DNA of 64,000 nucleotides, taken from Isurus oxyrinchus (taxonomy: Eukaryota). The stretch is from the NCBI GenBank assembly GCA_026770705.1, contig JANJGN010000035.1, forward strand, positions 6,448,001-6,512,000. Direction: 5' to 3'. Positions 1 through 64,000 of the stretch are shown here, one piece after another. Position numbers and translations under genes: made by a program. Numbering within the stretch: the first letter of the stretch is position 1; every line of letters starts with the position of its first letter. The notes below the pieces were generated by a model. It had not been told where the DNA came from. It saw only the letters and a list, made by a program, of their open reading frames with translations, and made no database searches.

Positions 1-241
1 AGATTCTTCTTTGTCTTTATGATGGAGATTCGAGACAACTCTATGGGCACCGTTGTCTCTACTTTCACAAACTCGCTTATGAACGATCAGAGCAGCATTT
101 ATGAAAATGTTGAATAAAAGTGTTGATAGACGCCGACTGTTGCTCAATGATTGGTGTACGTGATAGCTTCACGGCTTCCTGCTGGTCTATCCTTGAGAAT
201 TGTAACTGATCATTTGGAGTGCAAATTGGGTAAATTTCCTT
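1..241 (-). pseudogene. Candidate decayed exon of the minus-strand gene (runs off the window)
   Basis: Acceptor-like gtttcag| followed by KEIYPICTPNDQLQFSRIDQQEAVKLSRTPIIEQQSASINTFIQHFHKCCSDRS*, then a shifted coding-like frame. Donor lies outside the window. Confidence 0.35.
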
Positions 242-685
242 CTGAAACTTCATGTGTATCAGTTTGGCTCAAGGAATATATCTAGACACATTTAAAGGGC
301 GTGATGATAGGCAAAATCAAAGGATATTTTTGTACATTTTGCATTGGTATATTGAATTCAGAGCCTAAAAACTGATGACTGATACGTTAACACCTATACA
401 AACACTGAAATGCACAATGTACACCCTTCACTACTCCCACTGTGCCTTTCTGGCAATTACATTGATGGCGGTTGAATGGAAGGAAAAGCAGAATCTCGAT
501 GTCTGCGGCGTACAATTTGCAATTATCTCTCAGCTGGAAAATGTGCTGCAGAAATGTAAAATACTCAGGTGATGACTGAAATAGTTAAACAGTATTATTA
601 GTAACTGTTTATTTAGTTGTGGAAAACAGATTATACATTCTCACACAAAAGAAGAAACAAAACACTGAAGAACTTCAAGCACTTC

Positions 686-860
686 CTTCCACGCTCCTCT
701 AAGTTCAGCAATTCATGCCCGGCAACTAATGGACTATTTTGGTTATTACTGAATGCGTGGTGATTCTCAGATTGGATACCTGATGACAGCATACTTTTTT
801 TGTAATACTCGGGTCTCCGAGTTAGTGCTCCCGTTGCCTCAATCACCAAGTATTGCATCA
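686..860 (-). pseudogene. Candidate exon, phase-1 start
   Basis: Acceptor attttcccaacag|TG. Open frame (V)MQYLVIEATGALTRRPEYYKKSMLSSG...LLNLEERG is in frame with the donor at 1091. The 3' boundary is uncertain (possible damaged donor AG|gaagtg). Confidence 0.45.
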
Positions 861-1090
861 CTGTTGGGAAAATCATTTCACAGAACTGTACAAGAGAAAA
901 GGCCATTCTGTCTATTATCCAACTGTCAAAACTTCTTGAAAGCTGAGAAAATATAAGCCTCCCTTGTCCTTTCCCCATACACCTGAAATTTCCCACGTTT
1001 ATGTGGTTATCCAATTTCCTTTTAACAATAAATAATGGACCATCGTCCCCACAGGACAAAATAAAAATGCGCAAAATAAATCCCACTCAC

Positions 1091-1524
1091 CTTGCTCATC
1101 ACCTGCTTTAAATCTATCGCCTTTATCTAGGTTTTTTAGAGATCCTGCTGCAATTGGCGAACTGTCATTTAAAAGCAGTGATTGAAAGCCGTTTCCAATT
1201 CAGGGATCAGAATACAATATCGGTAAATCTGATGCTGAGCTCGAAGGTGGTAAACAATCCAGTATGGGTTTAGTTTTTTGGTTCATCAAAACCTAGCACT
1301 TTTGCCAAGCTATCATCAGAGGTTACGGCTGGGGCTGGGCGGGGGAGGATCTGCTTGTGATTGGATGAAGGGGATGAAATAAGTTGGAAAGTCTCTCGAT
1401 ACATTCAGATGCAGATACAAATGATGAGTTAATATTCCCATCAGTGGATTCCGTAATACATGCCTTAAATATTTCTAAATGGTTCGCACTTTTGTAAATC
1501 TCAATGCAGAAAATACAATGTTAT
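1091..1524 (-). pseudogene. Decayed exon (434 nt, frameshifted)
   Basis: Acceptor aattttcag|AT and consensus donor CAAG|gtgagt. Ser/Pro-rich pieces (ISSPSSNHKQILPRPAPAVTSDD; LKNLDKGDRFKAGDEQ) are broken by stops and frameshifts. Ends in phase 1. Confidence 0.55.
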
Positions 1525-2234
1525 CTGAAAATTGAGGCATGTCACGGCTATGATCGCGAATTCAAAGCTGATTTCATCCTTTCGGTAAAAGAAAACTTTG
1601 TGTGAGAGACGTTTGTAATAGCTCACTCTTTGTTATGGACACGGTGTTTATATCAGTAAGTCCCAAAACAACTCAACGCCCTCAATGACATCTTGCATTG
1701 CCCACTTAGTTACGTTAGTTAATCAGGTGTGGTGTCATCCGTATGACTATCGTTCCCTTTTCCAGCTCCATCAGGAGACATTCAAACTAAGGGTATAGAG
1801 ATGACTTTCCATAGCTTTTCAGTCAGGCTCTCACATTTAATCATCCTTTCTGGGATTATAAACGGAGATTATATACAGTGGACACAACTTTAATCGTTTA
1901 AAATATTGACTTCAGGACTTCTCAAACATGCTGTCAAGCGACAGTGCATTGTTGAGCCAAAGGAAAAGAACGGGAAAGAAGGGAAATAAGAATTAAATTA
2001 TTGCCATCTGCTCTCCTGCACATTATATGCAATTCGTTAAAAAATTATGCTAAGTATTTACTTCGGGCATTGTAGAGTTTAAGTTTTGAACAAGTTTCCA
2101 TTACAATGATCACAGATTTTGACGCACCTAAACAGTTTAATGCGAATAACTGAACTGAACGTCAATTACTGGCCTTATAATCATGTTTTGGATGCCCAAC
2201 TTGACTAATTTAAATATAAGACGCAATCGCAAAG

Positions 2235-2358
2235 ACTCCCTCACTGATACATGACTGTCTATTACTGATTGATTGTGTGTACTTAAGTCTACGCTCATTG
2301 TAAAGAAACTGGTAGTTTCTGGAATGAAACGGCTCATTAAAGTTCTGAAGAAATCTCA
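2235..2358 (-). pseudogene. Candidate exon, phase-1 start
   Basis: Strong acceptor (pyrimidine tract ending ttattttacag|TG). Open frame (V)RFLQNFNEPFHSRNYQFLYNERRLKYTQSISNRQSCISE. No clear donor, so the end is approximate. Confidence 0.35.
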
Positions 2359-3095
2359 CTGTAAAATAAAAAGATAGGAGTGTGCAATGTCGTTCAAATA
2401 TCAAAGAATATAAAGGTAGATTTTTTTACCATAAGATATTTAGTTCATCTTAAAGTTATTAATGATCAGGCATGATCACTTTCAAACTACTTTAAGGGAA
2501 TAGTGCCCGAAGAGGCATTATATAATGAATAGAATCATATTTCATGTTTAGATTTTGCTCCAAATGTTGGAAGTTCTAGTGTAGATATTTCCACGTTGTA
2601 TGAAGCATATTGCGTGCTTGTGTGGGCGTGGGCTTCTGTATATGCTTTGGTAATCTATGTGAATGTTTCCATCATTGCAGGTTGAAATCTAACCATCTCA
2701 CAGATGAGTGTTCGGGAATTCTGGTCTGCGCCGTCAGTGAAAAGAGTTCACTAACGGAGCTGAACCAGAGTAACGATGATCAGATTAGCGGAAAGCCAAT
2801 AAGCGGACTGTTCCATCTGTTCGTGCATTGCTGCGTTGTATAAAGACCAACGCGAATCTAAAGAAAAACAGGTCTGTTCCTTTGTTACTTAATTATATAT
2901 TATATTATCTTTCAAGAAATCATAGACTATAAGTATATCCGTTATTATGGATCTGTTGTGGAAAACAATGCATTATTAGAGCAGAATTGTTCTACTTCAC
3001 AAGGGTAAACGCATTTGTTGTGAATCAATTAGATTTTACGGCCTCCACACAGAACAGAGAATTTTTTAAAGAAAAACGTGTTGCGTGTTCCCCAC

Positions 3096-3374
3096 CTTAT
3101 TCTTCGGTTGTTGCAAAATCAGCTCTGTGCAGAAGGGCAAAAAAATCTGATGTCGACCCAGCTTGATTGTAGTTAAATAATGAAGGATTGTTTGGGGTGT
3201 TTCATATAATTTTGGTGCATATTGACGTCCTATAATCAGCGAAAGCAGACACGTTCGCTGATATTGACAGTCGAAAAGGCACTTGCTGTGATCACAGATT
3301 CGCTGCAAACCGGAAACTGTGGTTTTCTTCATAAGACTGCAGAGCCGCGCTTTAAAGGAATATGAATCATTTCT
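3096..3374 (-). pseudogene. Candidate open exon (279 nt, phase 0-0)
   Basis: Acceptor ttttcccaaattcacag|AGA and weak donor AAG|gtgggg. 93 codons without a stop (inside ORF 3066..3398). Confidence 0.4.
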
Positions 3375-3719
3375 CTGTGAATTTGGGAAAATTGACAAAA
3401 ACTGGCATAGACATTTACGTGTTTTGTCTTGCTGCTTATATAAACAGGTTTAAAACAGACGGGGAACTGATCGGCTAATTAAATTTATAATGCAGCTCCA
3501 AATTTTGCAACAGAGTGAGTGGTTTGATCTTTCAGACTGTATCACATTTTTTTTGAATCAAATGATTGGAGATATTGATTGCATGCCCTCATTAAACGGT
3601 GTATGTTTGTTGCACGGTGCATTGAATTTTGCAGTTTCTCCCAATTTAATAAATCAGTAGTACCGAATAATTTAACAAAAAGGACGAAGAGTAACATGGT
3701 TACCTGAAATGAACAAATT

Positions 3720-4340
3720 AGAGCAAAAATGAGCCATGTGCCCCCCGGAACCCATTGTGCCATGCAATAAGATCTTGGTTGATATGTTTATGGTTTGTGT
3801 CCACATTCGCATCTGCTACGCGCCAACCACCAGCACCCCCCATCCCGCCACCACCACCACCCACCACGCAACACTCCAGATTATCTGTAATTACTTGCCT
3901 ACCAAGAATCTATCTATCTGTGCCTTAAAAATATTTAATGACTTCGCTTCTACCGTCTCCTGAGGCACAGAGTGCAAAAACAAACCTTCCTCAATTCTAT
4001 CCAAAAGAGCGCCCCCTACCTTTAAAGCAGTATTCCTAGTTCTGGATTGCCCCACAAGATGAAAGATTTTTCACATCCACCTTGGCAAAACAATTCAGAA
4101 TATTATATTGTGCACTCATGTCACCACTCACTCTGCAAAACTCCAGTGGAAAAAAGCACAACATGTCGAACCGTTCTGCATAAGATAACCCAAACATTCC
4201 AGTTATCAATCTGATAAAACTCCACTGAACTGCCTTCAACTCATTCACATCCTTCCTTGAAGAAGGAAACCAAAAATTGCACATTTCATTCGAGATGCCA
4301 TCTCAATAAATCCCTGCATAAGTGAAGCATTAATATTTCT
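3720..4340 (-). mobile_element. CR1 LINE 3' portion (ORF2 C-terminus and 3' UTR), degraded
   Basis: ORF 4036..4284 (FWFPSSRKDVNELKAVQWSFIRLITGMFGLSYAERF) resembles the CR1 ORF2 C-terminal motif FWSP..RKD...LE.VQRRFTR.IPG..GLSYEERL. Confidence 0.85.
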
Positions 4341-4344
4341 CTCT

Positions 4345-5790
4345 ATTCATTCACAGGATGTGCCTTAGTAATTTTGGCCACCATTTATTTCCCATTCTTG
4401 TTGCTTTTGAGAAGGTATTGGTGAGAAGCCATTTTGAACCGCTGCCTTTCCTGTGGTGTAGATGCACCCACATTGCTGTCAGGAAGTGAGTTACTGCATT
4501 TTGATCCAACAACAGTGAATGAGCGGTGATATATTTTCAAGTCAGGATGTTAAGTGACTTGAAGTGGAACTTCCAAGTGATGGTGTTCACATATATCTGC
4601 TGCTCATGTCCTTCTAAATGATAGTTGTTGTGGGGTTCGAAGTTGTTGTCCAAGGAGCCTTTGTCAAATTCTGCAGTGCATCTTATAGATTATGTCCACT
4701 GCTGCTACTGACAATCGGTGGTGGAGGGAGTGAATATTTGTGGATGTTGTGCCAGTCAAGCGAGCTGCTTTGTCCTGGACGTTGTCAAGCGGGCTGTTTT
4801 GTCCTGGACGTTGTCAAGCTCCTTGATTGTTGTGGTAGCTGCACTCATCCAGGCAAATGGGTAGTATTTCAGCACACTCCATATTTGTTAGTTGTAGACG
4901 CTGGACAGGGTTTGGGGAGCCAGCAGGTGAGTGACTCACGCAGGAATCTTAACCTGCTTTTTACCTTTGAAGCTGCCATATTTATAGGGCTAGTCTAGCT
5001 CGGCTTCTGTTCAATTATAAATTCCAGGATGTTTATAGTCGGGGCTACAGCGATGATAAAGGCATTGAACGTCAAGGCACTGGTAAGAGTCTGTCTTGTT
5101 GAAGATTTTCATTGCCTCGCAATTATGTTGCTCCAATGTTACTTGCCACGTTTCATCCTAAGACAGGATGTTCTGCAGGACATGCTGTATTTGGATATCA
5201 ACTGCTTCAGCATCTCAGGAGTCTCGAATACTTCTGACAAATGTGCAATCATCAGTGAACATCCCCACTTCAGACCTTATGACAGAAGAAAGGCCATTGA
5301 TGAAAGAGCTGAAGATGTTTGTGCTGAGGAAACGACCCTGAGGAACTCCTGCAGTGATGTCCTGGAGCTCAGAATAGTGACCTGCAGCAGCCACAATAAT
5401 CTTCCTTTGTGCTAGGTATGACTCCAACCAATGGATATTTTTCTCTCTGATTCTCCTTGCCTCTAGTGTTTTTAGATTCCGTGATGCCACATTCGGTCAA
5501 ATGCAACCTGGATGTCAAGGCCATTCACTCTGACCTAACCTCTGGAATTCAGCTCTTTTGTTTATGTTTGGGCCAAGGCTGTAATGAGGTCAGGGACTGA
5601 ATGGCTCTGCTGGAACACAATTTAGGCGTCAGTGAGTAGATTATTGATAAGGATGTGCCGTTTGATCGCACCATTGATGACACCTTCTCTGATGATCGAG
5701 AGTACACTGATGGGGACTTGTTGGATTTGTCCTGCTTTTCCGTGGACAGGGCATGCCTCGGAAATGTTCCACATTGTCACGTGGGTGCCG
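4345..5790 (-). mobile_element. CR1/L2-clade LINE fragment nested in the CR1
   Basis: RT motifs WLESYLAQRK, ITAGVPQG and EVGMFTDDCT in ORF 5215..5490. Same family as 8700-10207. Confidence 0.85.
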
Positions 5791-5794
5791 ATAA

Positions 5795-6590
5795 AAGTTA
5801 TACTTTTATATTCAATTGCTCTTGCAATGAAGAACAGCATTCCGTTAGACTTTTTGATTACATGGCCGATCTGCAAACAAATTGTTTATGACTCGTGCAC
5901 CAGAATATTTCAATTGCGCTGTACGTCGGAATTCTGCAGTCATTCCTCTTTTAAGTAATGCACTTTTTTTTGTTCTTCTTTCCAAAGTGAACAGCTCCAC
6001 ATTTCCCTGCACGTCACGCCATCTGTTTGATTTTTGCCCAATCATGCAACTTATCCATAGTCATTTGCAAAGTACTTGTGTCTTCTTCAAAACACGCTTT
6101 CCTACATATATTTGTGTCGTCTGCAAATTTTGCGATCATTCCTTCGCTACCCTCATCTAAGTCATCGATATAAATTGCAAAAAGTTTAGCCCCCAGCACT
6201 GACACTTACGGAACACCACTCGTCATATACTGGCAATCAGTATACTCTTTGTTTTCTGGCAACCAGCAAGTCTTCTAACTAGGCTAATACTTGAACTAGT
6301 AGAGCATGATCTTTTATTTTCTGCACTAACGTTTGATGTGGAAAATGATCAAATGCCATCTTGAAATGCAAGTACAGTATACCTGCAGGCTCCCTTCTAC
6401 CTACCGCATGTTCTACTTCTACAATTAAATCTAATAAATTGTTTTAACCTTTATTTCCCTTGCTTAAAAGCATGCGGTATCTTCCTTAATACTTTGATTT
6501 TTTGTAAGTGCCCAGCTATAACCTCTTTAATGATTGACTCTCACACCTTTCTTATGACATAGCTTAAGTTAACTGGTCTATTGTTTCCTG
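5795..6590 (-). mobile_element. CR1 LINE RT region (upstream part of the 3720-4340 element)
   Basis: SVLGAKLFAIYIDDLDEGSEGMIAKFADDT (6014..6205) and IKKSNGMLFFIARAIEYKS (5622..5876). Confidence 0.85.
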
Positions 6591-7369
6591 AAATGAAAGC
6601 GCAGAGGAAAAAATGCATTGAAGTCAGCATCCAAAAAGACAAAAGGCACATTAACAGGCCTGCCTCTCTCCGAATCTTTTCACTTCCTGCAAGTTCGAAC
6701 AAAAATTACATGATACGGATTTTTTGTGATTAAGGAAAGTAATTGCATATTTCATAAGGCATATTAACAACTTACGTGCAGAGGTCAAAGTGGCTGAGGG
6801 GGTGGGGGCCAGCGGAAAGTCCTGAATATTGGCTGAAAGCTCAATTTTTTGAAGAAGAGTTTAAGCAAAAGAAATGATCAATGGACGGAATGTGAGAGAA
6901 TGCGCATATAAACCGACGGCATATCCCCCTTTTATTGGGCCAAGAATGCAGAGCGCAAAATTCTGGAGCCAGATGAATTAAGGCACGGTTTATGGCCGTG
7001 TTATGGGCCAGAAGGTAACGAAATAAATTGGGGAGAGTTTATTCAGGGTTTTATAAGTTATCATGAGAATGTGAATTCAAATTGAATACATGAAGAAGCA
7101 ATGTACTTCGGAAAAGACATGGATGATGGTCAATCAGTGATGAGTGAATGCATTTAACACAGAACAGTGTGCGGAAACAAAAGGTTTGACTTGGAAACCC
7201 CGGGCCTTTTTTGGTACTCTGTACACATTCCTTTCTTTTTCTCCTAAGATTTGAAAATGAAAACAATTGAATACAGAGTGTCATGCGACACAGTTAGATT
7301 TTATTTTAACGAGGTATCTCATGTTCCAAAAACGTCAGAGGCATGGACAGTCTATAGCATAATGCCTCA

Positions 7370-7620
7370 AATGTAACCTGGAGTACTGTGAACAGTTCGG
7401 AAGGACACGTTGGTTTGGAGGGGAAGCAACACTTTAAGAATTAAAAATCGAAAACATGTCTTGAACACACGCATAGTTCTGTTACTTCATCCCTTTATAA
7501 TAAATAAAAATTGAGTTTGACAGTGATATAGAGATAGTTTGCACATCAACCAAGAGCTCATTGAATGGGGGAACAGGATCGAAGGACTTAATGACCTTTT
7601 CCTGCTCTTCTGTTCTTAGA
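7370..7620 (+). mobile_element. Old CR1 3' end remnant
   Basis: ctggagtactgtgaacagtt and tail attgaatgggggaacaggatcgaaggacttaatgaccttttcctgctc resemble CR1 3' ends as I recall them. Confidence 0.5.
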
Positions 7621-7799
7621 ATTATTTCAGATCTAGCATATATCACATTTATTTGCCTAATAAGTTACATGATATATGCACCCGACACAAAAAATCATTC
7701 ACTGGTTACATGCCACAACGACAATAAGTTGACCAGCTGATGTATTTTATTTTGGCTTGTATTTGACGAACTCAAATGTGCCAATGGCTGAGACTTTAA

Positions 7800-8073
7800 T
7801 CACCATTTAGCGTAGGATGGAAACCGCAACTCTTTGTTAGGACGACGCTAGATCCAGGCACTGAAGGCCTGTCCTTCCCCATGTTTCTCGGGTATTCTCG
7901 GCTTCTGAACAAAAAGCCACAAAGGCTCGCGTCTGACGGGATTTCCCTGATTTTGTCAGCTGAATGTCATGATCTTGAGCTGATCCCAATGGCGGTATTC
8001 TTCTTCAAGCCAGGGGACCACTGTATTGACTAGCAGCTACACGTTTTCAGAGCCGTCTTCGGTCACTTATTCC
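7800..8073 (-). pseudogene. Candidate decayed exon
   Basis: Very strong acceptor tttttcattctctccttctcccgccag|G followed by a GC-richer coding-like frame with two TGA stops. Donor not resolved. Confidence 0.35.
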
Positions 8074-8699
8074 CTGGCGGGAGAAGGAGAGAATGAAAAA
8101 AACTGGCCCTGGGAAACTGCAAAGGATTATCGAGATGATGTTCAGAAAATGGTTACGGGATGTAAGGGGTAAAATGCAATGTTACATGAAGCTCACTTAA
8201 TATACTATAATAGCATATAATAAATGTATATATAGCATCAGAAACAAAAAAATAAAGAAATGCAATAAAGCCAAGTTATTAAAACTGCAAATCGGCAGAA
8301 ACTAAAATATATTGAGTGTAGCTGAAAAGTCTGGACAAGAAAATAAATGTCAGTGGTTTGAAATAAAATGGAAGTGAAAAAAGTATCAAACTTCTGAAAA
8401 AATTATTATATATATACACATATATAATGATATATTGCGTCTTCAAGGGGCGTGCTCAATCTCCTAATGTCTTTGAGTGTTTCAAGGGGAATGAAACACT
8501 TTTGCCCGTCCGCCATGTTATGCAATGCCAAGTAGTGTAATTTATTTCCCCAAGAACTACCTCAAATGTAGAGGCACTTAACTCGCACAGCAGGCTTTAC
8601 AGTGCATCGCACTCCTTCAAACAGAACTAAATTGCCTCCTAATGACGTGATTGAGATTGTGAACTAACAATTTACGTTCGCAGAACTAGGTGTATATAA

Positions 8700-10207
8700 G
8701 ACAATATGCCACAGTACTCTGGATATCGACTTAGTAGGGGAATACTAACCTCCTGCAGTCACAGGCCTGTTCCAGCATAGCTACAACACTGACATCTACC
8801 CAGCAATGTGGAAACGTGCCCAGTATGTCCTGTACTCAAAAAAACAGGAGATATGCAACTCTGAAAATTACCATCCCATCAATGTAATGTTGGTCATCAA
8901 TAAATTATTGGAAAGGGTGTTCAACAGTGCTGTCAAGCAGCTCTTGTTTAGCAATAACCATCTCACTGATGCCCAGCTTGGTTTGCGTCAGTGTAACTCA
9001 GCTGCTGACCTCACTACAGACTTGACTGAAACATGGACAATCGAACTGAATGCCAGCAGTGAGGTGAGTCTTTCTGTTTGTTTCCATGGCCGCATTAGAA
9101 GCACCGTGATATCAAGGAGTCCCAGCAAAACTTGAGTCAATGGAAATCAGGGGAAAAATCTCCACTGGATGGGGTCATACTTAAAACAACGGAAGATGGC
9201 TATGATTGTGGGAGGTCAGTCATCTCAGTTCCAGGACATCACTGCAGGGCTTACTCAGGGTAATGGTCTCGGCACAACCATCTTCGGCTGCTTCAAGAAT
9301 GTCCTCCCTTGCATCTTAACGTCAGATGTTGGTATGTTTGTTGAAGATTGCAGAATGTTCAGCACCATTGGTCATGCTCACATACAGAAGCAGTCCATGT
9401 CCAAATGCAACAGGAACTGTACAATACCCAAGTTTGGGCTGACAAGTGGCAAGTAACATTTCCGCCAGGCAATGACCATCCAAAATAAGAGAGAAAATAA
9501 TCATGGCCCCTTGGCCATCTATGGTACTACCGTCACTGAAATTCCCACTGTTAACATCCTATGAAGTGTAACTTCAGATGGGCTCGCCATATAAATACTT
9601 TGGCTACAACATTAGGTATGATGCCAGGAATCCTGCGACGGGTAACTCACCTGATGGCACCCCGAATCATATCCATCATCTGCAAGGTACACATCAGCAG
9701 TGTTTTGGAATGCTCCCCGCTTGCCTGGATGAGTGCAGCTCCCAAACTACTCAAGAAGCTTGGCAACATCGAGGAAAAAGCCCCCCGCATTATTTGCACC
9801 ATATCCTCAAACGTTCACCCCCTCCACCACCAACGTACAGTCGCAACAGTGTGTAGCATCTAAAAATGCACTGCACACATTCAGCAAGGCACGTTAACCA
9901 AAGCTTGGAAACATATGATCACTACCATCTTGGAAGACATGGTATCAGATAGATGGCAACACCACATCAGTAAGTTCCCCCCCGAAGTCACGCACCATCA
10001 AGACTTGAAATATGTTTGCCATTCCTTCTCTGGATCAAAATGCTCGAACTCTCTTCTAAACAGCTCTTTGGGTGCACCTACACCACATAGGCTGCGGCAG
10101 CTCAGGAAGACAGCTCACTACCAACTCTTAAAGGGAAACTACGGATGGAAAATATATGTTGGCCCAGCCAGCGAAGCCCACATCACGTGAATGATTAAAA
10201 AAAAAAC
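8700..10207 (+). mobile_element. CR1/L2-clade LINE, 5'-truncated, with A-rich tail
   Basis: RT pieces NYHPINVM, AQLGLRQ, DITAGLTQG, VGMFVEDC and VLECSPLAWMSA in ORFs 8806-9863. Ends cacatcacgtgaatgatt plus an A run. Confidence 0.88.
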
Positions 10208-10554
10208 ATGGACTGCACTTACTGTGAACATTCGGATGTAAGATAGCTTTTGTAGCTTATATTATCATTACAAATTTATATATTTGTCAATGTATATCTG
10301 TGGGTGAAGGAGTATTGACATATTCATCCCTTCGTGTGTAAAACCTGTTTTATGTTTTTGTTAGAAGTTCATCAGTTGACTCCAGTGACTCTGTTCAGTA
10401 GTCCCTCTCCAAGTATTGAAACAAGCAAATAATTGTTACGGTCGCTCATGCTGGCCCTCCACCCTGAGATCAGGTTGGTATCAGCTGAGGATGAGGACTA
10501 TTGGTATTGAAAGCCCTATTTTCAGGGCCCTGCTTAAATAATTGCAGCCGAGGA

Positions 10555-10860
10555 GGCATTAGCGTGGTCGTATTGTGCAGGGCTCCTAATCAGGGGAATT
10601 TTTTGGGAGATGACGTTCGAATCTCGCCACAGCATTCGGTGGAATTTGAATCTAGTTAAACATATGTAGTTAGAAGTCTAATGGTGATTGTTGTGAAAAC
10701 CCATCTGGTTCAGTAATTCACTTACCAGAAGGTTTTCACGTGACTCCATACCCACAGCAACATGGTTGACTCCTAAATACCCTCTTATCAAGGGAGACAA
10801 AGAGATAGGCATTACATGCTGACCAGCCCACGCCCAGATCTCGTGAAGAAAAAAAAAAAA
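10555..10860 (+). mobile_element. Degraded tRNA-type SINE sharing its 3' tail with the adjacent LINE family
   Basis: B-box-like gttcgaatct, core aaaacccatctggttca...gtgactcca.acccacagcaa, and tail acgcccagatctcgtgaag plus poly(A). Confidence 0.65.
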
Positions 10861-11511
10861 CAGCCAAGCCTAGCTTTGGTGAAGAACAACACAAAATATA
10901 TGGTTTGTTTCAAATTGTTGAATGTTTGACTAACCTAATTGGAATTTATGAGGAATTATGTAATGTCGATTAAGTACTTTTGCATTTCGTATGGAGATTT
11001 ACATAAAATAAAATACATAATCAACCTTCCCAAGCTTGATCCTTGTATTTTTTTTTAAATAGAGGAATTAATCTTGATGGTAAGGTGTATGTCTTTAGGT
11101 GTACGTTATTGCTAGAAAAAAAAAACAGCGACAGTAACATCGAGAATTTTTAATGCACATAAATTAGCTGCATTCCAAAGTGTAATACAATCTAAACAAA
11201 ATCGAAAATCGTATTAAGTTAGCAGATATAATGAACATAGGCGAGGGAGCCATTGCCCAAAAGAATGAGTATGTAGCATGCCCAGTTGAATCGAATCATG
11301 AAACTTGAGATTCTGTTGAAAACTTAGAAGTATCTCAGGCTGATTGCGGGGGAGAAAGGCTAAACGTTCTTATTGTCAAAAGGTTCAACATAGCCCCAGA
11401 ATAATAATGCAGCCAACGATAGTGTCGAATTGCAAATATTACATTTCAGAGACCTACATTGCGAGTATTTTCTTGTCGCACTATAATAGTGTACAAATTG
11501 TCAACATATAT

Positions 11512-11609
11512 CAAGTTCTGTCGAAGGGTCATGAAGACTCGAAACGTCAACTCTTTTCTTCTCCGCCGATGCTGCCAGACCTGCTGAGTTTTTCCAGGTA
11601 ATTCTGTTT
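11512..11609 (+). mobile_element. Short Penelope-like terminal fragment with target-site duplication
   Basis: Same sequence family as the terminus of the GIY-YIG element at 23933. Flanked by the direct repeat ttgtcaacatatat (11498-11511 and 11610-11623). Confidence 0.85.
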
Positions 11610-11645
11610 TTGTCAACATATATGTTGCTCATGGAGCTACATTAC

Positions 11646-11822
11646 CAAACAATCGATGCTTCCCGGGTAAAACTTGGTGTATTAACCATCGGCAAATCTA
11701 GAAGCAGATATTAGATACTTTTTCGTATACATGGTACGAATGCTAAGGTTGCATAGTTGACGCTGAATCGCATGTTGCCCAGAGCACGTTTTTGCCGCCG
11801 AAGGGGATGGAATCCATACAAA
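11646..11822 (-). pseudogene. Symmetric phase 1-1 exon (177 nt) with two TAG stops
   Basis: attatag|TT...TTTG|gtaatg. Translation CMDSIPFGGKNVLWATCDSASTMQP*HSYHVYEKVSNICF*ICRWLIHQVLPGKHRLF. Confidence 0.55.
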
Positions 11823-12567
11823 CTATAATATATATATATACCAAAAAGCGCGACCAAGAGAAATACAAGTATCAGAGTTATCTGGGAAAATTCCAGCAAA
11901 TCATTTATTGCACCGCTGAAAGGAAATCTGATGACCTGTTCACCCACAGTTCAATGTTGCCTACGTTTGCTGATGGATATTAGCTGCCTGCTAACAGCGT
12001 TCAAATTTTAATATTTGTTTTCTTTTCAGAGGCTTTGAAACGTATATCATTGTATCATCCTACAACGCGACAACCCTCCAAGGACACCACTTTCTCAAAT
12101 CTTCGACCTCCTGTCCATTACAGGTACCTTCGATCTATCGGTAGGAGGCGCACTTTCAGCGACTAATCCTTAAAATCTGGCAGTACGATCGAAGCCTTTT
12201 CACTTCCCCTCACAACTATTTACCCGTCTTAGTTCACTGCTTGAAACATACCAGTTTGAGCAAACAATTTGCCACTTGTTGCATTTCTAAATGTTATTTG
12301 GCCCACTGCCAAATTATTTATCTATCATTCTACTGTGTAGCTGTTTGGCACGTTAATGACTATAGAAACGCGAACTGATCGATAAAATAAACAATTTCAG
12401 CGGATCCCAACATTTCGGAAATAAATTGCATTGGCGTTATGAATTTGAAAATATTTCTCGCTTCAGTTTGAATTACTTAAATTAATGGATTCGTTGGAGC
12501 GCAAGTACCTTAGTTTGCCTTCAAGCAATTAAGCGTTTAATAAGGAACACCAGATGAAGACGCTCAC

Positions 12568-12675
12568 CAAATTCTTTGATTGCGTATTCCAATCTCTTCT
12601 GGTAGTTTTTTATGATATTATTGAGTTCATTGTCTCTGATAACTGACAAACCATATTTCATGTTTGCCTCCGCCT
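12568..12675 (-). pseudogene. Intact symmetric phase 1-1 exon (108 nt)
   Basis: ctcatttttag|AG...GAATTTG|gtgagc. Translation (E)AEANMKYGLSVIRDNELNNIIKNYQKRLEYAIKEF, no stop. Confidence 0.65.
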
Positions 12676-13147
12676 CTAAAAATGAGCGATAGAGGCGAAA
12701 ATGAAACATTATATTAAAATGAACATCTTATAAATATTTCCTAATGCTATGTCATTGAATTACATTTTTAAAACTTTGCATTCAGTTCCTTGGTTACACT
12801 GATGCAATGGTATTTCTAACTTTTCAATTCCAGCCGATGCTTCCCTGATAATGAAACGGTTAAACTCGATGAAATTCTCAATTTAATTGTAACTTTGAAA
12901 TGGTTCGCGGAAATAAGTGCTCAATATTTTGCACTTTGTACATTGTCAGATATATCATCTGAATATTTTGTTAATGAACCCTTTTTTTCGGAATGTGTGA
13001 TTTACAAGGTCGAGGAATGGTTAATGGAAGGGCCATCAGGTCAAAGAGATAGATGCCACTGACTCGTATTTTCATAAACGCGACGTTAACCTGGTCTAAT
13101 AGTGATTTTAAATGAGAAAAAAAAACAGAGGCCTAAAAATAATTTAC

Positions 13148-14080
13148 CTCAGGAATCTTTTGAAAGCCATCACTGAACTAAGATGAAGTGCAAGATCTTT
13201 ATTCAATTTCAGAAGTGCAGCCTGAAGATTTTTGTTTTGCAATGTTGCGTAACACTTTCCATTTTGATGCTTACGAATTTGACGTCATTAGATCACCAGG
13301 TATCCGCAGCAGAACTAGAATAATTGCTTGAAGGTTGAGGTTACTTGATTCAACTTATGTGCTGCTGGGTATCCCACTTCAAGACAAGGAACTATCTCGC
13401 CAGTTCTGTGTACCTTCTCCCATCTGCGCCAGGACCATTGGTTTTGATTGTTAGATATTAAGGCGCTTTCGCTCTGCGGGTGGATTTCTTGCCACTGTGA
13501 GCACTGTTGCTTAGAAAAGCGTCTGCAAAGGACTTTTCTTTTTCCACAATTTCTGTTCTCCCAAGCTTCATATTGGCAGTACTGGTCTTTGTAACTATAT
13601 TGAAGGGAGCATCGGTCGCAGTGAAAACTTCTTGCCCAAATTCTGAGATGACACTTTTAACCATCCCACCAGGCCCTGCGATGCCGCTTTACGTTCGTGT
13701 TGGATATGATGCAAGTATATATTTGTGAACTCAAATTTTATAAGTTAAAATTTCCCGCTTCATTATACCACATTCTCTGCTCTGAGGTTTTGTTAGGATA
13801 TTCAATTTTATCATCGAGTACTTTGCTTTCATCGTCCAATACCGCCGACTGCAAACGTGCCTTAACTTTCTGTTCCGAGATTCAGTTTTCCAGTTCCGGC
13901 CATGGTGTCTCCAAACAGAACAGCTTGTTGGTCTAAAATGTTTCAAATACTCAACACTAAATGCAGCTGATTCGCCCTCATGCTACTTGGTGTTATCGGG
14001 CTAAGCACATTCAAATACATATCAATAACTTCGCACATGGCTATTTGGAATTTCTGCCATTATTCACTGTCTCCATCACT
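13148..14080 (-). pseudogene. Large decayed exon (~930 nt)
   Basis: Acceptor ccttttgccttgcctttag| and donor GAG|gtaaat. Coding-like pieces (ISEQKVKARLQSAVLDDESKVLDDKIEY; GPGGMVKSVISEFGQEVF...EIVEKEKSFADAF) lie in shifting frames with stops. Confidence 0.55.
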
Positions 14081-15060
14081 CTAAAGGCAAGGCAAAAGGT
14101 GTGATAAAATCGCGAATTTTACGCTTGTACCTGAGCTCTTAAAATAATTGAAAAAAATCGGTCAAGAACGAGGCTCCAATAACGAAGTAGAGAGCCCAAC
14201 CTATGCAAAAGCAGTTATTGACGTGTGGACAGGCAGGGTAGAGAGAGGTGAGGAGGGGCGTTTCAAATGGATGTTAGCTTCCATGCGGCTGTTTTTCGAG
14301 AAAACCCTGTCAATTGGGAGAACATTCAGGCGTGTCAGCGAGAAAATACATAAACGTTTAATTAATCTAACATAACACAAAATCTCTTACTACTTAATTA
14401 TAGTTCACTTCAATATTATGCACAAATTCATTTTTTTTTATTTTGTTGCCATCTCACAAAGCATGGATACGATTAAATTGGAATTTGAATCGTTATTTTA
14501 CGGATATTCATTCTTATGGCAAACGTTTAAGAGAATATCAAAGGAGTGTGTTTCGTTTAAGCGATAAACCGATTTGCAACAGTAATCCTTCTAACGCTCA
14601 GCCTTCACTCATAGAACAAATACTCATCTCTATTGGCATAGGATTTGCTTTTTCAAAAAGTTTGTTTAAATACTTTATTTGCAATATCTTTCAGAACGTA
14701 ATATATTGCAAGTTATCATATCGTTACAATGATCCCATCGAAAATGTGGTAGAATGATTTAAATTAATCAGAAACATAACTCAATCCATATCAGAATTTT
14801 ATAGGACAAGATATTATGTAAATAGATGGTGTAATTTTAGTATTCAAGGTTAATAGGAACGTATAGAACAATAAATAGGGGATGGAAATTTACCTTTATG
14901 TACATTTAATACATTTTTAGAAAGGGGAGAAATATGTATAGGCTTTATTAATAGACTTCAGGGAGTTTCAAATTGCTGACATGATACTTTGAGTGAAATG
15001 AGAAAGAAGACTAGTTAGATAATAACTTGATAGCTTGGCTTTAACATACCAGAAACTTAC

Positions 15061-15204
15061 TGCACCATTATTCGGACTACACCCATGGCCAGATTTGCTT
15101 TGATTGTAGGCTTAATGGAGGATGTTCTTTTGATGCGGTTTGTGCAAGAACTAGCATAGTCGAGGAAAAATATTGTTTTTCAACAAAGGCTGCGTTTAAA
15201 TCTG
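15061..15204 (-). pseudogene. Symmetric phase 1-1 exon (144 nt), two stops near the 3' end
   Basis: cacttttttacag|CA...TGCA|gtaagt. Translation DLNAAFVEKQYFSSTMLVLAQTASKEHPPLSLQSKQIWPWV*SE*WC. Confidence 0.6.
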
Positions 15205-15688
15205 CTGTAAAAAAGTGGTCGTCATAATGAATACCCTTGATTATAATGTGATTATCTATAACCTAACATGATATAGAATGTTTTTTAAATCGTATGACAT
15301 ATATGAATTCGTATTCTACAAGTGAAGAATAACGGCTAGTGAATTATTCTTGCAAATATAAGTATTTCTAAAGCGAAACACATTCATTTGAGATTGTTTT
15401 ATACTTGCACTGAATGTCATAAGAATGAATGTCCGTAAAAAGATGGAATTAAATTCTAATTTAAACGTGTACATAGAGTTTGAGATGACAGCAGACTAAA
15501 ATAATTGAATTTGGGTACAATTTCGATGTGAACTATAACTAAATATGCGGATAAATTTTGAATTCCAAGTTGAGTTTCCGATTATAGATTTGTCCTAATG
15601 CTGTGTGCTGGCAGTCAGCAATGAGGTGCACTCTGTGAAATAGAAATACTGCTGAATGCATCAGAACAAGATCAATGGTAACCAACAC

Positions 15689-15810
15689 CTGATGTGCGTT
15701 CCTTTCTGTCAACTTTGCCAGTCTCGCTTTTTTCAATGTCAGCTGTAAACCTTTATTCACTCTGTGTGTACCTTTATGGCCACTTTGAGCAATATTGCTT
15801 AGCAGAGTAT
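15689..15810 (-). pseudogene. Candidate open exon, phase-1 start
   Basis: ttattcttttcaacag|AT. Translation (D)TLLSNIAQSGHKGTHRVNKGLQLTLKKARLAKLTERNAHQ. Weak donor CAG|gtgttg. Confidence 0.45.
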
Positions 15811-16189
15811 CTGTTGAAAAGAATAACTTTCTTACTCAACATCAGTGCTTCCAGGTGTCATGTATATTTTTGGCAGTGTTTGTTAAGAAATAGAAAGTGA
15901 TACTTAACAAAGATAGGCAGCGACTGCACTGGCTAAACACCGTTCTTGCTCCCCGATTCAGACAAGGGAACAATGTTTCTCACAGTCATCTCTTCTTATC
16001 TCCCTTTCCGTTAGTTCTGTAGTCTTCTGCTCCTAGCTGGGAGGTTGCCTATTGCCTCCCGTTTCACATGCAGGGTGCCTGACTGCTGAAACGCTAATGC
16101 TTTTGAACTCCTTCTTGGATACAGCTCGTTCATGGTCAGTGGTGTGCCTGAACTCTGTTCAGTCACTAAGTGGTTTAGATGTTACACAG

Positions 16190-16272
16190 CCAGTTTCTGA
16201 TTGGTTTCTTAAGCATGACCGGCGCAAACTCGATGGGCCGAGGGTCATTTTCTGTGCCGTAGACCTCTATGA
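16190..16272 (+). mobile_element. CR1 3' tail fragment
   Basis: ggcgcaaactcgatgggccgagggtcattttctgtgccgtagacctctatga matches the recalled CR1 terminal pattern also seen at 23760-23800. Confidence 0.65.
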
Positions 16273-17274
16273 TGATGGTCATATACTGATATTATTTCCT
16301 GCTGCCCTCTGTTTGGCCCTAGAATAATTCAGTTGGATTGTCCACTTCACTAAACTTTTTTTTATCCCCTTGTTATTTAATTGAGTATTATAGTTTTCTA
16401 TTGTTATACTGTGGTAGTGTAAGACGTTTTCTTTGTCCCACTTATAAGTGAGTTTCTGATGTCAAATTGTAATGATTTACATTTGAGCGTTTGTCCCAAA
16501 TTTTAATATGCTGTACAGATTTCCTGTACAACTCTCATTCGGGAAGAATCCTATCATTACGTTTTGGTTAAGGGGATCATTTTTCTAGTGAATGTTTTTA
16601 CTGTGTCCGGCCGTGTTGGTCGCCAGTTAGCTAAGAGTACGAAATGGCACATAACATTGTGCTAATACAGAAATAACAAATTTATTACATACATAGGCTA
16701 TACAACTTCCTAAAAAAAAATGGTGCATGAAGATGATTGTTGTCTTAAAATTGACGTAGCAAGATATACCTTTAAAATCCAGCAATTTGTATTCAATTGA
16801 AATAAGTTCCTAATTATCAAAATCAATGAACAACATTGTTACAAAAGCTGATTACAGAAATTGATTCTTCTCAAAAATTATTAAGTTCAAGATGCTAAGC
16901 ATATTATCAGGGCATGGAAATGATAGCTTTAAAACACTACAACATAGCTATATTTTTCAGCCTGTAGGCTTTTCAAATAAAGAGGTACGCAAACTGAGGT
17001 GTTAATTGTCTTTGGGAATACAGGTTCCCATCTTCGGAAACATTCAGTCTGGAGAGACTTCGCAGCAACTGCTCTGTCAGAAAACCATAAAATGAAGCAA
17101 AGTCTTCCGCAGCTTTTTTTTACCTAACCCATGGTTTGGGTCCAAGTGGTGTTTCTTAATTTTCAAGACAATGACGTGATCCTAGTGCCCTACACTGATT
17201 ATAATTAAGCGGACTGTTCATTGATTAATACACAAATAAACAAACTACAAACACAATGTGATGAACTATTAAAC

Positions 17275-17490
17275 CTAAGCTACTCTGCATCATACTGAAA
17301 GGAAGGGTGTTTGTGATTTTGTTGCTTGGATCATTTTTTCCCCTGGGACCATTATTGTAACCAGAGCCTATTGCGAAATACTGGTCGGAGCCTCTGCAAT
17401 TTCCTTCTATTATAGCTGTTTCGAAGTGGTCCAGTTTCTTAATATTTCTTCTCTCACTACGTTTATTACATTAAGAATTGCAGACACTTC
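17275..17490 (-). pseudogene. Symmetric phase 1-1 exon (216 nt), one stop
   Basis: taattag|GA...TTAG|gtttaa (both sites weak). Translation SVCNS*CNKRSERRNIKKLDHFETAIIEGNCRGSDQYFAIGSGYNNGPRGKNDPSNKITNTLPFSMMQSSL. Confidence 0.45.
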
Positions 17491-18270
17491 CTAATTAACT
17501 ACAGTTTCTCATTCGCTACTCTGATAGCAGACACAATACATTGAATAGAATCTACGTACATGCCTCTCGCCTCAAAATTGGGCTAGCTGCTTCATTTCTA
17601 ATTGGACACACTACTCATTTATTTTCAAATAATGATTGTGGCCATGGATGCGGTCAACATATTCCAGCCATGATTCGTGATGAAGATATAAATCACGTGA
17701 AGATTATTGATTCCTGTTAGGAAGGAAAGCAAACTAAGTGTTGGGGTTGGTTGGAAGAGACATGGCAAAGGGTTAACTTAAATACACGAGAAACAATATT
17801 TCCTAATTAGGGAAAAATAAGTGATAGACCTACTTTGGCATTTTGCAGAGAAAATTAAAGTGAAGGTGAATGCACTCCCCATGTAATATTGATTCCCATT
17901 AATATTTCAATTAGATTCCAAATTTCATGTAAAACATGTATTCGTGTTTATCAAACTGGAGTAGGATAATGCGATGATAATTTGAGTGGATCAAACCAGT
18001 GTCAGAGAAGTTCTAATTTCGTTTCCAATTAATTTCAGACGCCCCAGTGCAAATAGAGAAGTAAGTTATACCATCAGTGTCCATTATTTTCCATCACCTA
18101 AAACATTCAGAGAACGGAGTGGGCATTGTAACCATTGCACAGTTAAATTCAATTTTGCAGAGAAGAAAGTATAGGACACAAGAATCACTCTATTTACAAT
18201 TAATCAACAGGCGGTTTGTCAGTTACACCGTAAGTTAAATTTGTTCCCATTCGACTCTTGTCAAACTTAT

Positions 18271-18414
18271 CTCAGATTCTTTGCTGTGAAGCATGTTCAT
18301 GAAACAGAATTTCACTGATGCCGCTCACAGATTCTCCAATAATTGCAAGTATTTGGACTTGATGTAATACCCACTCATTGCATTGATGAGTATCGTCATC
18401 CCGGCGCAGAATTC
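18271..18414 (-). pseudogene. Symmetric phase 1-1 exon (144 nt), terminal TGA and GT>AT donor
   Basis: gaatttcag|GA...TGAG|ataagt (one change from gtaagt). Translation ILRRDDDTHQCNEWVLHQVQILAIIGESVSGISEILFHEHASQQRI*. Confidence 0.55.
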
Positions 18415-19419
18415 CTGAAATTCCAGCGTTATAACAGGACAGAAAATACAATTGGACTTAAAATAAATGACTGAACGATTACAGAAATGACAAAACGGGT
18501 GGGTGACTTACGGTGCAATTCCTTCACCACATCATTAAAAAAAAACTATTTATAGAGGTTTGGCCGTACAGAACTTGAGCATTGCCGAGGAAATGGGCAT
18601 GCGATCGAACGTTTTTCTTTTCTTTCATGATAGGAGCATGAATGAAGAAATGCGAATGGAAACAACAATTTATCCTTCATTACAAAACGTCTGCTCTCTG
18701 ATTGGTTGAGCCTTTGCCATTGAGAATAAAGCCGGTAGCAGTTGCCTCTCAAAATTTTTTTTCTTAATTGGTAAAGACGCATCTCCTGCATATTTTCCTT
18801 TCCTGCTTCCGGAGGACAGCACCCTGCATATGAATACATGTAGCTACTAGCAAGCGTACGTGAGCCGAATTGCGATGCATAAGACCTCCAAATTCCGCAA
18901 TCAAAGGTGTCAAATCTACCTCAAGCTTCCCCTGAAAATTCTTGCATTCTCAAAAAAAATAAAAACAATTGAGAAGCTGGTGAAGCTCAACGTTTCAAGC
19001 TGATGCTCGACAGGAACAAGAGTGTCATTATTCACGTATAGGATGCTGCCTTCAAAAGAGAGTTCTGCCTTCCACAAAATGTGTAATGTGGCATATAAAT
19101 GGCAGTACTAGGTATGCAGCCACTGCGTCTTATTGACTGCCGGATAGTATCAAACTGAATAGCCTCCTGCTCTTCCCAACAGGCACTCAACAAGCAGGCA
19201 CTTGCAATTCTCAGAGGATAGGGTGCCACATTCGATATCATTCCATCATTTGGATATCATTTCACGAACAATACTAGCTGTGCTAAGAATTCCAGCAACA
19301 ATGAATTTAACATTATTATTCGGGCTCATAATTTGTCGAACAGACCATTCCTGGATTTTTTTTTCATAATCAGTGGCCTCGTCTCTGTTGGTAAACAGAA
19401 GTGTAGAGAGATTGTGAAA

Positions 19420-19520
19420 CGAAAACAGAAAATGCTGGAAAAAATCAGCAGGCCTCACAGCATCATTGGAGAGACAAAAACAAATCTAATATGTCGAGCC
19501 CTGAAGACCTTTCTTCGGAT
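19420..19520 (-). mobile_element. Older Penelope-like terminal fragment
   Basis: aaaacagaaaatgctggaaaaaatcagcagg...cagcatc is similar to 23933-24030. Confidence 0.6.
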
Positions 19521-19878
19521 GGGTTGTGCCGTTTTCCATCAAGGAAAAGTTTGCGGGACAACACTTTTTCCGTGCATTCCCAAAGGCAATGACTCAACTC
19601 CTAAGTTTGTTCCCGTTTTCTTTAAAAAGGAAAAGCTGGAAGATAACTGCTACATTTTGCATTCTCCATGGCAATGCCTCCATTAACCAGAGTCTGCTTG
19701 TCAAACCATTAGAACAGTTTCATTCGCGTGCAGTCTAAGTTTTTGCTTTCTCTATGTCTTTTATAATATTTTTTGCTCTGAGGAGGGCAGCTCGAAAAGC
19801 TTCGATACCATGTCTCAATGTAACGAAAAAATAAATTAGTTCAAACGCAGTAATGAAAAATATCTAAAGCTCATTTGT

Positions 19879-19990
19879 TATGTGTGTGTGCATGTCTGTA
19901 TAAATATATCTATCTAACTGTCTATCTGCCGAACATTCTATGCATGTATGTATGTATGCATGTATGTTTGTATGTATGTATCTATCTATC
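19879..19990. repeat. Compound microsatellite (TG/TATC/TATG)
   Basis: tgtgtgtgtg...tatctatcta...tgtatgtatgtatg seen directly. Confidence 0.85.
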
Positions 19991-20130
19991 TTCATGATCA
20001 TTCTGAAAAGTTTCACCACAGCGAATCAAGCTATCAGGCTAGAACACCTCTTCTGTCAAATTGTCATCTCTTGTGGAAACAAGCATTAATCCTGTCATGG
20101 CTAAATATTCCTTGCACACATCACAATTAC

Positions 20131-20471
20131 CTTATGAACTGCCAAAGTTTCTATTGCATGTCGGCCTTTTGGCGAGATTATCCATAGGCAGACGTCAGCT
20201 TCCAAATATACAGTGTCGAAAATCTTTCACACCTCCCTTCCTCCTTCAGATGTCATGACCTAAGAGGGCGTCTGTGTACCTCAACTTCTTTTGTATTGGT
20301 TCCTCTTTAAAATTGGAAACGTTTTGCAGAGGTTTGCCATTGCCTTCTTCAAAATGGCTGACCAGACATCACACTCTTTCAAAATTCCATCAGGCGTATT
20401 GGACGGATTTGCATATTGTTTATCAACCTGCTTGGCCACCTTATGATCGCCCCTTCCATAGCTATCAAATC
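20131..20471 (-). pseudogene. Decayed exon (341 nt, one frameshift and stops)
   Basis: tttcaaattctacttcag|GA and CATAAG|gtaatt. Translation FDSYGRGDHKVAKQVDKQYANPSNTPDGILKE, then after a shift HFEEGNGKPLQNVSNFKEEPIQKKLRY. Confidence 0.55.
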
Positions 20472-21054
20472 CTGAAGTAGAATTTGAAAGCAGAACTTCC
20501 GCCCAAAATAGAAACGCCACCGAAACGCCATAAGTCCTCTGCAAGACATATTGCACTTCAATATTGGTCTATTTAGCCTTTGATTGGTGCTGTACTCTCA
20601 AACTTCTCTAACGTCAGATTACGTTTCGCCTTTAACCCGCTATCAACACGCCATTTACTGTCTAGCATTCTTCGTTTATTGAGGAATTATATACAACAAA
20701 CTCAAATATGCCTTTTTATTAACAAAGCTGCGTTCATTATTTCAGGCTGTCATAGGCAAGGTACACAAGGCAAATGCAATGTAATTTGTATGAACTAACT
20801 GTCGATAATACTTATGTAAGGTAAAACGTGGCGAATTCATAGAGAATAAAGTTGTGAATTTTGGAATGTATGCCAAACTCGTTTAGCAATTGGTCAAGGG
20901 CTACATTAAGTACAATTAATTGAATGTTTGCATATTGGTAGTGGCATGATCATGTTTTAGTCTGTGGGATTTTCCAATCTCCGACTATATGAAAGACCTG
21001 TATAAAGCCTATAGTCGCACTGCAATTTGAAAATCATGGGACGATACAAAATAC

Positions 21055-21288
21055 CTTTGCATATATGCATGGATGTTTCAAGTACGTTTGTTTGTGTGCA
21101 CTTCAAATAAGCATCACAACTGACAATTTGCTGTGCGTGCTTGTGCAGGTGTTTCTTTCTTGACTGGGGTTTACATTGCGCATTTAATTTCGAATGATTT
21201 TCTAAATTTAATCTCTGCGCTTTGAGCCTCCTTGAAATTTTGGAATTTCCTTTGAATGCGATGTGTGTGCTTTAATTTCTCCGTCTTC
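21055..21288 (-). pseudogene. Symmetric phase 1-1 exon (234 nt), one stop
   Basis: cttcctctctcccccatag|GA...AAAG|gtattt. Translation RRRN*STHIAFKGNSKISRRLKAQRLNLENHSKLNAQCKPQSRKKHLHKHAQQIVSCDAYLKCTQTNVLETSMHICK. Confidence 0.65.
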
Positions 21289-21722
21289 CTATGGGGGAGA
21301 GAGGAAGTCAATACAAGATGTTGTTACTGTGGGAAACGTGCCTCAAACTAAATAAAAACTGATGTGCTAAGGAACATCTGAGCTGAAATAGAGGGTGATG
21401 TCAGTAAAGTGTTTAGTCCCAATGATCTGAAAGAGAACAGGTTACAAATACCATGCTGATGCACGAAATGGAATGTGAATATGCATAATCTTCGCCAACC
21501 AACATAAGGTTGGAGCATAACACACAAAGGGGTTAGTTTTGCTGATAACATGGTGCGCTTTATTTGCAATCAGACAGTGTGTTAGAAGAAATTTTAAGCA
21601 TAAATTTACGCATACAAGAAATTGACTGCCGTTTCAATGAAGCAGAGTCGGATACATAGGTAGAATTATTTGAATTTCATTTCAGGAGCTGCTGACTCTG
21701 AATGTAACGTTAGTGAACTTAC

Positions 21723-21913
21723 CCGCCCTGATGAGCAGAAAGCTGGCTCCTCCACCGCTCACTTCATGCCTCAATCATGCTCAATTACATTCACACACAA
21801 ATCGGCCATTCACAAACGACAATTCCGTCTTTTGTCTATTCTTAGCTTTTGGGTAGCCTGGCACAGGCATCGCGGATGGAGAATTCAGAGGTATTGCTTT
21901 CCATAATGCTCCT
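21723..21913 (-). pseudogene. Decayed exon (191 nt)
   Basis: tttcccctttgcctaaaatag| and consensus donor GCGG|gtaagt. One base short of a multiple of 3; stops in all frames. Confidence 0.45.
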
Positions 21914-22334
21914 CTATTTTAGGCAAAGGGGAAATTATTCAAGAACTGTTTTTACTTTGAGATTACAGGAAAAATTCAATGGCAAAGGACATTATTATAA
22001 TAACAGTGACGGACACTTTTGTATTATTTTCAAGGTTTTCGGCAGCAGAATGATCGTCCACTCACTCACACCGTAAATATTACAGCCTGGCCATGTCAAT
22101 TTGCGGTGCAAACAATTGACAGATTTGCCATTATCAAGCAATAGGGCAGACATTCAATATCCCTTTACTTCATTTTAGAACTATACAACCACAGTCAATC
22201 TGGGTGTGGGTTCCATCACCGATTTCAGAGTTCTCTTTCCTACTTCACTGAAGTAATTGTTATAGAACCTTCAGCAACATGTGAAAAAAAACACAATTTA
22301 TAATATTTTCACGAAGCAGCTCAGCCAAAATAAA

Positions 22335-22780
22335 TCATAGAAGCATATAATTTATACAGCATAGATGGAGACCTTTCGGTTCCTACTGTCCATCCGAGCA
22401 CCATTCAATAACCATTCACCTCGGCCCAATAATCTGCCTTCTATCTGTATCCATGTTCTTTCAGATAACAGCCGTATTTTATTTTGAATTGCCCAATTAA
22501 ATCTTTATCCTTCACCCTCTCAGCCAATGCATTCCATATCTTAAGCAATCACCTGTATTTGTTTTCATCTGATTTGAAATGTTGCCTTTGCTTCTTGTCA
22601 AAAACTTTAAATCGGTGTCATCTGGTTCTTTTACTTCTGCCAACAAAAGGATTTTTTCTCCATTTCGTCTCCCTCCAGGCATCTTCTGATTTTGAAAATT
22701 TCTATCAAATCTCCTCTTAACAGCTCATCTCTAAAGAGGAAGTGCCAGCTTCTTCACCAAGATGCTTAAGTGAAGTTCAT
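22335..22780 (-). mobile_element. CR1 3' end remnant
   Basis: catagaa...tacagcatagatggagacctttcgg and later ORF2 C-terminus-like sequence, in reverse orientation. Confidence 0.6.
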
Positions 22781-22789
22781 AACGTCTGG

Positions 22790-23802
22790 GTTTTTTTGTG
22801 ATTGGATGCCTGGGATGAGTGGTAGATCGCAGGGATTTGTGCGCAGATGTCTGTAGTGAACATTGATGGTTTAGAAGTGCATATAGGGGCTATGATGAGT
22901 AAATTCACACATGACACGAAAATTGCTGGTATGGTAAATGGTGAGCAGGAAAGTCTTAGTTTACAGGACGCTGTAGATGGCCTGGCCATCTGGGCTGGGG
23001 AGTGACCGATTGAATTTAACGCTGAAAAAATGTAAGGTGATGCATTTCCGGAGGACGGGCGCAGCAAGGGGAAACACAATAGATAATCAGATCGCAGGAA
23101 GTACAGAGGATCAGGGGGACCTGTGTGTACATGCACGTAGATCTCCGAATCCGCAGCACATGTAAGTAAGATGGTTAGGACAGCATAAAGGTTATTGGAC
23201 TTTATTAGCTGAGGTATAGAATATAATATCTGGGAGGACATGTTGGAGCTGTACAAAACTCCAGCTAAGCCAAAACCGGAGGACTGTGTGGATTTCTGGT
23301 CACCAGAATACATGAATGATGGTGTTGCATTGGAGAGGTTGCAGAGGAATTTCAACAAGATTATGGCTGGGCTGGAGCGTTTCAGCTTTGAAGAGAGACT
23401 GGGCAGACTAGGGTTGTGTTCCTTAAGAGGAGAAGACTAATCGAGCACCTGATAGAGGTATACCAAGCAATTACAGGCACAGAGTGGGTAGATAGGAAGA
23501 AACATTTCCCTTTAGCAGAGGTGCGAATAACCAGAGTGCATCGAGGAGAAGCAGAGGTATCCAGAGGTGATTTGACCACTTTTCTTCACCCAGAGGGCTG
23601 TTAGTATCTGGAACACACTGCCTGAGAGGGCGGTAAAGCCAGGAACCCTAACATAATTTAATAAGTATATAGGTAAGCACTTTAAACCCCATAGGATATG
23701 GAGCTACGGGTCAAATGCTCGAAAATGTGATTAGAGATATTAGATGCTTGATGGGCAGCACTGACACGATTGGCCGAAGGGCCTGTTTGTGTACTGTACA
23801 AC
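22790..23802 (+). mobile_element. CR1 LINE 3' ~1 kb, degraded
   Basis: SKFTHDTKIAG, KCKVMHF and MLELYKT..KP.PEDCVDFWSP...LERLQRNF. Tail ggccgaagggcctgtttgtgtactgtac. Confidence 0.88.
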
Positions 23803-23932
23803 ACCAGTACTGCATTAGTCTATTATTGTGAACATGTTCTTCATTCTCCATGATGAATTCAAACCCTTCATAAATGTTTCTTCCCGGACTGGACACAATA
23901 GTGTCGCTGGTTTAAAAACGTGTTTTTTGCTG

Positions 23933-25305
23933 AACAAAAACAAAATTACCTGGAAAAACTCAGCAGGTCTGACAGCATCTGCAGAGAGGAACACAGTTAA
24001 CGTTTCGAGTCTGTATGACTCTTCAACAGAACTAAAGGAAAATAGAAAAAAAAGGTGAAATATAAGCTGGAATAAGTGGCGGTGGGACAGGTAGAGCTGG
24101 ATAGATGGAGATAGGTGGAGATTGCCAAAATATGTCATCAGCAAAAGGACATTGGTGATATTAGCTAAGAAATGTGCTAATGGTGACATTACGGATAGAG
24201 ACCAGGGTGAGAAAAAGACAGATAGCACTAGTGGTGATGTTTTGGAAGAAGGGATCGAAATAGGCTAAACGTTGCAGATAAAACAATGGATGTAAATGCA
24301 TTTAAAAATAATGGAAATAGGTGGGAAAAGAAAAATAGTATGTATCAATTATTGGAGAAGGGGGATCGGAAACGGGTTGGGGATTGAGGAGGGAGTACAT
24401 GATCTAAAGTTGTTGAACTCAATATTCAGTCCAAAAAGCTGTAAAGTGCCTTGTTGGAAGATGAGGTGCTGTTCCTCCAGTTTGCATTGAGCTTCACTGG
24501 ATCATTGCAGCAGGCCAAGTAGGGACATTGGGCATGAGGCAGGGTGGAGTGTTGAAATGGCAAGTGACAGAGAGGTCTGGATCATGCTTGCGGATAGACC
24601 GAAGATGTTCCACAAATCTGTCACCCAGTCTGTGTTTGGTCCCTCCAGTGTAGAGGAAATCGCATTTGGAGCAGTGAATGCAGTAGACTAAATTGAGGGA
24701 AGTGCAAGAGATATGCTCCTTCACTTGAAAAGAGTGTTTGGGCCCTTGGACATTGAGGACAGTGGAAGTAAAGGCGCAAGTGTTGCACCTTCTGTGGTTG
24801 CAAGGGAAGGTGCTGTGGGTGGGGGCTGAGGTGTTGGGGGTGTTGGAGGAGTTGACCAGCGAGTCCCGCAGGGAGTGATACCTGTGGAATGCCGCCAAGG
24901 GGCTTGAAGGGAAGATGTGTTTGGCGGTGGCATAATGATGGAAATGGCAGAGTGTGGTCACTTGAATTCGGAGGCTGGTGTGGTGATAAGTGTGGACAAG
25001 TGGGACCATATTATGGTTCTGGGAAGGAGATTAAGGTGTGAGGGTGGATGTGCGGGATACCAGCCGGACACAGATGAGGGCCCTGTCAACCACCGTGGGT
25101 GGAAACTCAGTTAGGAAGAAGGAAGACATGTCAGAGGAACTGTTTTTGGAAGTGGCATAATCAGAACAGATGTCGCGGAGGCGATGCAACTGAGGGAATT
25201 GGATGAAATTCTTACAGGAAGCGGAGTGTGAGGAGCTGTAGTCAACGTAGTTGTGGGAGTCGTTAGGCTTGTAATGAATAATGGTGGACAGTCTATCAAC
25301 AGAAA
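23933..25305 (-). mobile_element. Penelope-like element fragment with degraded GIY-YIG endonuclease
   Basis: ORF 24494..25009: C..RRCNTC...FQVKEHISCTSLNLVYCIHCSKCDFLYTGGTKHRLGDRFVEHLRSI...VTCHFN, the Penelope linker and GIY-YIG signature. Followed by the terminal repeat region. Confidence 0.9.
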
Positions 25306-25760
25306 ATTATGCAGACCTATATCAAACTCGTTGTCCCTGCACCTTATGCTCCTATTAATAAAACCTATTATATAGCAAAATTTATTCAGTGATTACTGAA
25401 CCATTTCTCCCTTCTGCATCTTCGTTGATTGACATGACATAGCCCCCAGTTTCTCTGCTCCTGTATTTAGAAATATACTATTCATTGATATTCCCATTCA
25501 ACGTTCGTTCTTCCAAATGAATGACTTAACAGCTCTATGCATTGAGCATTATCTGTTAGTGGACATCTCTTGAACCACCCTGGCTGTATCACTTTGAAAT
25601 AGGTTATGCGTATTCTTCATAAGCTGCAACGCTTTCAAGTTGTGGGCCATAGAAATCAGTCTCAGTCATGACTCTATTTTCTACTGCGACCTGAGAGTCT
25701 TTGGGAAAGCCAAAACTTATTGCCCACACATAACTATTTTTTTCTCAGGCGAAGATGAGC

Positions 25761-26667
25761 TGTAGAGAAAATCAAAGATTCTAACCCAGACATTGGCAAT
25801 CCCATTGTATTCCGTCAATATGACCCAGCCAATGGTAAATGCTGAGCTGCTCAAAACCTAGAGGAACACCTGAAACAACAGTTATAATTCATTTAAGCAA
25901 TTTGTCTGTATAGACATGCAGGTTTTTAATTCAGTTATAATTAGGAGACTGAGTCTCATGAAGTTTCTATAATACCAAATTATACATTTATCAATGGAAG
26001 AAAGGTTGTACGCACATGCATATATCTACAAAATTGCCACTAAAATAGCTAAAAACATTCCCTAATTAACCTGTCTCGTATTCCCACCGACATTAAGGTA
26101 ACAGTAAAACTGCAAGGTTCAAACAGACCCCTGGCAAAGCACATCGCATTCAATACGAGTTTCTTTCAGCTCGGGGTTCTGGCAGACAGAGACTTAAAGT
26201 CTACTGGTTGAAGACTTTCGATCTTAGAACGTCTCTCCTTTTACTAAGAGTCTTCTCTTCATTTACAGATTTTCCTCTTTGAATGAAAATTCTCATTGTT
26301 CCACTAATTTCATGAGCTTGACCTCTTATAACAAAATACCGTTTTCAGAGCACGAGATGGATTAGTCTGTTTTGGAAAAAAAAACATGGTTTTGGTTAAC
26401 CTGGCTAGGTGGACTAGACCACACACTGTTTTGAATGGTCTATGTAACAATGCAAATTTCCCCCTTTGCACGTCAGTTTCTAATTCCCGATGTTTATTTA
26501 ATTAACATTGAAAACCTACTTCACATCTTTCCAACAAAACCTCTGGACAAGCTGGTTTTGATCAAATTAAGATACACACAGACACACATGTACACACAGA
26601 TACCTCCAAACTCCATTTTAAAATTATTTCCCATAACATATGAACATTATTATATCTTCCTGATACG
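25761..26667 (-). mobile_element. Probable solo LTR (~900 bp)
   Basis: Non-coding block starting TGTAG and ending ...TGATACG (near CA), set between SINE and CR1 debris. Resembles recalled fish Gypsy LTRs. No TSD resolved. Confidence 0.4.
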
Positions 26668-26699
26668 TTACTCAAATTTCAAAGCAACTCTTAGCAACA

Positions 26700-27975
26700 A
26701 ATCCCTGTTTCCTGTCTTTCAGCTAATTACAAACCCATGCCTTTCCAGCCTAGTACCTTACTCGGGCACAAACCTTGCTGGCAAGCTTGTTTTCTGTCAA
26801 CCAACAAACGCCTTATCAAAGTTCAAGAACACCACATCAAACAATTTACGTTTTGTCACCACACAGAGCAAAGCAAACAAAAAAAGTACTCAAGCGAGAA
26901 CTTTAAGGCCAAGTTAAGGACAAGTTATCATTGCAAAACAAACCCGTGCTGGCTTCATTTAAGAAATCGACATTTGCACAAGTGACTGTAAAACTTTACC
27001 AGAATTACCATTTCTAAAAGCTGTTCCATAACGGCTTGAACCGAATAACCTACCGCTCCATACATGCACCCCTTTTCGCGCATTCCTATGAATAAAGATC
27101 CATTTGCCAGTTCTATACCGCAACCCCTGAATGGAAGACAAATTATACAGCGTGCCTCCAAAATTCCCGCCCTCACTCCAGTATCCTATAATGCATGAAT
27201 CTCCTCAACTCATCAGAATTTATGATGCCCTTCTGGTCGCGCAAATCTGCCTAAAACGTTCTTTTTATCTTCTTGAGTCAATCAACTACATTGTCTTCCA
27301 CCATGACTTGAGCAACATCGTCTTCCTGGCTCGATACTAATGCAAGGCATTAGGTTAGTACATCTCCTTGATGAAAAGGGATACTAAGTATTAGTTCAGT
27401 ACATCAGACATTCTAGCTGCCTGCTTCATAAATGCACTTTTTAATCCATAACCCGTCTCTGCCTCTACCACGAGTTTAGAATGCCTGTGCGTATGGCAGA
27501 CGTCGGGTATATGGTTATTTTAGCTCCCAGTCTCTCCTCAAACTCTTTATGAGCAGCATTCGTTTCACTTTCCCTCTGAACTTTTAATTATCAGCCTGGT
27601 TCTCACTTGCATTCTCAACCTCACTCCCGTCAAAGGTCCGCTTTTCCTTTGTTTCCTTGTACTTTAGATTGCTTTTGTCATCCGAGGAGCTTTAGATTTT
27701 ATTGTGCTACATTTCTTCTTCACATGGATACACCCAAACGCTATCTGATTAATCTCCTCTTCAAAGGTTATCCATTGTTACATTAGAGAGTTGCATCACA
27801 AACCGCAATTCCAGAGCCATTCGCAGATCTTTCAATTGTTTGTTGCTAACCAGAAGCCATGAAAATATAATCTTTCTCTCGTAAATAGACTATCAGTAAA
27901 ACATGGTTCACTTGACTCATTTTGTTCCCAGAATGAGGTCAAACAATGCCTCATTCCTCTTTTTTTGGAAATTTA
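26700..27975 (-). mobile_element. Highly degraded CR1 ORF2 (endonuclease to RT region)
   Basis: Recalled CR1-like stretches (aaacccgtgctggct, tactaagta...ttcagtac, cccagaatgaggtcaaacaatgcctc). No intact ORF. Confidence 0.55.
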
Positions 27976-27982
27976 ATGATGC

Positions 27983-28310
27983 AGAAAATTGAATTTGTGT
28001 TTGAGAATGACATAGTCGAGCCCAATCAAAGTAACTGAAATTCGCAGATTGCAATGGTACCAAAGCCGGATGGATGACAAAGGCTCTGTACTGATTACCG
28101 GAAAGTTAACACAGCACCAAAGGCGGGTACATATCCTATTCCATGATTCCTGTTTTGAATCGAGTTTGTGGGACAGTCAGCGTTAATCGCAAAAAAAAAC
28201 TGTTAGGTGCATATGTCAGAAGAACAAAAGAGGCATCAGCTCTGGTGACGCCAGATGCTTTCAATCAATGAGAAGTAATGCCGTAGGAATGAAAAATGCA
28301 TCAACAATAC
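27983..28310 (+). mobile_element. Gypsy RT fragment at the array's left edge
   Basis: ENDIVEPNQSN*NSQIAMVPKPDG*QRLCTDYRKVN...YPIP and VMP*GMKNA correspond to Gypsy RT motifs (SP.V.VPK.DG..R.C.DYRK.N; MPFGMKNAP). Confidence 0.85.
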
Positions 28311-28359
28311 TTCATAAAATACTACTGAAAATATCAATTCAAGATAAATGTCATTTCAC

Positions 28360-28701
28360 TGAATTTGCGCATCCTTATGTCTGTGACTTGGCCTCCAGCC
28401 ATCTCAAAAGACACCTTGGTGCTCCTCTCAGTTCCTGCAATCATATTGTTTATTTCTTTGGTACTCCGATCACCCGAGTAAATTGATACCATTGTTTTAA
28501 CCAATTCCCCTCTTTGAGGTGACATTCTCCCATCGGATGGCTTCTGGGGATAATCACTTGTGTTATCACGCATGGTGTTTACCTCGTCCATTTTTTCACA
28601 AATAACAGCTTGCATAGCCGTGTCTGATGGCATTTTCCTTTTGCCAGGTCCCACATTCCAGTTGTCGGGCTTGGTGGCTCCACACGAATCAATTTTTTGA
28701 T
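28360..28701 (-). pseudogene. Array exon A copy 1 (342 nt, open, weak donor)
   Basis: ctttcag|AT CAA AAA ATT GAT TCG TGT...TTC A|gtgaaa. No stop. Confidence 0.6.
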
Positions 28702-30019
28702 CTGAAAGACATCAAATAATCAGCAGTGAAATTTGACCGATGAGCACTCATGTTACTGGCTGTAAGCCGGATGCGCTCATTTAAAAAAAAACTCTAACTG
28801 GCTCATAGATTTGGTGCCTTACAATTTTAATTATATTCCAGCATTAACAGCTCTCCACCATACTGCATTTTGGACAATAAACATGGCAAATAAACAAAAC
28901 GTTGCCTATGCAAAATGGAGAAGAAGCAACAAGCTAATTAAATTGTGTAAGAAATAAAAGATTTCGTTTTGTAAATAATGGATAATCGCTCAAGCAGTTC
29001 AAACAGAAGTTCGGAGCCCAATCTAAACAAATTGGTTCAGAAACCTGTTGACAGTCAGGACCCATAGAAGGGTGGGGAAGTTCATTTTTCAAAAAATGAA
29101 TTCGAATTCGAAAGCAATAATTGTGCTGAGAGCCTACGAAACCCCATGTCAATTGGGACAATCTTGCACGTGTGTCAGTGAGGAACATAATGTAAGCTTT
29201 AACAAATGAAATTCCAAAGATGGGGAAACTTGGAATGTCTAAATAAAACCAGGTTAATACAAAAGAACAAAAATATATTTTCCTTGTATGAACGCATTAT
29301 CTGATCTTTCTTTCTGGAATGACTTTCAGAAGCTGAAATATTGGATATTGCAAATGTTATTTAAACATGGTGGAATTAGTTCAATTTATCGGATGCATAA
29401 CTTGGTGTATATATTCAGTTATTCATTTATTTTACCCGAAGGTAGAAGCAATCAGAATACCTATGTAATTCTATCAGTTTCGGAACATGGACTTCAGGGA
29501 GGTTCTTAGCAAAATGGAGTTCGAGTTCAAAGTTGAAAAGGATATTTAAATAAATATGTTTAGTTGAGTTCTTTGGGCTATTCAAGACAGATGTTCTGAG
29601 TCCAGCTCTGTGCTGAAAAAAGCCATACATTTCCAACAGCCACCCCGTCTCAAATTCAGTTTTTTTTAATGAACTTCCGTTGTTTCCATAGCAGAGTGAA
29701 TTAGAATTAAAATTCGTGTGGTATATTTTTTTACTAAATTGACAACAGTTTTGCCTTGGGTGATATTACTATACTTTCAGGGTAAGGAATCCACAAGGGA
29801 GCTGTTGCCAACGAGTTTATTTGTGTGTTTTGACCAAGTGGATTTCTTTGGGTGCACATGTTTTGTAAGACTGTCATGCTCTGAAATTTTAATCTTGTGT
29901 GCATACGTTATTTTTTCTTGTTAATACATATTTTAACTATGAAACATTAAGACTGATTCTAGGACTCTGGGATTCCTTTAAAAAGTACAGATAAAGCGCG
30001 ATCAGTAGGAAATGTTTCC

Positions 30020-33000
30020 ACCTGGGATATGGTTTGCATGGCGAATAACATTGGATGCAGTCATGAAAAATTGCTGACTATTTGCCGGATATTACGTTTC
30101 GTGGATTGCTTTCCAGTATGTACATACAGCGGACATGAGTCCCAGGAGCATGCTGAACTCAGGAGATTTGTGTTGAGCGCTCTAAAAGTAGTTTGAAGGC
30201 AGTTGCTTTCTGGGAGTAGAATATGTGACTGTTGAAGTTATGAAAACTTTGCCAAAAACAAACCGGAGAAAATTAGCAGTTAAAGTGCAGTTAGTAATGA
30301 AAGCAAACACTAGTAAAGCTGGTATGGTAAAAAGTATTTGCCACCATTTAAAGAGACTAGAATTCCGTGTGCCCCAAATGAAGGTACAAAAAATTCAATT
30401 GCAAATGAATCATCTTGGCATACAAACAGAGAGGACAAGGCAAAAAGGTGAACTGAAGGAAAGAGTGAAGGAATGAAGGATGTAATGAATAGCATTGGGA
30501 GAAAAAGGAAGTAAAAAGAGAAATGTTGAAATACAACACAAGCAAGAAAGGTTAGGGACAAATTGAAATAATTAGAAATGCAAATAAATTAAAAAAATAA
30601 AATCTTCCATGAAAGAAAGGCTAGGAAGAAATAGAAAGACAAAGTGTGCAATAAATTAAAATTTGATAGCTTGAGTTTTGACATCAGAGGGGGAAGCAGC
30701 TCAGGCAGTAACCCATGGCTTGGTAAAAGTTTGGAACAAAGTAAGGCAAAAGGGGATAGATAATGTTTCGGATGGTGAATTTGATTCGTTTGACGAATTT
30801 GGTTCAACTATGGATCTTCAGTTAGTACCTCAGTTCAAAAAAGATGGAGTTGAAATATATTTGACCTCCTTTGAAAAGATAGCTAGGAAAGTGAATTAGC
30901 ACAGAAATGCTTGATCTTTACCTTTATAGTTTTGTCAGGTATAGCAATTAACGTGAAGCTGGCTTATGAGACCAGTAATCAGTAGACTATGAAGCAGTCA
31001 AAAAAGTCTAGCAAAATGTGCAGCCGTTTATCCTGGTTGAAGCTTAGGAGTGTAAGAAAGCGACATAACCAGGATTTTACAGAGTTTGAACCAATAATGC
31101 TGTAAGTTTCAATACATGTTTTGATGAAAGACTGGTTCAAAAAAAATCAAGGAAGTGCTTACTTAGCCGATAAATCTGATAGCTCAAACTACAGTTGAGT
31201 GCTGGATAAAGAGCATGTGGTGCTACGAGAGTGAATTGGGTGTATATGCAAATTAATGATGGTAAAAATGTTAGTAGTAAGGAGCCAGCTGAAGCAGTTC
31301 AGTCTGCTAAAGACGGAAATATAGAACCCATAGGTGGTGGAGGAAAAGTATATGTAATCATTTGAAAAAAGTTGGACATGCAAGGACAAACTATAGGAGG
31401 TTAAATGTGGAACACATTGCAGTGAAAGAAAATCAAAAGATTTCGACAAGTAAATGTTGTGTGGGCTCTGAGACGCAAGGGTAAGGCAGTCCAGAAACTT
31501 TTATAATATGAGAAGGAAAGAATCAGTTTCGGTAGAGAGGTGGGAATGCGTTCCCAACCTACCCAAGAAAGTTCAGAACAGCAAGTTACAAAGATGTTTA
31601 AAGATGGCATATACCATGGGAATGTAAATCCTTGTGTTACAGGAAGAGCAGGGAAGACCACTAAGACCTTAAAAATGCAGGGACTAACTATTCATTATTG
31701 TTACGGCATCGTGCCATTTCCTGTTCATGTTGGTTATTGTAGGTGAAAGTGTTAGTTATTGGTATACATGGTGAGGGTGACCAGGAACCGGGGTTGGGGG
31801 AGGTGTGGTGTTGGAGTATTGAAAGTCAAGGTCATTTCGATACATAAAGTAAATTAAAGAAAAACAAACAAGCGATGAGAAATCAGGAGATGTGAGTGCT
31901 GCATTAGTAGCGAAATTTCGCGTTACATGTGTTCAAATTATTATAAGAAATGTAATAGCTGGATCTCAAATACTGATTTTGATTGCTGAAATAAAGGTAC
32001 ATTAAAAATTCAATAAACAGAGGCTTTACAGAAATAGCATTCTGGGTTGATTCCAGATTGTGAGGTGACGAACTCATAGATACACATACTTAAACAGGAA
32101 GCGGAAAAGTATGAAATACAGTTCGAGGAGACTCATGATCATTTGGGCGGATCTACCTTTGAAAATATAAGTTAGTAGTAGACATTGGCGCAGATGAAGA
32201 TGAAACGTTAATTTCCTCAAAATAAGTGCAGTTACAGCAGCAAAATGCACGTTTAAAGCTATTATGACGGACAGTTTTTCTTCAGAAGCTAAAGTGATTT
32301 TGCTTCCAAGGTTTAATTATGGAAAAAAAAACAACGTATTTTTGAAGAAATGGAGACCACTTCATGTCACAGCAGTGGGCGATAGTGCTCAGAGTTTTGT
32401 AATATCTGTGAACCAGAATGTAATTTTAGGAGATGCCCATGAAATCTCAATAGAAGAAGATTTATGATTTGGGAAAATTCAAGCAAAGTTGCAACAAAAC
32501 AAATCTATTGAGCTCGATAATATAAAGATGTAGTTAAATTTTATCAAACATGTAAGACATGTCAAGTGATGTGAAGATCTCAAACAGTAATTAAAGCTGC
32601 GCCTTTGATTCCAATTCTAGCAATTAAGCAAGCTTTTATCAGGATCTTCGTTTATTCTGTGGGACCCTGCCATAAGTCCAAACATTGAAAAAACTATTTA
32701 ATGAAAATCATTGATGTGCCTGTGAGAATTCCAGAAGCAAACCCGTCCGGGAGAAATACAACAAAGTTGATTTTGGAGGAGAAGACCAAATTGTTTGCAT
32801 GTCCTGGTTAGGAAAATACATACAATCGGATAAGGGGTCAAATTTCATGTCATAGCTGGTCAGACGAGTAGTGAAAAGGCAGTCTAGAATAATGCAATTA
32901 AGATTATAAATCTATCATGGTGGATCAGAATGCTGGTTATAAAAGTCGCATTATACTCGGAGGACAATGAGCTGATGTGCATATTGAAGAAAACCACTTG

Positions 33001-33470
33001 TTTGTAATAGAGTGATTCGATTCTTGTTGCTTGCTATTAAGGGCTCCCCTAATATATCAACAGGGTTCTGGCCTTTGCAATTAACTGATGAACATGAAGC
33101 AAGAGGGCATTTCAAATTGATTCAGGAGAAATTAGTAAACCAATGGACTCGATTGCGGAGGGCAATTGAATGTGTGCTTGAGACTGACGAAATTGAGCCC
33201 AATCAAAGTAACTGAAATTCGCCCATTGCAATGTTACCAAAGCCGGTTGAATGACAAAAGCTATGTACTGATAACCGGAAAGTCAACGTAGTAACAAAGG
33301 CGGGTACATATCTTATTCCACAATTGATGTTTGAATGGAGCTTGTGGGGGAGGCAGCATTAATCACAAAAGTTGACATGCTGCGAGGACACTATTAATTG
33401 CACTTGTCAGAAGCGTCAAAAGTGATGAACGTGAAGTAATGCCGTAGGAATGAAAAATGAATCAAAAATA
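30020..33470 (+). mobile_element. Gmr1-like Gypsy remnant 1 (LTR end, gag, PR, IN, partial RT; ~630 bp deletion)
   Basis: gag LVPQFKKDGVEIYLTSFEKIA; integrase AHE, APLIPI, QSDKGSNFMS and FLLLAIKGSPN.STGF; RT motifs after IN. All frames broken. Confidence 0.85.
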
Positions 33471-33520
33471 ATTCATAAAATACTACTGGAAATATCAATT
33501 CAAGATAAACGTACGCTCAC

Positions 33521-33853
33521 CCAACATTCGCTTCCTTATGTCTGCAACTTGGCCTCCAGTCTTCTCAACACGCACAATGGTGCTACCCTCAGTTCCTGCC
33601 ATCATATAGTTTATTTCCTTGCCACTCAGATGACCTTAGAAAACGCATACCAAATTTTTAAACTGTCCTCCCCTTTGAGGTAACATTTTCCATTCGGATG
33701 GCTTCTGGGGATATTCACTCGTGTTATTAGGCATGGTGTTTACCTCGCCCCCTTTTTCACAAATAACATTTTGCTTTGCCGTTTCTGAGGGCATTATCCT
33801 GTTGTTCGGTCTCACATTCCAGTGCTCAGGCATGGTGGCTTCACTTGAATAAA
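33521..33853 (-). pseudogene. Array exon A copy 2 (333 nt; in-frame 9-nt 5' deletion; one TCA>TAA stop)
   Basis: cttttag|TT TAT TCA...TTG G|gtgagc. Stop at 33636-33638. Confidence 0.65.
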
Positions 33854-34572
33854 CTAAAAGATATCAAATGCTCAGCATTGAAATTCGACCGATTAGCACT
33901 CATGTTACCGGCTGACAGTAGTTTGGGCACATTGAAAAGAAACTCTAATAGCCTCATAGATCTGATGCCTTACAAATTTCATTATATTCCAGCATTAATA
34001 GCTCTTCACCATGCTGAATTTTGGACAATAATCAGGACAAATAAACGAAACTTTACCTATATAAAATCTGGAAAAGGAAACAGGTTAATTAAATCTTGTA
34101 AGAAATAAAGGATTCCGTTTTGTAAATAGTGAATAATCGCTTAATCAGTTCAAACCGAAGTACAGAACTCAATCTAACCAAAATGATTCAGAAACCTGTT
34201 GACAGTCATGGCCCATAGACGGGTGGGGGAGTTCATTTTTTTAAATAAATTCCAATTTGCTTGTGCTGAGAGCACACGAAACCCCATGTCAATTGGAACA
34301 AACTTGCACGTGTGTCACTCAGGAGCATAAAGTAAAAATTAACACATCAAATTCCAATGATGCATAAAACTGCAATGTCTAAATAAAACCAGTTTAATAG
34401 AAGAGAGCAAAAATATACTTTGCTTGCATGAACGCAATACCCGATCTTTGTTTTCTGGAAGGACTTTCAGAAGTTGAAATATTGGAAAATGTTAATGTTA
34501 TTTAAAGGTGGTGAAATTATTTCAATTAATCGGATGCTTAACTGGGTGTATATATTCAGTTATTTACTTTAC

Positions 34573-35114
34573 CCGAAGGTAGAAGCGGTCGGAATACCTA
34601 AATGATTCTATAAATTTGGGAACGTTGAGTTCAGGGAGGTTCTTAGAACAATGGAGTCCATATCATAGGGGAAGAGGATATTTAATGAAATATGTTTGGT
34701 TGAGCAGTTTTGGCTAGGCAAGAGAGTTGTCCTGAGACCAGCTCTGTGCTGAGGAAAGCCATGCATTTTTAGCAGCAACCCAGTCTCAACTTCACTTTGT
34801 TTCCGAACTTCTGTTGTTTCCATAGCAGAGTGAATTAGAAGTATAATTCGTGTGGTATATGTTTTGGTAAAGTGACAGCAGTTTTGCCTTGGGTGATATT
34901 AGTATGTTTTCATGCTAAGGAATCCATAAGGGAGCTGTTGCCCAGGTTACTTGTGTGTTTTGACCAAGCGGATTTTTTTGGGTGTACATGTGTGTGCCAC
35001 TGTCATGCTGTGTAATTTTAAACTTATGTGCATAATTTATTCTTTCTTGTTAATACATATTTTAACCCTGAAACCTTAAAACTGCTTCAAGAACTCTCAG
35101 ATTCGTATAAGTTC
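34573..35114 (-). pseudogene. Array exon B (representative copy; decayed, ~540 nt)
   Basis: Acceptor tttttctttattttgtaaatgaag|GA and donor CGG|gtaaag. Recurrent ORF METTEVRKQSE.ETG..LK.HGF.QHRAGLRT. Homologous donors at ~29436, 40652, 46718, 52495 and 58287. Stops and shifts in the copies translated. Confidence 0.45.
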
Positions 35115-35160
35115 CTTCATTTACAAAATAAAGAAAAAGAGCCATCAGTTAGAAATGTTT

Positions 35161-38100
35161 CCACCTGGGATATGGCTTGCACAGAGAAAAATATTGGCTG
35201 CCGTCATAAAAAAAATGTGGACTGTTTGCCGGATGTTACGTTTGGCTGATTGCTTTCCAGTTTGTGCATACAACGGACACTAGTGCCAGGAGCATGCTGA
35301 AATCAGGAGATTTGTGTTGAGCGCTCTAAAATAGTTTGACGGCAGTTGCTTTCTGGGAGTAGAATACTCACTGTTGACGTTTTGAAATCTTTGCCAAAAA
35401 GAAAGCGGAGGAAATTAGCAGGTAAAGTGCAGGTAGCAATGAAAGGAAACACTTGTAAGGCGAGTATTGTTAAAATTATTTGCCACCATTTAAAGAGACG
35501 AGAATTCTGTGTGCCCCAAATGAAGTTAGAATAAATTCAATTGCAAATGAAGCAGCTTGGCATACAAACACAGAGGAGAAGGCAAAAAGGTGAACTGAAG
35601 GAAAGGATGAAGTAATGGACGATGTCATGAACAGCATTGGAAGAAAAAGGAAAAAAAATAGAAATGTTTAAATACAACACATGTAAGACAGATGGAGTTA
35701 AAACAGGTTTGGGACAAATTGAAATAAACAGCAATGCAAATAAATTTTGAAAAATATCTTCAATGAAGAAAGTGTAGGAAGAAATGGAAAGACAAAATGT
35801 GCAATAAATTAAAATATGTTAGCTTGAGTTTTGACATCAGAGGGGGAAGGAACATAGGCAGTAACCCCTGGCTTGGTAAAAGATTGGAACAAAGTAAGGC
35901 AAAAGGGGATAGATAATGAATTTAATTCGTTTGAGGAATTTGGTTCAACTAAAGATCTTTGTTAGCACCTCAGTTCAAAAAAGGAGTTGAAATATACTTG
36001 ACCACCTTTGAAAAGATAGCTAGGAAAGTGAATTCGCACTGAAATGCTTGATCTTTACTGTTATAGATAGTTTTGTCAGGTATAGCAATTAATGCGAAGC
36101 TAGTTTATGACAGGAACCATCAGCAGACTACGAAGCTGTCAAAAAAGTCATGCCAAATGCGTAGCTGGTAATCCTGGTTGAAGCTTAGGAGTGTAAGAAA
36201 AGGACATATTCAGGAATTTACAGATTTTGAAACCAAAAATGTTGCAAGTTTCAATACATATTTAGATGAAAGACTGGTTCAAAAAAAAATCAAGGAAAAT
36301 GCTTACTTAGCCGATAGCTATGATAACTCAAATTACGGTTGAGTGCTGAATAAAGATCATGTGGTGCTCAGATAGTGAATTGGGTGTATATGAAAATTAA
36401 TGATGGTAAAAATGTTAGTAATAAGGAGCCAGCTGAAGAACGGCAGTCTGCTACAGACGGAAATCTGGAAACCATAGGTGGAAGTAGGGAAGTGTATGTG
36501 ACCTTCTGATAAATGTTGGACATGCAGGGACAAACTATTGGAGTTTAAATGTGGAACCCATTGCATTGACATAAACTCAGAATAGTTCGACAAGTAAAAG
36601 TTTTGTGGGCTCTGAGACGCAAGTGTAAGGCAGTCCAGAAGCTTTTAGAATGGTGAGGAAGAAAGAATCAGTTTTAGTAGAGAGGTGGGAATGCGCTCAA
36701 AACCTACCAAAGAATGTTCTGAAGAGCAAGTTACAAAGATGTTTAAAGATGGCATATGCCATGGGAATGTATATCCTTGTGATACAGGAAGTGTAGAGAA
36801 GATCATTAAGACCTTAAAAATTAGGCTTCTAACTATGCATTATTGTTATGGCATCGTGCCATTTGCTGTTCATGTTGGCTATTGTAGGAGAACGTGTTAG
36901 TTATTGGTATACATGGTGGGGGTGACCGGGGGCCAGGAAGGGAGTGGGAGTGGGGGTGGTGTGGGGGGGGGGGGGGGGGGTGGGGGGAGTGGTGCTGGCG
37001 GGTGGGAGGTGGGCGTGTGGGGTGATGAAATTCAAGGTCATTTCGATAGATAAAAGTAAATGAAAGGAAAAAAACAAACAAGCGATTTGAAATCAGGAGT
37101 GGTGACTCCTGCATTAGTAGAGAAATTTCCCATTGCATGTGTTCGAATTATTATAAGAAATGTAATAGCTTGATCACAAATATTGATTTTGATTACTGGA
37201 GTAAAGGTACATTAAAGATGCAATAAACAGGGGCGTTACGGAAATAGCATTCTGGGTTGATTCCAGATTGTGAGGTGACGAACTCATAAACACACAAAGT
37301 TAAACAGGAAGGGAAAGAGTATAAAATACAGTTCGAGGAGACTCATTATCATTTGGGCGGATCTATCTTTGAAAATATAATTCCGTAGCAGACGTTGGCG
37401 AGGATGAAGATGAATCGTTAAGTTCCTCAAAGTAAGTGCAGATACAGCAGCAGAGTGCACGTTTAAAGCCGTTATGACGGATGGTTTGTTTTCAGAAGCA
37501 AAAGCGGAATGCTTTCCTGGATTTAGTTACCATAAAAAAACAAAGTGTTAATGAAGAAATGGAGACCACTTCATGTCGCAGCAGTGGGAGATAGTGCATC
37601 AAATTATGATAACATCTGGGAACCAGAATAGAATTTTGGGAGCTGCTCATGAAAGCTCAACGGAAGAGCATTTATGATTTAGGAAAAATCAAGCAAAGAA
37701 GCAACAAAAATAATCTATTGACCTCGATGTAGTTAGTTTCTATCAAACATGTTAGATATGTAAAATGATATGAAGATCTCAAACATTAATTAAAGCTGCA
37801 CCTTTAACTCCAATTCTAGCAATTAAGGAAACTTTTATCAAGATCTTCGTTTATTGTTTAGGACCCTTCCATAAGTCTAAGCATTGAAATCACTATTTAA
37901 TAAAAATCATGGATGTGCCTAAGAGAATTCCAGATGCAAACCCTCCAGGGAGAGGCACAACAAAGTTGATTGTTGATAAGAAGACCAAATTGTTTGCATG
38001 ACATGGTTAGGAAAATAAATACAATCGGATAAGCGGTCGAATTTCATGTCATAGCTGGTTAGACGAGTAATGAAAAGACAATCCAGGAATAATGCAATTC

Positions 38101-39545
38101 AGATTATTAAACTATCATGGCAGATCAGAATGCCAGTTATAAATGTAGCATTATACTTGGAGGATAATGATCTGATGCGCATAGTGAAGACAACCCAGGT
38201 GTTTGTAAAAGAGTGACTCGATTCTTGTTGCTTGCTATGCGGGGCTCCCCTAATCTATCAACAGGGTTCTGGCCTTTCCAATTAACTGATCAACATGAAG
38301 CAAGAGGGCATTTCAAATTGATTCAGGAGAAATTAGTAAACCAATGCACTGAAACACATTTCCAGGATTATGTGATTAAATTCAGAGAAAGATTGATTTG
38401 TGCATGAGAACTAGCTGGAGAACTATGAACAATATCACATTAAATGATGAAATCAAATTTGGGCAAAAAGGCAAAGAGTCGTTGTTCTGTGCCTGAGGAC
38501 ATGGTGTTATCATTGTTGCTGGTTTTATGATAACCGTTATAAGCAATGTATAGTTGATATTAAGAGGTTGAAAAGATTCTGAGTGTGTGGAACTACGCAG
38601 TTAATGCCCAAGGTCGAAGGAATTGTCAAAGAATGTGCCATGCAAACATGCTAACAGGGTACTTTGCCAGATAAGATAAGCAGAAATAGAAATTGGTAGT
38701 GATAAGTAAGGAGAAGGAAGCAGGAATTAGAAATTCTGAAATTGACTTCCCACTGATTACATTAGCCAATGAAAAAGTACTTCAAATGTAAATGTGATGA
38801 TTTAATTACATTCAAGAAAACTGTCGAAGTGATTTACAAGAACTATTGGAATCACATGAAGCAATTTCTGGAATCTGACCCGGAAAGGAAAAAAAATCAT
38901 AACTTTTGTATGATGATGACATGGGGAATTATTTTCCAATAAGGCAACACCCATATAGAACAAATACAGGAAAATGGACTCGAGCCCGGAGAGAAGTTGA
39001 ATGTGTTCTTGAGAATGACATAATCGAGCCGAATCAAATTAACTGAAATTCGCCCATTTGAATGTTACCAAAGCTGGTGGAATGACTAAGGCAATGTATT
39101 GATTACCGGAAAGTTAACGTAGTAACAAAGGCGTGTACATTTCCGATTCCACAATTGGTGTTTGAATCGAGCTTGTGGGGAATCAGCGTTAATCATAAAA
39201 GTGGACTCGCTGCGAGGACACTGTTAATTTCACTTGTCAGAAGCGTCAAAAGTGGTATCAGCTTTGGTGACGCCAGATGCTTTCTATCAATGTGAAGTAA
39301 TGCCGGAGGAATGAAAAATGCATCAACAATAATTCATAAAATACTCCTGGAAATATCAATTCAAGATAAAATACGTACATGTCCTATTCCACAATTGATG
39401 TTTGAATGGAGCTTGTGGGGGAGTCAGCATTAATCATAAAAGTTGACACGCTGCGAGGGCACTGTCAATTATACTTGTCAGAAGCGTCAAAAGTGATGAA
39501 CGTGAAGTAATGCCGTAGGAATGAAAAATGAATCCACAATAATTC
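35161..39545 (+). mobile_element. Gmr1-like Gypsy remnant 2
   Basis: Same domain series. RQHPYR at ~38942 and DYRKVN at ~39101 lie downstream of the integrase motifs. Confidence 0.88.
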
Positions 39546-39591
39546 ATAAAATACTACTGGAAATATCAATTCAAGATAAAAGTACGCTCAC

Positions 39592-39933
39592 ACAACATTC
39601 GCTCCCTTATGTCTGCGACTTGGCCTCCAGTCTTCTCAACAGGCACCATGGTGCTCCCCTCAGTTCCTGCCATCATATAGTTTATTTCCTTGCCAATCAG
39701 ATGATCTGAGAAAACACATACCGAATTTTTAACCTGTCCCTCATTTTGAGGTGACATTTTCCAGTTGGATGACTTCTGGGGATATTCGCGTGTCTTATTA
39801 GGCATGGTGTTTAAATCGCCCCCTTTTTCACAAATAACATTTTGCTTTGCCGAGTGGGATGACATTTTCCTGTTGCCGTGTCTCACATTCCAGTTCTCAG
39901 GCATGGTGGCTTCACTTGAATAAACTTTTTGAT
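39592..39933 (-). pseudogene. Array exon A copy 3 (342 nt, open; acceptor AG>GG)
   Basis: cttctgg|AT CAA AAA GTT...TTG T|gtgagc. Overlaps ORF 39566..39904. Confidence 0.6.
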
Positions 39934-41240
39934 CCAGAAGATATCAAACTCTCAGCACTTAAATTCGACCGATTAGCACTCATGTTACTGGCTGGCAGTG
40001 GGTTGGGCTTATAAAAAAAAAAAAATAATAGCCTCATAGATTTGATGCCTTACAAATTTGATTATATTCCAGCATTAACAGCTCTTCACCATACTGAATT
40101 TTGGACAATAGGCAGGGCAAATAAACAAAACTTTACCTATATAAAATGTGGAAGAAAAAACAGGCTAATTAAATCTTGTGTGAAATAAAGGATTCCGTTT
40201 TCTAAATAGTGAATAATCGCTTAATCAGTTCAAACAAGTTCAGAGCTTAATCTAAACAAATTGATTCAGAAACCTGTTAACACTCGTGGCCCGTAGAATG
40301 GTGGGGGAGATATTTTTTTAAATATAAATTCGAATTTGCTTGTGCTGAGAGGCAACGAAACCCCATGTCAATTGGAACAAACTTGCACGTATGTCAGTGA
40401 GGAGCATAAATTAAAAATTAACACCTCAAATTCCAATGATGCAGAAAATTGGAATGTCTAAATAAAACCAGGTTAATAGAAGAGAGCAAAAATATACTTT
40501 GCTTGCATGAACGCAATACCTGATCTTTGTTTTCTGGAATGACTTCCAGAATTTGAAATATTGGATATTGTTAATGTTATTTAAAGATGGTGAAATTAAT
40601 TCAATTAATCGGATGCTTAACTGTGTGTATATGTTCAGTTATTTATTTTACCCGAAGGTAGAAGCAGTTGGCATACCTGAATGATTCTCACAATTTGGGA
40701 ACATTGAGTTCAGGGAGGTTCTCAGAACAATGGAGTCCAAGTTCATAGAGGAAGAGGATATTTAAAGAAATATGTTTAGTTCAGTTGTTTTAGCTAGGCA
40801 AGTGAGATGTCTTGAGACCAGCTCTGTGCTGTGGAAAGCCCTGCATTTTCAAGAGCCACCCCGTCTCAAGTTCACTTTGTTTCTGAACTTCGGTTGTTTC
40901 CAAAGCAGAGTAAATTAGAAATACAATTCGTGTGATATATGTTTTGCTAAGGTGACAGCAGATTTGCCTTGGGTGATATTAATATATTTTCAGGCTCATG
41001 AATCCATAAGGGAGCTGTTGCCGGATTTACTTGTGTGTTTTGACCAAGTGGATTTTTTGGGGTGTACGTGTTTTGTAACATTCTCATGCTGTGTAATTTT
41101 ACCCTTGTGTGCATAAGTTAGTTTTTCTTGTTGATACATATTGTAACTTTAAAACATTCAGAATGATTCGAGGACACACACATTCGTATAAGTCCCTTAG
41201 TTTACAAAATACAGAAAAAGCGCGGTCAGTTAGACATGTT

Positions 41241-44200
41241 TCCATCTGGGATATAGCTTGCACAGCGAAAAATATTGGTTGCCATCATAAAAAATTGTGA
41301 ACTGTTTGCCGGATATTACGTTTCATTGATTGCTTTCTAGTTTGTGCATACAACGGATATGAGTGCCAGGATGAAGCTGAACACTGGAGATTTGTGTTGA
41401 GCACTCTTAACGTAGCGTGGGAGTAGAATATGTGACTGTTGAGCCTTTGATAAATTTGGCAAAAACAATTTGGAGAAAATTAGCAGGTAACGTGCAGGTA
41501 GCAATGAAAGCAAAGACTTCTGAGGCGGGTACGGTTAAAGTTATTTTCCACCATTTAAAGAGACGAGAATTCTGTGTGCCCCAACTGAACGCAGAATGAA
41601 TTCAATTGCAAATCTTGGTATACAAACCGGGAGCACAAGGCAGGAAGGTGAATTGAAATGAAGAGTGAAGGAATGAAGGATGTAATGAATAGCATTGGGA
41701 GAAAAAAATAGAGAAATGTTAAAACACAACACAAGCAAGACAGATGGAGTTAGAAAGTTTAGGGACAAATTGAAATAAACAGAAATGAAAATAAATGAAA
41801 AAAGAATCTTCGATGAAAGAAAGTGCAGGAAGAAATAGAAAGACAAAGTGTGCAGTATATTAAAACGCGATAGCCTGAGTTTGGACATCAAAGTGGCAAA
41901 GAGCACAGGCATTAAAACCTGGATTGGGAAAAGATTGGAATAAAGTAAAACAAAATGGAATAGATAATTAAAAAACAATAACAGAATTATCTGGAAAAAC
42001 TGAACAGGTCTGGCAGGATCGGTGGAGAAGAAAAGAGTTGAAGTTTAGAGTCCTCATGACCCTTCAACAGAACTAGGTGAATCCAAGGAAGGGGTGAAAT
42101 ATAAGTTGGTTTACGGTGTGTGTGTGTGTATGTGTGTGTGTGCGGGGTGGGGGGGGGGGGGGCGGGGTGGTTGGAGTTGGGTGGGGGGATAGATGTTGAG
42201 GTGAGTGGCAAGCAGTCCCTAATAGATAATCATTTAGTTGGCGAGTTTGATTCGTTTGAAGAATTTGGTTCAAATGACAATCTTCAGTTAGTACCTCAGT
42301 TCACAAAAGATGGAGTTGAAATATTCTTTTGAAAAGACAGCTAGGAAATTGAATTAGCCCAGAAATGCTTCATCGTTACTGTTAAAGATAGTTTTGTCAG
42401 ATATAGCAATTAGTGTGAAGCTATCTTATGAGAGGAGCAAACAGCAGAACACCAAGCTCTCAATAACGTCATTCCAACTGCTTAGGAATTTGTGCCGTTT
42501 GAAGCTGAGGAGTGTAAGAAAGCGACATAATCAGGAATTTACATAGTTTGAATCCATATTGCTCTAAATTTCAATACATATTTAGATGACAGACAGGTTT
42601 AAAAAAATCAAGGAAAATGCTTACTTAGCCGATAGTTATGATAGATCTAACAACGCTTGAGTGCTAGGTGAAGATCATGCGGTGTTCAGATTGTGAATTG
42701 GGTGTATATGACAATTAGTGATGGTAAAAATGTTAGTAACAAAGAGCCAGCTGAAGAACGTCACTCTGCTATAGATGGAAATCTAGAACCCATACGTGGA
42801 GGAAGGAAGGTATATGTTACCATTTGAAAAGTTGTTGGTCATGCAAGGACAAAGTATTGGAGGTTAACAGTGGAACCCATTGCAGTGATAGAAGCTCAGA
42901 AGAGTTCGACAAGTAAATGTTCTGTGGGCTCTGAGAAGCTAGTGTAAGGCAGTCTAGAAGCTGTTATAATGGTGAAAAATAAGGAGTCAGTTTTGCTAGA
43001 GAAGTGGAAATGCCCTCACAACCTACCTAAGAATGTTCTGAAGAGCAAGTTACAAAGATGTTTAAAGATGGCATATGCCATGGGAAAGTATATCCTTGTG
43101 ATAGAGGAGGAGCAGAGAAGACCATTAAGACCTTAAGAATGCAGGGACTAACTATTCATTATTAATATGGCATCGTGCCTTTTGCTGTTCATGTTGGTTA
43201 TTGTAGGAGAAAGTCCAAGTTATTGGAATACATGGCGCAGGTGACCAGGGGCCGGGGGGGAGGAGGGTGAGCGGGGTGTGGGGTAGGTGGCGGTGGTGTG
43301 GGGTGATGAAATTCAAGGACATTTCGATAGATAAATTAAATTAAACCAAAAAAGAACAAAACAAGCGATTTGAATTCAGCACAGTTGAGTCCTGCATTAG
43401 TAGAGAAATTTCGCATTGCATGTGTTCGAATTATTATAAGAAATTTAATAGCTGGATCACAAATATTGATTTTGATTACTGGAGTAAAGGTACTTTAAAG
43501 ATGCCATGAACAGAGGCTTTACAGATATAGCATTCAGGGTTGCTTCCAGATTGTGAGGTGACGAGCTCATAGGCACATATACTTAAACAGTAAGGGGAAG
43601 AGTATAACAAACAGTTCGAGGATACCCATTTGGGCGGATCAATCTTTAACAATATAAGTCAGCAGTAGAGGTTGGCGAGGATGAAGATGAATCGTTATGT
43701 TTCTCAAAGTAAGTGGAGTTACAGCAGCAGAATGCACGTATAAAGCTGCTATGAAGGACAATCTTTTTTTCAGAAACAAAAGTGGAATGGTTTCCACGGT
43801 TTATTTATCATAGAAACAATGTGTAAATGAAGAAATGGAGACTGTTTTAAGTCGCAGCATTGGGCGATATTGCATCAAATTGTGATTATATCTGGGAACC
43901 AGAATAGAATTTTAGGAGATGCTCAAGAAATCTCAATGATAGTGCATTTACGATTTAGGAAAACTCAAGAAAAAATGCAATGAAAAATATCTATTGACCT
44001 CGATAACATAAAGGTATAGTTAAATTCTGTCATACATGTAGCACATATCAAGAGATATGAAGATTTCGAACAGTAATTAAAGCTGCACCTTTAATTCCAC
44101 TTCTAACAATGAAAGGAGCTTTTATCAGGATCTTCGTTTATTTTGTAGGACACCTCCATATGTTAACATTAAAATAAATATTTAATGAAAATCATAGATG

Positions 44201-45605
44201 TGCCTATGAGAAATCCAGAATCAAACCCTCCAGGGAAAAGTACAACAAAGCTGATTGTGGGGGAGAAGACCAAATTATTTGCATGACATGGTTGGGAAAA
44301 TAAGCACAATCGGATGATGGGTCAAATTTCATGTCATAGCTGGTTAGACCAGTAATGAAAAGACAGTCTAGGAATAATCTAGGAATAATGCAGTTCAGAA
44401 TATAAAACTTTCATGGTCGATCAGAATGCCAGTTATAAATGTAACATTATATTTGAAAGAAAGATTTGATGCACATAGTCAAGATAACCAACGTGCTTGT
44501 AGTAGAGTGATTCGATTCTTGCTGCTTGCTGTTAGGGGCTCCCCCAATGAATCAGTAGGGTTCGGTCCTTTCCAATTAACTGATAAACATGGAGCAAGAG
44601 GGCTTTTCAGATGGATTCATGAGAAATTAGTAAACCAATGTACTGAAACACATTTGCAGGATTATGTGACTAAATTCAGAGAAAGATTGTGTTGTGCGTG
44701 TGAACTAGCTGGGAACTTTTAAAGGTATCACATTAAATGATGAAATCAAATTTGGGCAAAAGGGCAAAGGCTCGTTGTTCTGTGCCTGAGGCCATGGTGT
44801 TATCATTGTTGCTGGTTTTAGGACAACCGTGATAAGCAGTGTGTAGATCATATTAAGAGGTTCAAAAGAGTTTGAGTGCGTGGAATTACGCAGATAATAC
44901 CCAAGGAAGAAGGAAGTGACAAAGAATGTGCCATGCAAACATGCTAACAGGGTACTTTGCCAGATAGGATAAGCAGAAATAGATATTGGTAGTGGTAAGT
45001 AAGGAGAAGGAAGCAGAAATTAGAAATTCTGAAATTGACTTCCCACTGATTACATTAGCGAATGAAACGGTACTTCAAATGCAAATGTGATGATCAATTA
45101 CATTCCAGAAAACTGTCAAAGTGATTTACCAGAACTGTTGCCATTACAAGAAGCAAATTCTGGAATCAGACCCGGAAAGATAAGTTCATAAATTTGCATG
45201 ATGATGACATGGGGGATTATTTTTCAATAAGGCAACACCCATATAGATTAAATACAGGAAAATGGACTCGAGTGCGGAGAAAAGTTGAATGAGTTCTTGA
45301 GAATGACATAATCGAGCCCAATCAAAGTAACTGAAATTCTCCCATTGCAATGGTACCAAAGCCGGATGAATGATTAAGGCTATGTATTGATAACAAGAAA
45401 CTTAACGTAGTAACAACCCTATTCAACAACTGCTGTTTGAAGCGATATTGTGGGGGAGTCAGCGTTAATCCCAATACCTGAGTCGCTGTGAGGACAATGT
45501 TAACCACACTTTTCCGAAGCATCAAAAGAGGTATCAAATTTAGTGACACCAGATGTTTTCTATCAATGTGAAGTAATGCTGTGGAATGAAAAATGCATCA
45601 ACAAT
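41241..45605 (+). mobile_element. Gmr1-like Gypsy remnant 3
   Basis: LQLVPQFTKDGVEIFF; FLLLAVRGSPNESVGFGPFQL...LQDYVTKFRERL; RT motifs at 45230-45600. Confidence 0.88.
41969..42220 (-). mobile_element. Penelope-like terminal fragment inserted in one array unit
   Basis: Similar to 11512-11609 and 23933-24080. Flanked by the TSD aatagataat (41959-41968 and 42221-42230). Absent from other units. Confidence 0.9.
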
Positions 45606-45656
45606 AATTCATAAAATACAACTGGAAATATCAGTTGAAGATTAAGTTAATCTCAC

Positions 45657-45998
45657 CCAACAATTGTTCACTTATGTCTGTGACTTGGCCTCCAGTCTTC
45701 TCAACAGGCACCATTGTGCTCCTCTCAGTTCCTGCCATCATATAGTTTATTTCTTTGGGACTCAGATGACCTGAGAAAACCCATGCCAAAGGTTTAACCT
45801 GTCCCCCACTTTGAGGTGACATTTTCCAGTCGGATAGCTTCTGGGGATATTTGCTTCTGTTATCAGGCATGGTGTTTACCTCGCCCCCTTTTTCACAAGT
45901 AACATTTTGCTTTGCTGTGTCTGATGGCATTTCCCTGTGGCCAGGTCTCACATTCCAGTTCTCAGGCATGGTGGCTTCACACAAATAAACTTTTTGAT
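45657..45998 (-). pseudogene. Array exon A copy 4 (342 nt, open; acceptor AG>AA)
   Basis: cttttaa|AT CAA AAA GTT...TTG G|gtgaga. Overlaps ORF 45631..45984. Confidence 0.6.
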
Positions 45999-47304
45999 TT
46001 AAAAGATATCAAACGCTCAGCACAGAAATTGAACAGGTTAGCATTCATGTTACTGTGACAGTGGGTTTGGCTCATTAACAAAATAAAATCTAATTGCCTC
46101 ATACATTTAATGCCTTACAAATTTCATTATATTCCTGCAATAACAGATCTTCACCATACTCATTTATGGACAATAAACAGGACAAATAAACGGAACTTTA
46201 CCTGTAGAAAATGAGGAAGAAGTGACAGGCTAATTAGATCGTGTACGAATTAAAGGATTCCGTTTTGTAAATAGTGAGTAATCGCTTAAACGATTCAAAC
46301 AGCAGTTCAGAGCTCAAAATGGAGAAATTGATTCAGAAACCTGTTGGCAGTCATGGCCCATACAAGTGTGGGGGAGATCATTTTTAAAAATAATTTCGAA
46401 TTTGCTTGTGCTGAGAGCCCACGAAACCCCATGTTAATTAGTACAAACGTGCACGTGTGTCAGTGAGGAGCATAAGGTAACGATTAACAAATCGAATTCC
46501 AATGACGCCGAAAATTGGAATTTTTAAATAAAACCAGGTTAATAGAAGAGAGCAAAAATATACTTTGATTGCATGAGCACAAAATCTGATCTTTATTTTC
46601 TGGAATGATTTTCATAAGCTGAAATATTGGATATTGTTAATGTTATTTAAAGGTGGTGAAATTATTTCAATTAATCGGGTGCACAACTGGGTTTATATAT
46701 TCAGTTATTTATTTTACCCGGAGGTAGAAGCAGTAGGAATACGTAAATGTGCTAAAAATTTGGGAACATTGAATTCAGGGAGGTTCTTAGAACAATGGAG
46801 CCCAAGTTCATAGGGGAAAAGGATATTTAAATAAGTATGTTTAGTTGAGTTGCTTTGGCTCGGCAAGAGAGATGTCCTGATGCCAGCGCCGTGCTGAGAA
46901 AAGCCATGGATTTTGAACAACCACCCAGTCTCAAGTTCAGTTTGCTTCTGAACCTCTGTTGTTTCCACAGAAGAGTCAGTTAGAAATAAAATTCGTGTGG
47001 TAACCGTTTTGCTAAAGTGACAGCAGCTTTACCTTGGGTGATCTTACTATGCTTTCAGGGTAAGCAATCCATAAGGGAGCTGTTGCCGAGTTTACTTCTG
47101 TGTTTTGACCAAGTGGATTTTTTGGGTGTACATGTTTTGTAAAACTGTCATGCTGTGTAATTTTAACCTTGTATACGTAAGTTTTTTTTTCTTGTTAATA
47201 CATATTTTAATTATGCAACCTTAAGACTGATTCTAGAACTCTGGGATTCGTATATAGCCCTTCGTTTAAAAAATAAAGAACAAGCGCGATCAATTAGAAA
47301 TATT

Positions 47305-50300
47305 TCCATCAGGGATATGGCTTGCACAGTGAATAACGTTGGCTGCAGTTATAATAAAAATGTGGACGGTTTGCCGGATGTTATATTTCGTTGATTGAAT
47401 TCCAGTTTCGGCATAAAACGCAGATGAGTGCCAGGAGCATGCTGAACTCTGGAGATTTGTGTTGAGAACTCTAAAAGTTGTTTGACGGCAGTTGCTTTCT
47501 GGGTGTAGAATATGTGACCGATGAGCTTTTGAAAACTTTGGCAAAAACAACGCAGAATAAATTAGCAGGTAACGTGCAGGTAATAATGAAAGGAAAGACT
47601 TGTAAGGCGGGTATGGTACAAAGTTTTTGCCACCATTTAAAGACACGGGAATTTTGTGTGGCCCAACAGAAGGTAGAATGAATTCAATTGCAATTGAAGC
47701 AGCTTGGTATACAAAAAGGGAGGACAAGGCAAAAAAGTGAACGGAAGGAAAGAGGGAAGGAGAGAAGGATGCATTGACTGGCATTGGGAGAAAAAGGGAA
47801 AAAAAAGAGAAATGTTAAAACGCAACACAAGCAAGACAGATGGAGTTAAAAAGTTTAGGGACAAGTTGAAATAAACAGAAATACAAATACATTTAAAAAA
47901 AATATATTCAATGAAAGAAAGTGCAGGATGAAATAGAAAGACAAAGTGTACAATAAGTAAAAAGGTGATAGCTTGAGTTTGACATCAAAGGGGGAAGGAG
48001 ATCACGGAGTAATCCCTGGCTTGGGAAATGATTGGAATAAAATAAAACAAAAGGGAATAGATAATGAATCAGATGGTGAATTTGATTTGGTTGAAGAATT
48101 TGGTTCAACTGACGAATTTCGGTTAGAACCTCAGTTCACAAAAGTTGGAGTTGAAATATAATTGACCTCCTTTGAAAGATAGCTAGGAAAGTGAATTACT
48201 CCAGAAATGCTTGATCTTTACTGTTAAAGATAGTTTTGTCAGGTATAGCAATTAATGGGAAGCTAGCTTATGAGAGGAGCAATCAGCAGACTACGTAGCC
48301 ATCAACAAGGTCATACCAACTGCTTAGGAGTTTGTCCCGTATGAAGCTTCTGAGTGTAAGAAAGCGACATAACGAGAAATTTAGAGGGGTTGAAACCATA
48401 TTGCTGTAAATATCAATACATATTTAGATGACAGACAGGTTTAAGATATGAAGGAAAATGCTTACTTAGCCATATTTAAGGTGGCTCAAACTACGTTTGA
48501 GTGATGGGGAAAGGTCATGTGGCGCTCAGATAGTGAATTAGGTGTATATGATAATTAGTGATGGTCAAAATGTTAGTAACAATAAGCCAGCTGAAAAAAC
48601 GTCAGCCTGCAATAGAAGGAAATCTAGAACCCATAGGTGGATGAAGAAAAGTAGATGTTACGATTTCAAAAATATTGGACATGCAATGACAACTATTGGA
48701 CGTTAAAAGTGCAACCCATGGCAATGATAGAAACTAAGAAGAGTTCGACAAGTAAAAGATCTGTGGGCTCTGCGAAGCAAGTGTAAGGCGGTCCAGACGC
48801 CTTTTATAATGGTAGAGAGGTGGGAATGCGCCCACAAAATACCCAAGAAAGTTCTGAAAAGCAAGTTACAAAGATGTTTAAAGATGGCATATGCCATGGG
48901 AGAGTATATCGTTGTGATAGAGGAATTGCAGAATAGACCATTAAGGCCTTGAAAATACAGGGACTAACTATTCATTATTCATATGGCATCGTGCCATTTC
49001 CTGTTCATGTTGGTTATTGTTGGAGAAAGTGATAGTTCCTGGAATACATGGTGGAGGTGACCGCAGGCCTTGGGGAGGGGTGGGCGGGGTGTGGGGTGAT
49101 GACGTTCAAGGACATTTCAATAGATAAAGTAAACTAAGCAATAAAAAAACAAGGAAATTGAAATCAGTAGAAGTTTGTCCTGCTTTATTAGAGAAATTTC
49201 GCATTGCATATCTTCGAATTATTATAAGAAATGTAATGGCTGGATCACAAATATTGATTTTGATAACTGGAGTAAAGGTACCTTAAAGCTGCATTAAATT
49301 GAGGCTTTTCAGAAATAGCATTCTGGGTTGCTTCCAGATTGTGAGGTGACGAGTTCATAGATACACATACTTAAACAGGAAGGGAAAGAGTTCAAAATAC
49401 AGTTCGAGGAGTCTCATGATCATTTGAGCGGATATTTCTTTGATAATATGAATCAGTAGTATACGTTGGCGAGGTATGAAGATGAATCGTTAAGTTCCTT
49501 AAAGTAAGTGGAGTTACAGCAGCAGAATGCACGTTTAAAGCTGTTATGGCAGAAAGATTTTTTTTCAGAAGCGAAAGCGGAATGGTTTCCAGGGTTTAAC
49601 TACCGTAAAAACAATGTGTTAATGAAGAAATGGAGACCAATTCATGTCGCAGCAGTGGGCACAAGTGGATTAAATTGTGATAACATCTGGGAACCAGAAT
49701 GGAATTCTGGGAACTGCTCATGAAATGTCAAATGAAGAGCATTTATGATTTACGAAAACTCAAGCAAAGATGCAAGAAAAAATAATCTATTGACCTCGAT
49801 AACATAAAGATGTAGTTAAAGTCTATCAAACATGTAACACATGTCAAGTGATATGGAGGTCTCAAACGTAATTAAAGCTGCGCCTTTAATTCCAATTCCA
49901 GCAATTAAGGAAGCTTTTATCAGGATCTCCGTTAATTGTGTATGACCCCTCCATAAGTCTAAACATTGAAATCACTAACTAATGACAATCTTGCATGTGC
50001 CTTTGAGAATTTCAGAAGCAAACCCTCTAGGAAGAAATACAGCAAATTTGATTTTGGAGGTGATGACCAAATTATTTGCATGATATGGTTAGGAAAATAA
50101 ATACAATCGCATGAGCAGTCGAATTTCATGTCATAACTGGTTAGACGAGTACGGAAAAGACAGTCTAGGAATAATCCAATTCAGAATACAAAACTTCTGC
50201 CGTGGATCAGAATGCCTGTTTTAAAGCTAGCATTATACTTGGAGGACAGTGATCTGATGCACATAGTCAAGACAACCCACATGTTTGTAATGGAGTGATT

Positions 50301-51412
50301 GGATTCTTGTTGCTTGCTATTTGGGGCTCCCCTAATGAATCAATAGGGTTCTGTCTTTTCCAATTAACTGATAAACATGAAGCAAGAGGGCATTTCAAAT
50401 TGATTCAGGAGAAATTAGTAAACCAATGCACTGAAAAACATTTCCGGCACTAGGTGGCTAAATTCCTAGAACGATTGATGTTTGTATGTGAACTAGCTAG
50501 GTAACTTGTAAAGTTATCACGTTAAATGATGAAATCAAATTTGGCCAAAAGGGCAAAGGCTCGCTGTTCTGTGCCTGAGGCCATTTTGTTATCATTGTTG
50601 CTCGTTTTAGGACGACCATTATTAGCAATGTGTAGAGATATTAAGAGGTTCAAAGGAATTTTAGTGCGTGGAACTATGCAGTTAATGCCCAAGGTAGAAG
50701 TATTTGACAAAGAATGTGCCATGCCGAAATGCTAACAGCGTACTTTGCCAGATAGGATAAGCAGAAATAGATATTGGTAGTGGTAAGTAAGGAGAAGGAA
50801 GCAGAAATTAGAAATTCTGAAATTGACTTCCCACTGATTACATTGGTCAATGAAAAAGTATTTCGAAATGTAAAAGTGAAAATTAGTTACATTCCAGAAA
50901 ACTGCCAAAGTGATTTACCAGAACTGTTGCAATCACACGAAGCTATTTCTGGAATCAGACCCGGAAATAAAAAAAAAACTTAACTTTGCATGATGATGAC
51001 ATGGGGAATTATTTTTCAATAAGGCAACACTCATATAGATTAAATACAGGAAAATGGACTCGAGTGCGGAGAGATGTTGAATTTGTGCTTTAGAATGACA
51101 TAATCGAGCCCAATCAAAATACCTAAAATTCTCTCAATGCAATGGTCTCAAGGCCGGATGAATGATTAAGGCTATGTATTGATTACCGGAAAGTTAATGT
51201 AGTAATAGAGACGAGCACATATCCTATTCAACAATTGATGTTTGAATCGAGCTTGTGGGGAAATCAGCGTTAGTCCCAAAAGTTGACTCGCTTCGAGGAC
51301 ATGGTCAAGTGCACTTGTCAGAAGTGTCATAAGAGGTATCAGCTTGGGTGACGCCAGGTGTTTTCTATTAACATGAAGTAATGCCGTAGGAATGAAAAAT
51401 GCTTAAACAATA
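47305..51412 (+). mobile_element. Gmr1-like Gypsy remnant 4
   Basis: Colinear with the other units. Zinc-binding region remnant (LMKKWRP...) and IN before RT. Confidence 0.88.
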
Positions 51413-51462
51413 ATTCATCAAATACTCCTGGAAATATCAGTTCAAGATAAAAGTACACTCAT

Positions 51463-51804
51463 CCAACATTCACTCCCTTAAGTCTGTGAGCTGTCCTCCA
51501 GCCATCTCAACAGGCACCTTGTCACTCCTCTCAGTTCGTGCCATCAGATCGTTTATTTCCTTGGGACTCAGACGACCTGAGAAAACCCATACCAAATTCT
51601 TAAACTGTACCCGTCTTTGAGTTGACATTTCGCAGACTGATGTCTTCAGGCGGCTTTCGCTTGTGTTATCAGGCATGATGTTTACCTCGCCACCTTTTTC
51701 ACAATTAACATTTTGCTTTGTTGTGTCTAATCATATTTTTCTGTTGCCGGGTCTCACATTCCAGTCCTCAGGCATGGTGGCTTCACACGAATAACCTTTA
51801 TGAT
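51463..51804 (-). pseudogene. Array exon A copy 5 (342 nt; two TGA stops; donor GT>AT)
   Basis: cttttag|AT CAT AAA GGT...TTG G|atgagt. Confidence 0.6.
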
Positions 51805-53082
51805 CTAAAAGATATCAAACGCTCAGCATTGAAATTCGACAGATTAGCACTCATGATATTGGCTGACAGTGTGTTTGGCTGATTAAAAAAATAAAATCGA
51901 ATTGCCTCATCGATTTGATGCCTTACAATTTTCATTATATTCCAGCATTTACGGCTGTTCAACAGAATGAATTTTGGACAATAAACCGAACAAATAAATG
52001 TAACTTTACCTATATAAAATGGGGAAGAAATAACAGGCTAATTAGATCGTGTAGCAAATAAAGGATTCCGTTTATAAATGGTGAATAATCGTTTAATCAG
52101 TTCAAACAGGATCTTAGGGCTCAATCTTATAAAATTGTTTCAGAAAACCGTTGACATTCATGGCCCATCGAAGGGTGGGGGAGTTCATTTTCAAAATAAA
52201 TTCGAATTTGCTTGTGCTGAGAGCACACGAAACCCCATGTTAATTGGAACAAACTTGCACGGTTAACAAATCAAATTCCAATGATGTGGAAAATTGGAAT
52301 TTTAAAATAACACCAGGTTAATAGAAGAGAGCAAAAATATAATTTACTTGCATGAACGCAATATCTGATCTTTTTTTCTGGAATGACATCAGAAGCTGAA
52401 ATATTGGACAGTGTTAATGTTATTTAAGGGTGGTGAAATTGTTTCATTTAATCTGATGCATAAGTGGGTGTATATATTCAATTACTTATTTTACCCGAAG
52501 GCAGAAGCAGTCGGAATACCGACCTCATTCTCACAATTAGGGAACATTGAGCTCTGGGAGGTTCTTAGAACAATGGATTCCAAGTTCAGAGGGGAAGAGG
52601 ATATCAAGAGAAATATGATTAGTTGAGCCGTTTTGGCTAGATAAAAGAGATGTCCTGAGACTGGCACTCTGCTGAGAAAAGCTGTTACCTTCAACAGACA
52701 CCCAGTCTCAAGATCACTTTGTTTCCGAACTTCAGTTTCTTCCATAGCAGAGTGAATTAGAAATAAATTCGTGTGGTGTACGATTTGCTAAAGTGACAGC
52801 AGTTTTGCCTTGGGTGACACTACTATGATTTCAGGTTAACCAATCCATAAGGGAGCTGTTGCCGAATTTAATTCCGTGTTTTGTCCAAGTGGATTTGTTT
52901 GGGTGTACATGTATTGTAACACTGTTATGTTGTAATTTTAACCTTGTGTGCATTAGATATATATTTTTTTGTTAATACTTATTTTAACTATGAAACCTTA
53001 AGACTGATTCTAGGACTCTGGGATTCGTATATGTCCCTTCGTTTGCAAAATACAGAAAAAACACAAACAATTAGAAGTGATT

Positions 53083-56000
53083 CCACTTGGGATATGGCTT
53101 GTAGAGCGAATAACTTTGGCTGGAGTCATAAAAAAAAGTGGACTGTTTGCCGAATGTTACATTTCGTTGATCGCTTTCCAGTTTGTGCATACAACGGAAA
53201 AGAGTGCCAGGAGCATGCTGAACTCTGGAGATTTGTGTTGAGCGCTCTAAAAGTTGTTTGATGGAAGTTGCTTCCTGGGTGTAGAATATGAAACTGATGA
53301 GCTTTTGAAAACATTGACAAAAACAACGCAGAATAAATTAGGAGGTAACGTGCAGGTAATAATGAAAGGAAAGACTTTTAAGGCGGGTGTGGTACAAAGT
53401 TTTTGCCACCATTTAAAGACACGAGAATTTTGTGTGCCCCAACAGAAGGTAGAATGAATTCAATTGCGATTGAAGCAGCTTGGTACACAACAGGGGAGGA
53501 CAAGGCAAAAAAAGTGAACGGATGGAAAGAGGGAAGGAAAGAAGGATGCATTGAATGGCATTGGGAGAAAAAAGGAAAAAAAAGAGAAATGTTAAAACGC
53601 AAGATAAGCAAGACAGATGGAGTTAAAAAGTTTAGGGACAAATTGGAATAATGCAGAAATGCAAATACATTTAAAAAATATATTCAATGAAAGAAAGTGC
53701 AGGTAGAAATAGAAAGACAAAGTGTACAATAAATAAAAATCTGATAGCTTGAGTTTGGACATCAAAGGGGGAAGGAGCTCACGCATTAATCCTTGGCTTG
53801 GGAAAAGTTTGGAATAAAGTAAAACAAAAGGGAATAGATAATGATTCAGATGGTGAATTTGATTTGTTTGAAGAATTTTGTTCAACTGACGAATTTCGGT
53901 TAGAACCACAGTTCACATAAGTTGGAGTTGAAATATACTTGACCTCCTTTGAAAGATAGCTAGGAAAGTGAATTACTCCAGAAATGCTTGATCTTTACTG
54001 TTAAAGATAGTTTTATCAGGTATAGCAATTAATGTGAAGCTAGCTTATGAGAGGAGCAATCAACAGACTATGAAGCCATCAACAAGGTCATACCAACTCC
54101 TTAGGAGTTTGTCCCGTATGAAGCTTCTGAGTGTAAGAAAGCGACATAACGAGAAATTTAGAGGGTTTGAAACCATATTGCTGTAAATATCAATACATAT
54201 TTAGATGACAGACAGGTTTAAGATATGAACGAAAGTGCTTACTTAGCCAATATTTATGGTGGCTCAAACTACGGTTGAGTGATGGGGAAAGGTCATGTGG
54301 CGCTCAGATAGTGAATTAGGTGTATATGATAATTGGTGATGGTAAAAATGTTAGCCAGCTGAAATAAGCCAGCTGAACAAACATCAGCCTGCAATAGAAG
54401 GAAATCTAGAACCCATAGGTGGAGGAAGAAAGGTATATGTTACAATTTGAAAAATGTTGGACATGCAACGACAAACTATTGGAGGATAAAAGTGCAACCC
54501 ATTGCAATGATTGAAACTAAGAAGAGTTCGACAAGTAAAAGTTCTGTGCGCTCTGAGAAGCAAGTGTAAGGCAGTCCAGACGCCTTTTATAATGGTGAAA
54601 AATAAAGAATCAGTTTTGGTAGAGAGGTGGGAATGCGCACACAACCTACCCAAGAAAGTTCTGAAAAGCAAGTTACAAAGATGTTTAAAGATGGCATATG
54701 CCATGGGAGAGTATATCGTTGTGATAGAGGAATTGCAGAATAGAACATTAAGGCCTTAAGAATACTGGGACTAACTATTCATTATTCATATGGCATCGTG
54801 CCATTTCCTGTTCATGTTGATTATTGTTGGAGAAAGTGATAGTTCCTGGAATACATGGTGGTGGTGACCGCAGGCCTTGGTGACTGGTGGGCGGGGTGTG
54901 GGGTGATGAAGTTCAAGGACATTTCGATAGATAAAGTAAACTAAGCAATAAAAAAAACAAGGAAATTGAAATCAGTAGAGGTTTGTCCTGCTTTATTAGA
55001 GAAATTTCGCATTGCATATCTTCGAATTATTATAAGAAATGTAATGGCTGGATCACAAATATTGATTTTGATAACTGGAGTAAAGGTACCTTAAAGCTGC
55101 ATTAAATTGAGGCTTTTCAGAAATAGCATTCTGGGTTGCTTCCAGATTGTGAGGTGACGAGTTCATAGATACACACACTTAAACAGGAAGGGAAAGAGTA
55201 CAAAATACAGTTCGAGGAGTCTCATGATCATTTGAGCGGATATTTCTTTGATAATATGAAATCAGTAGTATACGTTGGCGAGGTATGAAGATGAATCGTT
55301 AAGTTCCTTAAAGTAAGTGGAGTTACAGCAGCAGAATGCACGTTTAAAGCTGTTATGGCAGAAAGATTTTTTTTCAGAAACGAAAGCGGAATGGTTTCCA
55401 GGGTTTAACTACCGTAAAAACAATGTGTTAATGAAGAAATGGAGACTAATTCATGTCGCAGCAGTGGGCACAAGTGGATTAAATTGTGATAACATCTGGG
55501 AAGCAGAATGGAATTCTGGGAACTGCTCATGAAATGTCAAATGAAGAGCATTTATGATTTACGAAAACTCAAGCAATGATGCAAGAAAAAATAATCTATT
55601 GACCTCGATAAAATAAAGATGTAGTTAAAGTCTATCAAACATGTAACACATGTCAAGTGATATGGAGGTCTCAAACTTAATTAAAGCTGCGCCTTTAGTT
55701 CCAATTCCAGCAATTAAGGAAGCTTTTATCAGGATCTCCTTTAATTGTGTATGACCCCTCCATAAGTCTAAACATTGAAATCACTAACTAATGACAATCT
55801 TGGATGTGCCTTTGAGAATTTCAGAAGCAAACCCTCTAGGAAGAAATACAGCAAATTTGATTTTGGAGGTTATGAGCAAATTATTTGCATGATACGGTTA
55901 GGAAAATAAATACAATCGCATGAGCAGTCGAATTTCATGTCATAGCTGGTTAGACGAGTACTGAAAAGACAGTCTAGGAATAATCCAATTCAGAATATAA

Positions 56001-57225
56001 AACTTCTGCCGTGGATCAGAATGCCTGTTTTAAAGCTAGCATTATACTTGGAGGACAATGATCTGATGCACATATTCAAGACAACCCACATGTTTGTAAT
56101 GGAGTGATTGGATTCTTGTTGCTTTCTATTTGGGGCACCCCTAATGAATCAATAGGGTTCTGTCTTTTCCAATTAACTGATAAACATGAAGTAAGAGGGC
56201 ATTTCAAATTGATTCAGGAGAAATTAGTAAACCAATGCACTGAAAAACATTTCCGGCACTAGGTGGCTAAATTCCTAGAACGATTGATTTTTGCATGTGA
56301 ACTAGCTAGGTAACTTGTAAAGATATCACTTTAAATGATGAAATCAAATTTGGGCAATAGGGCAAAGGCTCGCTGTTCTGTGCCTGAGGCCATTTTGTTA
56401 TCTTTGTTGCTCGTTTTAGGACGACCATTATTAGCAATGTGTAGATGATATTAAGAGGTTCAAAAGAGTTTCACTGCGTGGAACTGCACAGTTAATGCCC
56501 AAGGTAGAACGATTTGGCAAAGAATGTGTCATGCAAATATGCTAATAGCGTACTTTGCCAGATAGGATAAGCAGAAATAGATATTGGTAGTGGTAAGTAA
56601 GGAGAAGGAAGCAGAAATTAGAAATTCTGAAATTGACTTGCCACTGATTACATTGGCAAATGAAAAAGTATTTAGAAATGTAAAAGTGATTATCAGTTAC
56701 ATTCCACAAAACTGCCAAAGTGATTTACTAGAACTATTGCAATCACACGAAGCAATTTCTGGAATCAGACCCGGAAATAAAAAAGAAAAACATAACTTTG
56801 CATGATGATGACATGGGGATTTATTTTTCAATAAGGCAACACTCATATAGATTAAATACAGGAAAATGGACTCGAGTGCGAAGAGATGTTGAATTTGTGC
56901 TTCAGAATGACATAATCGAGCCAATCAAAGTACCTGAAATTCTCTCAATGCAATGGTCTCAAGGCCGGATGAATGATTAAGGCTATGTATTGTATACCGG
57001 AAAGTTAATGTAGTAACAGAGACGAGCACATATCCTATTCAACAATTGACGTTTGAATCGAGCTTGTGGAGGAATCAGCGTTAGTCCCAAAAGTTGACTC
57101 GCTTCGAGGACATGGTCAAGTGCACTTGTCAGAAGTGTCATAAGAGTTATCAGCTTTGGTGACGCCAAGTTTTTTCTATTAACGTGATGTAATGCCGTAG
57201 GAATGAAAAATGCTGAAACAATAAT
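53083..57225 (+). mobile_element. Gmr1-like Gypsy remnant 5
   Basis: Colinear and very similar to remnants 4 and 6. Confidence 0.88.
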
Positions 57226-57273
57226 TCATATAATACTCCTGGAAATATCAGTTCAAGATAAAAGTACGCTCAC

Positions 57274-57615
57274 CCAACATTCACTCCCTTAAGTCTGTGA
57301 GCTGTCCTCCAGCCATCTCAACAGGCACCTTCTCACTCCTCTCAGTTCGTGCCATCAGATCGTTTATTTCCTTGGGACTCAGATGACCTGAGAAACGCCG
57401 TACCAAATTCTTAACCTGTACCCGTCTTTGAGGTGTCATTTCGCAGTCGGATGGCTTCTGGCGGCATTCGCTTGTGTTATCAGGCATGGTGTTTACCTCG
57501 CCCCGTTTTTCACAATTAACATTTTGCTTTGTCGTTTCTAATGTTATTTTTCTCTTGCCGGGTCTCACATTCCAGTCCTCAGGCATGGTGGCTTCACACG
57601 AATAAACTTTATGAT
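57274..57615 (-). pseudogene. Array exon A copy 6 (342 nt; splice sites intact; CGA>TGA near the end)
   Basis: cttttag|AT CAT AAA GTT...GAG TGA ATG TTG G|gtgagc. Confidence 0.65.
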
Positions 57616-58872
57616 CTAAAAGATATCAAACGCTCAGCATTGAAATTCGACCGATTAGCACTCATGCTATTGGTTGACAGTGTGTTTGGCTGATTAAAAA
57701 AAAAATCTAATTGCCTCATTGCTTTGATGCCTTACAATTTTCATTATATTCAACAGAATGAATTTTGGACAATAAACCAAACAAATAAATGTAACTTTAC
57801 CTATATAAAATGGGGAAGAAATAACAGGCTAATTAGATCGTGTAGGAAATAAGGGATTCCGTTTATAAATGGTGAATAATCGTTTGATCAGTTCAAACAG
57901 GATCTTAGGGCTCAATCTTAACAAATTGTTTCAGAAACCCATTGACATACATGGCCCATCGAAGGGTGGGGGAGTTCATTTTTAAAATAAATTCGAATTT
58001 GCTTGTGCTGAGAGCACACGAAACCCCATGTTAATTGGAACAAACTTGCACAGTTAACAAATCAAATTCCAATGATGTGGAAAATTGGAATTTTAAAATA
58101 ACACCAGGTTAATAGAAGAGAGCAAAAATATAATTTACTTGCATGAACGCAATATCTGATTTTTTTTTTCTGGAATGACATCAGAAGCTGAAATATTGGA
58201 CACTGTTAATGTTATTTAAGGGTGGTGAAATTATTTCATTTAATCTGATGCATAACTGGGTCTATATATTCATTTACTTATTTTACCCGAAGGCAGAAGC
58301 AGTCGGAATACCGACCTCATTCTCACAATTAGGGAACATTGAGCTCAGGGAGGTTCTTAGAAGAATGCATTCCAAGTTCATAGGGGAAGAGGGTATTAAG
58401 AGAAATATGATTATTTGAGCCGTCTTGGCTAGATAACAGAGATGTCCTGAGACCGGCAGTCTGCTGAGAAAAGCTGTTATTTTCAACAGACACCCAGTCT
58501 TAAGATCACTTTGTTTCCGAACTTCCGTTGCTTCCACAGCAGAGTGAATTAGAAATAAATTCGTGTGGTGTACGATTTGCTAAAGTGACAGCAGTTTTGC
58601 CTTCGGTGATACTACTATGTTTTCAGGTTAACCAATCCGTAAGGGAGCTGTTGTCGAATTTAATTGCGTGTTTTGACCAAGTGGATTTGTCTGGGTGTAC
58701 AAGTATTGTAACACTGTTATGTTGTAATTTTAACCTTGTGTGCATTAGAAATATTTTTTTTGTTAATACTTATTTTAACTATGAAACCTTAAGACTGATT
58801 CAAGGACTCTGGGATTCGTATATGTCCCTTCCTTTGCAAAATACAGAAAAAGCACAAACAATTAGAAGTGTT

Positions 58873-61800
58873 TCCACTTGGGATATGGCTTGTAGAGCGA
58901 ATAACTTTGGCGGGAGTCATAAAAAAAAGTGGACTGTTTGCCGGATATTACGTTTCGTTGATCGCTTTCCAGTTTGTGCATACAACGGACATGAGTGCCA
59001 GGAGCATGCTGAACTCTGGTGATTTGTGTTGAGCGCTCTAAAAGTTGTTTGATGGAAGTTGCTTTCTGGGTGTAGAATATGAGACTGATGAGCTTTTGAA
59101 AACATTGACAAAAACAACGCAGAATAAATTAGGAGGTAACGTGCAGGTAATAATGAAAGGAAAGACTTGTAAGGCAGGTATGGTACAAAGTTTTTGCCAC
59201 CATTTAAAGACACGAGAATTTTGTGTGCCCCAACAGAAGGTAGAATGAATTCAATTGCGATTGAAGCAGCTTGGGATACAAAAAGGGAGCACAAGGCAAA
59301 AAAAGTGAACGGAAGGAAAGAGGGAAGGAAAGAAGGATGCATTGAATGGCATTGGGAGAAAAAAGAAAAAAAAAAGAGAAATGTTAAAACGCAAGACAAG
59401 CAAGACAGATGGAGTTAAAAAGTTTAGGGACAAATTGAAATAAACAGAAATGCAAATACATTTAAAATTGTATATTCAATGAAAGAAAGTGCAGGAAGAA
59501 AAAGAAAGACAAAGTGTACAATAAATAAAAATCTGGTAGCTTGAGTTTGGACATCAAAGGGGGAAGGAATTAACGTATTAATCCTTGGCTTGGGAATAGT
59601 TTGGAATAAAATAAAACAGAAGGGAATAGATAGTGATTCAGATGGTGAATTTGATTTGTTTGAAGAATTTGGTTCAACTGACGAATTTCGGTTAGAACCA
59701 CAGTTCAAAAAAGTTGGAGTTGAAATATACTTGACCTCCTTTGAAAGATAGCTAGGAACGTGAATTACTCCAGAAATGCTTGATCTTTACTGTTAAAGAT
59801 AGTTTTATCAGGTATAGCAATTAATGTGAAGCTAGCTTATGAGAGGAGCAATCAGCAGACTATGAAGCCATCAACAAGGTCATACCAACTGCTTAGGAGT
59901 TTGTCCGGTATGAAGCTTCTGAGTGTAAGAAAGCGACATAACGAGAAATTTAGAGGGTTTGAAACCATATTGCTGTAAATATCAATACATATTTAGATGA
60001 CAGACAGGTTTAAGATATGAACGAAAGTGCTTACTTAGCTAATATTTATGGTGGCTCAAACTACAGTTAAGTGATGGGGAAAGGTCATGTGGCGCTCAGA
60101 TAGTGAATTAGGTGTATATGATAATTAGTGATGGTCAAAATGTTAGTAACAATAAGCCAGCTGAACAAACATCAGCCTGCAATAGAAGGAAATCTAGAAC
60201 CCATAGGTGGTGGAAGAAAAGTATATGTTACAATTTGAAAAATGTTGGACATGCAACGACAAACTATTGGAGGATAAAGGTGCAACCCATTGCAATGATT
60301 GAAACTAAGAAGAGTTCGACAAGTAAAAGTTCTGTGCGCTCTGAGAAGCTAGTGTAAGGCAGTCCAGAGGCCTTTTATAATGGTGAAAAATAAAGAATCA
60401 GTTTTGGTAGAGAGGTGGGAATGCGCACACAACCTACCCAAGAAAGTTCTGAAAAGCAAGTTACAAAGATGTTTAAAGATGACATATGCCATGGGAGAGT
60501 ATATCGTTGTGATAGAGGAATTGCAGAATAGAACATTAAGGCCTTAAGAATACTGGGACTAACTATTCATTATTCATATGGCATCGTGTCATTTCCTGTT
60601 CATGTTGGTTATTGTTGGAGAAAGTGCTAGTTCTGGAATACATGGTGGTGGTGACCGCAGGCCTTGGGGAGGGGTGGGCGGGGTGTGGGGTGATGAAGTT
60701 CAAGGACATTTCGATAGATAAAGTAAACTAAGCAATAAAAAAAACAAGGAAATTGAAATCAGTAGAGGTTTGTCCTGCTTTATTAGAGAAATTTCGCATT
60801 GCATATCTTCGAATTATTATAAGAAATGTAATGGCTGGATCACAAATATTGATTTTGATAACTGGAGTAAAGGTACCTTAAAGCTGCATTAAATTGAGGC
60901 TTTTCAGAAATAGCATTCCGGGTTGCTTCCAGATTGTGAGATGACGAGTTCATAGATACACATACTTAAACAGGAAGGGAAAGAGTACAAAATACAGTTC
61001 GAGGAGTCACATGATCATTTGAGCGGATATTTCTTTGATAATATGAATTAGTATTATACGTTGGCGAGGTATGAAGATGAATCGTTAAGTTCCTTAAAGT
61101 ATGTGGATTTACAGCAGCAGAGTGTTCGTTTAAAGCTGTTATGAGAGAAAGATTTTTTTTCAGAAGCGGAATGGTTTCCAGGGTTTAACTACCGTAAAAA
61201 CAATGTGTTAATGAAGAAATGGAGACCAATTCATGTCGCAGCAGTGGGCACAAGTGGATTAAATTGTGATAACATCTGGGAAGCAGAATGGAATTCTGGG
61301 AACTGCTCATGAAATGTCAATGGAAGAGCATTTATGATTTACGAAAACTCAAGCAAAGATGTAAGAAAAAATAATCTATTGACCTCGATAACATAAAGAT
61401 GTAGTTAAAGTCTATCAAAAATGTCACACATGTCAAGTGATATGGAGGTCTCAAACATTAATTAAAGCTGTGCCTTTAATTCCAATTCCAGCAATTAAGG
61501 AAGCTTTTATCAGGAACTTCGTTTAATGTGTATGACCCCTCCATAAGTCTAAACATTGAATTCACTAATTAATGACAATATTGGATGTGCCTTTGAGAAA
61601 TTCAGAAGCAAACCCTCTAGGGAGAAGTACAGCCAAGTGGATTTTGGAGGTGATGACCAAATTATTTGCATGACATGGTTAGGAAAATAAATACAATCGC
61701 ATGAGCATTCGAATTCCATGGCATAGCTGGTTAGACGAGTACGGAAAAGACAGTCTAGGAATAATGCAATTCACAATATAAAACTTCCGTGGTGGATCAG

Positions 61801-63000
61801 AATGCCTGTTTTAAAGCTAGCATTATACTTGGAGGACAATGATCTGATGCACATAGTCAAGACAACCCACATGTTTGTAATTGGGTGATTGGATTGTTGT
61901 TGCTTGCTATTTGGGGCTCCCCTAATGAATCAATAGGGTTCTGTCTTTTCCAATTAACTGATAAACATGAAGCAAGAGGGCATTTCAAATTGATTCAGGA
62001 GAAATTAGTAAACCAACGCACTGAAAAACATTTCCAGGACTAGGTGGCTAAAGTCCTAGAACGATTGATTTTTGCATGTGAACTGACTAGGTAACTTTTA
62101 AAGATATCACGTTAAATGATGAAATCAAATTTGGCCAATAGGGCAAAGGCTCGCTGTTCTGTGCCTGAGGCCATGGTATTATCATTGTTGCTCGTTTTAG
62201 GACGACCATGATTAGCAATGTGTCGATGATATTAAGAGATTCAAAAGAGTTTGAGTGTGTGGAACTACGCAGTTAATGCCCAAGGTAGAAGGATTTGACA
62301 AAGAATGTGCCATGCAAACATGCTAACAGCGTACTTTGCCAGATAGGATAAGCAGAAATAGATATTGGTAGTGGTAAATAAGGAGAAGGAAGCAGAAATT
62401 AGAAATTCTGAAATTGACGTCGCACTGATTACATTGGCCAATGAAAAAGTATTTAGAAATGTAAAATTGATAATCAGTTACATTCCAGGAAACTGCCAAA
62501 GTGATTTCCCAGAACTGTTGCAATCACACGAAGCTATTTCTGGAATCAGACCCGGAAATAAAAAAAAACATAACTTTGCATGATGATAACATGGGGAATT
62601 ATTTTTCAATAAGGCAACACTCATATAGATTAAATACAGGAAAATGGAGAGTGCGGAGAAATGTTGAATTTGTGCTTGAGAATGACATAATCGAGCCCAA
62701 TCAAAGTACCTGAAATTCTCTCAATGCAATGGTCCCAAGGCCGGATGAATGATTAAGGCTATGTATAGATTACCGGAAAGTTAATGTAGTAACAGAGGCG
62801 AGCACATATCCTATTCAACAATTGATGTTTGAATCGAGCTTGTGGGGGAATCAGCATTAGTCCCAAAAGTTCACTCGCTTCGAGGACATGGTCAAGTGCA
62901 CTTGTCAGAAGTGTCATCAGAGGTATCAGCTTTGGTGACGCCAGGTGTTTTCTATTAACGTGAAGTAATGCCGTAGGAATGAAAAATGCTTAGACAATAA
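58873..63000 (+). mobile_element. Gmr1-like Gypsy remnant 6
   Basis: Colinear. IRQHSYRLN...ENDIIEPNQS in ORF 62501..62713. Confidence 0.88.
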
Positions 63001-63049
63001 TTCATAAAATACTCCTGGAAATATCAGTTCAAGATAAAAGTACGCTCAC

Positions 63050-63391
63050 CAAACATTCGCTCCCTTAAGTCTGTGAGCTGTCTTCCAGCCATCTCAACAG
63101 GCACCTTGTCACTCCTCTCAGTTCGTGCTATCAGATCATTTATTTCCTTGGGACTCCGATGACCTGAGAAAAGCCATACCAATTTCTTGAACGGTACCCG
63201 TCTTTGAGTTGACATTTCGCAATCGGATGGCTTCTGGCGGCATTCGCTTGTGTTATCAGGCATGGTGTTCACCTCGCCCTGTTTTTCACAATTAACATTT
63301 TGCTTTGCCGTGTCTAATGGTATTTTTCTGTTGCCGGGTCTCACATTCCAGTCCTCAGGCATGGTGGCTTCACACGAATAAAGTTTATGAT
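63050..63391 (-). CDS. Array exon A copy 7: open 342-nt phase 1-1 exon with both splice sites intact (product unknown)
   Basis: gatatcttttag|AT CAT AAA CTT TAT TCG TGT GAA GCC ACC ATG CCT...CGA ATG TTT G|gtgagc. 114 codons, no stop. Expression not demonstrated. Confidence 0.4.
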
Positions 63392-64000
63392 CTAAAAGAT
63401 ATCAAACGCTCAGCATTGAAATTCGACCGATTAGCACTCATGCTATTGGCTGACAGTGTGTTTGGCTGATTAAAAAAATAAAATCTAATTGCCTCATCGA
63501 ATTGATGCCTTCCAATTTTCATTATATTCCAGCATTTACAGCTCTTCAACAGAAAGAATTTTGGACACGAAATCGAACAAATAAATGTAACTTTACCTAT
63601 ATAAAATGGAGAAGAAATAACAGGCTAATTACATCGTGTAGGAAATAAAGGATTCCGTTTATAAATGGTGAATAATCATTTAATCAGTTCAAACAGGATC
63701 TTAGGGCTCAATCTTATAAAATTGTTTCAGAAACCCGTTGAAATCCCCCATCGAAGGGTGGGGGAGTTCGTTTTTAAAATAAAATCGAATTTGCATGTGC
63801 TGAGAGCACACGAAACCCCATGTTAATTGGAACAAACGTGCACGTGTGTCAGTGAGGAGCATAACATAACGTTAACAAATCAAATTCCAATGATGTGGAA
63901 AATTGGAATTTTTAAATAACACCAGGTTAGTAGAAGAGAGCAAAAATATACTTTGCTTGCATGAACGCAATAACTGATCTTTTTTTCTGGAATGACATCA

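Follow-up and report, generated by a model that had tools for sequence, protein, structure and literature searches.

Pieces of three broken NLR genes very probably make up a region of shark DNA once proposed to hold one long gene

Introduction

NLRs signal through their N-terminal domain. An NLRP-related NLR family has expanded in the whale shark (PMC8455134), and the portions of that account drawn on here describe cartilaginous-fish NLRs as many divergent NACHT-LRR copies with rapid turnover, and contain no description of N-terminal exon structure. Zebrafish NLR-B30.2 genes, according to the portions of a preprint used here (bioRxiv 10.1101/022061), are clustered and carry a death-fold domain together with duplicated N-terminal peptide repeats that are shuffled among family members.

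We analysed a 64,000-nt stretch of DNA from Isurus oxyrinchus (the window), within which an earlier note had proposed a single long, disordered-protein gene on the minus strand, now pseudogenised and made mostly of phase 1-1 exons, six of which were placed between positions 1 and 21913. Our results indicate that this region very probably consists of pieces of three broken NLR genes, likely joined by duplication, deletion and rearrangement in a tandem cluster, and that it likely produces no protein. The locus resembles the cartilaginous-fish NLRs above in its many divergent copies and rapid turnover, but the copies in the window are broken. To the zebrafish genes it bears an outward likeness in its clustering and its duplicated N-terminal units, although the zebrafish repeat is about 30 residues long compared to an exon of 114 codons here. 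Among the papers listed by literature searches, none dealt with this locus or with how the N-terminal exons of shark NLRs are arranged.

Results

All six proposed segments occur on the minus strand where they had been placed, and computation confirmed that each follows an AG and is a multiple of three in length (Table 1). Without a splice filter, positions 1-21913 contain 1676 AG..GT segments of this type (90-250 nt) on the minus strand and 1568 on the plus strand, with 1668 and 1610 in the other two minus-strand phases; because some 1,600 such segments exist on either strand, the symmetric pattern alone is weak evidence. When splice sites were scored with approximate frequency matrices rather than with MaxEnt, 9 minus-strand segments, grouping into 8 clusters, reached at least 2 bits on both sides, versus 1 on the plus strand and 1.9 ± 1.5 in 30 shuffles. 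Among flanking tile, strand and phase controls, 0 of 96 reached 8 clusters and 3 of 96 reached 9 segments. Only one of the six proposed segments (12568) is among these 9, half of the clusters (4/8) coincide with repeats or lie antisense to a plus-strand NLR exon, and at a threshold of at least 0 bits the minus-strand excess vanishes, the observed 17 clusters being equalled in 16 of 96 controls. The comparison with the plus strand and with shuffled sequence, suggested in the earlier note as a check, gave a divided answer, with the strands alike when unfiltered but an excess on the minus strand at the 2-bit threshold.

Codon usage, scored against 16,160 control segments, placed segment 12568 at the 99.6th percentile and 18271 at the 95th, and the remaining four between the 18th and 77th; the two that score high are the same two for which exon homologues were found. 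The density of windows with a high codon score at 3-20 kb was not above that of the flanks, in a scan whose mask also hid true relic exons. The top ranks of a pairwise codon scan, a test of weak power whose NACHT control gave a dN/dS of about 0.8, held only retroelement frames and plus-strand NLR exons of two duplicate loci (copies B and C, described below), and no proposed segment or exon A frame was among the rows listed.

Table 1. Positions and character of the features discussed.
Feature	Position	Strand	Description
Decayed NACHT exon, 3' end	1..568	plus	Donor at 569; exon start lies beyond the window's left edge
Near-misses at 1091 and 860	860..1234	minus	Within intron 1 of the plus-strand pseudogene
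LRR exon 1	2288..2380	plus	In-frame stop; 3' end approximate; tblastn
LRR exon 2	2681..2871	plus	54%, E 7e-7; AG and GT present
LINE-like relics	4336..10205		Include an opposite-orientation pair, 4336-5776 / 8792-10205, ~65% alike
Proposed segment without homologue	11646..11822	minus	177 nt, phase 1, 2 stops, GT follows; weak splice sites; coding score 24th percentile
Relic pre-NACHT exon	12509..12675	minus	167 nt, phase 1 to 0, one TGA
Proposed segment	12568..12675	minus	108 nt, phase 1, 0 stops, GT follows
Old paralogue of array exon A	13622..13932	minus	Phase 1-1 type; frameshifted; CT at donor position
Inverted repeat pair	14391-14646 / 15287-15545		~70% alike; encloses 15061-15204
Proposed segment	15061..15204	minus	144 nt, phase 1, 2 stops, GT follows
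Proposed segment in dispersed repeats	17275..17490	minus	216 nt, phase 1, 2 stops, GT follows; both ends repeat; splice scores -9.8/-5.7
Proposed segment; likely second pre-NACHT first-half exon	18271..18414	minus	144 nt, phase 1, 1 stop; AT in place of GT (donor GT>AT)
Rearrangement junction	20158..20159		Right side a segmental duplicate, left side not
Proposed segment	21055..21288	minus	234 nt, phase 1, 1 stop, GT follows
Near-miss at 21723	21723..21857	minus	Donor not kept in paralogue; stops in all frames
Deletion junction	27986..27991		NACHT and two LRR exons lost from the array gene
Array exon A	28360..28701	minus	342 nt, phase 1-1; the window has 7 copies, of which this is the first

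The segment at 12675 begins at an authentic exon start, but its proposed donor at 12568 is internal, and the segment covers the first two-thirds of a 167-nt exon (12675-12509). This exon matches G000:C35:9718144-9718311, the pre-NACHT exon of an NLR whose NACHT frame is open (571 codons without a stop), with 66% DNA identity over 235 nt (E 5e-19). The two exons are homologous: they align with no indel, share their AG and GT and are 42% identical in protein. A profile of 23 paralogous pre-NACHT exons, 22 of them on the window's contig, finds the exon with an E of 3e-5, while the reversed control found nothing, and 18 of the 23 have a GT at the homologous phase-0 position. A protein search with 12554-12676 returned no match (0/5). 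The exon corresponds to the first half of a two-exon helical pre-NACHT domain; models of the half-domains are helical, with a best fold match of Z 5.5 and no clear match, and single exons of this domain gave no CARD in Pfam or PDB sequences. Among the loci compared, the NLR at G000:C35:9.707-9.718 Mb is the best match both for this exon, which it resembles in length, splice sites and DNA, and for the NACHT exons of copies B and C, but, unlike in the window, no exon A or 18414-type exon was found within 30 kb upstream of it.

The segment 18414-18271 shares 60% DNA identity with a pair of open frames in the right flank (E 6e-23 and 2e-20), which end in GAG|GT in phase 0 and score 14-15 bits on the pre-NACHT family profile up to its donor end, whereas the window's own peptide scores 0.2 bits. 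It looks symmetric because of a 2-nt gap near its 3' end, and the paralogues bear out the earlier reading of its final AT as a mutated donor GT. Assigned through these paralogues, the segment is likely a second pre-NACHT first-half exon. Between the two lies an exon absent from the earlier list of six: 13749-14078 is 61-68% identical to copies of exon A, the repeated exon of the array further right (best E 3e-15), and 59% identical to an old exon A copy in copy C (E 2e-17), the acceptor aligns with that of exon A, and identity across the entire exon, 13932-13622, is 51-54%. A protein search with one frame of 13148-13929 gave 0 of 397. The window from 12.4 to 14.8 kb is collinear, at 57-68% identity, with exon A and the pre-NACHT exon of copy B.

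On this homology, the minus strand from 12.5 to 18.4 kb is the 5' half of a dead second NLR. Rather than continuing the array gene, 11.6-18.5 kb is paralogous to the 5' half of that gene, and the relationship is an old one. A pseudogenised minus-strand gene related to the gene of array exon A is therefore present, as had been proposed. It is a truncated pseudogene and not a whole NLR: no NACHT was hit by protein or DNA searches in 3000-12400, and a second-half exon following either first-half exon was not found within the window.

At the window start, the translation of 1-568, interrupted by stops and frameshifts, is 38-46% identical to open NACHT exons in this cluster, and the profile places two pre-NACHT exons of the same pseudogene about 4.4 and 2.9 kb before the window begins. 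LRR exons, recognised by similarity to cluster exons, follow at 2288 and 2681 on the plus strand, and copies B and C likewise have LRR exons, on their minus strand; the first in the window is 48% identical to the LRR exon of a paralogue (E 7e-4; DNA 62-64%), and one short LRR piece of the window matched no Pfam family. Positions 1-2871 thus hold the NACHT-LRR end of a third NLR pseudogene, this one on the plus strand. One of its introns contains the near-misses at 1091 and 860, which had been offered as further exons and gained no support as such; 600-2250 has no paralogue beyond a short repeat, and no match in four other NLR loci.

Since their orientation and order are compatible, and the minus-strand fragment is without exactly NACHT and LRR, the minus-strand 5' exons at 12.5-18.4 kb and this plus-strand NACHT-LRR tail might be viewed as one multi-module NLR split by an inversion. 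We consider this improbable, given that the plus-strand gene has two pre-NACHT exons of its own, and that its NACHT finds its best matches in other cluster members, with no DNA hit to the NACHT of copy B or C.

The DNA right of 20158/20159 (copy A) is common to two loci 0.36 and 0.97 Mb away. Over 8123 columns, copy A has 579 private differences, C 645 and B 784, and because of this clock the left flank of copy A is taken as the derived one; neither copy B nor copy C showed a 3' continuation of the gene in its left flank. The deletion at ~27990 amounts to 7.8 kb relative to copy C and 13.4 kb relative to copy B, and the missing DNA, as present in these copies, holds minus-strand NACHT and LRR relics. 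Further on along the same strand, copy B has a weak second-half match (E 0.36) followed by NACHT and two LRR exons, and copy C has NACHT followed by LRRs, the downstream NACHT of both being found by tblastn. In copy C, Pfam scores for NACHT (E 0.0011) and NLRC4_HD2 (E 0.0012) fall below the curated cut-off, which a relic would be expected to do.

Segment 21288-21055 lies right of 20158/20159, in what is left of the 3' part of the younger NLR duplicate. Although it has a strong acceptor in the window copy, its counterparts are 236 and 246 nt long, AG and GT are lost in one paralogue and the AG is shifted in the other, its identity to them is 77-79% versus 78-85% in the flanks, and other NLR loci yielded no homologue of it. 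Of 6 equally simple indel histories, 2 would give it an open phase 0-to-1 frame. Phase 1-1 boundaries are thus kept in paralogues at none of 12675, 18414 and 21288. Two further near-misses of the earlier note fare no better, that at 20131 lying 28 nt left of the junction and that at 21723 decayed as listed in Table 1.

Exon A occurs here in 1, 2 and 7 copies, and what looked like an orphan array of exons is an NLR's N-terminal linker in amplified form. Its frames are open in 4 of 7 copies, its acceptor is lost in 2 of 6 copies checked, dN is 0.187 and dS 0.189 (6 of the 7 copies), and within the array unit of ~5.8 kb no other stretch free of frameshifting indels is as long as the 473 nt of the exon A region. 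An exon A profile matched none of 3455 protein candidates, and a search of 1.84 billion protein representatives gave nothing at E<=0.001. These open frames, the frameshift-free stretch and the two open frames upstream that are paralogous to the 18414 exon would suit an array copy still in use, with a NACHT-less transcript of a first-half exon and repeated exon A acting as an N-terminal signalling decoy. The dN/dS of about 1, the lost acceptors and the failure to find the phase 0-to-1 exon required between the two exon types make this reading improbable too, and the array is better read as part of a decaying NLR.

The remaining segments gave no support for exons. No homologue was found for 15061-15204 (coding score 18th percentile), and 11822-11646, considered as a second-half exon or NACHT stump, had no significant profile or DNA match. 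Both ends of 17275-17490 lie in dispersed repeats: a repeat present on another contig and recurrent in the DNA compared aligns with 17419-17630 (65%, E 4e-11), and a second repeat with 17190-17289 (73%). This segment is likely a LINE relic and not an exon. Judging by their motifs, the LINE-like relics of the window may be of CR1 type. Reverse-transcriptase similarity gave no direct tblastn hit for 17275-17490, and a related relic, itself without a Pfam family, adjoins DNA 75% alike to another LINE-like copy. Of the six segments proposed as exons, then, two trace to NLR exons, one derives from a repeat and three are unsupported.

One long disordered-protein gene of phase 1-1 exons running from the array down to base 860 is the least probable reading and already largely refuted: the six segments do exist, the minus strand has a nominal excess of well-flanked phase-1 segments and exon A is itself 342 nt and phase 1-1, but the exons that could be traced are NLR exons with a phase-0 end, the series is cut by the duplication junction at 20158/20159 and so is not a continuous locus, one segment is repeat DNA, and the lowest near-misses lie within an intron of an opposite-strand gene.

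Several searches were blank. Pfam assigned no family to 12 peptides, the ESM Atlas returned only weak or unnamed clusters, and the window segments, when searched genome-wide as protein and as DNA, failed to bring up the paralogues; these genome-wide blanks are insensitive, because it took short-word blastn to reveal the paralogues. No RNA data set was listed as containing 11620-21600. When contigs from five runs of the same species were aligned at 80%, they covered repeats and contained no joint between candidate exons, which has no bearing on expression. The ANKRD26/CCDC144 coiled-coil genes, considered because of a resemblance, were rejected: PF14915 (CCDC144C) matches on contig C20, and the exons there miss the window segments.

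Discussion

In the history that we favour, the ancestral gene would have comprised a first-half exon, linker exon A, a two-exon helical domain, NACHT and LRRs, in that order, and would have signalled via its N-terminal domain, as NLRs do. The second, minus-strand NLR would have lost its NACHT and LRR exons by deletion, none being found at 3-12.5 kb. The DNA right of 20158/20159 is a younger duplicate of the same NLR type, in which exon A was tandemly amplified and the NACHT and LRR exons were lost through the deletion at ~27990. All copies examined are now broken and presumably drifting neutrally.

The NLR family accounts for just two of the six proposed exons, and the region therefore reflects ordinary gene-family decay. 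As it stands, such birth-and-death debris in an NLR cluster has little significance, the process having already been described for sharks and zebrafish. It does provide a worked case in which symmetric exons picked by eye were partly real yet wrongly bounded.

Should a live orthologue with repeated exon A exist, a variable-length linker would be added to the known shark NLR architectures. An unlikely extension, though less so than the alternatives above, is a shark NLR subfamily in which a 114-codon low-complexity linker exon between two CARD-like modules is resized by whole-exon tandem duplication, setting the reach of the signalling domain in live orthologues, with the seven-copy locus lacking NACHT and LRR spliced into a decoy. 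The two open paralogues of the 18414 exon differ with a dN of 0.19 and a dS of 0.25, and their open frames, together with the frameshift-free exon A region, could reflect late or lingering selection.

Symmetric segments on the minus strand

The window (G000:C35:6448001-6512000, within a 4.98-Gb genome) was analysed with 100 kb of added DNA per flank and compared to two 100-kb paralogous regions, copy B (C35:7.39-7.49 Mb) and copy C (6.79-6.89 Mb), found with array exon A, a 342-nt minus-strand exon, as the query; copy A is the window's own copy, and bare positions are window-relative. An earlier note had read six minus-strand segments (21055-21288, 18271-18414, 17275-17490, 15061-15204, 12568-12675 and 11646-11822) as phase-1 symmetric exons of one long disordered-protein gene. 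All six are present in the sequence as described. The region holds a genuine but ordinary relic, further members of a known gene family that were misread as one symmetric-exon gene. Without a splice filter, 1,676 AG..GT phase-1 segments occur on the minus strand of 1-21913 versus 1,568 on the plus strand. When at least 2 bits were required at both ends, using approximate splice matrices, nine segments in eight clusters remained on the minus strand, compared to one on the plus strand and 1.9±1.5 in shuffles, and none of 96 real flanking controls reached eight clusters. Just one of the six segments is among these nine, and of the eight clusters four overlap either repeats or an exon on the other strand; once the threshold drops to 0 bits, no excess is left. 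Five open frames from the same genome served to train a codon-usage score, which placed 12568-12675 at the 99.6th percentile and 18271-18414 at the 95th, with the remaining four between the 18th and 77th.

A pre-NACHT exon of an NLR and a probable second

The 12675 peptide weakly matched DNA upstream of copy C's plus-strand NACHT, and from this match 23 paralogous pre-NACHT exons were identified. Run against all six frames of 1-28000, their profile matches 12673-12551 (E 3e-5; reversed control empty). At the DNA level 12440-12750 shares 66% identity over 235 nt with exon C35:9718144-9718311 (E 5e-19), with zero indels in the exon and AG and GT identical in position. The acceptor of the proposed 12675-12568 exon thus stands, but its donor does not: the true exon reaches 12509, and the homologous phase-0 position carries GT in 18 of the 23 paralogues. 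The NLR containing C35:9718144-9718311 has an open NACHT frame of 571 codons and, among five compared, matches the NACHT relics in B and C most closely. On the same strand below exon A, copy C carries a NACHT (Pfam E 0.0011) and two LRR exons; copy B, below exon A and its 12675-exon homologue, carries a weak second-half match (E 0.36), a NACHT relic and two LRR exons. By sequence homology the minus-strand gene is an NLR, and the reading as a long symmetric-exon gene for a disordered protein largely falls, since those of its exons that have homologues trace to NLRs and the 12675 exon runs from phase 1 to 0. Half-domain tests of the pre-NACHT exons did not confirm a CARD, and no NACHT or second-half exon was found below 12509 on the minus strand.

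Coordinates of exon relics and paralogues on the minus strand
Feature	Position (window-relative)	Strand	Details
Relic pre-NACHT exon	12675-12509	minus	167 nt, phase 1 to 0, one TGA
Exon A paralogue	13932-13622	minus	frameshifted; CT at donor position; absent from the earlier note's list
Open 18414-exon paralogues	75785-75958, 94951-95124	minus	within 4.4-kb local duplication

Both open paralogues of 18414-18271 (dN 0.19, dS 0.25) end in GAG/GT in phase 0, so the proposed GT>AT donor change at 18271 was correctly called. The symmetry of this segment is only apparent, due to a 2-nt gap in the window copy. Its proposed frame fits the paralogues better (5 and 6 of 500 shuffles versus 67-446 for the other two frames). 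With the pre-NACHT profile, the paralogues score 14-15 bits and end at the profile's donor, compared to 0.2 bits for the window copy.

An old paralogue at 11.6-20.1 kb

Standard searches detected nothing paralogous to 11.6-20.1 kb, but short-word blastn on the DNA of the flanks and paralogous regions recovered what they had missed: 12366-14800 is collinear with copy B over exon A and the DNA below (57-68% identity), array exon A copies match 13749-14078 (best E 3e-15), and two right-flank places match 18061-18491 (60%; E 6e-23 and 2e-20). The opposite-strand control gave repeats and short matches only. The middle region is therefore an old paralogue of the 5' part of the array gene. Its divergence from that gene is about that of the plus-strand NLR from its paralogues (59-64% identity), and 13932-13622 is no more similar to exon A than the adjoining intron is. 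Directly below the exon A paralogue, intron-side DNA contains an old direct duplication (13400-13571 / 15688-15861, 63%), possibly left over from a second unit. Duplicate C also holds an old diverged exon A copy (G000:C35:6857953-6858644), 59% identical to 13.5-14.0 kb of the window.

The other segments lack comparable exon homology. Segment 17490-17275, whose two ends lie in dispersed repeats, is probably a LINE relic rather than an exon; 15204-15061, between inverted repeats, and 11822-11646, with weak splice sites, have no homologue in the fetched NLR loci. The inverted repeat pair itself (14391-14646 / 15287-15545, ~260 nt) has no other copy by genome search. Segment 21288-21055, with counterparts of 236 nt in C and 246 nt in B, is a candidate exon only: a strong acceptor speaks for it, with an open phase 0-to-1 frame under two of six equally simple indel histories; against it, B lacks both splice sites and conservation is no higher than in its own flanks.

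Junctions and the exon A array

Rightward from 20159, copies A, B and C share a segmental duplicate (~79-83% identity), whereas to the left B and C stay alike for >30 kb and A diverges from both. This junction at 20158/20159 splits the series, and one continuous gene from the array to the segments is untenable; a further near-miss segment at 20131 lies 28 nt left of it. Private differences over 8,123 columns number 579 in A, 645 in C and 784 in B. With a clock assumed, A groups with C as its sister, and the left flank of A is therefore likely derived. A deletion at 27986-27991 in copy A has taken 7.8 kb relative to C and 13.4 kb relative to B, and the DNA with the NACHT and LRR exons of B and C is absent.

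The array spans 27987-64000 and continues in the right flank as far as 67291. It comprises seven tandem units of 5.2-6.3 kb with one exon A each, in which the N-terminal linker of an NLR copy that has lost NACHT is amplified. Across six copies (one with a 9-nt gap excluded), exon A has dN 0.187 and dS 0.189, a ratio near 1; the acceptor is lost in two of six, and no protein match was found among 1.84 billion representatives. When codons were compared pairwise among A, B and C, the top ranks went to retroelement frames and to plus-strand NLR exons in B and C, and to none of the candidate exons. Against a dead array, no other stretch of the unit runs as long as exon A without a frameshift, and four of seven copies are open. 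Each unit also has an open plus-strand frame, such as 30192-30476, which may resemble the start of a Gypsy-type gag; repeat cover is low at 29.3-31.9 kb.

The left end belongs to a plus-strand NLR pseudogene, with a NACHT exon bearing stops and frameshifts (-1084 to 568), LRR exons 3' of it (~2288 and 2681-2871) and two pre-NACHT exons of its own outside the window, ~4.4 and ~2.9 kb to the left. The near-miss minus-strand segments at 1091 and 860 lie in its first intron. Among five compared, its NACHT best matches cluster members other than the 9.71-Mb NLR. Upstream of its NACHT, copy C's plus-strand NLR carries two complete pre-NACHT modules of two exons each (G000:C35:6763215, 6795449).

Proposed history and neighbouring frames

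In NLRs, LRR and NACHT serve in sensing and the N-terminal domain in signalling; in their present state none of these pieces is capable of either. The sequence shows three broken NLR copies, two junctions and the exon homologies. An ancestral NLR ordered as first-half exon, linker exon A, two-exon helical domain, NACHT and LRRs would have undergone an old duplication and a later one (A, B, C). Copies would then have shed parts by deletion, exon A amplifying together with its intron, and rearrangement would have brought together the old 5' half, what remained of copy A and an unrelated plus-strand NLR's tail. PMC8455134 describes an expanded NLRP-related family with rapid birth-death turnover in whale shark, and 10.1101/022061 describes duplicated and shuffled N-terminal peptide repeats in zebrafish NLRs.

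An open 583-codon minus-strand NACHT with LRR exons below lies 45 kb right of the window (G000:C35:6557414-6559162); a search of the 53 kb above it gave no clear pre-NACHT exon. G000:C35:6545252-6548029 is an open 926-codon retroelement frame, probably of Penelope type, with many 85-97% copies nearby. An open single-exon frame of 311 codons at G000:C35:6368509-6369441 may encode a G-protein-coupled receptor.

Follow-up and report, generated by a model that had tools for sequence, protein, structure and literature searches.

Seven exon copies on pieces of a dead LTR retrotransposon probably record an N-terminal repeat expansion in a lost shark NLR gene

Introduction

How does a gene come to carry head-to-tail copies of one of its exons, each packed together with the remnant of a dead retrotransposon, and did the gene ever use them? 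These questions are raised by a 64,000-nucleotide stretch of Isurus oxyrinchus DNA (the window), in which multi-kilobase tandem units fill the sequence from position 27983 to the right edge. We examined the structure of the units, the way they multiplied, the gene they arose in and the reading frame of the exon that they carry.

Results

Tandem units continue past the window

When the window was compared with itself, repeats on the plus strand, spaced 5.2-6.3 kb apart, appeared from 27983 to the right edge. When the sequence was extended by 40 kb on the left and 80 kb on the right (184 kb, with no run of Ns), the array that spans 27983..64000 continued to 67291 (extended window coordinates), ending 3,291 bases beyond the window's right edge. 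It consists of 6.8 head-to-tail units: U1 (27983-33159), U2 (33160-38990), U3 (38991-45277), U4 (45278-51070), U5 (51071-56882), U6 (56883-62657), and U7 (62658-67291), which lies partly beyond the window. Self-comparison, unit alignment and rightward extension thus bear out the at least 6.2 head-to-tail copies proposed in a sequence-only reading of this DNA.

The units are 5.2-6.3 kb long and, among U1-U6, 81.5-95.6% identical in pairwise comparison; 633 nt are deleted from U1, and U3 contains two insertions, each of ~250 nt. Divergence between units is graded from 4% to 18%, with close similarity only in the youngest three. The locus therefore has the head-to-tail multi-kilobase layout of the ~5.8 kb macrosatellite that it had been called, but its units, at 81-96% identity, are far more diverged than those of a homogenised macrosatellite. 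Tandem Repeats Finder, which is blind to periods above 500, returned four short rows for the window.

Short-read contigs from run X1, possibly the assembly's own sample, showed 0-1 differences from the flank and from U1-U3; their depth was 20-30 and similar in units and flank. Contigs from a second organism, of a related species (organism B), covered the flank and U1-U3 with ~4-10% differences. Read depth was examined from U1 to the start of U4; for a second individual, depth was near 1.

Each unit joins host DNA to a truncated LTR element

One unit comprises ~1.07 kb of host DNA, ~0.65 kb of truncated LTR and ~4.1 kb of internal sequence. Taking U2 as an example, the host segment (33478..34562, minus strand) contains 43 nt of downstream intron, the exon and ~700 nt of upstream sequence, with a donor-like site ~203 nt above the acceptor. 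Next come a 5′-truncated LTR (34563..35212, plus strand), which retains the last 650-680 of ~1010 nt, and a decayed internal region (35213..39548, plus strand), where gag/protease are assigned by position alone, integrase lies at ~37680-38660, and the 5′ part of reverse transcriptase (RT) is present. The truncated LTRs of the other units start at 29426, 40642, 46708, 52486, 58278 and 64095, all on the plus strand, and the internal region of U3 contains a 240-nt local duplication. RNase H and the 3′ LTR are absent from the units. Instead, the 5′ part of RT runs up to the host junction, and this internal end is joined, with no evident homology, to host DNA 43 nt below the exon donor.

We searched the 5.0-Gb genome with the 1.7 kb of the unit that had been read as non-TE sequence. 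Of the 40 places scored among 1245 candidates, 11 were on the array's own contig (C35, on which the window spans 6448001-6512000) and matched the host part, and 29 were dispersed, matching only the last 480 nt. The stretch matched by the dispersed places is LTR, because a dispersed copy on C2 has two full LTRs there (~1010 nt each, 81% identical, with TG..CA ends). The same copy has a primer site and a target-site duplication. Array units align to this LTR only from position ~330 on, representing the 3′ two thirds of one LTR, and we agree with the earlier reading that no full LTR separates the units. A minus-strand segment at 52494-52787, considered as host coding sequence, was rejected, as it lies within the LTR and has frameshifts among copies.

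Pfam matched 7 of 18 fragments of the dispersed relatives in the order integrase H2C2, rve, p58-C, RVT_1 and RNase H, placing integrase upstream of RT and RNase H; none of the 79 scored stop-free fragments of the array itself (79 of the 103 listed) had a match. Array units align to these relatives at about 70%. Gmr1 elements are described as having integrase ahead of RT (PMC8220671). The likeness to this Ty3/gypsy clade lies in the domain order of an LTR-bearing element, and the array copies differ in being truncated and dead. In total, the element makes up ~4.7 kb, or ~80%, of each unit. Thus, the previously proposed ~4.1 kb plus-strand remnant was correct in kind but too short, and of the 1.7 kb taken to be free of transposon sequence, ~1.07 kb is host DNA and ~0.65 kb is LTR.

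In the integrase-RT region, array copies are 77-97% identical to one another; identity is 81-85% among dispersed copies and 68-72% between the two sets. Nine of nine indels common to all seven array copies, relative to at least five of six dispersed copies, were not multiples of three. These shared lesions, the existence of which had also been noted earlier, indicate that this LTR element, with domains in Gmr1 order, was dead before the first duplication.

The array probably grew in steps

The unit recurs at 75-79% identity in two other blocks of C35, block B (6.847-6.857 Mb) and block C (7.456-7.462 Mb), with about two units in each. In the host part, U1 clusters with the copies in these blocks and has, as they do, AAG instead of ATG, which puts at least two units before the triplication of the block.

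Within the array, trees differ by segment. U5, U6 and U7 cluster in the host and LTR parts, while U4, U5 and U6 cluster in the internal part. U4 becomes U5/U6-like within 47400..47500, the crossover zone of the youngest triplication, and U7 stops being U5/U6-like at 64790-64890. These switches imply a recent triplication of one segment that is a unit long but offset from the unit boundary, a pattern that unequal crossover in register would produce. Divergence among the older units is 14-18%. Since copies made in one rolling-circle burst would all have the same age, the graded ages argue for stepwise growth. U2-U7 radiate almost star-like in the trees.

The host was likely an NLR gene

The host segment was confined to C35, its 11 places (of the 40 scored) falling in three blocks with common flanks. 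The left flank shared with blocks B and C (20159..27990) aligns at 79-84%. In block B, a broken minus-strand NACHT exon and two LRR exons have the units on their 5′ side, in the same orientation. Block C, where the units have this same position and strand, retains both LRR exons but only the 3′ half of NACHT. At the array, the left flank tracks block B up to 27990, where the array begins. Relative to block B, the junction (27983..27990) is a deletion of ~7.7 kb that held the NACHT exon and the two LRR exons. Downstream same-strand NACHT and LRR exons are thus broken in B and C and deleted in the array block. Because the same unit occurs 5′ of NACHT-LRR pseudogenes in both B and C, the host of the array exon was likely an NLR (NACHT-LRR) gene. 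Among the pieces listed for organism B, one 89-nt contig bridges the deletion junction; this single contig suggests that the deletion is older than the split between the two species.

C35 is an NLR-rich contig, with 12 of 46 NACHT-fragment matches. Apart from B and C, the nearest NACHT matches were 30-38% identical, and we therefore found no intact member of this NLR subfamily. The ten best matches of a neighboring intact NACHT protein were shark NLRs. The intact NLR at 105885-111162 (extended coordinates) was rejected as the host, as a stop closes its final exon ~38 kb short of the array. Another intact NLR, at C35:9.70-9.73 Mb, has an ATG exon (259 coding nt, phase-1 donor), a phase-1 exon and NACHT; we read the phase-1 exon as death-fold-like, and it had no such match in Pfam. 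The array exon is equivalent in position to this ATG exon, with marginal sequence similarity that is not the best within 80 kb. An older, paralogous NLR remnant on the minus strand (12300..14400), in which we found no NACHT, contains at ~13460-13990 a relative of the array exon that is frameshifted and at ~12510-12675 a death-fold-like exon that is broken. These comparisons support the earlier idea of exon amplification but change its object: what was multiplied is one exon from the 5′ (N-terminal) end of the gene, not a set of internal ones, and at this locus the NACHT and LRR exons are gone.

Each unit carries one symmetric exon

Where several minus-strand exon-like segments per unit had been proposed, we found only one of coding type. 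It is 342 nt long in six of seven units and 333 nt in U2, in phase 1-1 with splice sites, and its length is a multiple of three, so tandem copies would stay in frame. All copies are on the minus strand. U1 (28360..28701) is open and has AAG where U2-U7 have ATG. U2 (33521..33853) has an in-frame 9-nt loss at the acceptor and one stop. U3 (39592..39933) and U4 (45657..45998) have both lost the canonical acceptor AG and have an in-frame AG 9 nt downstream; each is open despite the loss. U5 (51463..51804) has two stops and has lost the donor GT, and U6 (57274..57615) has one stop, which it shares with U5. U7 (63050..63391) is open, with both splice sites canonical. Overall, the donor GT is kept in six of seven copies and the canonical acceptor AG in five of seven.

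The predicted products are 114 residues long, 57-72% alike, and rich in K, S, E, G, T, P, and N; we call them low-complexity by composition only. A protein search restricted to longer proteins gave 58 candidates, none at E 0.1, a four-row profile had no matches among 1.84 billion representatives, the best score in an Atlas search (0.86) was not meaningful, and no Pfam family matched. Nor is the exon a piece of NACHT. Two older relatives of the exon, at ~60% DNA identity, lie in block B (a 133-codon open frame) and at 13460-13990. Among the sequencing runs listed, no RNA run contained this DNA. A single presumed-RNA run had zero depth over the exon bins, which is uninformative either way.

The exon was kept in frame while its sequence drifted

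We compared frameshifting indels in the exon with those in the rest of the unit. The seven exon copies contained none, while each of 11 windows of equal size in the remainder of the unit had 4-11 (mean 6.45; Poisson P 0.0016 for zero). Outside the exon, none of 3574 sliding windows was free of frameshifts. The longest frameshift-free run in the unit (465 nt, among 84 events) covers the exon; the next longest is 251 nt. The homopolymer content of the exon is that of the rest of the unit, and the same exon is frameshifted in paralogous copies B1 and C2.

Stop codons were also few. In a neutral simulation, 7.8 stop positions were expected in the exon copies and three were present (P 0.03 for three or fewer), and four of the seven copies (U1, U3, U4, and U7) were open (P 0.06 for at least four). 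These stop-codon tests are biased, as the exon was noticed partly for being open; the indel test is independent of stop codons. Depletion of both frameshifts and stop positions is the pattern expected of an exon repeat array under selection on its reading frame.

Amino acid sequence followed a different pattern. The exon's dN/dS was 0.96 (pairwise 0.65-1.76), and its three codon positions diverge alike, as in neutral DNA. Exon distance was 0.178 (0.153-0.205), compared to 0.147-0.164 in four other parts of the unit, which does not demonstrate positive selection. Together, these data suggest that selection preserved the reading frame of the exon but not its amino acid sequence.

The U1 exon of organism B has an 8-nt deletion in three of three runs. 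At the neutral rate, three disrupting events would take up 0.12 (0.02-0.35) of a total tree length of 0.57. This rough date suggests that constraint on the frame ended late, at about the time when the two species split. The recent stops, the frameshift in organism B and the NACHT/LRR deletion suggest that the gene at the array locus is now dead.

Discussion

The model that we favor, with a probability of roughly 0.68, is that the seven exon copies on dead LTR pieces record the expansion, via unequal crossover, of an N-terminal repeat in an NLR gene that has since died. The first step would have been the insertion of a Gmr1-type element, in antisense orientation, on the upstream side of the exon. 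Its LTR would then have lost the 5′ third and the element decayed, leaving the lesions that all copies share. A non-homologous duplication then presumably joined mid-RT to a point in the intron 43 nt past the exon, creating the junction that defines the unit. Flanks and units indicate that the whole gene block next triplicated along the contig, carrying at least two units. Unequal crossover would have added further units in steps, as the mosaic units suggest, with the element remnant serving as passive homology. If the phase 1-1 copies were spliced in tandem, up to ~800 low-complexity residues would have preceded the death-fold and NACHT, and the pattern of indels and stops is that expected if frameshifts and stops were purged and missense changes tolerated. 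Finally, the deletion would have removed NACHT and LRR before the species split, with stops and splice-site losses accumulating afterwards. We infer that the exon belonged to the NLR transcript and that the deletion ended selection on it.

A different use of the exon copies is conceivable, though we think it unlikely. The units could be 5′ cassettes, each with a promoter, a short untranslated exon and an ATG exon, that supplied alternative first exons to a shared death-fold-NACHT-LRR body. Such first exons, each spliced to one shared body, occur at the clustered protocadherin and UGT1A loci. Consistent with cassettes, U2-U7 have an ATG in strong context 29 nt into the exon, and the older remnant (at 13990) has one in the equivalent position. 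All seven units also contain a donor-like site (GT in six) 185-205 nt upstream, and the positionally equivalent exon of the intact relative starts with ATG. However, the ATG is lost in U1, B1, and C2, yet U1 is open throughout, and none of the seven copies has a stop or a break of frame in the 29 nt that precede the ATG, where the U2 deletion measures 9 nt. Loss of one alternative out of seven would also be cheap, which fits less well with zero frameshifts. The lost ATG in open U1 and the in-frame leader modestly favor tandem inclusion over cassettes. It is also improbable that the array grew neutrally inside an NLR gene that was already a pseudogene, with chance and ascertainment accounting for the clean frame. 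The dN/dS of 0.96 is as this would predict, both paralogous genes are broken, the array block has lost NACHT, three of seven copies contain stops and U1 is frameshifted in organism B. What neutral growth explains poorly is that the exon falls within the longest frameshift-free run of the unit, by a test that does not depend on stops, and that the same exon does acquire frameshifts in B1 and C2.

At the other extreme, the locus could be a living gene without NACHT, whose open copies yield a short or repeat-only decoy product: U1, U3, U4, and U7 are open, and U7 has an ATG and both canonical splice sites. We give this little credence, since U6 and U5, next in splicing order, contain stops, flank alignments reveal no conserved downstream coding exon, and U1 is frameshifted in organism B. 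Least probable, and largely refuted already, is that the array arose by transposition of a composite element, in a rolling-circle burst or through misassembly, although the unit is mostly retrotransposon and the near-star-like trees of U2-U7 could be read in this way. A composite element is contradicted by a host part that is never dispersed among the places scored, by copies elsewhere that share flanks, and by a dead element with neither RNase H nor 3′ LTR; graded divergence (4% to 18%) and mosaic units contradict a burst; and short-read contigs that match U1-U3 with 0-1 differences at flank-like depth, as well as the units in organism B, contradict an artefact. Of the earlier alternatives of unequal crossover or rolling circle, the mosaics of U4 and U7 thus leave stepwise unequal crossover. 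The same reading's view that amplification occurred at the DNA level after the element's death agrees with the shared lesions, the common junction and the restriction of the host part to paralogous blocks. Its contention that the locus is not a cluster of transpositions is likewise sustained, as we found no whole dispersed units with target-site duplications among the scored candidates.

Parts of the array history resemble known systems. The kringle IV type-2 (KIV-2) VNTR of LPA is a protein-coding tandem array with a 5.6 kb unit, and its copy number sets the number of protein repeats (PMC11462820). The likeness is one of multi-kilobase, coding-type tandem units inside one gene. However, the KIV-2 repeat is a folded domain, whereas the array exon is low-complexity by composition with a dN/dS near 1. 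KIV-2 units are near-identical; those of the array are 4-18% diverged and 80% one dead LTR element, and their gene lacks its core. RNU2 and TAF11-like macrosatellites have multi-kilobase units with a piece of LTR retrotransposon beside host sequence (PMC5687341), as here, but their units hold a whole gene or ORF and those of RNU2 are homogenised, while the array units each hold one exon-like segment and are not homogenised.

In cartilaginous fishes, NLRP-related NLRs have expanded as NACHT-HD2-LRR genes in a birth-and-death cluster (PMC8455134). The array locus is similar in its clustered NACHT-LRR genes, putative members of that clade, and the available text of PMC8455134 mentions no N-terminal exon array. 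In the open-access literature, we found no report of such an array in shark NLR genes, which is weak evidence of absence. The "tripwire" regions of NLRP1 and CARD8 are fast-changing N-terminal segments on innate sensors (PMC7857732, PMC10249858). They offer an analogy only, as the array exon has no demonstrated FIIND domain, cleavage site or positive selection.

By this analogy, the array may have been a "bait array" of up to seven 114-residue unstructured modules, in frame and with sequence free or pushed to change, although we regard this as a long shot. If so, the modules would have offered varied targets to pathogen proteases or effectors in front of the sensor, in tandem or as first-exon cassettes, and related species may keep a working version. 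The array locus itself is likely a relic. If a relative keeps NACHT attached, the function of the repeat becomes testable.

The array also serves as a dated record, from first junction to recent triplication, of how an intronic dead retrotransposon became spacer and recombination substrate, with two paralogous control loci. It points to undescribed NLR variation in cartilaginous fishes, in which an orphan N-terminal exon was multiplied under selection for frame only.

Penelope-like elements and an associated short repeat

A short repeat of very high copy number, associated with Penelope-like elements, occurs at window positions 41969-42220, 11510-11613 and 23933-24070 and, in extended coordinates (window numbering carried beyond both ends), at 67292-68072. 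One copy lies inside the third array unit, U3, and another at the array end. Contigs from a short-read run presumed to be RNA accumulate on this repeat. The Penelope-like elements at extended 86700-100500 and 137250-140030 (stretches L008 and L003-L007) are young, 90-97% alike and have long open frames; the one at 137252-140029 spans 926 codons.

Broken and apparently intact NLR genes

On the plus strand at extended -1057 to 3155 (end of stretch L009 to window 1-3155) lies a broken NLR gene, with a frameshifted NACHT exon and LRR exons. In a third NLR remnant, on the minus strand at window 12300-14400, the array exon has an old relative, accompanied by a broken death-fold-like exon; NACHT was not found in this remnant, and a genome search returned it as a single copy. 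Another old relative lies in block B, a paralogue of array block A, on the minus strand 5′ of the block-B units (L015:2946-3344). About 60% identical to the array exon and still open over 133 codons, it is missing from block A and from block C, the other paralogue. The N-terminus of P0008, an NLR from another shark species, carries short tandem peptide repeats. Judged from this protein, therefore, repeat-bearing N-termini are recurrent in this NLR subfamily.

Two NLR genes on the same contig, both on the minus strand, appear intact. The compact one (G000:C35:6553885-6559162, extended 105885-111162, L004-L005) has a 583-codon NACHT exon, two LRR exons and a terminal exon; comparison with a shark NLR gave 55%. 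The second (G000:C35:9707749-9728515, L050-L052) comprises a low-complexity ATG exon, a death-fold-like exon that had no match in Pfam, and a 606-codon NACHT frame. Elsewhere in the genome, near-identical open NACHT frames of 588 codons occur on many small contigs (G000:C55, C62, C65, C87, C133 and others). These frames are a large, young NLR expansion.

Follow-up and report, generated by a model that had tools for sequence, protein, structure and literature searches.

A sevenfold tandem exon in a broken shark NLR gene: a likely spacer whose reading frame was probably once protected

The exon array and its host gene

The window analyzed here is a 64,000-nt stretch of contig JANJGN010000035.1 of Isurus oxyrinchus. 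On its minus strand lies a tandem array of seven copies of one exon (exon A), within an NLR gene whose CARD-like exons are found upstream of the window and whose last exon is found downstream of the array. On the minus strand, CARD-like exon 1 (phase 1-0) comes first, followed by CARD-like exon 2 (phase 0-1; contig position 6518211), the seven copies of exon A (phase 1-1), a gap, and the last exon. Copies are spaced 5,161 to 6,071 nt apart, and the array ends about 3.3 kb past the window (window-equivalent position 67291).

27983..64000, minus strand: tandem array; units of 5.2 to 6.1 kb, 79 to 95% alike, each with one exon and an intron
63050..63391, minus strand: exon A copy 7 (5′-most); 342 nt, open; both splice sites (AG, GTGAGC) kept; GCCACCATG 29 nt from the acceptor
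57274..57615, minus strand: exon A copy 6; 342 nt, AG and GT intact; TGA at codon 111 (57281-57283)
51463..51804, minus strand: exon A copy 5; 342 nt, donor lost (AT); two TGA stops, codon 24 (51731-51733) and codon 111 (51470-51472)
45657..45998, minus strand: exon A copy 4; 342 nt, open; acceptor lost (AA)
39592..39933, minus strand: exon A copy 3; 342 nt, open; acceptor lost (GG)
33521..33853, minus strand: exon A copy 2; 333 nt, AG and GT intact; TAA at 33636-33638
28360..28701, minus strand: exon A copy 1 (3′-most, oldest branch); 342 nt, open; acceptor CAG, donor GTGAAA (weaker)
27985..27990, no strand: deletion junction AATTTT, where about 7.8 kb of sister locus C (NACHT exon and two LRR exons) is absent
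22181..22268, minus strand: last NLR coding exon (RFYNNYFSEVGKRTLKSVMEPTPRLTVVV, then a stop); open, phase-2 acceptor
13414..13932, minus strand: W0, a distant broken exon A relative (nhmmer E 8e-15); ACACCATGGCC 29 nt behind the acceptor; 3′ end a candidate only
12509..12675, minus strand: first CARD-like exon of a neighboring NLR remnant; contains one TGA; W0 lies about 740 nt upstream

Exon A is symmetric (AG|AT CAT ... TTT G|GT), its lengths of 342 nt (six copies) and 333 nt (one copy) are multiples of three, and none of the seven copies carries a frameshift. The 9-nt in-frame loss in copy 2 sits directly behind the retained AG. Copies 1, 2, 6, and 7 keep both AG and GT; an open frame together with both sites is present in two of the seven (1 and 7), while in two others (2 and 6) the frame is stopped although the splice sites on both sides are intact. 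A sequence-only reading of this DNA had given the same lengths, open copies (1, 3, 4, and 7), stopped copies (2, 5, and 6), lost acceptors (3 and 4), lost donor (5), intact copy 7 sites, and symmetric phase, all of which agreed with the exact coordinates and stop positions. The phase also fits the neighboring exons, as the CARD exon 2 donor and the NACHT acceptor are both phase 1 in intact genes. The peptide VKNLVCVF, attributed to one copy in that reading, occurs in none: copy 2 has FKNLVCVF followed by a stop, copy 3 VKNSVCVF, and copy 6 VKNLVRRF.

The NACHT exon is absent from the array locus, as are the two LRR exons present at sister loci B and C, while the last exon is kept. Since these exons are missing, no NLR can be made here, and the array locus is an NLR-derived rather than an NLR-coding gene. 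The upstream CARD-like exons give gap-free alignments, with the same intron phases, to the N-terminal modules of two genes, a shark NLR (P0010) and an intact gene of the cluster (shuffle z of 12.1 and 11.2 for the joined module; 0 of 5,000 shuffles). Intact NLR genes lie on the same contig at 6.55 to 6.56 Mb and at 9.71 Mb. The nearest Atlas clusters to the module were CARD, with a score of 0.89 that serves as a lead only. Searched by itself, CARD-like exon 2 had no significant match in BLASTP or Pfam, and profile-profile probabilities were low (0.4 to 2.5%). These alignments point to an N-terminal death-fold module, with the CARD label as a lead.

Within the array unit, a search for a second coding exon returned only short AG-GT candidates (60 to 121 nt), none convincing. 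RNA contigs from four runs did not cover 62700-64000, and RNA cover on 21000-29300 fell on interspersed repeats and not on copy 1; both sets are contig-only data and uninformative on expression. One RNA run had a depth of 0.93 in the last-exon bin with no listed piece, likewise uninformative on expression.

Frame, codon, and splice-site changes

The flanks of exon A contain 79 frameshifting gaps per 4,143 columns, which predicts 6.5 per 342 nt; exon A has none (Poisson P of 0.0015, or 0.0009 to 0.0065 when homopolymer runs are allowed for). None of 119 overlapping flank windows had fewer than two frameshifting gaps, and gap counts were identical under three MAFFT settings. The exon-versus-flank indel comparison proposed in the sequence-only reading therefore came out on the side of a kept frame, with a look-elsewhere value attached: uniform placements give some gap-free 342-column window in 15% of cases, as applies to a place picked afterwards.

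Codon changes gave a different result. The dN/dS of exon A was 1.08 (about 0.75 to 1.6; likelihood ratio test against 1, P of 0.76), changes at codon positions 1, 2, and 3 numbered 56, 49, and 55, and no branch class differed in dN/dS. Neither purifying nor diversifying selection on the exon A peptide was detected by this measure, and exon A has no amino-acid constraint. A dN/dS near 1 had been named beforehand as counting against a cassette, and the copies that had been called diversified show no sign of selected diversity. Tree length was 0.57 for exon A and 0.52 for the flanks.

Lesions were compared with a neutral simulation under a simple HKY null, for a region first chosen for being open. 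The simulation expects 8.6 stop gains, 6.4 frameshifts, and 2.0 splice hits in exon A. Observed were three stop gains (four if the shared TGA arose twice), no frameshifts, and three splice hits. Frame-breaking changes were depleted (3 to 4 versus 14.9; P of 0.0002 to 0.0009), as were stops alone (3 versus 8.6; P of 0.02 to 0.03) and all lesions pooled (6 versus 17; P of 0.001). Splice-site damage (3 versus 2.0) matches neutrality, and splice-site losses make up three of the six lesions, where 12% is expected (P of 0.02 to 0.04). Three lesions fall in the youngest group (copies 5 to 7), on about one-fifth of the tree. The frame signal rests on few events. These results suggest that the reading frame was probably once protected and the amino-acid sequence was not.

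The depletion of frame-breaking changes makes neutral decay from the very start unlikely. Under such an account, the gene was dead before the unit multiplied, and the missing frameshifts reflect luck and G+C-rich, low-indel sequence. The dN/dS across all branch classes, a substitution rate not below that of the flanks, splice sites damaged at the neutral rate, and the look-elsewhere value are all in its favor, as is the base composition: the G+C of exon A is above that of most flank windows, and indel count drops with G+C (r of -0.40). Frameshifts do occur in sister copies B2 and C1. However, the depletion of stops is unexplained by G+C, the deficit extends to lesions overall, and splice sites and gene context independently define where the exon lies. 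Further, the CARD-like exons and the last exon are open here, whereas CARD-like exon 2 is stopped at both sister loci, which argues for a later death at the array locus. We regard neutrality from the start as improbable. The earlier suggestion was neutral decay of a young duplication. The array is now likely decaying, but a purely neutral course is unlikely, and the array is not young, since copy 1 is as distant from copies 2 to 7 as the sister loci are.

Another possibility is that the locus encodes a truncated CARD-only regulator, made by joining the CARD-like exons to chosen open copies (7 and 1) and to the last exon while damaged copies are skipped; the product would compete with full NLRs as COPs/POPs do. 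All of the exons required are open, CARD-like exon 2 contains an in-frame AG at 24 nt, and the share of splice losses among lesions looks as if skipping were harmless. There is also precedent in POP4, which derives from the NLRP2P pseudogene (PMC7555848). Against this, CARD-like exon 2 has lost its normal acceptor (TTTG|CAA) and skipping that exon would shift the frame; CARD-like exon 1 falls 12 codons short of its counterpart in the intact gene; copies 2 and 6 are stopped between intact splice sites; dN/dS is 1.0 on tips 1 and 7; and the last exon, behind a phase-1 donor, is read out of frame and stops after 9 codons. A regulator of this kind is very unlikely.

Sister loci and the NLR ATG exon

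Exon A is present in two copies at sister locus B, while sister locus C has one copy together with an older relative and two units that lack exon A. Locus C retains NACHT and LRR exons, with the broken NACHT exon about 1 kb downstream of exon A, and locus B retains LRR exons and half of NACHT. A further CARD-like exon lies between exon A and NACHT at locus B, which leaves more than one candidate for the ancestral order. The variable-copy cassette proposed in the sequence-only reading is partly supported, in that copy number varied (7, 2, and 1). A cassette-like spacer in the past is plausible, but a working cassette today is unlikely because of the loss of the NACHT and LRR exons and of the CARD-like exon 2 acceptor, and because of the stops in copies 2 and 6. 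Along the array unit, trees of different segments disagree, a pattern given by unequal exchange.

All 12 exon A relatives are in broken loci, and exon A was not found upstream of NACHT in the 22 scanned of the contig's 30 NACHT loci. With no intact gene carrying exon A in the scanned loci or protein collections, a working ancestor can only be inferred. A search for orthologues of a 212-aa piece of the locus C broken NACHT returned 0 of 613 candidates at an E of 1e-10. The exon A peptide matched no Pfam family in three copies, had no homolog among 27 candidate longer proteins or 1.84 billion representatives, and had no usable Atlas match. Its residues are 52% disorder promoting; a single-sequence fold of copy 7 (pLDDT 53.5, pTM 0.23) is not interpretable. 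A transposon origin was rejected, as the genome holds only 10 DNA matches to exon A, all on this contig.

The layout of exon A (acceptor, 29-nt leader, CACCATG, phase-1 donor) is that of the ATG exons of intact cluster genes, which have a 24- to 30-nt leader and a peptide beginning MAE. In those genes, the ATG exon is followed by the first CARD exon, at the place that W0 and 12509..12675 occupy in the neighboring NLR remnant, to which W0 belongs. Direct comparison of exon A with the ATG exon was weak by nhmmer (E of 1.2 and 1.3), and the peptide score was not significant; when anchored at the ATG, the peptides read MPENWNVGPG and MAERMKVGPE. The 5′ end of exon A thus appears weakly to resemble the ATG exon of the NLR family.

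The same features would fit alternative first coding exons, with translation from GCCACCATG in each copy and several N termini spliced to shared downstream exons, leaving no long spacer. Besides the shared layout and the ATG-anchored likeness, W0 has ACCATGG directly before a first CARD exon, and at locus B a CARD-like exon is kept downstream of exon A. However, copy 1 has AAG in place of ATG, as do B2 and C1 at the sister loci, the leader is in phase and open in all 11 sequences listed, and CARD-like exons with a phase-1 donor lie upstream of exon A at all three loci. In addition, the unit contains no CpG island or conserved promoter-like stretch, and an ETS-like motif is present in 4 of 10 copies. 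Alternative first exons are therefore a doubtful reading, with little probability in our view.

Proposed history and known systems

We consider it likely, though well short of certain, that the array consists of exon repeats in an NLR gene that has lost NACHT and two LRR exons, with exon A a floppy spacer that was frame-protected while the gene worked and has been decaying since. Exon A likely encoded a floppy spacer behind the CARD-like domain, and its copies were probably multiplied by unequal crossing-over. The phase-1 introns would admit only a 1-1 exon, so that gaining, skipping, or losing a whole copy would have cost nothing. A stop or frameshift in any copy that was spliced in, by contrast, would have cut off NACHT, while amino acids would have drifted freely. 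More tentatively, exon A may be related to the ATG exon but enlarged, with a 29-nt leader that, open and in phase by chance, would have let exon A serve as an internal exon. In the order of events that we propose, the 7.8-kb deletion came first, constraint lapsed, and stops then arose in copies with intact splice sites. A more specific course is, as a whole, a long shot. In it, an ATG exon would have become an internal symmetric exon and, by multiplication, a CARD-NACHT length dial, with only the frame guarded and copies dropping out by splice-site loss; the locus would now be spliced into a CARD-only decoy whose tail comes from copies 7 and 1.

In Olduvai/NBPF exon arrays, a disordered protein region is lengthened by tandem units of exon and intron; these units have two exons and lie in active primate genes. 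The exon A array is similar in its tandem exon-and-intron units and unrelated in sequence. The host gene shares its two-exon CARD-like module and last-exon type with the shark NLRP3-like/NLRP-related expansion (RefSeq models such as Mustelus asterias P0010 and Cetorhinus maximus P0006). That expansion and its cluster have one large NACHT exon, short LRR exons, clustering, and many broken copies, whereas the array locus lacks NACHT and two LRR exons. The sevenfold 114-codon exon of the array locus is in none of the retrieved shark proteins or 22 scanned cluster loci. An NLR expansion of NLRP3-like and NLRP-related genes is described for the whale shark (PMC8455134). Searches of the openly accessible literature turned up no paper on this exon or locus.

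In zebrafish, one study describes intact NLR-B30.2 genes with Fisna and B30.2 domains and duplicated N-terminal peptide repeats of about 30 aa, in a cluster with exon shuffling and gene conversion (10.1101/022061). As in those genes, repeat number here varies N-terminal to NACHT within a large NLR cluster; unlike them, the repeat is 114 aa and the gene is broken, and no sequence link is expected. The locus also resembles COPs/POPs as a death-fold remnant that lies next to its parent cluster following the duplication or loss of exons (PMC7555848). In contrast with the expressed and tested COPs/POPs, the predicted CARD-like module here is shortened and has lost an acceptor. A truncated product, if demonstrated, would make this a shark CARD-only regulator with an origin independent of the primate COPs/POPs.

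The array would be a small natural example of sequence-free spacer exon evolution, possibly of an ATG exon turned internal repeat, in which constraint is split, with the frame kept and amino acids and splice sites free. On the most likely reading, it is otherwise ordinary, one more broken gene in a birth-and-death shark NLR cluster. This contig holds 30 of the 96 NACHT matches in the genome, 11 of those 30 with stops.

Reading frame of the exon A array

The array consists of seven units of 5.2 to 6.1 kb each and spans 27983 to just past the right end of the window. Each unit holds one exon-like minus-strand stretch (exon A), which is 342 nt long in six of the seven and 333 nt in the other. Re-inspection of the copies bore out all exon coordinates, splice dinucleotides, and stops given by the sequence-only reading; the motif VKNLVCVF that it named is present in 0 of 7 copies.

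State of the exon A copies, from 3′-most (copy 1, 28360-28701) to 5′-most (copy 7, 63050-63391)
Copies 1 and 7: open; both splice dinucleotides present
Copies 3 and 4: open; acceptor absent
Copies 2 and 6: one stop each; splice sites on both sides intact
Copy 5: two stops; donor absent

When the seven units are aligned, the 4143 flank columns contain 94 short gaps, 79 of them frameshifting. From this rate 6.5 frameshifting gaps were expected in the 342 nt of exon A and none was observed (P 0.0015), in agreement with the earlier claim that the copies keep their frame. The same deficit was obtained with homopolymer runs handled separately (P 0.0009 to 0.0065). With free choice of place, 15% of random placements yield one gap-free window of exon A size, and G+C-rich windows have fewer gaps.

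Neutral change was also simulated along the tree of exon A copies. Expected were 8.6 stop gains and 6.4 frameshifts; observed were 3 stop gains, or 4 if a TGA common to copies 5 and 6 and derived from CGA is counted as two origins, and no frameshift. Frame-breaking changes thus stand at about one-fifth to one-quarter of expectation (95% range, 0.04 to 0.69). This combined shortage of stops and frameshifts contradicts neutrality of the array throughout its history, which we consider unlikely. Splice-site changes were not depleted, with 3 changes in the four invariant splice bases against 2.0 expected.

The amino acids of exon A are without constraint. Selected diversification of a cassette found no support in dN/dS among the copies, which in a one-ratio estimate was 1.08 (range, about 0.75 to 1.6). 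Tip and inner branches did not differ, nor did copies 1 and 7; the five other reading frames gave 0.92 to 1.36, and changes at codon positions 1, 2, and 3 numbered 56, 49, and 55.

Host gene and sister loci

Three further exon A DNA matches were found in the genome (G000), all on contig JANJGN010000035.1 (C35), at locus B (7.46 Mb) and locus C (6.85 Mb). The whole unit and tens of kilobases on either side are paralogous between loci (74 to 84%), and the loci are therefore segmental duplicates. Downstream of the last exon A at C, about 1 kb away, is a NACHT exon riddled with stops and frameshifts; a pair of LRR exons comes next, and then a last exon. B retains the LRR exons and, of NACHT, the 3′ half. 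The match between the window and C reaches the end of the copy 1 unit and restarts 7.8 kb further in C, with a common AATTTT (27985-27990). This gap takes in NACHT and both LRR exons, and the last exon is retained and open in the window (22181-22268). The simplest reading is a deletion at the window locus, because two loci stand against one and the last exon is left stranded.

Two exons of an NLR (immune-sensor) N-terminal module lie upstream of the array.

C35 6518211-6518370: CARD-like exon 2, 6.8 kb upstream of copy 7; open, phase 0-1
C35 6523797-6523927: CARD-like exon 1, 12.4 kb upstream of copy 7; open, phase 1-0

Both align without gaps to the N-terminal modules of two genes whose phases they share, a Mustelus NLR (z 12.1) and an intact gene from the same contig (z 11.2). 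The nearest Atlas clusters of this module carry CARD (0.89), which provides a lead for the label. Exon 2 has lost its AG at the window locus and has stops at both B and C.

C35 7452514-7452689 (-; L007): second, frameshifted CARD-like exon 2 at B, between what is left of NACHT and the exon A copies, in a stretch of 3.6 kb absent from both other loci; two CARD modules may have been present in the ancestor
C35 6540236-6544633 (L003-L004): 75%-alike duplicate of the 4.4-kb CARD-like exon 1 region, exon copy open

In intact cluster genes, a phase-1 intron precedes the first CARD exon and another separates the second from NACHT, so any exon retained at either place must be 1-1. Without NACHT-to-LRR, a phase-1 donor would join the phase-2 last exon and a stop would follow after nine codons. 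A living CARD-only product of the locus would require a cryptic acceptor and the skipping of copies 2 and 6, and is very unlikely. We think it probable that the array is a spacer behind the CARD-like module. Such a spacer would be free in sequence and would grow by addition of whole exons; its frame would have been guarded because, and as long as, NACHT lay downstream, and it would now be decaying.

The array is a new, broken instance of kinds seen elsewhere: the expanded NLRP-related family of the whale shark, described as thought to be under concerted or birth-death evolution (PMC8455134); the N-terminal repeats of about 30 aa in zebrafish NLR-B30.2 genes, reported as extensively duplicated and shuffled between groups (10.1101/022061); and CARD-only and PYD-only proteins (COPs and POPs), for which exon duplication is the origin described, POP4 coming from an NLR pseudogene (PMC7555848). 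A literature search on exon A itself found nothing.

Origin and history of exon A

A DNA profile search found two distant relatives of exon A: one at C, immediately following the CARD-like exon, and the other, W0, in the window (13414-13932, -; E 8e-15). W0 lies about 740 nt before an exon of the first-CARD type, at the position that the ATG exon occupies in intact genes. The ATG exon of intact cluster genes comprises an acceptor, a 24- to 30-nt leader, CACCATGGC, and a phase-1 donor; exon A copies 2 to 7 have an acceptor, 29 nt, and then GCCACCATG, and W0 has ACACCATGG. The exon A 5′ profile aligned in register with the ATG exon in two genes of the cluster, though at no better than E 1.2 and 1.3, among about 19 subthreshold hits, and the peptide score between exon A and the ATG exon was not significant; derivation from an ATG exon is therefore only a lead. 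A scan upstream of NACHT in 22 of the 30 contig NACHT loci, over 20 kb apiece in 20 of the 22, revealed no exon A relative.

That the copies served as alternative ATG exons agrees with the exon layout but is improbable, since the ATG is lost in some copies and CARD exons sit upstream. All 11 sequences listed have an open, in-phase leader, and ATG is replaced by AAG in copies 1, B2 (at B), and C1 (at C), which fits internal use of exon A.

Copy 1 is about as distant from copies 2 to 7 as are B and C. Copies 2 to 7 form a single clade (support, 100) with subgroups 2+3 and 5+6+7, and the topology shifts along the unit, as expected from unequal exchange with breakpoints within it. Locus C also has two units without exon A itself; together, these patterns indicate that exon A copy number rose and fell repeatedly. 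Three lesions fall within the youngest group (5 to 7), about the neutral expectation for its share of the tree, so on these few events constraint had probably lapsed by then.

Window ~58286 (-) and the equivalent place in all seven units: G|GTAAA without variation, upstream of the acceptor of exon A by about 670 nt; could be the donor of a noncoding exon

Surrounding NLR cluster

The contig is an NLR cluster with 30 of the 96 genome NACHT matches, 11 of the 30 having stops. For the intact NACHT exon 45 kb upstream, the closest models are NLRP3/12-like ones from sharks (55% Stegostoma, 51% Heterodontus).

C35 6553885-6559162 (-; L005): small NLR, seemingly intact, 45 kb upstream of the array; it has a NACHT frame of 583 aa, two LRR exons, and a last exon
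Window 157-3155 (+) and L021:8913-9999: a further NLR pseudogene at the left end, comprising the 3′ part of NACHT in broken form, one LRR exon (~2634-2872), and a match to the last exon (3102-3155)
Window 12509-13932 (-): 5′ remains of one more NLR gene, W0 and then a first CARD-like exon, behind which neither a second CARD exon nor NACHT was found
Window 15680-15810 (-): open AG...GT stretch, phase 1-0 (TLLSNIAQ...TERNAHQ), upstream of W0; a possible exon of the W0 gene, although the CARD profiles do not match it
Window 14391-14616 and 15314-15545: old inverted repeat pair, 234 nt, 70% alike
C35 6545252-6548029 (+; L004): retrotransposon open frame of 926 codons, putatively Penelope-like (reverse transcriptase plus GIY-YIG); several copies nearly identical to it lie close by
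Window 24289-25305 and 41972-42220: older fragments of this retrotransposon
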